Part shown: piece after piece, positions 1-64,000 of the stretch
How the letters are laid out: every line of letters starts with the position of its first letter
Numbering within the stretch: position 1 is the stretch's first letter
Assembly (NCBI GenBank): GCA_023213395.1
Contig: CM041465.1
Location: 192,269,741 to 192,333,740 of the forward strand
Reading direction: 5' to 3'
Origin: Cycas panzhihuaensis
Lineage: Eukaryota; Plantae; Cycadophyta
DNA: 64,000 nucleotides
Program-made: the position numbers and the translations under genes
The notes under the pieces: model-generated
Database searches by the model: none
The model's input: only the letters and a program-made list of their open reading frames with translations
Told to the model about the DNA's origin: nothing

Positions 1-59
1 CTTTACAAGAAAAATCAAGGAAAACTCCTAACCAAGCATGTGATCCAAAGTTTGTTAAA

Positions 60-1200
60 AACCAATAGCCTCTTATCCTACCCAATGCCTCATACAAAAG
101 TTTTGCTAAGTTCTTGGCCAAAAGAAATTAGGCATAAACTATCCAAAGTTGTCAAACTTAGCACGTTTTATTCAAAGTACATATATCTAAGCAAGCTCAT
201 ACGAGTCTAGGAAGGTATAAAATGGGTAAGAGATCTTAGTCTAGGAGATTCGTTTCATGAAAATTGGTTTCGAAAAGGCACATGATAGAGTAGAGTGAAA
301 TTTCTTCTTCAATATGCTTCAAACTCTAGGATTTGTCAACAGGTTAAATAGCATTGTTAATATCTTTTTGCTAATGCCTCTATTATATATCATAATCAAC
401 AATGCTTCTAACAAACTAGTGGTATTGTTTAGATTCATTAAGCAAGGTTGTTCTATAGTGCTTGCTTTGTATGTATTGAAAATAGATATATGTGGCTACT
501 TAGTAGCTCACAAGGTCAACCGAGGCCTCATTAGAGGTATTCTTATTTTAAAAGAAAGTGGGTAAAAGATGAATAGTAACAATTTTGTTGATGAATCCTT
601 TCTCATGATGGATGTTGACCAAAGAGTTGTGAATCATAACATGGAAACCATCCAATCTTTTTGTCAATCCTCTAATGCTAAATTCAATAGAAAAAGGATA
701 CTTGTTATTTACAAATTATACACCATATTCCAAATTAGAGTAACTAGTAAAAATACTCTTAGATCTAGTCTAGGAAATCTTCAAATTCCTTGGCATCCCC
801 TTTTGGCTTGCCAATGTATTTATCCACCATGTGGGACTTTATCACAACAAGGATTAAGAAGAAGCTTGGGTGTTAGAATTTTAAAACACTCTTATTTCCT
901 GTTAGCTTCAAGATATGTACTAAAGTCCTTATCACCACCCCTTTTCCACCCCTTTCAATGCAACCCACTTAACCTCATCAAAATGCTTAGAACCTTCCTA
1001 TGATCCCTTAGAGAAGATAAGAAAGGCTTTAGTGAAGTTAAATGGGATATTCGTTGTAAATAAAGAGGAAAATGGTAGCTTGAGAGTCCTATAGATCTAA
1101 AGACAAGGCCAAGCCAAGGTGGAAAATGGATAATAAGAGTAAGAGAGGGTGAGGAAGCTTAAAAAATCCACATAACATAAATTATCACCCAAGGAAAAGT
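60..1200 (+). pseudogene. Degenerate LINE (L1-like) ORF2 reverse transcriptase remnant
   Basis: Collinear broken motifs: FEKAHDRVE*NFL (~269-307; DFEKAYDRV), LFRFIKQGCSIV (RQGCPL), NNFVDESFL (FADD), METIQSFCQSSNAKFNRK (SGxKINxxKS), FKFLGIP (YLGIP), VKWDIRCK..ENGSL (VxWxxxCxPKxxGGLG); many stops and frameshifts. Confidence 0.8.
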
Positions 1201-1600
1201 AATAGGCTAGAAAAGCTCTCAACTTAATCCACATACTAAAATGATCACATCTTCTCCAACCAAGGTTATAAAATCTCCCATTTTTAAAAATATATTAAAT
1301 GCTTAGGAAGACTATTGGAGATAATGCTTAATTCATAATTATTGATGCACATAAGTTTTTATAGCTGAATGCTTTTGATATGTGAGCATTCTTGATATTA
1401 TATATTATTATAGCTCACAAATCTTCATGTACTTATCACAACTTCTTATTAGTCCTCTATGAGGTGCACACCTATTTATGTATATGCATTCTCTTGTTGA
1501 ATAAGATCAATATCATAATATTTATAAGTAAATTATATTGCTTCTATCTCTTATGTGTTTGATATTCATCTAACATAATGTTAAACCAAATTTTGTAATA

Positions 1601-1611
1601 TGGTATCAGAG
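1601..1611 (+). promoter_or_regulatory. Orphan tRNA-iMet primer binding site (TGGTATCAGAG) of an old LTR element remnant
   Basis: Canonical PBS preceded by a decayed LTR-end-like ...TAATA; no partner LTR found. Confidence 0.5.
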
Positions 1612-1922
1612 TCAAAATGAGCCTCAACTCACTCATGCGAGTGTTACTAGTTCATTCAATCATAACAAATGTTAAATTTATCATCATTTGGATGTAGGGC
1701 AACACTAACTTCTACTTTGAATAGTATTAGGTATATATATTTTGTGTTTGGAAGGTTATGGTGGTAGAATCAACATACATATGTTTCCATATCCATCATA
1801 TATTTATCTTTTATTTGTGGAGTTGTGGCAAATATTTTTGGTGCATGTTTATTTGAGATATATTGAATTGGAATAGATAGCAAAAAGGTGGAGACAAATA
1901 AACAGAGGAGGTATCGTATGAA

Positions 1923-2140
1923 TGCCAGAACAAATATGAATTGATGAAGACAAAGCTTCAATGCATTAATAAGAGAGAAAATCTCTCATATAAATATATC
2001 ATATGTACACAAGAAGGCCTATGTATGTAAGCCAAGTGTCACTAGTATATTAAAGAGGGGTTGGACACATAACATAACCCTCAAGTTAACTTTAGAATAC
2101 ATGCATAATACATATAAAAGATAGAACATTATTTCTATAA
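1923..2140 (-). repeat. 3' LTR of Copia A
   Basis: Aligns with 6975-7191; adjacent to PPT. Confidence 0.85.
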
Positions 2141-2149
2141 TGCCCTTTT

Positions 2150-5100
2150 TAAATATTTTATCTTTTGTCTTTAACACTAAGTAGATGCCTAAAGTATTAA
2201 AATTTGTCTTCTGAAAGTGGCTTTGTGAGAATGTCAGTAAGTTGTTCTTCACTAGTATAATATAATAGATCTATCTTTTTGATTTATACTTTTTTTCTGA
2301 TAAAGTGATAATGGACTTTAATATGTTTTGTTCTAGCATGAAACACTAGATTCTTTAACATTTTGATAACACTATGATTGTTGCAAAAATAGAGGTAGAG
2401 TAGATTTATTCTTGTTTTAAATCCTTAAGTAATTGTCTAATCCATACTGCTTCACATGTAGCACTAACAACTATCTTATTCTTTGCTTCGATGGATGACA
2501 ATGCTACAATGGGTTCTTTTTTGCTACTTTAAGATGTAACAGCAGGCCAAAGTGAGAAATAATATCATATTGTAGATTTTCTTTCTTGTTTATCCCCAAC
2601 CCAATCTAAGTCACTATAGCCAATTAGTTGAAGATTTAAAGTTTGGGTATAATTAAGATCCATTGTTGAGGTTCCTTTAATGTGCTTGAGAATTCTCTTA
2701 GCGACATTTATCTATAGACAATTCCAACTAAATATGAAATATCAAGTCTGGTCGTTGTGAGGTAGATAAGATTAGTTATCCATCATCATCAATATTCAAA
2801 ATGCATCTAAATTCCATTAGAGTGGCACATCTATTGCAATACTTCATTCTAAAATTTTGAAGAAGATTTCTTATATATTTTGCCTAAAATATGAAGATAT
2901 AATCATTTTGTTAACTAATTTCAATACCTAGATAGTAATAAAATAGACCCATATCTATCATTTCAAATTTCTTTTCTATCTGTATTTTGATTTTATAAAT
3001 TGTATTATCATCATTTTTTATAACTATTATGTCATCTACATAAACTACAATGATAGTTATTAAATTATCTTTGTTTGTTTTAATATAGAGACTAGGGTCT
3101 AAGTCATATACGTAAAAACCTTTTTAACACAAATAATGATATAATTTTGCATACGTTGATCTAATTCTGCATACCATACTCTGGGTGTCTGTTTAAATCT
3201 ATATAAAGCCTTCTTTAACTTACAAACAATATATTCTTCACATTTTTTTTTGTATATCTTGTTAGTTGTTACACATATATTTCTTCAATCAAGTCACCAT
3301 TTAGAAAGACACTTTTAACATCTAGTTGTATGATGCTCCATTTGAATTGTATTGCCATAGCCATAACCGTTTATACAGTTATAAACTTGGTTACTAGTGA
3401 AAAGGTTTCCTCGTAATTAATACCTTTTATTTGAGTGTAACGTTTTGCTACCAATGTTGCCTTGTATCTTTCAACTGTCCCGGCAAACTTTTCTTTTATT
3501 TTGTATACCCATTTACAACCAACAATGGTTTTATTCGTAAAAGCATCAACCAATTCCTAGGTTTTGTTTTTCTTGATGGCATTAATTTCATCATCCATAT
3601 CCTTTTGCCATTCTAGTTGATCACGTGTTTCTGAATAATTCTGTGGTTCAACATAGCACATTAAACTTTGGTGGTTTTGTGATCTGTTTTTTTGTTAAAA
3701 AATGTTACCTTTAGATTCTTCAAGGGTCTTGATGTACCGCATGGATAATTTTTTTGGTGTTTCATCACTGATTCTTTGAAAATAATTTTGTTCATCTTCA
3801 GAAAATTTTACTTAGCTTTACATAAGATTTCTTGTTGTTCAGAGATACCTTGCTTGCTTCTTTTCTAAAGTTCACTTTTTGATATACCTTTTTCTGTTGT
3901 AGTGACTTAAAAAATTTCTTTAATTGGCATATGTATTTGTGTATTTCCTTTAGTCTGTCTATGTACTATTATATCCTTTTGGTTTATTTGTTCATAAAAG
4001 TTGTCTCTACTAATATAGATTCTATTTATCTTGAGATCTATGCATTTATATGCCTTAAAGTTATTGTTATACCTAATCAAAATACATACAATGCTTTTAT
4101 CATCTAAGTTAGTTACTTTTTTCCCAGGAATATGAGCATAAGCTTTACTACCAAAGATTTTAAGATGACTTACATCTAGTTTTCTTTTGATCCATGCTTC
4201 TTCAAAAGTTATCTTGCCTAAAACTTGTGTAGGAATTTAGTTGATGAGATATACCATTGTTTTGATTGCTTCAGCCTAATATGCTTGTTATTACTTTTTC
4301 ACTTATTATTCTCTGAACCATTCCCATTATTACCCTGTTCATTTGTTTAAATACTCCATTTGACTATGGTGTATATGGAATAGTGACTTGTTTCTATATC
4401 CCATTTATCTTTCAAAAGTGATAAAAGTCATTTGAGACATTTTCCTTCTTTATCAGATCAGAGAATTTTGATTTTGCATTCACTTTCTAATTCAACTTGT
4501 CCTTTAAACTCTTTGAAGTAATCTAAAACTTTTGATTTACTGAAAAAAAAATATACTCAATTTCTTATAGAAAAATCATCAATAAAGGTAATAAAATACC
4601 TTGCGTCATTAATTGAATTTTGTGTTATCGGTCCACATAAATTAGTATAGATAAATTCTAACATTTTGTATGCTCTCCATATGCTCTTCTAAAAAGGAAC
4701 TCAATGTTGTTTGCCAATCATACAACTTTTGCATATAAAATAGTCAAAAGACATCTTAAGAAGACCAACTATTATATTAGAATTTTTTAATAATTCAAAT
4801 CATTTATTTGCAATGCATCTATACTTTAAATACTAAATTTCATTAATAAAATTGTTAACAGGGGATTTTATAGGAATAGGCAAAATAAGAGTGGAAACAA
4901 ATTTATAGAGATTGTCAATTTTGACTCATTTTATAATTACAATGCTATTATTTTTCATGTCATAGATTGACATCTTTTATTTTTATTAAAGATAACCCTA
5001 AGTCCCTTTTTTTTTAATTAGGATATAAACAAGAGGTTCACTTTTAAGCTTGGAACATAAAGAACTTCTCCAATTTTTAAAATTTTATCATTGATTGAAA

Positions 5101-6270
5101 TAACAAATGTTCATTTCCCTTTAATTTGTAAAGTTAAGTTATTACTGAGTTCAACAGTTTTATTGATGAAGTATGGTCTTAACATCTCAAACCAATCTCT
5201 TCTCCTTGTCATATGATTGGATGCTCTAGAGTCTATGTACCGATCTTCATTTTTATAGGTATGCATAGATAAGGTAGTGATAAATGCAATATTTTCTTCT
5301 TCATCTTCTACATGTTCTTTGTTGTAATTTCTTTCTATTTTCTTCCCTCTTCAAATGTTAGCCTATTTTTGTGGACAACAATTAGAAGATTGTCATGTTC
5401 TCCTACAATAGTAATAGTTTAACAAATTATATGTTCTACAATCACTAACAAGATATCCATACCTTCCACTATAGAAACTTACTCCAGATTCTCAAAATGA
5501 AGATCTACCTCTTCCTTCTAACATCCATGTGGTTCTTCCTCGTCATTTAAGAGACTAGGTAGATCTATTTCAATTTTTAGCTATAGTCCTTATCCAACCT
5601 CTCATAGATATGCTTCTTCCTCTCCTTGTGTTTCTAGATCGACCCCTACTTTGTAGACTTAGTTTTGAGAGAAAGGCTTCTGTGATGTTAGTTTCCATTT
5701 CGTACATTTTGTTTCTTTGCTCTCGCTGCAACATGAATCCTATCAAAGTGTTAAAAGGACATATTAATTATATGTCCTCCTATGGTAAGTGTGTTTACCA
5801 TAGTATCAAACGATTTTGATAATTTATTAATTGTCAAGCAAACAAGTTCAGAGTTAGCTATAGTCTCTCAAACATATACTAAACTATTCTTAATCTCAAC
5901 AATTTTAGTTATGAAAATTGAGATACTTTCTTTTTCTTTGAGATAAAATTTGTATAATTACTCTCGAAGAGATATTATTTGGGCTTCATTTTTCTAACTA
6001 TAAAGTGAGGCTAAAATTCTCTAAGCCTCTAGGGAAGAGGTAGTTGTGCCTATGTGACTTAACGCAGAGTCTCCCACAGATAACATGATTACAACTAGTG
6101 TAATTATGTCCCTCTCTTCTCAACTAATCACATCCACTCTGTCAATGGGTTTGACTTACTTTCCTATATGCATTTTTTGCCATTAGAAATCCTTACATAT
6201 TCAGCTTCCAAACACTATAATTTTATCCTATAAATTTATCAAAGTCCCCAAGGAAAAAAATTGAAGCCAT
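2150..6270 (-). pseudogene. Copia A gag-pol, heavily disrupted
   Basis: RT ORF 3371-3553; protease ..YIDSRASNHMT near 5210-5240; gag ATG near 6270. Confidence 0.85.
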
Positions 6271-6974
6271 TTTTGTGTTGATTTATTGTTTATTGAGAAG
6301 AAATATCAAACATAAGTATTATAAGATAGTAAGCCATATGGTCGTATGACTGTACGGATTTGTACAAAAAGTACAATTATACTAAATTGACAAAAAATGG
6401 TCGCAAAAGAAAGTTGAGGTTATACTCTTCTTGAATCTATATAATTTTTTTAGAAATACCTTTTGGATTCTTTAGAAAACAACCTGAAAATAGTATAATT
6501 AAATAGGGTTTTTAAGAGAAAAATGCTTGTAACTCCTCAAATCATTGACAAAATTTAGCAAACTTATAACCAAACAAAAGATATTATCTAATCGAAGAGT
6601 TTGGAACAAATTTTTACCCAAAAACCTAGAGAAATTTGAGATTGAATCTTAAAATGGGCGTCCCTGCAAATATTCAATTTCCTACTTATTGAAAAAGAAT
6701 TTGAATTTGTGACTTTGGAATAGTTTAATCTCCTCAATGAGACGATTCTACCCACCAAATTTCATTAATTTTTTTAGCACTTAAAAATTTCTTCGGTTGT
6801 ACAATTCCATATGGTTTTGTAGTATTCTGTACTATTATTAATGACCCTGAAGTGCGTCATTTCCTTCTCAAAATCTCTACATATACTTTTTAACACTTTT
6901 TTCATATTGAATCCTTCAAAGAACTCAAACCTATCTTTTGTTAGGCTTTAACCAATAGACCTATTCTAACATCA

Positions 6975-7191
6975 TGTCAGAACAAATATGAATTGATGAA
7001 GAGAAAGTGCTTTATTGCATTAATGAGAGAGAAAATCTCTTGTATAAATACATCATGTGTACATAAGAAGGCCTAAGCATGTAAGCCAAGTGTCACCAAT
7101 ACATTAAAGAGGGGTTGAACACATAACCCTCAAGTTAACTTTAGAATACATAGATAATACATACAAAAGATAAAACACTACTTCTTTAATA
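6975..7191 (-). repeat. 5' LTR of Copia A
   Basis: Starts TGTCAGAAC; preceded by decayed PBS (rc) TTCTAACATCA. Confidence 0.85.
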
Positions 7192-9169
7192 GAGTAGAGT
7201 TAGTAATCGTTGTATTTCATAAGATATATGCATTAGGAACCACATTCTTGTTAATTGATCAATAGATTGGTGCTAGTGAGTTTCACATGAGTGTGGTGAT
7301 TATTTTCTTCAAACGTGTGCACATGTTTGTTACCAATCATTGGTTTCTCTAAAGCCTGACATGTTTACATTGGTGGATTTAGATTGTGCAGTGGCTTTGC
7401 TGCCAAATGGGGTAGGTTGTTAAGGTTTCAATGTGCATTGTATCTATTGAAAACTTATCAATCTCTAAGCATCATAAGGGATTGCTTAAAGAATAGGTCA
7501 ACCATAATAATTTCCTTCGTTGTTATTTGTGTTTGTTTATGATAAATGTTGTGGTTCATAGGTTATAAGAGACGTGAATAAATTATGTAGTTTGGGTAGT
7601 GCTAGACATATTGATTCCAACTATTTAAACCCATGGATGAATTAAAGAGACCATCAATTATTCATTCTCCACCTTGGCCCAACAATGTATTCTTGTCGTG
7701 GAATTTTTCTAGAACAGATCAAAATCAAGGATGGAAGCCTAGTTCTAGAATCCTATAACTAACAAATTAGTGCATGCAATGCCAATGCACAGGTTGTCAT
7801 AGCCATATGAACAAAGAGTTCTCAACACTAAGGGAACTAAGAAAGAAACTATCAATCAACTCAACCCACGACTAGCATGCTTGAAATTCTAAGTACCATT
7901 GGAAGCAATAGCATGAACTATAGATCTTGTAGAAACCAACCCAATCATCTCATGTTGTGAAAACTTACAAACATGTGTGGTCATTATGGCCCATTGACAA
8001 AGAGCTATGCAACTTTACTACAAGAATCAATGATATGTAAACATTAGAGAAGAACACTATATGAACTAGAAGAATGGACCATAGGTAATGTATAAGATGA
8101 AATTTGGTCTGTAGGATGGTATATGGTACTCCACTTCTATTATTCATTAAATCATCTAATTTCTCGATGGTCGTGATGAAGAAGACAAACATGGTAAGGT
8201 TGCAATGAAGATCAGATGAACAAATTTGAAGAAATGGCAATTTTTGAAATCACAACAATGAATTTTCATAACAATAATATTTATTTTTAAATTTTTTTAT
8301 TTTTCTAATGTTTTATTTAATTAAACCAAATTTAATAATTTCTGAAGTCTACCCCCAAATCATAATTTTATAATCATATGGATTTTGGTGCTAAACCAAA
8401 AGGAGCTAAACTTTGAAAAAATTAAGTTAAAGGTTATTTTTTGCTTTTTGAAGCTCTTTTCACCTATTTTGACATTGACTTTGACAGTGTTATTAATGGT
8501 GCCTCTATATGAACATTATGGACAATATTATTGTTATATGATATCAAATATTAGAGATGTTTGAGGAGTGCATGTGAAGTAAAGGTCCCAGATACTATTG
8601 GACATCAATGTTGAAGGCAAAACAATGGCACATTTTATTTCTAAGAATATTGATTTAATGGACTCAAATGCATATGCATGTGGTACTTAAATATCTAGCC
8701 TACAATAATCTTAACTACTTAGATTTACAAAATTATCTTAAAGATCGTTATAAATTGAGTAAAGCATCCATACTTAGTCTCAGAAAACTACAAAAAGGAG
8801 TTATTATTTAGGACTAGATTTTGGTGAGAAGTCATTTTTGAAGACGAGTATATGGGGTCATGACATGCACTACATGTTTGATAAAATTTCCACAAGAGAC
8901 CACATGTAAAGTGTTCCAAAGTAATAATTAAAGATAGTAGAAAGAAATTGTGGCTACCATGACAAAATTTGACATTGTGAGATTTTCTTATTTGGTATTT
9001 GGACTCTGAAGGCTAGCAAATTGGCATTGTTGATTTTAGGCTTCAACTCATTTTAATTTGTGGTTTAATATTAGTTGCTTTTTGGTTTAGTATATTGAAT
9101 TGCAGTTGTATTGCGACTAAAAGGGTAGTGTATGCAGCTGACTTTGAAGTGTTCCAATATGAAATGGAT

Positions 9170-9560
9170 GCTTGTAGAGTGGAAAGAAGTTGGCAAAAAA
9201 ATTAATCTATAATAATGGTTAAACATTATCTAGACAAATAGTTTAATTAGTTCTTGAATGTCAAGAAGCTCTTCATATCTGTCTAGCTAGATAGTTTGGC
9301 CTACTATCAGGATATGCTATAATAAGTATGTAATCAATTTTGTGGTGTTTCAATATGGAATAGATAGTTATATAGTTGGAGAAAGTTGGCAAATAAATTA
9401 ATTATTCATAATAATGATTGAACATTGTTTGCCCAAGTGATTTGACTAGTACTTGAATGCTAAAAAGTTTTTAATATCTATCTAGTCAGGTAGTTCAACC
9501 TACTCTCATGATATGTTATGATAAGTGTGGACATCTGGAAAGGTTGTCAATAAATAGTCA
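9170..9560. repeat. Diverged tandem duplication, ~200-bp unit (2 copies plus a partial third)
   Basis: AAGTTGGCAAA..ATAATAATG..TAG(T/A)..CTTGAATG..ATATCT.TCTAG..CCTACT.TCA.GATATG.TAT.ATAAGT occurs at ~9187-9330 and ~9383-9530. Confidence 0.7.
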
Positions 9561-10090
9561 ATATAAAAATTTTGTAGGCATTGATAAACTATATATTTGA
9601 AGAACTTTCCAGCAAATAAATAGTTATAATAATTGGTCATTAATTTATCTCAATGGATGGTTGTTTCTTTATATGGATATCAATAAATCAAGAGCAAAGG
9701 TTAGAAGATGGATATAAGCACAGGTAGAGCTTGAATTCAACCTTGTGAGACCCATATTAGGAGGTCAAAATAAAATCCATCCAAGGAATTGAAAAATAAA
9801 AGAATGAAACATAACTAAAGTAGCAAGCCTAAAAAATAATGGGGTAGATCTTATTAAGAAACTTGAGAAAAACATTCTAAAATATTGGTGACAACATTAG
9901 ATGATAAACTAAATACATTATTCAAGAAATCTATAAAGCTTTTAAGTGTTAAGGAATTAAACATTATAGGGAAGTACAAGAGATAATATTCAATTCATAG
10001 TAATTAATATGCATAAATTCATTCAAGTTCTTATAGGTGCAAGTAAATGTTTCTGATAGGTAAATGAAGAGGTAAATACTCTTAATCTAT

Positions 10091-10220
10091 AAGCATTTTT
10101 AATATGTGTGATTATAGCTCACAAATCTTCATATGCTTATCGCAACCTCTCATTAGTTCTTTATAGGGTACACATTTCTTTATATATGTACATTTTGATA
10201 TTGAATAGTATTGACATCAA
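10091..10220 (+). repeat. Dispersed repeat, second copy of 1385-1510
   Basis: Shared ATTATAGCTCACAAATCTTCAT..CTTATC.CAAC.TCT.ATTAGT.CT.TAT..GGT.CACA. Confidence 0.7.
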
Positions 10221-10469
10221 AAAATATGAAATTTTTATCAATATGAGAACAAACTTCTTTCTTAAGATGAGCTTAAATGACCTTGAAGCATACTAAATTG
10301 GACACGTCATACAATAGTTGGGAATTTAAGCCCTGATTTGATCTTAATTATTATTCTATTTATTATTTATAAGAAAAGACTCATTCTTCTTATCGTAAAG
10401 GTGTTCACTCTTCTTTCTTGGTTAGCAAGCAAAGTGACCACAAAATTATATGTTTATTTGCCAAGTTAC

Positions 10470-11021
10470 TGTTAAACCTTATGTTTACATGTTAAGATAT
10501 TGTACTTTAATTTTCATATAATATGTGTACTTTTTACTTTAGGGGTGACTTATCACTTAAGTGATAAAGTGCACACCCCCATTCTTTCTAGTGACACAAC
10601 GTTGTCACTAAAGGGTCAAATGGACCCTCATGCATTTTTGCTCACATGAGAGCCCAAAATGACACATGTCCAACATGCAGAGGCAGATCTTGGATGTTTG
10701 ACACTTGTCAAACATCCAAGGCCTTAGGTCTCTCATTTCACTCTATATAATGAGACATCTTCTCATTGTCTCATAAGAGAGTTGGAGTCAGATTGTTATC
10801 CTGTCAGTTTACTAATCAAACTGTTCATTCTTTGGAGGTTGGACCAATTTCAACTCCACATATTGGGTATCATTTTCTCTTGCTCCTTCATTTGTGCTTT
10901 GTCTCTTTGCTCTCTATTTTCCTTGAGATTATTATACTTGTTTGTATTTGTGCAACTAGAACTAGAGTGATCATAGTTTCTAGATCTTGGAACTATTGAG
11001 GCCATCTAGCCTCTTTTCACA
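10470..11021 (+). repeat. 5' LTR of Copia B
   Basis: ~552-bp direct repeat of 14884-15436; TATA-like CTATATAA ~10743. Confidence 0.95.
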
Positions 11022-11529
11022 TTTGGTACTAGAGCAAGAGGAGACTAGCTCCCTCTGTTCTGGTTTGCAGCTGCTCAAGGAGATTTGGAGAAAGCCTACA
11101 AATACTTGGTGATGACATTCGCACTCTGAAGGCGATTCAAGATTTGTTTGAAGACTTTTTTTTGCAGGTTCAAGCATTTGGAGCTATTTTTTTTAAGACT
11201 GGAGCTGGGGTATGTTCTAATCTTTTTTTTTCACAAAGGTCTTATTGGGTGCAGCACAAATTATTGTCACAAGCAGTGATTTTTTTTGGAAAATATTATT
11301 CCATTAAATTTCTTTACAACCCAGATTTGAGAAAAAAAAATAATAATAAGAGTCAATTTTTATTTTCAGTCATTATAATTGCAGATATAGCTGTTAAGAT
11401 CTAGATTTCTGTTGTTCTAAACTCACCTTCTGGTTGCTCAGAATTAAGATCCACTCTCTACAGTGGGAAATCTTCTAAGTTTATTGTTGGCTATCCTCTT
11501 TTGTTTACTGAACAGTGCTTAGATTACAT

Positions 11530-11875
11530 GGGCTTGACAAACTTAATAGAATATAATTTTGCCTTAACCATTAAAATGCGAGCTTGATCTCGTCTTTCAT
11601 ACAATGAAGACAAAGTGTCCCAAGCTTCCTTAGAAGTTTTAGCACAAGCAATATTCTAATCTACATGCACATCAACAATCATGTGAAGGAATGCCAAAGC
11701 AATTTCATCTTTGGCTTCCCAAGCAGCAAGTAAAGCATCATCAGGTTCCACAGTAACATCGCCATTGATAACAGGTGATGGTCGAGGTAATCTCCCAGAA
11801 ACATAACTCCAAAATTTGTTCATGATTAGTAAGTTCTGAGTGAGTCTCTTCCATTCTTGATAATTATCTTATCCT
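11530..11875 (-). pseudogene. gag: Copia gag N-terminus (DUF4219/UBN2-like), inverted relative to the element
   Basis: Minus strand reads DKNNYQEWKRLTQNLLIMNKFWSYVSG..LAAWEAKDEIALAFL..AKTSKEAWDTLSSLYERRDQARIL. Confidence 0.85.
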
Positions 11876-11879
11876 GTTA

Positions 11880-14870
11880 ACCGAATGGTGCAAACATTTA
11901 GCATGTTTATGGCAGCCATATTTCGGTTTATAAAAGCTTGAAGCTAGCAGATAACCTGGAAACTCAAAGCTTTCGTCGCTTAAGTTCCACCTTCTAACGA
12001 AACCAACAGTCATGATCTTACTAGAAGATCCAATAACTGAATGGAATGATGAGGAGCTATGAGGATCAATGCCTCTACAAGTTGGATGCAAATAATATAA
12101 CACTTAATTCTGCTTACTCTGGTTCCATTGTCACTCCTTACTTGTCCAAGATGCAACTTTGGCATCAACGTCTACGCCACTTGAGCTTAGACAATTTGAG
12201 ACAGATGATCAACAAGAACATGGTACATGGGCTTCCTAAGATTTATGGAACGAAATGTTTTTGCGAAATGTGCATTATGGAAACTCAGCATCGCTTGCCT
12301 TTCCCTAAAGGCAAAGCATGGCGTACATCACATCCTCTACAGCTAGTACATTCGAATTTGTGTGGACCTATGTCCACATATCTTTTGGAGGAGCTTTGTA
12401 TTACATCTCCTTCATTGATGACTTTTCTCACAAAGTCTGGGTCTATTTCATCAAACACAAATCTGAAGTATTTTCCAAGTTCAAAGAATTCAAACTTGAA
12501 ATGGAGAATGAGTCTGGTCATTCAATCAAAACATAAGGATAGACAATGGAGGTGAATTTACATCAAATGAATTCACCCAATACTACAAGGATAACGACAT
12601 TCGGAGACAACTGATTATACCTCACACTCCTCAACAAAATGGAGCCTCTGAACAAATGAACAGAACTTTGGCTAATAAAGCCAAAGCTATGATGCATGCA
12701 CAAGGACTCACTCGAGCTTACTGTGCAAAAGCATTTCACACAGTTGCCTATGTGGCCAATCGCAGTCCTACTACAATAGTCACCAACATGACACCCGAGG
12801 AGGCATGGTCTGGCAAAAAGCCTACTGTCAGCCATTTGATGACTTTTGGGTGCATTGCTTATATGCACATTCCCGATCAGCAAAGAAAGAAATTAAACAA
12901 GCATAGTCTGAAATGCATCTTTGTAGGATATGCCATTCACAACAAAGCCTACAAGTTGTATGATCCTATAGGGAAGAAAATGCATCTCTCAAGAGATGTC
13001 ATCTTTGCTGAAGAAGATCACAAGGAAGTGCAAACAGCATCCATGCAACCTCCCATTGACAAAGGCAAGAAGATTGTTGATGCCTCCTTCCCTCTCAATC
13101 ATCTACACCATGTTCATCATCTACACCAGCTAGACTATCTACTTCAACTGAACTTGTTCCACTTGATCCAAGTACATCTTCTATTGACCAACCACTTACA
13201 CCAGAAGATTTTGAGGTTCAAGCAACTTCAATTCAAAAGTTACCCAAATGATACACACAAACAGTTCAGGACGGTCACATCATTGAAGGAAAACGTCCAT
13301 CTAAATATCGACACCAACTAATTATGCACTGATGGCTGAAGTACTTTGTGTTGATAAGCCTTCCACTTTTGATGAGGCTTCTAAAAATGAAAATTGGAAG
13401 GCTGCCATGGATGAAGAAATCCATTTTATTGAAAAGAATGGTACTTGGAATTTGGTTGAATTACCTAAACACAAACATGCAATCAATTGCAAATGGGTCT
13501 ACAAGACCAAATTCCATTCTGATGGTTCACTTAAAAGGCAAAAGGCTCGCCTTGTAGCAAAAGGATTTAAACAAAAAGAATGCATAGACTATGAGGAAAC
13601 TTTTGCATCAGTGGCGAACATGAACACTATCAGACTCATCTTGGCCTTAGCTGCTCAATGCAAATGGCCTATTTATCAAATGGACGTGAAGAGCACCTTT
13701 CTCAATGGCGATCTTCAGGAGGAGGTGTATTTGGAGCAACCTCTCAGATACAAAGTACAAGGCAAGGAGCATTTTGTATATCGCCTAAAAAAAACATTAT
13801 ATGGCTTGAAGCAAGCTCCAAGGGCATAGTACTCAAAGATCGATAACTACTTCTTGAGACATGGGTTTCATCAATCTACTTCAGATCCTAATCTGTATAT
13901 TAAACATGAAAAGAACCATGTAATTTTTATTGCCTTGTATGTTGATGACTTAGTGATAACTGGTAGTGACACTAAGATGATTCATATTCTTCAAAATGAC
14001 TTAAGGAGACATTTTGAAATGACAGATCTTGGACTTCTCTATTATTTTTTAGGCTTTGAGATATGACAACAGCCAGGCTATATCTTCATCTCCTAAGTGA
14101 AATATTCTTGGGACATTTTGTAGCGGTTCAGGATGCACGACTGCAAATTAGTGTCTACACCTATGGAGAATGGATCCAAGCTTACTCTCAATGAGGAAGC
14201 TGCACCGGCAGATCCCACACTTTACCGGCAGTTGATTGGGAGTCTCATTTATCTCATCAACACTCGACCAGACATTTCATTTGCTGTTGAGATTTGCTCA
14301 CGTTACATGTCTCAGCCCAATCAGATACACTTGAATGCAGCCAAACGCATACTTAAGTACATCAAAGACACCTTGCAGCATGGCCTTGAGTATGCACATA
14401 ATGAGAACTTCACCGAAGGGTTCTCGATTCGATCAAGGTTGCCAAGATAGCAGTAGATCAACATCGGGATACTGTTTTTCCCGTGGTTCAGCAGTTGTTT
14501 CGTGGAGTTGCAAGAAGCAACTCAATGTTACATTGTCCTCCACCGCAGTAGTACAAAGTCGCAATCGCCGCACTGTGAGATTATCCGCCACGATTGATTA
14601 TTGGGGAACTTGACTTGGCAGGGTCACCCCACCAGTGATACATCATGACAATCAAAGTGTGCTCAAGTTAGCTAAAAATCCATTTTCATGCCAGACAAAA
14701 CACAATCAAGTTCATCATCAATTCATCGAGAGCATGTGCGGAATGGTGAGATCAACCTCCAAAGATGCACTCACAGAGGAGGAGATAGCAGAGATCTTTA
14801 CCAAGCCTCTTGGTAGAGAAAAGTTTGTAAAATTCAGAGATGGTCTTGGTGTCCGACTTAACATTATAAA
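11880..14870 (+). pseudogene. pol: Copia B pol (GAG-pre-integrase, integrase, RT, RNase H), frameshifted
   Basis: ORFs 12046-14889: [64 protein letters not shown]. Confidence 0.95.
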
Positions 14871-14883
14871 CAGTAAGGGGCGG

Positions 14884-15436
14884 TGTTAAACCTTATGTTT
14901 ACATGTTAAGATATTGTACTTTAATTTTCATGTAATATGTGTACTTTTTACGTTAGGGACGACTTATCACTTAAGTGATAAAATGCACACCCATATTTTT
15001 TCTAGTGACACAACGTTGTCACTAAAGGGTCAAATGGACCCTCATGCATTTTTGCTCACATGAAAGCCCAAAAGGACACATGTCCAACATGCAAGGCATG
15101 TATCTTGGATGTTTGACACTTGTCAAACATCCAAGGTCTTAGGTCTCTCATTTCACTCTATATAATAAAACATCTTCTCATTGTCTCATAAGAGAGTTAG
15201 AACTATATTGTTATGCTGTCAGTTTGCTAATCAAATTGTTCATTCTTTGGAGATTAGACCAATTCTAATTCCACATATTGGGTATCATTTTCTCTTCCTT
15301 CTTCATTTGTGCTTTGTCTCTTTGCTCTCTATTTTCCTTGAAATTATTATACTTGTTTGTATTTGTGCAACTAGAACTAGAGTGATCATAGTTTCTAGAT
15401 CTTTGAACTGTTGAGGCCATCTAGCCTCTTTTCACA
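14884..15436 (+). repeat. 3' LTR of Copia B
   Basis: Follows PPT; direct repeat of 10470-11021. Confidence 0.95.
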
Positions 15437-15889
15437 ATTACCCTCCCCATTTAGAGGCTATTACAAATGTTATAAACATTTTGTATTGTATGTTTAATAT
15501 TTATTTAACATGATAAAGAATTTAATTTTATAATAAAGATTACAAACAACAATTTAATTAAAAGTGGAGATAAGCCAAGTAAAAAGTTCTTAATCAATAT
15601 CCATTTAAGAAGGTCATCTAATATTTATTTAACGTGATAAAAAATTTAATCTTGTGACAACGATTACAAACAACTTCTTAATTAAAAGTGAGGATGAACC
15701 AAGTAAATGGTTCTTAATTAATAGCCATTTAATAAGGTGGTCTCCTTTTGTTATTTCTTTTGTTAAAATAAATACTTCTATTAATAAAAATTATTACACA
15801 CTATCATAAGGATCCTAAACTAGCTCATTTATATTTAATTATTATTTAGTAATTTGTAGAAGATAGCTCCGTGAAGTCACCTATCTTGT

Positions 15890-16900
15890 CCCTATAAATA
15901 CGGAAACCCCCATATCCAAACATATGACTATTATTATTTAGAAAATGGATTAGGTCTTAAACTTGACACTTCGGCGTTCGGCATTCTATTCCTTTTGTTG
16001 CTATACATTTACATTTGGTTCATTCCACGGACTTGACACTCCAAGTGCTTGGCTTTTGCTGCCCCTGTCATTGTGTTATCTATTGTTGTTGATGAATATA
16101 TTATGTTTTTGCTGTCTCACTGTTAATTTTTTTGTGGACAATTATTTACTAGCTATGTACATACTATAGCTGCTAGGTGATTATGATTTACTGCTGAAGA
16201 ATTAGCAAAGAATTATTGTTTATTCTCTGAAATGCTGTCTTAGGTCCGCCGCGTCTGCTCTCGGGCGGGGCATCCCGTGCTTTGGGAAGAAGCTATTCAC
16301 CATCACGACTTTAGTGACAGATCTTTGGTGGAGTATTGTGTTCCGTGTGCGAAGGCAATCCACAGAGGTGCATTAGATTTACGTTGGATTCAACACACGG
16401 TCCATCGAAATCCAGGACAAGGGGCTGCTAATGTCTGTCCACGGATGTAGGGCAAATGTCTCTCACGAAATGCAGCACATATATCAGAAATCTGAAGACG
16501 GATGTCGGAAACATTCTGCAGATACGGAGACAATTGAATTCGACGGATGTCACGGTAGGTACGCCGGGAAGGAGACCAGCACCCAAAGACACAGGCGGGT
16601 GACGCACTTGAATACACGACTTTTGGATATGAAGCAATCCCGAAGTTCTGTAAACAATTCAACGAGAGATGGAAAGAGGGTCGGTTTTATCGGGGTTTGA
16701 ATAATTGATCCAACCGTTAAGACCATTTTGAGGAAGCGAACGCAGACTTCAAACCACGCAACTCAGGCCCCAGAGTAGACCCTAATCCCTGAGAGCTTAT
16801 GCAGTACTTTAAATCCAATAGATATCATATCAAATGCCACGATCACAGTACCAAAGCTAGCACACAACGGTCGGTCGCTTAAGGACAAAAAAACATCTCT
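15890..16900. other. CpG-rich non-TE island; possible promoter or 5' part of an unannotated transcript
   Basis: CTATAAATA at ~15892; T-rich intron-like tract ending TTAG at ~16243; CpG-dense 16244-16880 in a CpG-depleted background; telo-box-like ACCCTAA ~16779; no recognisable protein. Confidence 0.35.
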
Positions 16901-18459
16901 GACCAAATTGTTGTTTTTTCGTTTTTTATGTTGATTTTTTTTAGTTTTTTTATTGAAAAAGTTTTCCAAATTTGCCCCAGAGTTTTAGCAGATGGTTACA
17001 TGCAAAACAATTGAAACAATCATAAAGAGGTTAAATTCCAAGTTTTCAGGTTATTGTTAATTTTTTAGTTGTAACAGTATCGGATTCTTGATCCATTAGT
17101 TGCTTCGAAAAGGCAGCATTGACACTATCAAACTGAGTGGCTACAAGATTATATTAGATTTTGATTTATAGCATATTTTAAGGTCAAAGTCAAGGTGTGG
17201 GTTTTCTTTTTTTTTTTTTTTCTCTCGAGAAAACTATGTAGATATTCCTATATTTTCATTGGAGATAAAAACCTCAATCCAAATCCATGGAATGGTTGGA
17301 CATGATGAAAGTACTTTTTGAAATCACACTTCAAATATTAAAACAAGAATTTGGTCTAGGTATTAAGCTATATTTGGATAGCAACTTTTGTGAATGGTTT
17401 TCAAATATGTTTTCAATTGGAATGATTAAAAAAGTAGTTCTAAACAGCGTTCTTCATATTTTTTTGATGAAAGAATTAAAAAGTGGCAAATGAACACTGA
17501 CATTAGTATATTGAAAATGTTTTTATGAGTTTCTAAGAAAAATGTTTGAGAGGAAGACTAGGAAAAAAGGCAGTAGGGAACCTTAAATCAAGAATGCAAA
17601 AAACATTAGAGAAATTGATGGCTAAATCGGAAAATCTAGATGAACTTGGTGAGGAGCCTATTTGTGAACAACATGATGAAAAGTCCCGTGACATGTAGTG
17701 GACAAGCAACATAACACCCACTAGTGAGCAATACAAAGAAGAATCCAAGGGACAAAACAACTTTAAGAAGGTACTTGCTTTAAATCCAAATTTTGTTCTA
17801 CACTTACCAATTTCATTTCATTGTTTCCTTGGTCATCTTGAGTTTCCATGTTCTAGAGCCTTAGAAAAGTCTTCATACCATCTTCAACAATATCTCATAA
17901 CTGATTTAAAACCTAAAGCCTTCAAATCCCATCTCATAGTAGGGAAAATTTTGATCTCATTTAAAACCCCTCATTGTATCTCATCCCCTAAGAAATCTCT
18001 CTTTCCTCATCATAATGTTCCTCATCTTCCACTCTACTTTCACCAAGTTTCATCTCTTAGATCTATGAGAATACATCCATTTTACGAAGGCTTACTTTTT
18101 CTCTCTATATATCTTAAATCACCTTACAAGCAACCTTCTTAGCTCCCACCATGTCTCTCACTTATCCCTATGCATCATCCTACATATCTTTTTTATATGC
18201 CCCTATCAAAACCTCTTTCCCATAAAAAATGCCTAGCCCTTGACCCTTTTTTGTCTCCTATAAAACCCTCATTCCCTAAGCTTGCTTATAAATCTCATCT
18301 TGTTTATCCTCCATTTCCTATACTATCATCCTCCTTATCCATAAATCTTTTTTTTTTTAATTTATTATCCATCCTCAATCTTATATATCCCATTCTCTAT
18401 TCAATTCCTCATGTATGCTACCTCCTAATTTCCCCCCTAATATAACTCATTATTATTGG

Positions 18460-20040
18460 TGTGAAGACACCACAAGAAGAGAGAAGCATGCAGAAATCTG
18501 GAGTGCCATTCTATTAAATTCCTCAAGTATAAATACATGAGTGGGAGGTTCGCATGATGGACACTCGTTGGCTATGTATTACCTACTATTTGCACAATAA
18601 GGAAAGAATCAAGAAGAAAAAAGAATAACAAAGGAAAGAATAACTATTCATCAATTCCTCCCTAATGAGAAGAAATTGTTCATAATTTCTACTAAAGATG
18701 GAGAAAATTGTGGACGAAAGTTGCTTTTGAGATCCACTTGGCTTGTGTGGGTCGGGCTCCTTTTCTACCAATGAGGTATGTGGTGGTGAGCTTCTGTCAG
18801 GTGTGTCGTCTGGTATCCAACAAAGTATCTTCCTGCAGTGGTGGTTGAAAATCTAGAATAATATTTGATGGATGTCTGGGAGAGGGTTCAGTTTCTAACT
18901 GTGGGGGTTCATATAATTTTAATTGGTTGATGTTTACTACATTATGAATTTCTAAGTATGCAGGAAGTCGAGTTGATAAGCATTGGGGTCGACTTGTTGA
19001 AGGATGGTATAAGGTCAAAATCTTATAGGTTTGAACTTGTGATGGTGTTTGAACCTTCGTCTATCCAAGTGGAGCCAAACTTTGTCACTGACGTTGAAAC
19101 TAGTTGAGACTCGATGTTGATTATGTTGAGTCTTGTAGTTTTCCTGAGTTTGATGTAGTATCTGTTGGATTGATGTGTGTAGGCTTGAAAGATGCTCAAT
19201 GAATCTGGTGGCCTTTTGTTGTTCCCTGTCTTCATACTTGGTGGCTAGAGATGGTAATGCTAAAGGAAGTTCGTAGGGGGTTAGAGGTTGGTAGCCGTAA
19301 CTAGCTTCAAATGGAGAGTGTCATGTTGATCAATGAACTGGTCGATTATAGCTATGCTAAATATGGTGGAGCTATATATCCCATTGCTGATTATGAAGCT
19401 GAGAAATTCTGAGAGCTTGAATTAGTGTCCTGTTAACCACTTCAATTTGGCCATCTATGGATGGAAGGATATAGAGAACGTGAGTTGACATCTGAGCATA
19501 TTCTATAAGGATTGCTAGAAGTGACTCAAGAAATGGCTATCCCTATCTGAGATGATAGAGAGTGGCAATCCAAATGAGTCTAGACATGTTGGAAAAAGAG
19601 AGCGGTAGCCTATGTGGCAGAGATCTCCTTTTTACATTGTATGAATATGGCCATTTTGGAGAATTGGCATACAACAACAAAGATGCAGTCATTGCCATGT
19701 TGTGTGGTGGCTAGTCCACTAAGGAAGTCCATTGAAATTGGTTCCCATGGTTGGGTTGGGACTGGTAATGGCTAATAAAGACCGAACTTCCTATCAGTTG
19801 GCTTAGATTGATTGCATAGGGAGCATTGTCGGATGTATACTTCGACCATTTTCTACATGGATGGCTAGTAAAAGTATTATTGCAAATGTTGAAGTGTCTT
19901 TTGAGTCCCAAAGTGACCATTATAGGAGGATGAGTGGGCTTCTTTAAGAAATTGTTGTGGTGCACCAGTAGGTACGTAGAGCTTATTAAGTTTGTATAAC
20001 AAGTCATCCTTAATGTGGTAATCCAAGTAAGGTTCTAGAT
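18460..20040 (-). mobile_element. Ty3/Gypsy (chromovirus-like) 3' fragment: integrase, chromodomain-like tail, PPT, 3' LTR
   Basis: EAHSSSYNGHFGTQKT (HHCC), [49 protein letters not shown]; PPT AGGGAGGAAT then TGATG; LTR ~18653 down to ~18460. Confidence 0.8.
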
Positions 20041-20050
20041 TTGCAGACCT

Positions 20051-20274
20051 GTTCTGATACCATGTTAGAACACTCAATGAATCTAAGAAAGCAACGATTC
20101 AATAAATTGATGAGGAGATAGAAACTCTCATATAAACACATCATGTGTACATAAAGAGGCTAGTGCATGTTGGCCAAGTGTCAATAATACATTAAAGAGG
20201 GGTTGGACACATAACCCTCAACTTTCCTTTAGAAAACATTACAATACAAAAGATAGAACATTATTTCTGTAACC
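20051..20274 (-). repeat. Copia-A-family 5' LTR plus PBS with the internal region lost
   Basis: rc PBS GTTCTGATACCA 20051-20062; LTR 20063-~20274 shares CCAAGTGTCA..ATTAAAGAGGGGTTGGACACATAACCCTCAA..AAAAGATAGAACATTATTTCT with the A LTRs. Confidence 0.85.
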
Positions 20275-21904
20275 AATCTCCTTTTGAAAATTGTGGTGTC
20301 CTTTGGTGGCATTTGTGCCATGCTTTTGGTCTTATTTTCTCTACATGCTACAACAATTCTGCTCTGTGGCATGTTTCCTCTAATTGCAATAGTTGCCACA
20401 GTCATTCTCTCAAGGACTCTTCATCGTCCAGCTGGCAGGCCAAGATTATATGCAAACTCGGTATCTTGAATTCAACTAGAAGAATGGCTTCCATTTTGTA
20501 AACCAATCTAAAAGGGGTTTGGTTTGTTGCTCTTGTGTAGGTTGTGTGGAAGGCTTATAACATTGATGGAAGCTTCTCGACCCAATTTGACCTTTCCACG
20601 TCATAAATTTTCCTTAAACAATTTTTGATAATCTTGTTGGAGCTCTCTGCTTGATCGTTAGCCCTGGGATAATATGGTGTTGATTTCTTGTGGCTAATCA
20701 CAAAGATTGGTATTAATTTCTTCAATCAGCTAGTTTAAGAAGTGTGATCCTTGATCACCGACAAGTTCCAAAGGGCACCTGAACCGTGTTGTGATCACTT
20801 CATATAAAAAACTTATCGTGCTTTCTACATCTATGTTCTAAAGTGGCTTAGCTTCGGCCCACTTCATCATGTAATCTATGGCCACCAAAATATATCTAGA
20901 TTAGGATTGGCATGCTATAGGTTGAATGGGTCCAATGAAGTCAAGGCCCCATTTCTCAAATGGTGCTAGAGGTAATACGCGTTAATAGTTGGAAATCTTG
21001 ATTCTTTGGCTTCCATATCTATCTATTGACATTGGTCACACTTCTTTACCCATTCGTGTATATCCTCAAACATTGTTGGGCACCAAAATCTAAAGGTCAA
21101 TACTTTCCTCCCAAGTATTTTTTAATCCAGTGTGTCCATTGACTATACCTTCATGAGACTGCGTGATGATCTAATGGATTGCCTGTGATCGTACACAACA
21201 ATGTAGCACATCATCAAGGCCTAGACGATATAATTCTCCTTGAATGAGTTGATAAGGCTCTGCTTTACGAATGAAGTGTCTCTTTTCTACTTTGTTCAGT
21301 TATGATGGCAATTCCCCTATGGCTAGATATTCAGGTATTCCTTCATACCATCCTATCGGAACAACTTCAATGCTAAATAGTGTGGCATCAAGGAAATCAT
21401 CTCCTATTGCCATAGCATTCCCTCCATTTTGTATACAAGATTATTGATTCAGAATGATATAGGCTTTCTTGAGTTTGATGACGATTTTAAAACTGAATTC
21501 TTGAAATAACATTAGCTATCTACTAATGCGCCCTCTTAACAATGGCTTATTAATCAAGTACATAAGGTCTTAATGGTCCACATAGAAAATAAAGGGATTG
21601 GATAGTGAGTAATGGTGAAACTTCTACAAAGCATATACCATCCCCAATCCCTCTCTCTTCGTAATTGCATAATTTTGTTTTGCTCTTGTTAGTTTTTAGC
21701 TTGCAAAGTAGATTGAATGATCAATGTTATTTTCTCATGGTTGAGCTAAAACACATCTAATGGCAAATTGTGAAGCATCCACATGCACATGAAAGATTTT
21801 ATTCCAATCATGAAATCATAAGAATGGTGCAGATTCTATGGCCCTCTTTAAGGATTCAAATGCTTCTTGTTGCTTCAGTCCCCATCCCCATTCCACATCC
21901 TTTT
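20275..21904 (-). pseudogene. pol: Ty3/Gypsy (non-chromovirus, Athila/Tat-like) RNase H-integrase remnant; host of the large nest
   Basis: FHVHVDASQFAI, APFEKWGLDFIGPIQP, ILVAIDY..KWAEAK, RFRCPLELVGDQGSHF, STPYYPRANDQAE. Confidence 0.85.
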
Positions 21905-24836
21905 TGTTAAAAAATAGAGCCCATCATACACAGGTCCAGGATGAATAACAATATTATGAGACTAAACTACAAGTGGAAATAAATAAAAAAACATAAATAT
22001 GTACAAACACAATACATCTTGTCGGAAATGGCCACCTCCAAATTGTGTTATTCAAACCATACATATTTATAGTACAATACACCATATAGTTGTCCAATCA
22101 CATCCTAGGAGCCACTAGGTCAACCAATGACCAACATTATGAAGAAGTGTGAGCATTATGACCCCCTAGTGCACATTAAAGAGTTCTCATTGATTTAATT
22201 CATGGGTTATCATTACCCAACATTTCCCCTTTAATGCTAAACCATGTCACATAACTGCTTCATAACTTGATACTAGGTCCGTATAAAAGCTAAACATCTA
22301 CCAGAACACATGAGCAAGTAGCTGTTGTATCTGCCAGTCCTCTAGAATGACTTTCTCGTACATGGTTCACCAACATTTGCCTGCCAAGCAAGCTTTCCTG
22401 CTCCCATTTTGTCTGTTTCTAGCTTTTTTAGCTGAGGTTGCACTTCCAAAAGACAAACTGAATTGAAAACCCTCAACCCCATCCACTACACCATGGAACA
22501 AACACACATAAATGGTTATCCAAACAGAACCATGTGACATAACACTTCATTTTTAAGGCACACAAGCTCCATTTTAGCACCTTGTCAAACATGTCCAAAC
22601 ATCGGACCATTAAAATTGCCTTGCAAAATCTTCAAAACATATCATGTGACCGCTAGTTGGAAAGCCTCGTGAATCAGCTTCACATCACAACTGACAACAC
22701 TTTATTCTAATTCCATATAAGAGAGATACAACCCTTTCTGTGAGCATAGGTTCAAATTTTCATGAAAAAGGTGAAAAATTAGAATAAACACTTTTCATTC
22801 TTTTGAGCGCCCAATTCCTATTACATCTAATTTTTCCAAAATACAGTTGCTAAACACAAATCTGAGCATAAATTTCACAAGGATACATAACAACAACCTC
22901 ACCCACAAAGAAAGATATCTCAAAAAATGATAAAAGATGGAGAAAAATCATCTAAGAGCCCAATATGCATCTTGCTAAAATATTTTTACTTTAACATGTA
23001 TAAAAACACCATACGCAAACCCTCCACCAAACGACAACCTCACACAAGTGATTAGAATGCTCAACAAATTGCTCTCAATCTGCCATAAGGGTTTTAAAAA
23101 CTAGTGTATGCATCCACCAACACTAAGCATCAAACCCTTCACCCTATTGATAAGTTCCTTCTCTAACTTATGAGCTTGTTGTTGTACACACTTGCTAGAT
23201 AGCATAAACCCATACATAGGTTCACACAATCAACAAATTCTCCTTATTGCCCTAACATGCTAGTATCATCTTCATGGGCCAAACCTCCATTTGTTGCACT
23301 TATCATGCCCAAAACCCTTGTCAGTTGGAGACCCTTTAACAAAGGGCAAAACTGTAGTCTACCTGCCACAAACTAGCTTCACAGAGTGATCAGGCCTATT
23401 TTTGAAGCCTCATTCTTGGACTCACGTGCATGTATACTAGCAAAAATGTGTAAAAAACTAGTCCAAAAACAAATAAAACCATGCGACAAATCTTTGTGGA
23501 ATTCGTGATGACCACACCACCTACGGTCCTGGCTAAATTTACACCACTGAGGCACCAACACGCCCCAAGCTCATGACACCAACATGATCCAAGTGCCCTA
23601 CTCAGTTGTGGTTTGAAAGTATCCACAAAATCATGCAATAGATCTTCATCAAGAAATAGACTGAGCCCCCTTACTGGTCACAAACAAACATATGAAAAAC
23701 AAGCTCAACATAAAACCCTTGATAGTTGGACACACTGTCATAATCTCACAACCTAACTAGGATCAGTAAACAAGCTTGGATACCAATTGTTAAAAAAAAA
23801 GAACCCATAAACACATTAATACACACACAAATCCAAGATCAATAACAAGATTATGCGACAAAACTACAGGTGGAAATAAACAAAAGAACATAAATATGTA
23901 CAAACACAATACGACATCTGTTAGAATGTAATGTTTTATCTTATGTCATAGACATTCAATATATGTAACCGACAGACACGTGTCCTTTAGATGTATTTCG
24001 GTTACAAGTCGGTTACAAACCCTAATTGTATTTATTCACTTGAGCTCTTAATGATAATCATCAAGCATTCTTCATATATCTTTTGTCTAACATTCTGACA
24101 TGGCATCAGAGCAGGTTATTCTGCCTGATTAAAAAAGGGTCTCTACAATATCAAGTGAGAGAGATAAGTGCAATCTCAGACAAGCTGTGAAGGAGAAAGA
24201 CAAGGTCTTCAAACAAAGTTGGAGCAAAGAAGGAGATAGACATCTAGAAAAATAAAAGGAGGCGGCAAGAAGACCAAACAAGCAGGATCAGAGCATAAAG
24301 CAAGTACAAAGATGACCGTACAGTCGTAGCCGTATGGACTTGAAAAATTCAAGTTCTCAAAATTCAACAAAATTCACCCAAATCGTAGATCTCGATGTCC
24401 TCTTCATATTTCTCTTCTACCACGAAGTGATCCGAGGTCTTTTGAGGGGGTTTTAACCCATTTACCAGCCGCACAGGTCTACAAAGGTTTTTGAAGATTT
24501 TCTCAGATCTGAGCAAATCTCTAAGTAATCTCAGACTAAAACTCTTTGTTTGGAGTATACAAATCATTTGAATGCTTTTGTGGAGAGTTTTTTTTAAGGA
24601 TTTGCAAAGATATTTTTATATTTGTGAGAAACCCTAGTCGTCAATTTAGAGATTTCAGGCCAGATTTTTCTCAAATCAATGGTTGTCTTAGAAAATTAAT
24701 TTCAGATCTTTAATCTACTCTCCAAGATCTTTCTTTTGAAATATGTCTCATCCCCATCCGTACAATTCGGGTACCATATGGAAATTCGCGTTGTTGTACG
24801 ACCTAGGGCTCCCAGAACACTCTTTTGTCCTTAGAA

Positions 24837-26245
24837 ACGGCTTCCTCCATCCTAGCTCTGTTTGATAATGACAAGCTTACTGATACTAATTACCACATTT
24901 GGAAAATTAAGATAGAGACCCTCCTCAGAGCTAAAAATGCCTTGAGAATTGCAATTGGAGCCGAAACCAAACCAAAGGATGTTGGGCTTGAGTAAACCAG
25001 CTGGGAAGATCGAGATAGTACATGTGTTATCATCTTACAATTATATATTTTAGATTCTCTTCTTATCTATGTTGAAAACACAGACTCAATCGAAAGCATT
25101 TGGAAGTGTCTGAGAAACTTGTATGGACAAAAGAACAATGCTAGGATGATAGCCTTGAAAGAAGAATTGTTCAAACTTCATATGAAGGAGTCTGAAATAG
25201 TAACTGACTTCTTGCATAAAATAATTTCACTAAGGAATGACCTCTCCAATGCGGGTGCTCCTCTCACTGATCAAGAATTGGTGGAACTTGTGGTCAGTAA
25301 ACTACCTAAATCATTCGATGTAACGATAAACACGATCACTAATACTGATCAAATATCAACAATGACAATGGACACTCTAATAGGATTGTTGCTAAGATAG
25401 GAGCAGAGAAAGAAGAGGTATGAGGATGCAGGTGAACTAGAAGATGCCTTTGCCTTGAGATTGAACCTAGGTTTCAAAGGACGCAGTAGAGGAAGAGGAA
25501 GAATTTCCGAAGGTTGTGATTCATCATGAGGCCATTGGCAAGATGCAAGAGGGCGAGGTCGCAACATTACTCCAAGGATTTGCTACAGTTGCAGTAAGAC
25601 TGGTCATTTTGCTAGTTCCTATAAAGCATTTGATGTGTGTTATCATTATGGAGAGTCAGGACATTTTCTATACTAATGCAAGAAAGCAGATATCCATAGA
25701 GGGAAACGGCCCATGGGTAACTACAATGAGGAATAGTCCGGTAATGATGATGATGAAGAAGAGGAAACAACTTTCATTGTCGCCCTAGCACAAGCCTCTA
25801 GGATGAAGATGTATGGTACATCGACTCAAGAGCCTCTCGCCATATGACCAGTCGAAAAGAATGGTTCAAAAGTCAACGGCTATATACTTCTAACAAATCC
25901 ATAGAATTAGGAGACAAATAGTCCCTCAAAATCAAAGGAGTTGGAACCATTGCCATTCACATAAAAGACAAGGTCGAGAAAATTGGAAATGTACTTTTTG
26001 TACCTAGTTTAAAAATGAACCTTCTGTATGTTTCCCAACTCAAGAAAAAGGGGTTGAGCACTGTATTTGATGAGAAAGGATTTTGTTACATCCTAGACAT
26101 GAAAGTAATGGCCATGTAATTGCAAAAGGGGTTGAAAGCAATGACCTGTATAGGCTGCTATTACACCAAATTGTACCTGATGTAAAAGCATATACTACAA
26201 TAAATCATAATAATAAGACGCGGCATTTGAAGTATGGTCATCTCC
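24837..26245 (+). pseudogene. Copia C gag-protease remnant
   Basis: TDTNYHIWKIKIETLLRA, ARMIALKEELFKLHMKE, SKLPKSFD, zinc knuckle, WYIDSRASRHMT. Confidence 0.88.
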
Positions 26246-29200
26246 TATTAAAATATGTGATCATACCACCTAATGTAAAGTAGGCCTCCTATTTTTATGC
26301 CTAATTATGTGGAGGAATAGTCTCGATTGTGGTGACGTAATGGATGTATTTGTAACTATGTTTGGCACTTTAAATCTATAAATATAGATCAAAGTCTATC
26401 TTTGTAACATATCATTTTGTCATAATGTGATTATTATTCATTTGTGGGTTTTCACCCATAAGCGTTTCCCATGGCAATATGGTATCCCGTGTGATCTGCT
26501 TCAGTTTGTTATCTGCCTGATGTGAAAGATCCTGTCGACCTTGTTTGTTTCAGTTGCATTTTCTAATATGGTATCAGAGCATGTAGGTCATGCACATGTA
26601 GATGAACATTGTCGGAGGCCCAATCGATGGTACCAGGTCATGCTGGTTTGCCCTTAGCAGATTGGCGTGCCCGATGACCCTGTAGGACAACCACAGTAGT
26701 TCAGGTGATCGATGAGGATCCCAAGAGCCTTCTATCCATTGTTTGCAAGTATTCTGAGCTACATGGAGGTGTGTGGACGAGCATTGACTCTGTTGCCAGC
26801 CATGAGAGTGTTGTTTGAGCCTACTGAAGGTACTGGATCCCTATTTGACGTTGCCACTGAGTTTGCATGCCGTAGAGTTAATTGCCAGCCCCTTGTTGCC
26901 GGTGGGAGAGTGTAGAAACCCTAGCAGGCCTGTTGCAAATCCATGAAGTCATAATACGATCAATAAAAGAGAGGTATGCTTTGTATATTTATTACCCACT
27001 TGAATTTAGGGTTTGAATAATATATTTGACCTCGTTGGTTGGAATATATTCGGCCGCAAATGTTTGACTTGCCTGCATAATAATACTTGAGTCAATATAT
27101 TTGTTCTCTGATATATCGGTACCGCCCTCTATTGTTGTATTTGCATATACCCTATGTATATGTTATCAATTGCCCCATAGAGAGTAATACTATAGTCGTA
27201 GATGATGTATTTATGTCATCCAGTCTGTATTATTTTTTGAGTCGCCCTTGATGTAGTCATTAGTTTGCGTATAAACTTAGCAGCCGTGATATATATATAT
27301 ATATATACTATGCCGCTGCTGTTACGTGTTGTGTTGGTAGTTTGCTTTGTCTGCGTTGAAAACTGCCATAATGTTTTGCATCCGTTGTCAATAATATATT
27401 CTCGCCTAGTGATACACATATGTGTAGTCATTGACTAATGAATATTTATTGTGTTTCTGCCTGGTTGTATTGTGAATACAAAGTCGTGCTGTGTATTCTT
27501 TGTAGCCGTAGATCTCATTTAATACTCATCGTCAGTTAATGAGACGCCAATCACTCGTGATGTTTGGAGATATGCAACCGTGATATCTATTTACAGCCTG
27601 CATAGTAATTATGTTTGCGCCCGATGATATATCTCTGTCTGCGTGTTTAATATTGGCAGAGTCGGCTGCCTAATTTCTAGCTATGAATTCATGCAGTCAA
27701 TATATGTGTTTGGGCCGCCTTTTGACGATTAATAAAGTCGCCTGTTCATATTAATTGTTCAAATTATTATAGTCGCCTTTGTATGCATCGGGCAGTCGGC
27801 ATGATATTTGCAGATTGCGTGATGGTCGCGTGATGAAGGTCGCTATTTGTTGATTGCCATTGCCATTATTGCTTTGTTTGCCCGTCTGTCTCTGATCGTT
27901 TCATTCGTAGCCATCCATTGTCTTATTAATCATTTACGATTAATATTTGAAACCGCCGTGATACGTGTGATCGATCACCCAGTTCATATTAATTCGTCTT
28001 TGATTTATTCATTTCATGGCGTTAAATATATTTAAACGTATCGTTATTGGATATGGCGTTTGATATATCTCTTTTATTAAAATCGCTCGATTTTATATTC
28101 TTCGCCTTGTATTATTATATTGAACTTGGCATTGATATATTTTTGATATAAATCAAATACATATTGATATGTCTTAAATCGATATCGCTGTGTCATTTGA
28201 TTAAAGTCATTTACCTTATTATCAAGTGGGTAAAGTATGGTATGGTTTTATTTTCAATGACATTAATGTGGCGATATTTAGAGGTGAAACAAGCATTCTT
28301 TTAGGCACTTTGTTGGTGTCTGCTTGGTGACTGTTTGAGGGTCTCTTGCATACAATTGTATGGAAGAGTAAGTTGAGTGAAGAGGCGCCTATTGGGTCCC
28401 TTGCATGAAAGAATTGTTATGGCGATAATATGGGTGACTTACATGAAGGGGCTTTATGGGCAGAAATGAGGGCATGCTGATGTGAGAGAGAGATAGGGCG
28501 ATATGAGGCAATGAGGTGCTTGTTGCATGTGTGCTACATAGCAAGTTAAGGGCAATAATGGGCGAGTTTGATGGGCAGGTTGAGAGCAGGTTTTAAGGGC
28601 GATAATGCGCATGTTTGGGCGAAGATGAACATGTTTGAGATACCTTAATTGCAACTTAATACAAACTCCGTTACTATTTGAGTGTGGCATAGATCATTGC
28701 ACAAAGTTCGTGTTTATATGTCATTATTCAGTGAAATATGTGTGGTTTATTCAATGATAAGAGTGCGGTTTATTCATGTATTCATTCAAGTTCAGCTAAA
28801 TCAGATGTGTATGAGGTGATGAAGTTCATAATTTGCTTGTATGATTGTCGTTTGTGATGGACTGTTATACATTGACTAGTTGGACTGGTAGCATGAGGTT
28901 TGTGGCCTGGTTAAATGCTGGTTCAACATGGATGCATATCTGAACAAGTCTGATGTGGAACCGAGACATAGTGTTTAATGAAATTAAAGCGTGAATGGAA
29001 AGGTCTAAGATGAGTTGCCTTAAAATCAGTGATGCCTTTGTCATGGTATGTACAGTTGGCCTATAAGGTTGCATTGCAGGTGGGTATCATAATGCAAATG
29101 GTGAGGTTGGTGCATGTTTTGGTTTGCCTCCCATTGTTTGATGGTAGAAGCTGTAGTAGACAGGTATGGGTACCCCTGTTGTGATTGTTCGTGGCATATT

Positions 29201-30499
29201 TTCCCCTCTTGTTGTTTGTTTGGACCAAGTCAGAAGCCTTCCATTTGTTTCCTTTGGTGCATAGAAGTGCACACAACTTAGACAAAGATTGCAGTAGCAG
29301 GGTTGCAAGCGTTTGAAGCATATCGGTTGTTTAGCTTACAAATAGTGTGATCTGTAGGGGAAATGCATGTGATCAATCTAGATGTCATAAAATTGTTGAC
29401 GTATCATGCTAAGTGTCATTTGGTTATAGGTGTTATCCTTCATTACTTCACTTTTCTGAGTCGTTATTCAGCAAGTGTGGATGTTTGTTTGCCTAACATT
29501 GTACTTGAGACAGAAGTAGGACCTAGTGAGAGATTAATGATGAGGAGCTGTTAGATGATGAGACATGGATTGCAACCCCATGTTCTGTTGACAGTTGAAG
29601 ACCTGCACGATGATTGAAGATCGAGGATCAGCATGCTAGTCAAAGTTTAAGATAGATACCAACGTTCCAGTGAGTACAGATTTACAATGGAGAGCTGTAT
29701 TGAAGCAAAGAACCTGGGTGATTTGCAAGTTTGAAGACTTGTTGCACAGGTGATCTCTAGTAGAAGGATTGAGGTATGATGAGACATTTGCACTAGTCTC
29801 TATGTTGTTTTTGGTCCGTTTAATCCTTACTTCAACAGCTTCAGATAGTTGGGTATCATATCGTATCATATCAACGTTCCTTAACGAAGACTTGAAGAGG
29901 CGATTCACATGGCTTGAGTGGTCAACATCTTGGTTTAGTTAGAGGAATATGGCTGAGTTGAATGGACGAAGTGTCAAGTGCAAAGAGAGTTGTATGGTTG
30001 CAGGTTTGTTGGAGTATTTCCAAAGAATTGAACACATACGAGACATGACACCATTACATCAGAGTGAAGATCACTACATCGACGTTCGTGTATATTGGGT
30101 TGAGTAAGGTTATCCTTGAGAGGGGATTTATTCCTAATGATAATCCTTGTTGCCTCACATTTACATTAAGAGGGGATGTTAAAATATGTGATCATACCAC
30201 CAAATGTAAAGTGGGCCTTCTATTTTTATGCCTAATTATGTGGAGAAATAGTCTCAATTGTGGTGACCTAATGGATGTATTTGCAACTATGTTTGACACT
30301 TTAGATCTATAAATATAGATCAAAGTCCATCTTTGTAACATATCATTTTGTCATAATGTGATTATTACTCATTTGTGTATTTTTACCCGTAAGGGTTTCC
30401 CACGGCAATATGGTATCTCGTGTGATCTGCTTCTGCTTGTTATTTGCCTGATGTGAAAGATCCCGTCGACCTTATTTGCTTCAGTTGCGTTTTCTAACA
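26246..30499 (+). mobile_element. Non-autonomous Copia-derived LTR element F (related to the D family)
   Basis: 323-bp LTRs 26246-26568 and 30177-30499; perfect PBS TGGTATCAGAGC 26569-26580; PPT AAGAGGGGA; TSD TCTCC/TATCC; no long ORF. Confidence 0.93.
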
Positions 30500-31466
30500 T
30501 ATCCCCATGGAAAAATTAAAAAACATGAAGAGAAATGGTCTAGTAGTTGGCCTGCGTCCAATCTCATCAAGTAACTTTGTATGTAAAGCTGTCAATACGG
30601 CAAACAACATAGGCTACCATTCCATGAAAACAAATGGTGAGCACAAAGGAAATTAGAATTAGTTCATACTGATTTGTGTGGCCCATTCACCCCACACTCC
30701 AACGGATGCAGATACTTCCTCACCTTCATAAATGACCTAACTAGAAAAACATGGACCTATTTCTTGCATATTAAATCAGAAGTCTTTGATGTGTTCAAAG
30801 AGTTCAAAGCCGAAGTTGAATTGGAGGTTGATTCCAAAATAAAATGCTTAAGATTCGATGGAGGAGGCGAATACATTTCCAAAGAGTTTTTGAAATACTT
30901 CAAAGTCTAAGGGATATAGAGGCAGTTCACATCTCCATACACACCCCAATCAAACGAGGTAGTAGAAAGAAAAAACAGAGTTATCATGGAGATGGCACAC
31001 AGCATGTTGATTGGCAAAAACATTCCAAAAACATATTGGGTTGAAGCAGTTAGCACAACCTGCTACCTACTAAATAGGAGCCCAACTAAAGCAGTGGACC
31101 ATCTTACTCTAGAGGAAGCCTGGACAGAAAGGAAACTGGACATAAGTCACCTCAAAGTATTTGGCATCCAAGCCTTTGTCCACATACCAGATAAAAAAAG
31201 GGCAAAGCTGGAGTCAAAAAGTCTGGAATGCATTATGGTAGGATAAAACAAAAACTCCAAAGCCTACAAATGCATAGAGACCAAAACAAACAAAGTGTAT
31301 GTACACAGGGATGTTGTTTTTAATGAAGAAGGCAAGGAAGAAAGCATAAGCCAAATTCCAATGATAGAGAAAACGCCTCAGATAGTCATTCTTGATACTC
31401 CTTCAGAAGAAGAATCGGGTATAACTATAGAAAAAATCTCTGAAGAGTCTATTTCAGACTCTGCTC
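30500..31466 (+). pseudogene. Copia C integrase remnant
   Basis: HTDLCGP, FLTFINDLTRKTW, KCLRFDGGGEY, WVEAVSTTCYLLNRSPT, RDVVFNE. Confidence 0.9.
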
Positions 31467-32949
31467 TGTTAAGATTTTAACATGGAGAACACTCATCAAC
31501 AGCAAGATCAATAACATCAACAGAGATTAACACAACATAATCAGAATGTATTACCATACCAAAAGCACCAAAGACTCAATACGAGCCTTGATGATGTGAT
31601 GTCTTTACATACTACCTCAACCACCTTTATATACCAAAGAGGTGGGAGACTATTCAACACAAGTAATGCATGTGGGACAAATACCTTTGTCCTGACCAAT
31701 AGCATTACACTACTAACTTGACCAATAAACTTATATCCTTTTACATAGTATTATAATGACCTTTTGACCCTAAGACTTAGGACTATCACTTATTATCCTA
31801 GGACCCACACATTAAACATTATTTCTAACACCTCCCCTTAATGTTTAATGTTTGAACTAAGGACAATTTGACATACATTGACACTTGTCATGAATAGACA
31901 TTAAAGACTACATGACAAGACTGACATGACTCTTTGACACATGGTTATCAACGGACTGTAATGCACTTTGTCTTCTTTGAATCTCCACCACCTTGATCTT
32001 GGAAAGGTCTTGAACACTATGTCTTGGGCTTGATCTTGGTCTTCAACCTCAGAGTGTCATTTTGAAGCTGTCCTTTGAACTGACGATCTTCGAGCTTTGC
32101 TTCTTTCAACTTCATACATAGTTGAGAATCGCTTTGCTTCTCCCTTCTTCAATATGTGAGTAACTAAAATAGATGTCGAATATCATCATTATCCAAATGC
32201 AAAGAATGAGTTATCAACTGGTAAGACACCATTGTCCTCCCCTGAAGCAATGGACTTATTGAGACGAGTTCCTGCAAGTTGTATGATATACCCTGTTTTC
32301 CTCGTGTCACTCAAGGAGTTCCATGAACTAAGTATAATGAATATTTTCGTGATACTTACATGCATATGCTTTCTGACTATGGATATGCATACATGGAACA
32401 TTACTTCAATACGATTGACTTTCATAATCAGGTAACCTATCCAAAAGGTAATATGAATTCGATAAGCAAGATCTTGATGACATGGTATCCTCCTTATGTT
32501 CCTTTGAAAACAACTTTCTAGTGCCGCTCTAGGATATGCTGTTATAATTTTGATCTTTTCAAAAATGAGAATGGAGGATGTAACTGAGTTAAGGAGATCA
32601 TGGACAGCTTCCAATACATGCAAATCATCGTATGACCTCATTATTTGAATTCTTCCTACCAACCTGTCAACACAAACTAGGATAACATTATCCATACCTT
32701 TTGTTAGGCAACTCATGTCTCCATGAACTATTACAAGAAAGATTGATGCTCAAATCTTCGGTCCCAAAGTCGGGTTCCTTGATGAGACTTATGGCTTTGT
32801 CACGCTGTTTTTCCCTTTTTCCTTTCCTCTTCAACTTCTTCCTCTGATTCTTTACCCTTTTGATTCTCTTCACGCATTTCATCGTGTCCTTTTCATTCAC
32901 TTCACAAGAGTTTCCAAGCATCCTCAGTTGAGTCCATATTCTGTAGAAC

Positions 32950-33237
32950 CTAGATAATAAAGTGATAGGAAGATGGGAGGTTATCCTTATCAATGGCTGC
33001 AAGTATCATGTCAATAACAGTTATGTTTTTCCTTTTGAAGATTTCCTCCCCTTCTTCGTGAGCCATTTCAATCCCCATGACTGTTTTCCAAAGTTTCTTC
33101 ACTACAAATAGACTTTCCATCTTAATTTTCCAAAAACGAAAATTAGTTCCAATATATTTGGGCAGAGGAAAGATGAGATCTGATAACCAATATTCATTTT
33201 TTTCAGGCAGAAAGACTATGACATCACTCAACTCCAT
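32950..33237 (-). pseudogene. gag: Truncated Copia gag N-terminus of element G
   Basis: LPKYIGTNFRFWKIKMESLFVVKKLWKTVMG (DUF4219-like). Confidence 0.8.
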
Positions 33238-33843
33238 AGTGTATGATCAAAGAATATCCACTTCAACTTGAAAATCAAATCAACAAAAGAAGACTTAAAC
33301 ACGAATATCGCTCCAGCCTCTCCTCACAATCTATGAATGTTGCTGCCAAGACAACCATCATGATGGGCAGTGCTCTCCTTCCACATTTTGTGTATACCGT
33401 AAGCAAACTAACCGACCAAAGATTGGAGTTTCCTATCAAGATTACTCTTCCAAATGGGTTTATCACACCAACGTGTTACAAATCAGAAGAAATGACCTCC
33501 TCCCGCAATGCCTTTATCCGTAATACTTAGATCACCATAGATCGTGAGCACGATATCTCTTTTCAATGATGATACTAAGAGTGTCAGCTACCAACTCGCT
33601 TCAGGATCAACTCTGCCTTCAAAACAAAAGTCACTGCAGTCGATTCACTTACAGTAATGGTGTCTTCAGTTGACAGATTCCTGCTTCAACTCTGTGTCCT
33701 GAACAGATTTAGAAAAAAAGCTTAAGGGTTCGATGACAGCCTCATACACTTCAATGCCCTTCAGATCTTGATAATAATCGGCAAATGCACAGTAAGCGCT
33801 AATAACGTCCACAGTATGCAAAGCATCAACAGCAAAAGTGCAG

Positions 33844-33905
33844 CTCTATCTTCATGAGTACTGCCTGCCAGATCGTGGTTCAACATCGCTCGTCAGATCG
33901 CTAGT
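33844..33905 (+). pseudogene. Captured receptor-like kinase snippets
   Basis: LYLHEYC / QIVVQHR and FNIARQIAS resemble RLK R.NIA.GIA.GL.YLHE.C...IVHR. Confidence 0.5.
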
Positions 33906-34109
33906 ATCTTGTCCTTATTTCAGCCAGCTGTCAAAACTGTCAGGACTGTTATGGAACAGTTATGGTCCAAAGAGGCAGTCGAGTAAGTCATGTGAGAACC
34001 TTTGATGATATACCAAATAAAGATGTCTTCTCAACACAAACCACCATAAATTGATATAACAGAGCTATGCAATAAATAACCGTCATGAAAATCAGTTTCT
34101 CTCATGCCC

Positions 34110-34330
34110 AGGTTTGCAGTGGAATTTGATTCTGCAATGAACAAGGAAATTAATGATTTGAATGGAAACCATGTGGGTATTGATATAGAGAGCCTAAAAG
34201 AGCACAGATGTATCTGAGATAGATCTAATCTTGAATGATGGAACCTAGTTGCCTGCTTGGATAGATAATGATGCCAGAACGAAAAATCTGGAGGGCATGC
34301 CACTCCTCTGATTTCTCACTTTATTGATCC
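34110..34330 (+). pseudogene. Captured legume (L-type) lectin domain fragment, LecRK-like
   Basis: FAVEFDSAMNKEINDLNGNHVGIDIESL, then DLILNDG..AWIDND and TPLISHFID. Confidence 0.88.
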
Positions 34331-34807
34331 GCTTTGGATTGTGGAATCAAACCTGGTGCCTGCAGTTATTTCCTTGATGACATGGATCTTAGGAGAAAGT
34401 GGATATAACCTGTGGCCTCACTCCTCTGGTGCGTACTCAGATCGCTAGCTGCTATTAACATACAACATCTTCCTTCATGGGGTGGTAAATCCAGACAAAT
34501 ATTGAGTCATAGGAAGCATTTACCTGATCGCAGCAGTGGTGACTTTGTGTTTGGCAATGATATTACAGTGCTTTTCTCCTTTCTCAAATCCTCTTCGATT
34601 TACTACACAACAGATATCTTTGGTGATCTTTGTCACTTAATATCTGCCATTATTTGGAGTAGATAACTGCGGTGAGACAGTTATTGTCTTCTCATGGAGT
34701 TTGAGGAAGGCATGGCAACGGTTGCTACAATCTTCTTTTCCACCGTAGGATAGTAATCCCTCGATCTTCAAGAAAATGACGGCTAACTGGCTCAGAACTC
34801 TTACAGG

Positions 34808-35335
34808 AAAGCCTATGAGGACTGGAGATTCTTTCAAGTCGTCAACCATGACCTCCCCATCCACCTCCTATGCAACCTGGAATCCGCCGCTAACAATTTC
34901 GTCACGCCTCAAGAGAAGTGAAAAGTCAGGAGAGATGCAGAAACTCTGTTGGGCTACTATGACTCTGAGCTTACCAAGAACAACAGAGATTGGAAGGAGG
35001 TCTTCGCTTTTATAACTAGAGACAACATGCAATTGCCAGTATGGGCAAGCACAAGGACGGGTGCGCCTTAATGGTTCTCTACCAAGACGACGTCAGAGGT
35101 TTGGAGGTGCGGCGTAAGAACGACAAGTGGTGTTGGGGTGAAACGAGAGTGTTGAGCACAGGGTGGTGGTTACTGGCAAGAGACGGAGATTGTCTGTTCT
35201 GTTCTTCTTCAATCCTTCTCACTATGTGATGGTAAAGCCTATGGAAGAACTTCTGAATGACAAGAGCCCTGCAAAGTACAGGGAATACAACTGGGGAAAG
35301 TTCTACAAGAAGCGCAAAAATACCAATATCAAGAA
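34808..35335 (+). pseudogene. Captured, internally deleted 2-oxoglutarate/Fe(II) dioxygenase (DOXC class) fragment
   Basis: KAYEDWRFFQVVNHDLP..KVRRDAETLLGYYDSELTKNNRDWKEVF; GKHKDGCALMVLYQDDVRGLEV (HxD); SVEHRVVV..RLSVLFFFNPSHYVMVKPMEELLNDKSPAKYREYNWGKF. Confidence 0.92.
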
Positions 35336-36167
35336 TTTGGAGGATTCTTCATGTACACAGGGCGCTCTTGCAATTTGGGCATCACTCACATGTAGGGAGC
35401 CTTTTCCCCATGTTACTACTGTCTTTCTTACTACGGGTGCTTCATATTAATACAGCTAAAACCTTTATTGATGACAGCCTCCCTTTTGCCTTATATCATC
35501 GAGTTACTTTTTGCATTTTAGGCTTATAACAGAGTAAACCCTATATAACAGATTTTCTCCAACAATGCTAGGTCTGAGAAACAAGAAAAAGGAATAAGTT
35601 TACCAGGTAAAATTCTTGATTTGTATCAACAGTGGCCTTGAGACTTATCTTTCAATTCGATCTCCAATCTAGCGATGACTTGACGGTCCCACCTCTTGTT
35701 TAAAATTTTCTCCTCTCTCAATCTCTTTCCAACTCGAATCTTCAATCTGGCAGCTGACCCAACACTTCAATGTCCTCAACACACAACCTGCTCTGATACC
35801 ATGTTAAGATTTTAACATGGAGAACGCTCATCAACAGCAAAATCAATAACATCAACAGAGATTAACACAACATAATCAGAATGTATTACCATACCAAAAG
35901 CACCAAAGACTCAATACGAGCCTTGATGATGTGATGTCTTTACATACTACCTCAACCACCTTTATATACCAAAGAGGTGGGAGACTATTCAACACAAGTA
36001 ATGCATGTGGGACAAATACCTTTGTCCTGACCAATAGCATTACACCACTAACTTGACCAATAAACTTATATCCTTTTACATAGTATTATAATGACCTTTT
36101 GACCCTAAGACTTAGGACTATCACTTATTATCCTAGGACCCACACACATTAAACATTATTTCTAACA

Positions 36168-37835
36168 TACTCCTCAAGAAGAAGAAGTCTCTCCAAAAGA
36201 ATCAAGGACTAAAGAAGGCAAAAAGGAAAAGAGGGTTCCCAAATGGTACCTCAAAACTATAGAGGAAGGAAAAAGTGAAATCCTTCCTCACGGAACAAGA
36301 AGGCAAAAACCAAAAGCCCTGTTCAGTCAAGTAGAACCAAAATCATTCATTGAAGCAAAGGAACATTCCGAATGGAGAAAAGCCATGGACATTGAGCTAA
36401 AGCCCATAACCAAGAATCAGACGTGGGCAAAATCATTTGTAAATTACAAATGGGTTTACAAAATCAAAAGGGGGCTCGAAGGGAAAATAGAAAAATACAA
36501 AGCTAGGCTAGTTGCAAAAGGTTACACCCAAACAGTAGGTGTAGATTATGAAGAAACATTCTCTTTAGTGGCCAAACTGAACACAGTTAGAATAGTTTTA
36601 GCTCTGGCAGCATATAAAAATTGGAACATATACCAGTTGGATGTAAAAAGTGCATTCTTAAATGGCTAATTAGAAAAGGAGGCTACATGTCTCAACTTGA
36701 GGGATATGTCAAAGAAGGGCAAGAGCACCTTGTCTACTAGTTGAAAAAGGCTCTATATTGACTGAAACAAGCTTCTCGTGCATGGTATGCTAAACTGGAT
36801 AATCATCTCTACTACAATGGCTTCCAAAGGAGCAATGCAGACTCGAGCCTATATATAAAAAATAGGAATGGTGCAATCACCATAATGGTGATATATGTTG
36901 ATGACATGATTCTTACTAGTGATGATGAAGAATCAATATCAGATATAAAGTGTTAACTGGAAGGCAAATTTGAGATGACAGACTTGGGGCTCCTCAACTA
37001 CTATCTAGGAATCCAAGTTGATCAGCAAAATGATTCAATTTCTCTCTGCCAAAGTAAATACATAAAAGACTTGTTAGCTAAATTTCGTACGGAAGAATGC
37101 AATCCTTGCTCTAGACTGATAGAGGTGAAGCGCAACTTGATTCCAGATGAAAAGGAACCATGTGTAAATGCAACTCTGTACAGGCAACTCATTGGTAGCC
37201 TCATCTACCTCACAGCAACCAGATCAAACACCTCATATGATGTAGATCTAATTTCAAGATACATACATGACCCAAAAATAAAACATTGGAACGCTGCAAA
37301 AAGGGTCTCAAGGTATCTAAAAGGCACAACAGAGTTCAAACTGGTATTTCCAAAAGGAAAAACTCTTCAGTTAACAGAGTTTTGTGATTCGGACTAGGCA
37401 GGTGACAAAGAACAAAGGAAGTCAACCAGCGGATATTGCTTCTTCCTAGGATCTTCACCAATATCCTGGAGCAGCAAAAAACAAGCCAATGTAGCATTAT
37501 CATCCACAGAAGTTGAGTACAAATCAACTGTCAGTGCAACCATCAAGCAAAGATGACTCGCATAACTTTTGAATGATTTGATGAAGCCTCAAAAGGAAGC
37601 AACCATACTTCACTGCAACAATCGGAATACCATCAAACTCACAAAGAATCCTGTATTTCATTCCTGAACCAAACACATAGAGGTTCAACATCACTTCATT
37701 ACAGAAAAGGTCCAAAACAAAGAAGTGGATCTTGTCTATTGTCCTACAAACGAACAAGTGGTAGACATATTAACCAAACCACTTGGAAAAGACCAATTCC
37801 AAATACTTAGAGATAAAATAGGTGTAATAGGATGA
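36168..37835 (+). pseudogene. pol: Copia C RT-RNase H remnant
   Basis: [61 protein letters not shown]. Confidence 0.92.
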
Positions 37836-38075
37836 AACATTAAGAGAGGGTGTTAGAATGTAATGTTTTATCTTATGTCATAGACATTCAATGTATGTAA
37901 CCAACAGACATGTGTCCTTTAGATGTATTTTGGTTACAAGTCGGTTACAAACCCTAATTGTATTTATTCACTTGAGCTCTCAATGATAATCATCAAGCAT
38001 TCTTCATCTGTCTTTTGTCTAGCATTCTGACAACATCGTGGGAAATGGCCACCTCCAAACTGTATTATTCAAACT

Positions 38076-41000
38076 TGTTAGAGTGGTATTTTATCCACTT
38101 AACCTGACTAATGTTTCTGTGGTGTATATGTGTGAATATATGTGATGTAATAATGTAATTATGTGGGCCGACAGATGTAATACATGAGGCACTTATGGAT
38201 CTATTTAAACGAATGCAAAGTCCATTGTACTTTACACTTTTGTATCAATGTAATCTATATTTTCTGTGGTGGGTTTTTATCGCAAGGTTTCCCACATAAA
38301 TTCTGCATTGTCTGCTTGTTCATTTCATGCTTGTTATGTACATAAATGATCTATTTGTCTATGGTTTCTAACACGGTGTCAAAGCAAATGGTCATGCACA
38401 AGTAGGCACATGTTGGGCAGAGTGTTCAAACCGTAGGTTGCTAGGTTGTGCTGGCTCAACCCTTCGTTGAGAATCGACTTCTCTGACAATCAAAAGAACA
38501 ACCACAATTTGCAATGATTGAGTAGGAACTCTCGGTGCCTTCTGTTATCTATTATTATATGTTACATAGACTCTATTGTAGCAGAGAGACTACAGACGAA
38601 GGTGGTGTAGACATAGCAAAGGTGCCAATTGTGGAAAGTATTGTCTATTGAGCCCAACATTCTTCTCAGTGCATGTGGATTGAAGAGTCGTAACCCGCGT
38701 AGCTGAGAAGGAGATATTTCTATCAATGCAGAGTTGTGGGGTTGTTTGACACCAATGAAGGTGAAGCAGTCGTCGAAAGCTTCGAAGCTACTCATTATTG
38801 CACTGTCCCTAGTTGTTGAAATTGCCCGTCGTTGTTCGTATCCATACAGACTACTAGGCGTCAAAGATTATTCGTAGGTTGTGTCGTTGTTTGTAACTGT
38901 AGTCACCAATTGTATCCTTACAGAGTTGCAAGCAGCCATTGAATGCTAGTTTACGGAGCTGATCGAGGATGCATTAAGGGGGAGAAGCAGTAGACTCTAG
39001 CCATGGAGAAGTTTTCAAACAAAGCCCTGTTATGATAACAAAGACACTAGACGTAGTGGCAGCCGCAGACGCTAGTATATCATAGATGCAATTCGCCATT
39101 ATGTGTTTGCAGTAGCCCTTACGAAGTCACCATTATATTTACAATTTTTTCAAAGGTATATTTAACAATGTTTCACCCTTTCTCTTAAAGTCGAAATAAA
39201 TATATTTTTATTCGCCTTTGAAATCAATCAAATGAGTGATGGCGTATTTCAAAATACCTCATTATATATATTTCGTAAGGCGTTTATTGCGTGAATGTAT
39301 GACATTTGGTTGAGGCGCCTTTGTGATATTTGGAAATGGGAATTCGCTGTATGAATTTGTGAGAAAAGAATATTGTTTTGTGTCTTTGAAGCAATATTCT
39401 TTGCTATATTGAGATGATCATTGTGTGCTTTATTTTATTAAGGTGGCTTCGATTATATATCATTATTTTTTTCAATGAAAGCACATTTTTAATATGAGGC
39501 GTATATGATCCTTGCAGTATGCATGAGTAGTCTCGATAGACAAATGTTTTGATCATTGCAACATTACATTGATTTCAGAGTGGTGTACTTTTTTATGAGA
39601 TATATAGCAATACCTTATTAAAATCAGAGTTGTGAAGAATTCAAAAAGTTCTTTCTTTGAGCAGTCATTTGGCCTATTTGTAAGTGGTCATTAGTCTTGG
39701 TGAAGCCTTTATATTCTGGGTTGTTGAACAGACTACTTTTTTGAGGAATTTAACTTGTCGGAGGTTGGTTTAGGGTTTTTATATTTGTTGGTTGTACATC
39801 ATGGAGAAGTTAGTTCCTCTAGTCACTTTTAATGGGAATAACTTTAACGAATGGAAGGCAAATATGGAACCAGTCCTCATGGTTAACCAACTTTGGAGCA
39901 TTAGCAAATCTAAAACATTGGTTGTTCCCTTAGATGAGAAAGAATGTATACATGCCGAAGAAAAATAGTTCATGGTTGTGGGTTTGCTTAAGTTGTCATT
40001 GGCTCCAAACTAGAGAGCTTTAGTCTCCAACCTTAAACTCCTCATGAGATTTAGATTAAGTTACGTGAGACATTTGAAAAGAAGAAAACTAACCATTGTG
40101 TTACTCTTATGATGGAATTGTTAAATTAAAAGGTAGAGGATGAGAACAACATTAGTGCATACCTGAATAAGATCACTAATTTGAGGAATAGGTTGGATGA
40201 ACTAAAGTCAAACTCAATTGATGATGCACTGCTCTTTGCTATTATCGTGTCTAAGTTGCTAGCTACATTTGGATCCTTCCAAACTATTTATGCTAGGGAT
40301 GAAGTTATGGAGGGTGAATCGTTTGAGTCATTGCAAAACTTGATTCTAACAAAGGACACCAAGTTGAAACATTATGGAATGCTTGATGGCTCAAGTTCAA
40401 ATCGGGGTTTGGTCATGGAGACACAAAGAAACGATGTTGTTCAGAGAGTAAGTCTACACAAAAAACAGGCGAGACATCTCAAAAAAAGTAGTAGTTTATG
40501 GGTAAATGCAATTACTACAAGAAAGAGAGCCATAAAGAAATGAATTGTTGGTTTAAGAAGCAAGATAAGCGCAAGGCTAACCAAGATGACAAGGGGAAGA
40601 GTTTAGCAGTGCATTGTGTTAGGATATCAATGTTCTAAGCTAAGTCAAATAAAAAAGACTATTGGATCCTAGATTCTGGTGCATAGAAACATATCACCTT
40701 TCAAAAGCAGAACATTGATGCCTTGAATGTAGGTACAAGCAATGCTAATGTGATTCTTAGAGATGCTCATGCATTGCCTGCAGAAGGTGTTGGTCTCGTT
40801 TCACTTGCAGGAGGTAAGTTCAATGGAGTTTACTATGTGTCAAAGATTAAGCTTAATCTTCTTTCTACCCGAAAAATCTACAAGCAAGGTATGAAAATTG
40901 AGCTTTACAATAATAAATGCATAGTTAAGGATCCTAAGAAGAACTTCTGTATTGTTGCTACTAGAAGAGTGCAAGATAATTTTTGGGTGTTTGAGAAATT

Positions 41001-44000
41001 TAGAGCCCAATAGGATTCTTATGCTTTTGTTGCTAGCATTGATGATATGAGTACATTATAGCATGAGCATTTGGATCACCTTAACTATAGGCACATCAGT
41101 CTTACGAATAGGTTGAAGATGGTGGTAGGTTTACCACAAGTTCCATGTTCAGAAGGCATTTGTGAAGGATGTGTGTATGGAAAGAACCATCGTTATCCGT
41201 TTTCTAGGGATAGTGCTTGGAGAGCAAAGGAGAAGTTGGAACTTGCATATACTAAGTTGATGGGTCCACTATCAAATCCTTCTATTTCTACTGCTCGATT
41301 CATCCTTATGTTTGTAGATGATTATAATAGAAAACTTTAGGTATTATTTTTGAATAACAAATCTGATGTGTTTGATCATTTTTGTGAATAGAAAGTTAGT
41401 GTTGAGAATGTGTGTGATAAGAAAATAAAGATTTTGAGGAGTGATAATGGAGAGGAGTATGACAATAATGCCTTCAATCAATTTTGCATTGATCATAGTA
41501 TTAAACGGGAATTAACCATCCTGTATACCCCACAGAAAAATGATGTTGCAAAGAGGAAGAATTGTACCATGATGGAGATGGCAAGGTGTATGGTGTATGC
41601 AAAGAATCCACCTCCTATGTTTTGGGAAAAAGATGTTGCAACAATTGTTTATTTCTGAATAGGGTATCTATGAAAGTTGTTTGTGGCATTACCCCTGAAA
41701 ATTGTTGGACCGGTTAGAAACCTTCCATTAATTATTTTAAGGTATTTGGGTGCATTGCATATGCACACATCCCAGATGCATATCGAAAGAAGTTGGATCG
41801 TAAGAGTTTGAAGTGTGTTTTTGTGGGATACTCACTAGAGAATAAGCTTTATAGACTTTGAGATCCACAAGGAAAGAAGCTTTTAGTTATTTAGCATGTT
41901 AAATTTGATGAGTCAATGATGTACCATGCTAAAAGGTCATCTAAAGATAGATTTTATCCTCCACTTCCTCTTTTTTCGAGCCGTGTTTCAATAGGTATAT
42001 AGATTCAAGAGCCTAACATCATGTCAGAAATGGAAATAGAACCAAGTGGGAGTAATGATGAGGAACCGCCACAAGTCGAGGCATGAACAACACCCCATGT
42101 TCCATTATGGGCTAGGAGGATTACTGAGGAATCCGGTGTGACGATGGAAGATCTTGAAGATGGACAAAGAATAAGAAATCAACATACCAGTTAAACTTTG
42201 GTTGTAGACACCAACGATTCCAACAATCGTATTTCGTATGAAAAAGCGAAAGAAGATCTGCGATGGAGGAGGAGTATAGTTCGATCATGAAGAATAATAC
42301 ATGGGATTTGGTTTCCTTACCTCCATCCAAGAACCTGATCGATTGCAGGTGGGTCTATAAGACGAAGTTTCGTTCCAATGGAGAGGTAGACAAGTATAAG
42401 GCTAGACTTGTTGTGCAGGGTTTCAAACAGAAAGAAGGAATCGATTAGGAGGAGACATTTACACTAGTCTCCAAGATATCAACGATCTAATTGATCCTTG
42501 CTTTAGTAGCTACATATGGTTGGAAGTTACATCAAATGGATGTGAAGTCAACATTTATTAACGGAGACTTGAAATAGGAGATCTATATGGCTTAACCTCT
42601 TGGTTTCGTGAAGGAAGGACAAGAGCATTTGGTGTGCCGCTTGAAGAAATCTTTCTATGGCCTAAAACAAGCACAATGTGCTTGGTATGATAAGATAGAT
42701 ACTAAATTGAAGGAGGATGATTTTGTAACAACATAATTAGAGCGGGTCTTTATATTTGAAAAAATGGAACTATAATAGTTGTTATTGTATTGTATGTTGA
42801 TAACTTTCTTGTTATAAGCAATTGTATTAAGACTATTGCAACTACAAAGCCCTATTTGGGACATACTTTTGATATGATAAATCTCGGGCAGCTTCATTAC
42901 TTCTTGCACATTGAGATTAGGTAGATGGATGATCATATCATGATGTCACAATCAAGGTATGCTAAAAACTTGTTTGAGAGATTTACGATGAAGGATTGCA
43001 AACCAATGAAGACATCACGTGTAAAGGGCATAAAGCTTCTGAAGGACATGAAAAAGCCAACTGTAGATAGGACTTTATATCGACAATTGGTAGGGAGTTT
43101 GATTTACTTAACTCATATTAGGATTGATATTGTTTATGTTGTTGAATTGGTATCTTGTTACATGCAAGGTCCCCAAGAACCTCATTGGGTTGCTACAAAG
43201 GGGATTCTGAAGTATGTTAAGGGAACACTTAATCTTGGCCTTGAATACCATCGTGGTGGAGAAGCAAGCTTGCATGGGTATAATGATGCAAATTGGGGTG
43301 GAGATGTAGAAGATAGGAAATCAACTGTAGGATTTTTTTTGATATTGACAATGGGTTTGTATCATAGCAATCCAAAAAGCAAACCACCGTTGCATTGTCT
43401 TCTATAGAGACTAAGTACTAAGGACTAAGTGTAGGTGCAAGGGAAGTTGTGTGGTTGCAAGGACTTTTGGAGACTCTTGGAACATCTTTTAACACACTGG
43501 TTATACATATTAATAATCAGAGTGATATTCTACTTTCAAAGAATTCAGAATTTTACACATATACGAAGCACATCGAGATTTAGCACCATCACATATGTAA
43601 GTAGATTAGATCAAGGAAGTTGTAGGTTGAAGTTTGTCCAAGTGAAGAACAACTTACAGATATATTTGCCAAAGCTCTTATTGAAGGCCACTTCATCAAG
43701 ATTTATGTAAATTTGGGACTTAGTGAAGTTATCCTTGAGGGAGGATATATCAACAAGGATAAAGACAAAGAATAGTTCAACCCCTAGGAAGACTTCAAAA
43801 TCCCATTTTTATATTAAGGGGGGATGTTAGAGTGGTATTTTATCTACTTAACCTGACTAATATTTATATGGTGTATATGTGCAAATATTTGTGATGTAAT
43901 AATGTAATTGTGTAAGTCGACATATGTAATATGTGAGACACTTACGAATCTATTTAAATGGACACAAAGTCCATTGTACTTTACACATTTGTATCAATGT

Positions 44001-44122
44001 AATCTATATTTTCTGTAGTGGATTTTTACCACAAAGTTTCTCACATCAATTTTGCATTGTGTGCTTGTTCATTTCGTACTTGTTGTGTACATAAATGATT
44101 TGTTTGTCTGTGGTTTCTAACA
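38076..44122 (+). mobile_element. Ty1/Copia LTR retrotransposon D, full length, degenerate, with a long 5' leader
   Basis: 298-bp LTRs 38076-38373 and 43825-44122; decayed PBS CGGTGTCAAAGC 38374-38385; PPT AAGGGGGGA; TSD AAACT/AAACC. Confidence 0.95.
39801..43730 (+). pseudogene. Copia D gag-pol, disrupted
   Basis: FNGNNFNEWK, WILDSGA, CEGCVYGK, LRSDNGEEY, CRWVYKTK..KYKARLV, YRQLVGSLIYL. Confidence 0.92.
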
Positions 44123-44305
44123 AAACCATACATATTTAAACTACAATACACCACCTAGTTGTCCAATCACATCCTAAGAGCCACTAGGTCAACCAATGAC
44201 CAACATTATGAAGAAGTGTGTGCACTATGACTCCCTTGTTCACATTAAAGGGTTAACTCATTAATTTACGTTAATATTAAATTCATAGGTTATCATTACC
44301 CAACA

Positions 44306-44627
44306 CTTTTTGAGCAAGATCTCTAGGGGATAAAAAATATGGGCATATCCTTTGATAAAATTTTTATAATATCTAGTTAATCCTAAGAATCCCTTGAGTT
44401 GTTTCAAAGTGAGTGGGATTGGAAAGTGTAAAATCGTGAAAACTTTCATTTGATCCATCAACAAGCCTTCTTTGCTAACAATGTGCCCTAAAAGGTGCCA
44501 AACGAGACCAAGAATGTGCAATTTTCCAAATTAAGACATAAGTTATTCTCCTTGCAAGTTTGTAGTGTCTCCCATAGGTTTTCCATGTGATTTTTCGTTA
44601 TCCTGTATAAGGTCCAATCGTCCAAGA
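44306..44627 (-). pseudogene. pol: Gypsy RT remnant, continuous with 20275-21904 once E is removed
   Basis: ILDDWTLY, LLGHIVSKEG, LKQLKGFLGLTRYY..YPLEILLKK joins DVEWGWG across the CTTTT TSD. Confidence 0.88.
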
Positions 44628-46655
44628 TGTTAAGCTATAATGTTTTATCTAGGGATACTTGAGGGTCATGTATTAAACCCCTCTTTATGTAATAAGGAAA
44701 ATGTTTGACACATGTCATTCAAACAAATAACGATTACAAATCATTGATGTATATTTATTAAGAGACTCACTCTCACTTAATGCAAGCATTCTATTTCTTC
44801 AGTTTACAAGTCTGATTTAACATAGTATTAGAGCAGGGCACATTGCTCGCTTGGTAAATTTCTGAGAAGAGGTTTATTGCCAAGAAAGCCAAAAGGAATA
44901 GAGGAGTCGTAATTAACAGTCATTTGACAAAAGTCATTAAATTGTTTGTGTGGAGCAATAATAGACTGGTGTATAGACCTATACAGACCAAAACAAATGC
45001 GTACGGGCTTGTACAGACACGAAATTTTCAAAGTGCTCAAATTTGCTTCAAAATTCACCAACGTGGACGTTGTTGTGAGGTTGTCATTTCCTCTAACTGG
45101 ATCGAAGACTTTTTTAAGGCCAAATTGCCTCTTTTTTATCTACACGGGTTTCGAGATACAATCGCAGATTTTGCTCAAAATTTCTTCTGAAACCGAGTAA
45201 TATCTATCACATCTTCTTCGTATCATTAATGTGCCCTCCTATTTTGAGATTTCGAGTTTGTTTGTGATCAAACCAAGGAAAATCACCCAAAGATATTTAT
45301 ATATTTTGAATCCTCCTGAAAAGATCTACATTTTGGTATACTTTTCTCTGCAATTTGTACACTTGCAATTCCATATAGAATTTTGTACAGCATACGGCTA
45401 GACTCTATAAAATTATTGAGAACTGTTTGAACCCTCTGTAACATACTAAAAAATGATCTCCTCCATTTTGGCATTAAATGAGCAAGATAAGCTAACAAAA
45501 ACAAATTACTTTGTGTGGAAAATTAAGATTGAGACTTTGTTGAGGGCTAAAAATCCCTGGAATATAGCCAGCAGAATAGAAAAAAGGCCCAATGAAGCTA
45601 TTGCCTAGCCCAGTTGGAATGAAAGGAACAGCACAGAAGTGATAATTCTAAAATTGTCTATTTCTAATCCTCTCCTTATATATGTTGAAAGATTGAAATC
45701 ATCTGCTAAAATTTGAAAAGTATTTACAAATTTATATAGTCAAAAAAATCGTGCTAGGTTTGTGGCCCTTAAGGAAGAATTGTTTAAAATACATATGAAG
45801 GAGAATAAAAATGTTTCAAAGTTTCTTCACAAAGTGACCTCACTCAGGAATGATGTGTTGAATGAATGCTAGTGCAAATATGCTAGATCAAGAGCTTGTT
45901 GAAATGGTTATAAATAAACTTGCAAAATCATTTGACAATATGGTGAATACAATAACAAACAATGATCAAATTGCCACAATGTCCCTTGACATTTTCACAG
46001 GGCTTTTTCTGAGACAAGAACAAAGAAACAAAAGGTACAAAGAGGGAACATAGATCAAGGATGCATTCGTGTCCAAACTCAATATGGGTCCTAGAGGACA
46101 AAGACAGACTAGAGGCCACGGTTGAAAACTTGACACCAGAGGTCAATCCAGAGATAGATGGCAGTAGAACATAGGCAGAAGGTGTTTGATTCCTCCTAAA
46201 GATGCTAGAGTTTGCTTCAATTGCGAGAAACCAGGCCACTTTTCAAGAAATTGCAGAGCCCTCAACATCTACTATCACTGTGGACAGTCTGGGCATTATC
46301 CTTACCAATGTTCACAGAAGAGAGCCGAAATACAAAAAGTGAAAAGACCTACCGGTAATTACAACAAGGAGCAAACCAATTTCAATGAGGATGAGGAAGA
46401 AACATCATTTATAGCCATATTCACTACAACTTTTAAAGATGAAGAAGTCTGGTATATCGACTCAAGAGCTTCAAGGCATATGACAAGGCTTGAAGATTGG
46501 CTTGAGTCACTAAAAACCTTATTCTTCTAACAAATCAATAGAATTAGGAGATAAATATCCCCTCAACATCAAAGGGATTGGAACTATAACTATTGAAATA
46601 AAAGGTACTGTACAAAAAATTGGCAATGTACTGTTTGTACCTAGATTAAAAGAAA
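44628..46655 (+). mobile_element. 3'-truncated Copia H (5' LTR, PBS, gag, protease), same lineage as C and J
   Basis: LTR 44628-44822; PBS TAGTATTAGAGC 44823-44834; WKIKIETLLRA, CFNCEKPGHFSRNC, WYIDSRASRHMT; ends abruptly near 46655. Confidence 0.88.
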
Positions 46656-46893
46656 ACACAATTGCGAGTATCACGGTTGAAGGCCAACATAATTCTACTA
46701 GAAGCCTAGGCATCCCTTCAACAACCTCAACTACATGTTGGACACAAGTTAAAGGTTAATGGGTTGATTACACATCCTACATTTGAGTTTCAAGTTGTGT
46801 AGACTCAATGATGTCAGCTTCCACATTGGTCTACAATCTTGTATATTAATCACTTACTTATTTGTAAAAAGTGATCCATAGTGTAATCACAAT

Positions 46894-47085
46894 CATAGTG
46901 CTTCTCATATTTTTGCTACGTCAGGTTAATATTTGCCACAAGTGTTAGTAGCCAATTTTCATCATAGTGCTTCTCATATTCTTGTTGCGTCAGGTTAATA
47001 TTTGCCACAAGTGTTGGTGGCCAATTTTCACCATAGTGCTTCTCATATTCCTGTTGCATCAGGTTAATATTTGTCACAAGTGTTG
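46894..47085 (-). repeat. 69-bp tandem repeat (~2.8 copies), in frame on the minus strand
   Basis: Units start at 46894, 46963 and 47032; encode TLVANINLTQQEYEKHYDENWPP-like 23-aa repeats, with one TAG. Confidence 0.9.
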
Positions 47086-47834
47086 ATGACTTTTCTCTAA
47101 GTTGCTTCCTTCATCTTTGAGCAACCATTCTCACTTCTTCTTCCTTCTGCTACACTGCTTCATTGCATCTCCCATTTGCAAACAGTGATTGGTCATTTAT
47201 TGCCATCACTTTTATAGTCCCTTGTTCATTTTTTCCCTTCCCAAAAGACACCACGTCTTCACAGTTCAAACACAATGTGAACTGCATTCTTAAAAGGAAA
47301 GAAAATTGGGGCGTGGTTCACTGGTGTCAGAAATGTTGCAAAGTATGGAGATCTTTAGAGAGATCACCTGCAACTTACACCAATTGTTGCTGCCACTGCT
47401 ACCACACCTAGCTCTGGAGGAACTCCTCCCACTGATGTTGTAGCTAAACGCCAATGGGAACTTGATGATGCTAAAATTTGTGCAGGGATACTTCTTGTCA
47501 CTAATTATTCTCTGCACAAAAAATCCCTTGTGGGCGCAAAAGGATAAGGGTTGTATCATTTTAAAAAGTCGGAACCTGTGAAAACCCAAAAGGGCATGTG
47601 GGATGACCAAATGGTATATGGAAACTCAGTAGATTTCAGCTACAAAATTTATTGTACCAATTGGCTATCTAGCTTTATTTAAAGAGCTGCCTAAGCCAGG
47701 TTAGTAGATTAGAAAGTCCGTGGGTTTTCTTCACCGTGAGGGTTTTCCATAAAAGTGTCATAGTAGTTTGCTTTGTAAGAGGCTCAAATGAAGACCTCAT
47801 AGAATAGAATAAAGATGAAATGACCTTCTACCAT

Positions 47835-48190
47835 TAAGGGGGAGATTGAAATGAGTTAATGTCACAAGGTCATTACATTAGTTGATTATTCCTAAAAGGA
47901 TCTTAAGTGAACTTTAAATTAGATCACTTAAGAGAAATGCACTTTCATGTGCATTATGTGTAATTTCATTTCACCTAACTCTAATGCTTCATCTCTCAAT
48001 ATAAAAGTAAAAGCTCAATGGAGGAGGCTCATTCTTACCTCCCCATTTTGTGAGAGCTACTCTTTTTCTCTCAAGTTTTTCTTGCTCCTATGTTTGCCTT
48101 TGTATTTAGTACAGGGAGTGAAGGATAGATCCATTCCTTTCATTTTTCTCAAAGTCAACCTTGAGAAAGAGATTGTTCATCTATAGTTTA
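47835..48190 (+). repeat. PPT plus probable 3' LTR of another element
   Basis: TTAAGGGGGAGAT followed by TGAAATG; TATA-like AATATAAAA ~47998; LTR end uncertain. Confidence 0.55.
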
Positions 48191-48492
48191 GACCCAATCC
48201 ATTCTTTCCCATGTCATTATCAAGTTATCTAAGATGTGTCTTACCTTTAGAAGGCCAATATGCTCCTGCTTGACTACTCTTGTTGTTAGGGAGTTCATAT
48301 TTTTAGCAAGTGCTTTGGCCAAAATTTTGTAAGAGATGTCAAGTAAGGTAATCAGCCTATGACCACTTATCCTATCTTTATTACTTATCCTATCCTTATT
48401 AACCCTCTGGGGATAAGTTTTGGCCTTCCTTGCTTGCTTCTTCTACCTAAAGGCTTAGATTGTAAAGCCTCATATGGCAAAATAGGAAAAAT

Positions 48493-51400
48493 TATTGGAA
48501 ATTAGGATGCACACATTCAAAAGAATTGTTGAGAAAAAACTCAAACTTCACATCATTATTCAATAATATGAATATGTACATCACTTTAACATATAACTCA
48601 CATGTGAGACATAACTAGCATACCTAACCCACTTAACTAGTGTACCTAACCCACTGTTTAATTAGGAGCTATAACACTAATTAATGCTCCTTATGACCTT
48701 TTAAATTAATTCAACATTATCTTCCAACATCCCTCCATAATATTTAATTTCATTACATCAAATGATTGGTATAGCTCCACTCATTGGAGAAAATTACCTT
48801 TGTACTTCTAATGCATCATCAATCAATCTATGTTAATCAAACTAGTTTAGGTGTGCTTCCATCTGCACTTCATTCTTGAGATTGCTACCAATGTCCATAT
48901 AAAGGTGTTACCATCTATTTGAACACACAGATAACCCACCTCTGTATCCACCAATCTACTAGGAAATCCCTTCACGTACACAATCCATCAACATCTATGA
49001 AGATCTTCTTCTATGCTACTTATCAACACTTCTACATCCACACTTCACTAACGTACATCATGGGAGTAGGGCGAACTACCTAACTAGCTAGATATCAGAA
49101 AGCTTAACATTCAGAAATAAGCTAAACTCCTTGCCTAGACAATGTTCAAGCAACCTTATGGACAACTTAAGCAAAGCACTAGAACAATTGTTGCTACATT
49201 TAGGTAGGATTTTAGACAAATTTGTTGTTGACCCCATGTATGGTTTCACAATGGAAACTCAAAAGCAGCAAGGTCACATAATAGCACACAACCATCCTTC
49301 ATCTTGAAGTTTTTACAAAGAAAAACATCTCAAACAGAATGACAATTGCCACAACCTCAATTACAATTCTTGCGATGCTATAAATATGGGGGTTACAAAA
49401 TTTCTATAAGTTACATGCCAATTGGTAGTTGTGAAAACAAATAACCTCCTGCTTCACTATCTCTGCCTTCATTCTAGTTTGTCTTCAACCAGTCTATAGT
49501 CAAACTTGTAATATAGTCTCCTAAATGACAAAATAAGATAATCTATTAGCCAAACATACAATTAACTACTACTAATTAAGGAGATAACTAAGCTTCTTCA
49601 CACACCACCTATTAAAGCTTTGGTTCTTCAACAAAGGTAGACACAACAAATAAACTCCTCCATCAATCGAACTCTTTCAAAAGCCATCCATTAGAAATTA
49701 ACATCCTTTTCTCAAATGTTGATTATTAAAATACCATGTGTAGAGTAGCACCTTTTTCCAATTGTTGCACTACTTATTCCACAATTGAATGGTGATGATC
49801 TTCATAGCCTGGGCTTTTGTCTTAGCACTTAATTTTTCTCCAGTTTCCTCCAAGTTTGTTGTGGTGGATTCCTTCACTACTAGCAAACTTATAGTTGTAA
49901 TCATTTTTTGCCTCTTCACTTGTTTCAACTTGTATGCAAATCAACGGACTCCACTTGTTTGCTTTGAAGGCCTAGCTTTTGTTTGTTTTTTATGTTACTA
50001 CTTCTTTTCATGTTTTCAATTCTTTTGATTTGTTTTTCAATTTAGGGTTTTGCCCTTTGTCTTACATTCTTATGTTTTGATTTCTTCTTTAATTCAGCTG
50101 AAAGCTTGAAATCCAATTACACCTACCCACTAATCTCACATATGCCATGTTATAGGCCAAAGACTTGGAGGAATTCTATTTATCAATCTATCAAGATTGA
50201 ACTACATGAACTTACTCTAAGAGCAAATTGTTTCAAAGGACTAATCCCTAAATTAAAGATTTTCCAAATTAGTGCATAAAAGGGTGTTGACACCTCATTG
50301 ATCCCAATTCTTTGTAATCAGCTTTAGTCACATATAGAGATTCAAACTCAGGTTCAAAAGCCCAAGACTATCTTCCTCTCCACACACCTAGCATTGGACC
50401 TTTTTGTGTCATCATTTTACTTTCATATTCATCACAAACAAGAGGCCTGAGCTCCTGTGCCAATCTTGCTTTCATGCCTTAAAAAAGAGCATTTTTGCTA
50501 ATCAAAACTATGCTTGAATAGGGAACTAGGTAAAGATGAGTAGTGCAAGAATTGGCTACCCTTACAGTACACTCGACTAATCCTGCCTAGTGCATTCCAA
50601 GATCCGCTAGGTGAAAAAGCATCTTTGGGATAAGAAACCATTCATTAGTCAATTTGAGTTCTTCATTTTTGTGGTCCTTTCATGAAGACTCTATAGCCCA
50701 AGCAAACCAAATGACTGGCATCTTCATCTTGCCCCTCACTAAAACCCAAGAAGCTGACAATGCCATTACTCAAGGATTATCCTAAAATGGATTTCTTCTT
50801 TTTCACTTATCCAATAGACTGATAAACTATGGCATTGCCATCTGTGAGAGGCCAAGATGAATTCTTTGATACTTCCCCTACCCATTGTGATACTATATAC
50901 GATGTCCCTGTAAAACTTACACTAAGAGAATTCTTGTTGTGCTTAGTTTCTTGGTGGTTGAATCTACCATTTGGATGAAAAGATTCGCAAAGAGGTTAAG
51001 ATTAAGAGGCTAAGCCACAATTGCCATTTGAATCAAGTGCTTAGCCATGTCCAAGGTTTGTTATGCCATTATTGAGCTTCTAACACTTATGTGAGCGCTC
51101 TTATTATCTAGGAATACCATTAATTGATATTTGCTTAGATCTATGCATGTTGCTACTCTAACACATCACTCTTCTTCCTTTTACAAAAGTTTTCTGCTAT
51201 CAAACAATAATGCCCTTTCTTGGGTGCTTGGGCACCCTTCAACTACATGCCATTAGAGATACTCTCCCTCAATAATGATTTGAGTATTTCATCCTCATAG
51301 GTGAACTACTCCTCTCATCACAATCCCAGATCGAAGAAGTAACATTTCAAGCATTGAGCATGGCAGCTTCTCAAACCCACTCTAATACCAAAATGTTAGA

Positions 51401-51610
51401 AATCAGGATGCACACATTCAACAGAATTATTAAGAAAAAACTCAGACTTCACATCCTTATTCAATAATACGAATGTGTACATCACTTTAATATATAATTC
51501 ACATGTGAGAGACATAATTATCATGCCTAACCCACTTCTTAATTAGGAGTTATAACATTAATTAAAGATCCTTTTAAGCCTTTAACTTAATTAAACATTA
51601 TCTTCCAACA
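48493..51610 (-). mobile_element. Old non-autonomous LTR element I
   Basis: LTRs 48493-48729 and 51394-51610; PBS rc CTCTAATACCA 51380-51390; PPT rc TCCCTCC 48730-48736; TSD AAAAT/AAAAG; only faint gag-like remnants. Confidence 0.85.
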
Positions 51611-52034
51611 AAAAGTCCTACCCTATGAGATTCCACCCCTTTCAAAGGAACACATAGAGTAGGCCATCCATACCTAATGATTTTCCAATTTTTATATCCA
51701 TAAGAACTTCCTTAAAACCCTTGAAGGTGATACTTCTATAGAGCAGTGTTCTATCCCATTTTTTAAGCTTACAAGATACATACTAGCCGCATTCTTCAAG
51801 AGCTTGCAAGGTTCCTTCCTAGTTGTCAAGCTTACAAGGAACACACTAACTAGTTTTCTGGAGCTTGCAAGTTTGTTTAATTTAAAGGTGCTTGAAATAA
51901 AGACATTACTAAAGTGTGTGGCATTCTAGATGGAGGGAAGACGACCTTATCACCCCCCATGTAAATAGCTATTTAAGGGCACCCCTAGGTCCATCAAGAT
52001 CATCAACATCTCATATTTTATGGACTATCTCATA

Positions 52035-52086
52035 GTGTATCGCCATAAGTGGTATCAACGTGTATCGCCATAGGTGGTATCAACGC
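52035..52086 (+). promoter_or_regulatory. Tandemly duplicated LTR end/PBS (25-bp unit), probably of Gypsy K
   Basis: GTGTATCGCCATA(A/G)GTGGTATCAAC twice; PBS-like TGGTATCAACG at 52050 and 52075. Confidence 0.65.
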
Positions 52087-53926
52087 TAGTCTCCTCTAAG
52101 ATCACTACCCCCATCATTTCAACCTTTTTTTCTCCTTGCTATTTTTTTTTCAACTCCCTCATTCTCTACTGTTATCCCTAACCAACTGGTTATCAACCCA
52201 ACCCACTCAATCATGCTAGTGAGTGCTATAATTTTTTGAATTAAAAAACCATTAGTAACAACTTTGATAATTAGAGGGTGTTGACATATATAGTCTAGTC
52301 GATGTGTTGATTAAGTTCATTATACTATAGTTAAAGTCCTTGCCACCATATTCATGGTTCTCCAACATCCAACAATTGTGGGTTTCTACAATCTTAGTGG
52401 GGTATTTCCAATGATAAGTCTAGGACGTGACTTTCCCAATGGTTCTCTCACACATAGAAATGATAATGGAAAATATAGAGCAAATGCAACACTTTCTATT
52501 GATAATGGAAACCAATTATACAAGTGAAATACACAAAAGAGCACCAAATGATCAGTATTGAAGACTAAAAGTACTGTAGTACAATCTCTCAAGTAAATTA
52601 ATTACACAACAATCTCCTTCTATAATCTACGACCCTTAAATAGATAAAAGAGGATCTTTTTCATGTGATCTCATTGGCAGGCCAAACGGCCTTCATTTCA
52701 TTGGTAGACTTAAATGGTCCACGCACAAAAGTTAATAACTAGCAATTAACCAACTGGTGCCTTGATCACATGTGCTAGTACTCTAATTCTAATAATAGCA
52801 TGCAATTATGTAACAAAATCTAAGCCACAAGAATTCCAAACTGAATTAAACAAACAAAACCCTTAGGACAATCCCCTAAAAATGCCACATCCTAATATAA
52901 ACTGAAATTGTAAGTAAATGTCCCCAACTATAGATTTAATGGCCAAGTAGATTGAGAAGAGTGGATCTCCAAGCTAAAAAGTGTCTTAGCAAATGTAAAA
53001 ATTGATGTGCCTTTTGATCAGGTTAGATTTTCCCTAAACAGGTTGGAAGGATAAGCATTTACTTGGGGGAAGGTTTGGTTTGATGTAGCAATAGAAAAAC
53101 AAGAACTATCCTTTGAAAATTTTAGGCATGACTTCCTTGCAAGAACAACAAGAAACTGGAGAGAACTCTACCACATACTGTTAGCCCACACATTTTAAAA
53201 GGAATCATCAGTTATAGAATACGCAAAAAAATTTGAACAATTGTTGAGTAAGGCCAAAAAGCAACAAAAGCAAGCAATAGGCTTCTCAGTAGAAAACCTA
53301 GATGAGGGACAAAAGTAGATGTTTAGAGAAACAACCCAAATTCCCTTGAAGAGGGTATCGATTAGGCCCTCCAATCAAAATATCATGACTTAACCTTATG
53401 CAACAAACACATAATCCCACAAAAGAGAAATTTATCAACAACCCCCCCGGCCCAAACTTCTCAAGAAATGAAATGAATGAATGGTAGGAAACTGAATTTT
53501 GTTAAAAGATCAACAAAAAAGAAAAGAAGACAAAGCCTACCTTCACTGTGATGAGAAATGGACCCTATACCACTCTAAAGTCTATAGGAAAATGTAGAAA
53601 CAATTATATATAGTTGAAGTAGCAAATCAATCCTTAAAATCTGATTCAAAGGATGAAATAAATGAGGCAATAGTGCCACCAATAGACCCAAACCAACTAG
53701 AAGTCTTTGTTAGAACTCAGGCAAGAGTTGAAGAATAACCAATGCTTTATTATGAGAGATGAACTCTATATATATACAATGAGAAATTATAACCGCCATG
53801 TATCTTGTTGACACATGGCAAACACTTATCTATGATACATAAAGGGGCGTTTTACATGACCCTCAACTAGATACAAATAAACACTCCTAGATAAAACATT
53901 ATATTCTAACACCCTCTCTTAATGTT

Positions 53927-56900
53927 TTATCTTTTCAATCCTATCTTATCTCTAAGGATTTGAAATTTGTCTTTGTTGAGTGGCTTTGTTAAGATATCTG
54001 CAACCTGTTCGTTTGTTGAGCAGTATGTCAAGTCAATTTCTTTACTCTGCATTTTTTCTCTTATGAAGTGGTGATGTACTTCAATGTGTTTTGTTCGAGC
54101 ATGGAGAACTGGATTTTTGGTTAACTTGATGGCACTCTGATTGTCACAAAACAAGGTTGTTGACTCCTTTTGTTGTTGATCTAAGTTTGACGGAAGTTGT
54201 CTTAGCCAAATTGCTTCACATGTTACACTGATGGATGACTTGTATTCAGCTTCTGTGGATGAAAGGGCAACTTCTACTCCAAGAAATTGCTACTGATCCG
54301 AAAAAAAACAATAACCACTTGTTGACCTCCATTTTTCCTTCTCTCCAACCCAATTTGAATCACAATATCCAATTAATTTGTTTGATTTCAATTTTGGATA
54401 TGTGTGTTTTAGAACAATTGTTCCTTTAAGTATCTAAGTATTCTTTTTGCTACTTTCCATTGTCTCACCTTTGGATCCTGCATATATCTAGAAACTAGAC
54501 TTACTGAATATGAGATATCAGGTTTAGTTGTGGTGAGATATATCAAGCTACCAATCAGTTGCCTATATAATGTTCCATTGACTACAGATTCTCCTTCATT
54601 TGGAGTGAAATCATAGTAGATTTCCATGGGCTAATGCAACTGTTGCTTTCTTCCATTTTAAATTTCATTAGTAGACTTTTAATATATCTACTCTGGACAA
54701 TGAAATTGAATCTTCCTTTTGATCATCTTCTATCCCTAAATAGTAGTTCAACAACCCTAGATTTGTCATTTCAAAGCCCTTTTCCAATTGAGCTTTTATA
54801 TTAGCTATTGACTCTATATCAGTAGCTATGAGAATCATATCATCCACATAGACTACAATTATTGTGATTAATCCCTGTCTTTTCTTTACATACAAACTGG
54901 AGCCAGAGTTTCACCTATGAAAGCCATTCTAGGTGAAGTATTTGTCTAGTTTGGCATACCAGGCTCTTGGGGCTTGCTTTAGCCCATATAATGCCTTTTT
55001 CAACCTATAGACAAGATTTTCTTGACCACTTTAAGCAAATCCTTCAGGTTGTCTCACATAGACTTCCTCTTCAAGTTCACCATTCAAGAAGGCATTTTTC
55101 ACATCCAACTAATAAATTTTCTAGTTGTGTTGAGCTATTAAGGCAATTACTGCTCTCATAGTATCCAATTTGGCTATTGGTGAGAATGTCTCTTGATAGT
55201 CTATTCCAACAGTCTGAGTATAGCCCTTGGCTACTAGCTTGGCCTTACATTTATTTATTTTGCCATCAACATTCTCTTTTATTTTATATACCCACTTACA
55301 ATTAACTACTAGCTTGCCAGTAGGTAAATTTGCTAGTTCCCAGGTCTGATTTTTGGAAATTGACTCCATCTTTGCATTCATTGCAGCTTCCCATTCCTCG
55401 TTCCCTTTTGCTTCTTCAAATGATTGTGGCTCTATGTTAGTGAATAAGGCTTGATGTTTTTAACTCCTTGTCCTATGTGTGTACACATCTCCCCTACTTT
55501 CTTCAATGGTCTTAAGATACCATTTTGGTATCCTTTTTCCCTTTTTCTTTTCTTCTTCTTCGGTGAATGAATCTTTGGGAGACAATCCTTCTCCTTTAGA
55601 GGTTGAGCTTTCATGAGACTGTGATGCCCTCTCTGAATCATCTGTCTCTATGTTTTCTGAAGTAACACCAGAGACTTCCTCAGCAAGAAGTTCTTCTTGA
55701 AGAATTCTCTTCAGTGTTTCTTCAATTACTTGCTAAATTGAAGTGTCCCTCACAAGATCAACTTCATTGAAGACAACATCCCTACTTATATAGACCTTAT
55801 TTGTTTTAGGATCTATACATTTGTAGGCTTTTAGGTTCCTATTGTAACCTACGATTATACATTCTCTACTTGTAGAGTCAAGTTTTGACCTCTTTTTATC
55901 TAGTATATGGACAAAAGCTTGACATCCAAAGATTCTTAAATTACTTGCATCTGGTTTGACTCCAGTCCAAGCTTCCTCTAGCATAATTTGTTCCAAGGCC
56001 TTTGTAAGACTTCTGTTTATAAGATAACCAACTGTGCAGACTACCTCTGCCTAGTAAGTTTTTGAAATCCGCTTGTCTTCGATCATGTTGCAATCCATCT
56101 CCATCATTATTCTATTTTTCCGTTCAGTAACTCCGTTGGACTAAGGTGTGTAAGGAGTTGTCAAATGTCTGCGTATTCCATGTGCCTTGCAGTAATTCAA
56201 AAACTCTTTCGACATGTATTCTCCTCCACCGTCTAACCTAACACATTTTATTTTTTATCCAAATTCTAGCTCAACTTCAACTTTAAACTCTTTGAACTTT
56301 TCAAAAACCTTAGATTTGCTGTAGAGAAAGTAAATCCAAGTTTTCCTAGAAAAATCATCAATGAATGTTAAAAACTATCTAGGGCCATTGACTAATCAAG
56401 GAGTAAGGGGTCCACACAGGTCAGTATGCACCAATTGTAACTTGTTTTGAGCTCGCCATTTATTTGTTTTAAAAGGAAAATGGTGTTGTTTCCCAAGCAT
56501 ATAATTTTTACAAATAAAGTGTTGAAATGAAATATTTAGAAGACCATCAACCATTCTAAATTTTTGCAACTATACCAATCTATCTAATGAGATATGTCCG
56601 TACTTCAAATGCCACAATTTATTATTATCAACATTAACTGTAGTACATGCCTTTATATTTTTATTGATAGTTACAGGCTTAGAAAGTACCCTGTATAGAT
56701 CATTACTCTCTATACCTTTTGCAATTATAGCATCGCCTTTCTTCATGTCTAAGATATGACAATATCCTTCTTCATCAAACATAGTCCTCAACTTTTTCTT
56801 TCTCAGTTGGAAGATAGAAAAGAGATTCTTTTTCAAGCCAGGCACAAAGAGAACATTTTTGATTGTGTGTACGACCCCTTTTACCTTTATTGCTATGGTT

Positions 56901-58001
56901 CAAACCTCTTTGATATTTAGAGGATATTTGTCCCTTAACTCAATAGATTTGTTTGAGGTGTAAGGTTTTAGTAATTCGAACCAGTCTTCTGATCCAGTCA
57001 TATGTCTTGATGCTTTAGAATCAATGTACCGCACCTCTTCATCTTCAAGACTTGCAGTGAGTGTAGCAATGAAGGCAATTGCTTCTTCATCATCATCAGT
57101 TTGTTCTTTGCTATAGTTTCCTATAGGTTGCTTTCCTTTATGAATTTTAACCCTTTTCTGTGAGCATTGATAGGGATAAGGCCCAACTTGCCCACGGTGG
57201 TAACAAACGTCAAACGCCCTACAATTGCTTGAGAAATGACCCAGTTTCCTACAGTTGAAGCAGACTCCGGCTTCTCTTGGTAGAATGTTGTGTCCTCGAC
57301 CTCGACTTTCTTTCCATTTTCCATGAAATGGGCTCCTAATGTCTGGAGTTCGTACTTGTCCACAAGATTGCCCTCTTCCTGTGGGTCCCAAACGGAGCTT
57401 AGTTACGAAGGTGTCTTCTACCTCTGTTGTATCTCCATATTGCTTGCAACAATGCTGCTAGTATATCAAGAGTCATTGTATTAATTTGATCATTATTGGT
57501 GATTTATTGATTGTAACATCAAAGGATTTCATAAGCTTGCTTGCTATCATTTCAACAATCTCTTATTCTATTATTTTTGCTCCAACACTCAATAAGTCAT
57601 TTCTGATTGAAATGACTCTATGGAAGGAATTTTGAAATTGTTTCTGCTTCTTTCATATACAATTTGAACAATTCCTCCTTCAGGGCTATGATCCTAGCCC
57701 GATTCTTTTGGCCGTACATGTTCTCAAATATTTTCCAAGTTTCAGAGGATGAATTCAATTTTTCAACATAAACGAGAAGAGGGTTTGAAACAGAGAGTTT
57801 TAATGTAATTGACCCTGCATTATCTCTCTCTTCCCAACTAGTTAGATCAGTACCAACAATTGCAGGTTTTGCTTTAAATCCTGTGGCTATTTTCCATGCA
57901 TTTCTGGCCCTTAACAATGTTTCCACCTTAATTTTCCATACATGGTAATTCGAATCAGTCAATCTATCTTGCTCACTGAGTGCAAGAATGGTAGAGGCCA
58001 T
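53927..58001 (-). pseudogene. Copia J gag-pol, disrupted
   Basis: [89 protein letters not shown]. Confidence 0.93.
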
Positions 58002-58799
58002 ACTGCAACTGTTTTAGAGATGATGGCAGACTAAAAGCAGGCAGAGAAAGTATAGACCATATGGCTGTACGAATTTCTATAAAGTTTTGCAGGTGTATGA
58101 ATTCGAGTGATAACTACCCCAAATGAAAACGCTTTCAACAAGGATTCAAAATATGTGAATATTCTTGAGAGATGCTTTTTAGACAATCCGGAAATTGCCC
58201 ACAAAACAAAGATTGGGTAGCTAGGGTTTTTAGCAAAACTGCTTAGAATTTTAAAAATCTCCAACGAATTTCTTCGAAAATGGATTCAAAGAGGTTACAC
58301 CTCTAAAATAAAGACATTACAGTAGATTTTTCCAAAAAAATGTGAGAAAAATCAGTCAAAAAAAGAAATTGTACCTTCAAACCCGCGCACCTGGTAAACT
58401 AGGAGAAACCTCCGGAGAACAGCCTCAAATCGATTCAATGTGGAAGAGAAAGTTGTAGAGCACAACAAGATCTATTTGCTGGTCAAATTTTGTGAAAATC
58501 TGGGCACTTTTATTTTTGGGTGTCCATATGACCGTACAATTCCATACTGTCCATACAATCTCCTCTATTCGCCTTTTGCTTTGCTTGAATGATTTAATAT
58601 CCTCCTTCAATCAATGATTATCTTCCTTCAATCAATGATTCATTTGCTAATATGGACAATTAATGTCTCTGACCCAGACAATTCTGTCTTCTTCCACAGA
58701 GGAACCCTCTCTCAGACAGGCAGAGGAACCTATTACGATACTGTGTTAGAACTCAGAGAAGAGTTAAAGAATAATTGATGCTTTATTATGAGAGATGAA

Positions 58800-58822
58800 C
58801 TCTCTCTCTCTCTCTCTCTCTC

Positions 58823-58870
<48 letters not shown>
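58800..58870. repeat. (CT)n-(TA)n compound microsatellite inside the 5' LTR of J
   Basis: ~12 CT and ~22 TA units; the 3' LTR has only CTCTATATATATAC. Confidence 0.95.
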
Positions 58871-58875
<5 letters not shown>

Positions 58876-60973
58876 AGAAATTATAACTGCCATGTATCTA
58901 GCTAACACGTCGCAGACACTTGTCTATGATACATAAAGAGGTTTTACATGACCCTCAACTAGATACAAATAAGCATTCCTAGATAAAACATTATATTCTA
59001 ACAGTCCCATTAGCAACCATGTGAGGCTTGCAAAGGGTAAACACTGTAAAAGTAAATGGTTTTATTTAAAAAACAAAAAAGGTAATGGTACAAATCAATT
59101 CAAGAGTATACACAACTTCATAGATATAGGGTAAACCAAGTGACTAGAATTCACTATAGAACAAAAGTTTGATTTTAGCATATCAATACCTAGAAACAAG
59201 ATATTGCAATGCATTGGAGAAATAAAAAATATTAAATTAAGTACGGAGGAATACAATCTAAACTTGAACTTTTATGAACTAGCCATGGGCAATGTGGACA
59301 TAGTCCTCAGAATGTAGTGGTTCCAGATAGTGGGAACTTACAACAAAAACTTAGAGGAAAGATTTATGAAATTTATGAAATATGGAACTAAATACGCTCT
59401 AAATGATATAAAGACTCTAGGAGCACAAGTCATAGGCTCACGAAAAATAGAAAACTTATTGAAGAAAAGACACAAATTATATAGCCACCTATATTCCATT
59501 CAAGTAGTCACACAAAAAACCAAGAAGATAGAAAACATAAAGGCTTCAACAAGCAAGGAGATGGAGAAAGTCGTATAGGACCATAGTAAGGTATTTTAGT
59601 ACTTCCCCTTAACTCTCCCACTAGGTAGAGGAATGGAACATGGTATTGAGATTCTACCAAACCAGACCCTGCCATAGAAAAACAATGTTGGTATAGCCAT
59701 GACAGACAAAAAATAGATATCTTACTATAATAACTATTAGAAATGGCAAACACTGAAATCAAAAGCCCGTACATAGCAATTAGTAGTGTTAGACAAGAAA
59801 CATGATAGATCGATATAACTATGTGTAGACTACAAGGTCCTAAATAAAATAACCATCAAAGATAAACTCCCAATGCCTAGAATAGACGACATCTTGGATG
59901 ATTTGCATGGAGTATAGTTCTTCTCTAAATTAGATTTACAATCAAGTTACTACCAAATTCTAATTAAACTAGCAGAATGACACAAAACAACTTTGCGAAG
60001 ACACCAAGGGCACTATGAATTTAGGGTCATGCCTCTTGGATTGGTCAATGCATCAATAACCTTCTAGGCTATGATGAATACAGTGTTTGCAACTATCCTT
60101 AGAAAATTTGTTTCAATATTCTTCAATGATATTGTAGTATATTCAAAGTCATGGAGCTTGCACAAGACATGTTGATATCATGTTAACCATCTTAAAGGAA
60201 AATCAGTTCTATGCAAAATGTTCTGAAAGTTGACAACTTTGAAATCCAAAACATACTAGATTGGTTGATCATAAAAACCATATCCAAACTAAGAGGATTC
60301 TAGGGCTAATGAGATTTTATAGGCATTTTGTTAAAACCTATGCAAGTATAGTAGCTCTTTCGATGAGCCTACTAAAGGAAAACACATTCACTTGGAGCAC
60401 ACAAGAAAAAACAAGCATTTGAAACCCTTAAATAGGCAATGATGAGAACTCTAATGCTAGCAATGGCAAACTTTAATAAAACATTTGTATTAGAATTTGA
60501 TGCATAAGGTACCAATATTACAATTGTTTTAATGCACAATAACCATCCAATAGTATTGGGAAGTAGAATCTTAAATGACACAGAAAGAAAACTCCCCACT
60601 TATAACAAAGAGATGCTAGCCATAATACATGCCACAAAAAAATGGTAGCAATATTTGCTAGGCAACAAGTTCATAGTTAAAACATACCACAGTAGCCTTA
60701 AATATCTATTACAACAATCCACCCTATTAGAAAATGAATGGAAATGGTTAGATAAGTTTTAGGTTTTTGGCATCTAGATCATTTATAAAAAAGGCTCAAA
60801 AAATGCAATAGTAGATGCCTTATCTAAAAAACGTGATCAAGCATCAATGTTAGCTATGATTGTCTTCGAAGTAGGTTGAAGTAGGGAAATTTGAGAAAAA
60901 TACTAGAACAATCCTGACTCAACATCAATCATCACCAAAAATCAAACAAGAACACAAAACCCCAATTGGGAAT

Positions 60974-63900
60974 TGTTACCCACTAAAGGGTACATACCAA
61001 TGTTTTTGACCAAAGCTTATTTTGTTTGCCATTTTCACTTGGTGACAACCTCTACAATACAAAGATAATCCAAGTGAGAATAAGAACCATAATATGTTCT
61101 TTTCTGTAATGAGATGTAGTCAAATGAGCTTGTAATTTTGAACCAAAACCTTGTTGTATGGTAGGCGGAAACTTGAAAGTGGACCCTTCAAAAGACTAAA
61201 AAGTTCAAGGAAGAAGGAAAGGCAGAAAAGTCTTATGCCTTAGAAATTTTGGTGGAGTTATTCATCTGCATCCCACATCCCACAGAACATAGGTTGTAAA
61301 CTAAATAGGAACACTACAAACACAAGATGCAAGCTTTGGGGAAAGACAACACAGTTGGGTGATTCTGACTATTGGATCAGGGTGGCTAAAAGTATCCCAA
61401 TCGTTCATTATAAAGAGACTATGAAGAGAAATGAATCGATGAACGACTCCCAACTGTTAAATCAAAGTGCTCAATTTGATCCTTGCCGTTGGGATAAAGC
61501 AGAAGGAAGAAGTTTTCCAAGCTAGCACTTAGAAAATTTTTAGGAAAGTTTTCTCGCATCCCGCGTCCCACAAGGGAAGCTTACAAAGTGATACGAGTCC
61601 TACCTAAGGTGTGAGTATGGGTCTTAGTGAACGAACATTCCCACATCCCGTGACTGAAAGAATGGAGTGCTATGTCTCAACACATGTATAGGGGTGCGAG
61701 TGGGGTCTCACCATGACAAGGTAGATTTCCATTAATTTGGGGTTGATTTTCATTAATTCTTCCACTAAACTTATTGATTATCCTACTAAGCCTTCATTTA
61801 TTTCTTCAATCATGTGAATTTAATTCACACACCTCCCTCCTTTCTCATCGATCCATCGATCATCTCATTATCACACATAGTGGGCCTAGGAGATTTTTGG
61901 AGTTCCCAAAAGCGATCAATTTCTATTTATAGCCAAGCATTGCTGAGAAGATTACCTAAAAAAGGGAGTATTCTTACCAGATGCACTACTCCTTGTGTTT
62001 AAAGATTTGTGTCTTAACCATGCTTCCTCATCTCTTTTGATAGGCCAACTTGATGTTTGAGAAAAAAGACTAAAATCCCACAAGCCCAAATGATCACTAG
62101 TGCACATGATTGTTTGAAATTGGACTTGTCTGCTACATATCATGATAATAGCTTAGCCATGAGAAGACTAAGAAGTTGTGGCCTTTTTCAAGCAGGTTGC
62201 ACAAGTGAAGCAATGCCTACTATCTATATCATCAAGGTGCGTGATGCTCGGTTTGACAAAGATAAGAAGGGAATCCTCAATGGGGGAAACAAATCCTTTT
62301 GCATTCTTACACTACTGCACTCTCAAAGTATTTTGACATTGCTGAAATCTACTAAGACATTGTCTCCCAATGAAATTCTCTATGCCTCAAAGAAAGACAA
62401 CTCTTGAAACAAGAGGGTTGATCAACATTATGCATATCTCTTTGAGGGAAAAGGAAACCTAAAAGAAAAGAAATTTAAGGAAAAGGAGGTGAAAGTTCAC
62501 CATCAAAGATTAAAAGAAAAAGGAGACAAGAAATAGGGGACATGGGGTTTACATAGATATGTTTGAAAGGCCTATTGAGCATCAAGAACTACAAGGTGAA
62601 GGCAAAGGAAGGTAGAGCAAGAAGTCTGAGCTAGAGAAAAGCTCTAATTACTTTGGATGATCCTGACAAAGAGGTTGCTTGGCCAAAATTGTTGCCCTGT
62701 TCCTCAAAGCTAAGGCAACTCTAAAGAGTTGCGTGACAAAACGAAGGAAATCAATCCCAAACAAGGGTTGATTCCTTTTGGGAGATTGCCATCAGATTCC
62801 ATATGAGAAAGATATAGACCCACCTGATCAATTCAAAAATCTACACATTCTTGATCAAATCTGAATCATTACAAGATTTCAAAGATGACCTGAACAAACT
62901 AAAGCAAGTGGCTACTAGTGCTGGAGACAATGCTTGAGCGATTAAGTCAGTTGCACAGTTGGCATAACCATCCATCATCAATCTAGTACGAAGGAAGAAG
63001 GCTTATTCTAGATCAAGGGTTCAACTCAATGAATTTCAACTAGCTTCTTTTGTTCTTTTCTTGCTTTTATCTAAAACTAATCTTCTTCTGTATGGTGAAT
63101 TATAGAAAGGCCATTCCTGGGCTTGTTTTGTCTTCCTTTGTAAAGGTTTGGTTCTTTCAACATTATAGGGTTTTCTTTCAAGTCTCTGTAAAAGTTCGAG
63201 ATATCAATTAATGATGGTTGGTTATAACTGCTCTCCTAATTTGTACATTTTGAACTTATCAATGAGATAAAATTTCATTTGGCTAGTTATATTTGTTGAA
63301 CGAGTGAACATTTTTTGATCTTGCAATGGCTTTTTCGATGCATTGTTTTTCTCTTTTATTCTGTTAGATTATTTTTTTGCACAATGGCTATTTATATATT
63401 TTTTCACTCTGAATATTATCCTACTATCCTATGATAGTTTCTATTCCTGCTTTCATGTAATGATCACTTAGAAAGGCAATATTCTTCCATTTACATCTTG
63501 CACTCCCCTTTGTACATTTGAGTAGTTGTCTAGGACTTTTGTGTGTTGGCAACAAAATAGCTTGCAGACCAATCCCTTCCTACTCTATCCTATCCACTAG
63601 AAGGAGCACAAAAAATTCAGTCAACAATTTTGCTGACCATGTTTGGGAGGCATTCTTTCCATTTTTTCGCCTTCTCTTTTCATTCTTTATTCTCATTTTC
63701 TATCTTTTGCACCTGCATAGTGTACTTTGCTTTCTTCAACTTGAATTCTAAAAATCCACACTCACTAGGATAAGGCTAAGGGCATTGAAAAGGAACTTCC
63801 TTACTCTCCTCTTAATAGAAAGCCTAGAGGCTTAGCTACCCGTCCTACCCAGACTCTTGAACACAAATTTGAGAAAAAATAGACTCCACGATCTACCCAA

Positions 63901-64000
63901 GGAAAACATTTCATTTATCATGATAGTGATTCTAACCAAGATTCATCTATTGACATGGCTAACCAAAATGTTGGTAGGAATCGTCAGCTACGAGGTGATG
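60974..64000 (+). mobile_element. Probable Gypsy-like (Tat/Ogre-type) element portion: decayed extra ORF (~62050-62950) and possible gag start at ~63955
   Basis: Abrupt switch from K at TGTTACCC; broken K/E-rich ORF; T-rich non-coding tract; MANQNVGRNRQ.. runs off the window end. Assignment is inference. Confidence 0.4.

What the first reader, a model, noticed from the sequence alone, without database searches (positions are those of the whole stretch)
11036..51380. Recurrent antisense host-gene mosaics in the 5' leaders of several LTR families: candidate mobile small-RNA target/trigger cassettes
Seen: in six LTR elements (B, E, F, G, D, I; D and F share an LTR family) the region just downstream of the PBS is densely packed with short pieces that translate into host-protein motifs, mostly PLS-class PPR (SW/WN.MI, VTF..VLSAC, DVFVG, A.KVF..M, YG.HG) and plant LRR (DLS.N, N..SG.IP). 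They lie on the strand opposite to the element whichever way the element faces in the genome. Most pieces are ~15-30 nt; G also keeps 0.2-0.5-kb pieces. Established: PPR, LRR-RLK and LecRK are large families, PPR and LRR-containing genes are major sources/targets of 21-nt phased siRNAs, and TAS/TAS-like non-coding loci silence PPRs in trans. Inference: these elements capture host mRNA in antisense orientation and whittle it down into a spacer-like array that could make trans-acting siRNAs, pair with host mRNAs, or decoy host siRNAs. The fixed position and strand bias argue against random capture, but short motifs recognised by eye carry a real false-positive risk.
Basis: partly seen in the sequence, partly recalled or inferred. 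Interest (0 to 1): 0.92.

Follow-up and report, generated by a model that had tools for sequence, protein, structure and literature searches.

The report
Antisense gene scraps: one element only
The claimed strings of tiny PPR and LRR gene snippets in six plant jumping genes do not hold up. One of the six does carry backwards pieces of two other host genes, a known kind of gene capture with an unusual polarity.

Summary
The window is a nest of Ty1/copia LTR retrotransposons.

**PPR/LRR claim: not reproduced.**
- Counts match the sense strand and dinucleotide shuffles.
- 210 antisense stop-free pieces gave no PPR or plant-LRR Pfam hit.
The 101-codon one also hit nothing among 1.84 billion proteins.

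**What is real, in two of six elements.**
On its antisense strand lie an internally deleted 2OG-dioxygenase fragment (34806-35340) and an L-type lectin fragment (34112-34294).
- Transcriptome-type runs hold long contigs about 90-93% identical to just these blocks.
- Element B carries a copia gag N-terminus backwards (11527-11868).

**Reading.** This looks like passive capture by reverse-transcriptase template switching, carried along with the element. Small-RNA function is untested and nothing here supports it.

Gene-fragment capture by LTR elements is known and very common in gymnosperms. The antisense, leader-located form was not described in the papers I searched. This scan has already noted antisense captures behind copia primer sites in other windows of this genome.

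The parts
35802..36167 (-).
   Evidence: 98.6% identical to 31467-31830 and has TG..CA ends. Very high depth in DNA runs.
35790..35801 (-).
   Evidence: Exact match. Five variant joints in DNA runs have one side at 35785-35790 (tables 5 and 5c).
33250..35789 (-).
   Evidence: The gag start (DUF4219) lies at 32953-33246(-). Antisense open-frame excess: 0 of 300 shuffles reach it.
34806..35340 (+). Antisense 2OG-Fe(II) dioxygenase fragment (JOX-like), in three collinear blocks 34806-35037, 35063-35122 and 35143-35340. The C-terminal end lies nearest the PBS.
   Evidence: Pfam DIOX_N 22-54 and 68-99, 2OG-FeII_Oxy 21-51 and 77-101. PDB 6lsv, E = 9e-7. Contigs of 720 and 540 nt in runs X20/X17 match these blocks at about 89-93% and then run on as unlike sequence.
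34112..34294 (+). Antisense L-type (legume) lectin domain fragment
   Evidence: Pfam Lectin_legB, E = 1.9e-8, model positions 118-146. PDB lectins, E = 0.007. Contigs of 1.7 kb in X20/X17 match only this block.
33689..33763 (.). 75-nt block matching a third expressed host RNA; its strand is undetermined
   Evidence: Loose ends of 190-255 letters lie on both sides in X20/X17. The only open frame lies on the minus strand, which is not significant.
   Evidence: Pfam DUF4219, E = 4e-4. No pol family in 31831-33250.
11024..11035 (+). PBS of element B
   Evidence: TGGTACTAGAGC, 2 mismatches. The LTR pair 10470-11021 / 14884-15436 is 93.9% identical.
11527..11868 (-). Copia gag N-terminal part lying backwards in B's leader, where B's own gag and protease should be
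   Evidence: Pfam Retrotran_gag_3 18-47, Retrotran_gag_2 2-48 and 56-93 on the minus strand. B's integrase and RT are on the + strand from 12046. Only 29-38% aa identity to other gag genes in the window.
38565..38867 (-). No support for that.
   Evidence: 0 Pfam hits at E<=10. 0 hits in 1.84 billion proteins. No PPR chain in PDB. ORF length is within the shuffle range, P(max) = 0.12.
26583..26840 (-). No support for that.
   Evidence: 0 Pfam hits at E<=10. PDB best E = 0.78, an acyltransferase.
11037..11183 (-). Antisense frame in B's leader, called a 'PPR-like block' (contains QVFVG). No support for that.
   Evidence: 0 Pfam hits at E<=10. PDB best E = 1.8.

Best explanation
The 'PPR/LRR mosaics' are chance resemblances of 4-6 residues in AT-rich non-coding leaders. 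They are not a feature of the sequence.

Two elements do hold real backwards pieces:
1. Its long leader holds backwards fragments of a 2OG dioxygenase mRNA, an L-type lectin mRNA and at least one more host RNA.
2. Element B has a backwards piece of a copia gag in place of its own gag and protease.

Most likely mechanism (inferred, not shown). During reverse transcription inside the particle, the growing plus-strand DNA, or the minus strand copying a host first-strand cDNA, switched onto co-packaged foreign RNA near the primer-binding site. It copied that RNA from its 3' side towards its 5' side, jumped within it (which made the internal deletions), and returned to the element. This leaves the foreign sequence antisense, with its 3' part nearest the PBS.

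The chimeric leader then spread passively with the element, mobilised in trans. I see no evidence that it does anything.

Shown: anatomy, strand, identity of the pieces, their match to expressed host RNAs, and their presence in DNA runs of several organisms. Inferred: the copying mechanism and the absence of function.
For: **Chance motifs**
- motif counts equal the sense strand and the shuffles.
- no PPR or LRR family in 413 pieces.
- no homologues.

**Real pieces**
- Searches identify them.
- A control scan of the other 229 pieces of 55 aa or more in the window found only retrotransposon domains.

**Host origin**
- In runs X20/X17 the LTR and the 2OG block have similar depth. In DNA runs X1/X5 the LTR is about 1000 times deeper. 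So X20/X17 behave as transcriptomes.
- Their 540-1720-nt contigs match only the 60-232-nt blocks at about 89-93%.

**Polarity fits 3'-to-5' copying**
- The 2OG C-terminus lies nearest the PBS and DIOX_N lies farthest.
- In B the gag part nearest the PBS is the more C-terminal one.

**Capture is older than this copy**
- LTRs are 98.6% identical, against about 7-11% divergence of the pieces from host RNA.
- 20 runs from at least 12 coded organisms hold 0.2-0.4 of the leader's words.

**The PBS edge is where copies differ**
- Five variant joints have one side at 35785-35790, including one copy without the 2OG block.
Against: - Only three orientable pieces exist, so antisense bias cannot be shown here (P = 0.125).
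- The 2OG block starts about 450 nt from the PBS, not at it. The stretch between (35341-35789) is unidentified.
- The 75-nt block 33689-33763 may be sense-oriented.
- Protein-based tests cannot see captured UTR or other non-coding RNA, so the other four leaders could still hold host-derived sequence.
- The RNA status of X20/X17 is the tool's guess.
- No test here separates RT template switching from DNA-level insertion.
Confidence: 0.65

Rival explanations
1. One reading: the leaders are mobile cassettes of antisense host-gene snippets. These make trans-acting or phased siRNAs, pair with host mRNAs, or act as decoys for host siRNAs, and they are kept for that reason.
For:
- siRNA cross-talk between TE-captured fragments and their donor genes has been proposed for maize (bioRxiv 10.1101/777037) and gymnosperms (PMC13477047).
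- A 222-nt contig of the RNA-type run X20 spans the PBS-LTR junction at low depth.
Against: - No PPR or LRR content at all.
- Only 2 of 6 leaders hold recognisable pieces.
- No listed holder of the leader is on record as RNA.
- Rfam finds nothing.
- The pieces are frameshifted and about 7-11% diverged, as expected for neutral decay.
- No small-RNA data could be examined.
Confidence: 0.05
2. Insertion at the DNA level. Host or TE fragments entered the leaders as filler DNA during double-strand-break repair, or as small nested insertions. Orientation is then chance, or sense insertions were removed because they bring splice or poly(A) signals.
For: - The pieces are internal fragments without poly(A) tails or 3' ends. 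The host RNA runs on beyond 35340, and the lectin piece sits at positions 774-964 of a 1.7-kb contig.
- With three pieces, all-antisense is expected by chance 1 time in 8.
- One block may be sense-oriented.
Against: - Chains of unrelated fragments confined to the PBS-to-gag interval, with copy-to-copy breakpoints at the PBS edge, fit replication errors better than random breaks.
- Nothing comparable was found in pol, the LTRs or the inter-element DNA of this window.
- Other windows of this genome are reported to show the same polarity and position (unchecked here).
Confidence: 0.2
3. The other four leaders also hold antisense host RNA, but from UTRs or non-coding RNAs, or too decayed to recognise. 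The recurrence would then be real even though the PPR/LRR labels are wrong.
For: - About 2.6 kb (26567-29185) of it has no counterpart in D, a 'variable slot' directly behind a conserved PBS plus about 20 nt.
- Antisense open-frame totals are mildly high in B, F and D (P about 0.09-0.11).
Against: - No protein-level signal in any of them.
- The open-frame excess is not significant once strand composition is kept.
Confidence: 0.2

Closest known systems
Gene-fragment capture (transduction) by plant LTR retrotransposons. Examples: maize Bs1, the rice and sorghum surveys, and the roughly 400,000 captured fragments per gymnosperm genome (PMC13317346, PMC3726574, PMC13477047).
   Same: An LTR element with intact ends carries fragments of several unrelated host genes inside it. 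The chimera has been copied along with the element.
   Different: [quoted passage not shown] Here the identifiable pieces are antisense and lie in the PBS-to-gag leader. The reviews I searched mention neither orientation nor the PBS.
Abnormal template switching between co-packaged RNAs, as in Veju TRIM and BARE-2 (Sabot and Schulman, cited in PMC13317346)
   Same: Foreign sequence enters a retrotransposon during reverse transcription. The internal deletions of the 2OG piece resemble reverse-transcriptase jumps.
   Different: Classical minus-strand copy choice gives sense-oriented inserts. An antisense insert needs the plus strand to copy RNA, or the minus strand to copy a cDNA.
TR-GAG-type non-autonomous elements, which keep only gag (named from my own knowledge, not from a paper I read here)
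   Different: Its gag is frameshifted, and a 2.5-kb chimeric leader makes up most of the interior.
TAS and phasiRNA loci that silence PPR or NLR genes in trans
   Same: Only the idea of a non-coding transcript with complementarity to host mRNAs.
   Different: No PPR or NLR/LRR content, no known trigger site, no Rfam match and no small-RNA data.

Membership tests
PLS-class PPR-derived sequence | Match to PPR repeat, E or DYW profiles (Pfam PPR families) | tested here: not met
   0 PPR families in 210 antisense and 203 sense pieces of 20 aa or more at E<=0.1-1. 0 hits at E<=10 for the named ORFs.
   The strings are absent from the window except QVFVG. With one mismatch allowed, the five PPR strings give 3 antisense against 5 sense hits.
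PLS-class PPR-derived sequence | Nucleotide-level match of the snippets to host PPR genes | not testable with these tools
   No host CDS set is available.
Plant LRR (LRR-RLK/NLR)-derived sequence | Match to plant LRR profiles (LRR_1, LRR_8, LRRNT_2) | tested here: not met
   None found. The only related hit is LRRCT_2 at E = 0.026 in 120 searches, which is noise level. N..SG.IP occurs 0 times.
LTR-retrotransposon gene capture (Bs1 type) | Complete element: LTR pair, PBS, PPT and target-site duplication | tested here: met
B has LTRs 93.9% identical and flanks GTTAC/ATTAC.
LTR-retrotransposon gene capture (Bs1 type) | Internal piece homologous to a host gene that exists outside the element | tested here: met
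   Pfam and PDB hits to 2OG dioxygenase and lectin. Long contigs match only these blocks and continue as unlike sequence.
LTR-retrotransposon gene capture (Bs1 type) | Captured piece in the same sense as gag-pol (the usual case per PMC7264820) | tested here: not met
   2OG and lectin read on the + strand, whereas the element's PBS, gag and PPT are on the - strand.
LTR-retrotransposon gene capture (Bs1 type) | Chimera propagated with the element (more than one copy) | tested here: inconclusive
   Leader contigs appear in low-coverage DNA runs of several coded organisms. However, depth is not copy number, and the host genes themselves may contribute.
TAS / phasiRNA-producing locus | miRNA trigger site and 21-nt phased siRNAs | not testable with these tools
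   No sRNA library could be laid. Rfam finds no family in the window at gathering score.
Non-autonomous gag-only copia derivative (TR-GAG-like) | gag present, pol domains absent between the LTRs | tested here: met
   DUF4219 at 32953-33246(-). No RT, integrase or protease family in 31831-35801.

The most novel reading that the evidence does not exclude
Copia elements of this genome repeatedly pick up backwards copies of whatever RNA is packaged with them, host mRNAs and other retrotransposon RNAs alike. The captures fall in a slot just inside the primer-binding site, through a strand-specific error of plus-strand DNA synthesis. The resulting non-autonomous elements spread transcripts antisense to host genes, or (as in B) to the gag of an autonomous copia.
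Probability: 0.25. Interest if true: 0.7.

Novelty: new variant of a known kind. Interest (0 to 1): 0.33.

Why it matters
The headline claim would have been striking: mobile arrays of PPR/LRR snippets acting as small-RNA triggers in six LTR families. Motifs of 4-6 residues picked out by eye in AT-rich leaders are not evidence.

What survives is narrower. One clear case, and one TE-derived case, of antisense sequence capture in the PBS-to-gag leader add to a series this scan has reported elsewhere in this genome.

If a genome-wide count confirms the polarity and the position, it would point to a specific reverse-transcription error. It would also explain part of the very high gene-fragment load of giga-genomes.

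Tried and rejected
1. No PPR signal. Only the very loose DLS.N pattern is raised, and I did not follow it.
2. Pfam on all stop-free pieces of the six leaders, both strands. No PPR or LRR.
4. PDB searches at E<=10 with the three named ORFs. No PPR or LRR chain.
5. Rfam on the whole window. Nothing.
6. The apparent excess of open antisense frames in five of six leaders. Rejected as evidence of coding remnants, because strand composition explains it except in G.
7. Only about 20-35 nt are clearly shared; local alignment score 31 against a shuffle maximum of 28.
8. Inverted or direct repeats in B that would show a simple inversion of its own gag. None found.
9. Finding the strand of the 75-nt block from loose ends. 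Inconclusive.
10. Not done: the search for homologous proteins on fragments, because its length window excludes full-length relatives.
Full report
**What the window is.** A self-comparison and inspection of the repeat ends show a nest of Ty1/copia LTR retrotransposons. Each has TG..CA LTRs, a tRNA-iMet-type primer-binding site (PBS) and a polypurine tract. Pfam confirms copia gag, integrase and RT domains.

|---|---|---|
| B | 10470-15436 | + |
| F | 26246-30497 | + |
| G | 31467-36167 | - |
| D | 38076-44122 | + |
| I | 48488-51537 | - |
| E | most likely 23919-38032, the element that hosts F and G | + |

I took as 'leader' the stretch from the PBS to the first recognisable gag or pol homology. 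These are 11036-12040, 24115-24806, 26582-29184 (29750 in the first scans), 33250-35788, 38390-39773 and 48635-51375.

**Check of the PPR/LRR observation.**
WN.MI, VTF..VL, VLSAC, DVFVG, A.KVF, YG.HG and N..SG.IP have no match in any of the six frames of the whole window. The nearest things are QVFVG at 11094-11105(-) and DLSFN at 35642-35656(+).
- In the six leaders the summed counts are 1-2 on the antisense strand, 0-1 on the sense strand and 1.0-1.4 in dinucleotide-preserving shuffles.
- Allowing one mismatch, the five PPR strings give 3 antisense and 5 sense hits. Only 'DLS.N' reduced to three of four residues is raised (21 antisense, 11 sense, 10.4+-3.4 shuffled). That pattern carries almost no information, and this is one of seven tests.
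- I translated every stop-free piece of 20 residues or more in all frames of the leaders and scanned them against Pfam. The 210 antisense and 203 sense pieces gave no PPR family and no plant LRR family.
The 101-codon ORF has no relative at E<=0.001 among 1.84 billion protein representatives.

**What the scans did find.**
- On the antisense strand only, Pfam reported 2OG-FeII_Oxy (two pieces), DIOX_N, Lectin_legB (E = 1.9e-8) and copia gag families. The sense pieces gave nothing.
- The other 229 pieces of 55 aa or more in the window gave only retrotransposon domains.
The element's PBS, gag remnant (DUF4219, 32953-33246) and PPT are on the - strand.
- The dioxygenase is collinear: DIOX_N positions 22-54 and 68-99, then 2OG-FeII_Oxy 21-51 and 77-101. 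It is spread over three frames and compressed to about 535 nt, so it is internally deleted. Its C-terminal part matches the jasmonate-oxygenase-like At5g05600 protein (PDB 6lsv, E = 9e-7).
- The lectin piece matches the central strand region of legume-type lectins.
- Only in this leader does the antisense strand have more open frame than composition predicts (1358 residues against 997+-135; 0 of 300 shuffles). In the other five the apparent antisense openness is explained by strand composition.

**Nucleotide-level support.**
- Twenty public runs from at least twelve coded organisms hold 0.2-0.4 of the sampled words of this leader.
- I laid four runs on 32900-36167. In the two DNA runs the LTR is roughly a thousand times deeper than the 2OG region. 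In the two small runs that the tool guesses to be RNA, the LTR and the 2OG region are of similar depth, so these behave as transcriptomes.
- Those two runs hold contigs of 1.7 kb, 720 nt and 540 nt that match only 34112-34294, 34806-35037 and 35143-35340. They differ at about 7-11% of positions and continue on both sides as unrelated sequence. These are host mRNAs, not copies of the element.
- A fourth block, 33689-33763, behaves the same way. Its strand cannot be settled. The only open frame across the block plus the loose ends lies on the element's sense strand, but that is not significant.
- The element's LTRs differ by only 1.4%, so the capture long predates this insertion and has been carried along.
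- Variant joints in the DNA runs cluster at 35785-35790, the inner edge of the PBS. One contig joins 34596 directly to 35785, which is a copy without the dioxygenase block.

**Element B.** B's integrase and RT read on the + strand from 12046. Where its gag and protease should be, the minus strand encodes a copia gag N-terminus (Retrotran_gag_3 18-47, Retrotran_gag_2 2-48 and 56-93) at 11527-11868. It is only distantly related to the other gag genes in the window, and no repeat structure points to a simple inversion. This is an antisense capture too, but of retrotransposon RNA, not of a host gene.

**The other leaders.** About 2.6 kb of unrelated filler therefore sits directly behind a conserved PBS. 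Nothing I could run identifies that filler, nor the leaders of D, E and I. Protein-based tests cannot see captured UTRs, and the reads tool was capped at one call, so host origin of these stretches is neither shown nor excluded.

**Mechanism.**
- Shown: the position (PBS-to-gag leader), the strand, the host origin of the pieces, the internal deletions and an age older than this copy.
- Inferred: the pieces were copied by reverse transcriptase from RNAs packaged with the element. An antisense insert with its 3' part nearest the PBS is what results in two cases. Either the plus-strand DNA, having just copied the PBS, is extended on an RNA template and then returns to the element. Or the minus strand, on reaching the 5' end of its template, copies a host first-strand cDNA. 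Both pieces whose direction within the donor can be read, the 2OG fragment and B's gag, have this polarity.
- Jumps within the template would give the collinear, deleted 2OG fragment.
- Rival: insertion at the DNA level (filler DNA). With only three orientable pieces, all-antisense has a chance probability of 1 in 8, and I cannot exclude this rival.
- I see no evidence of function. There are no small-RNA data, no Rfam match and no listed holder on record as RNA.

**Comparison with what is known.**
- Capture of gene fragments by plant LTR retrotransposons is well established, for example maize Bs1 and the rice and sorghum surveys (PMC13317346, PMC3726574). It is reported to be massive in gymnosperms, about 400,000 fragments per genome, with a proposed epigenetic conflict between donor genes and captured pieces (PMC13477047; for maize, bioRxiv 10.1101/777037).
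- The reviews and surveys I searched mention neither antisense polarity nor the PBS, and two further full-text searches found no such description.
- So the real part of this finding is a variant of a known kind.
- Earlier notes of this scan report the same polarity and position in other windows of this genome. I did not check those. They served as leads for the mechanism only.

**Verdict.** The longer antisense pieces in one element are real, and B's backwards gag adds a second case. The PPR/LRR snippets are not real. Antisense capture and internal deletion are supported. Recurrence in six families and the PPR/LRR content are not. The small-RNA role is untested. Interest is modest.

Noticed in passing
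window 11527-11868 (-): Element B has a copia gag N-terminus lying backwards where its own gag and protease should be. A transcript of B would therefore be antisense to the gag of some autonomous copia family.
   Followed up: partly
   Followed up: no
window 33689-33763: A 75-nt block matches an expressed host RNA. Its only open frame, which ends in a stop codon, lies on the element's sense strand, so it may be an exception to the antisense rule.
   Followed up: partly
window 11036-11401 (+): A 122-codon stop-free frame lies directly behind B's PBS on the sense strand. It is longer than in 98.7% of shuffles and has no Pfam hit.
   Followed up: no
   Followed up: partly
window 22034-22197, 38040-38075 and 44123-44268: Two copies of another LTR family.
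   Followed up: no
window 1-43103 (the pieces of alignment A5, outside the six leaders): One piece matches Integrase_H2C2 (E = 1.2e-5). This is a gypsy-type integrase scrap among otherwise copia elements. I did not locate it more precisely.
   Followed up: no
window 46892-47084 and 15495-15738: Tandem repeats of 69 nt x 2.8 (92% matches) and 124 nt x 2 (84% matches).
   Followed up: no
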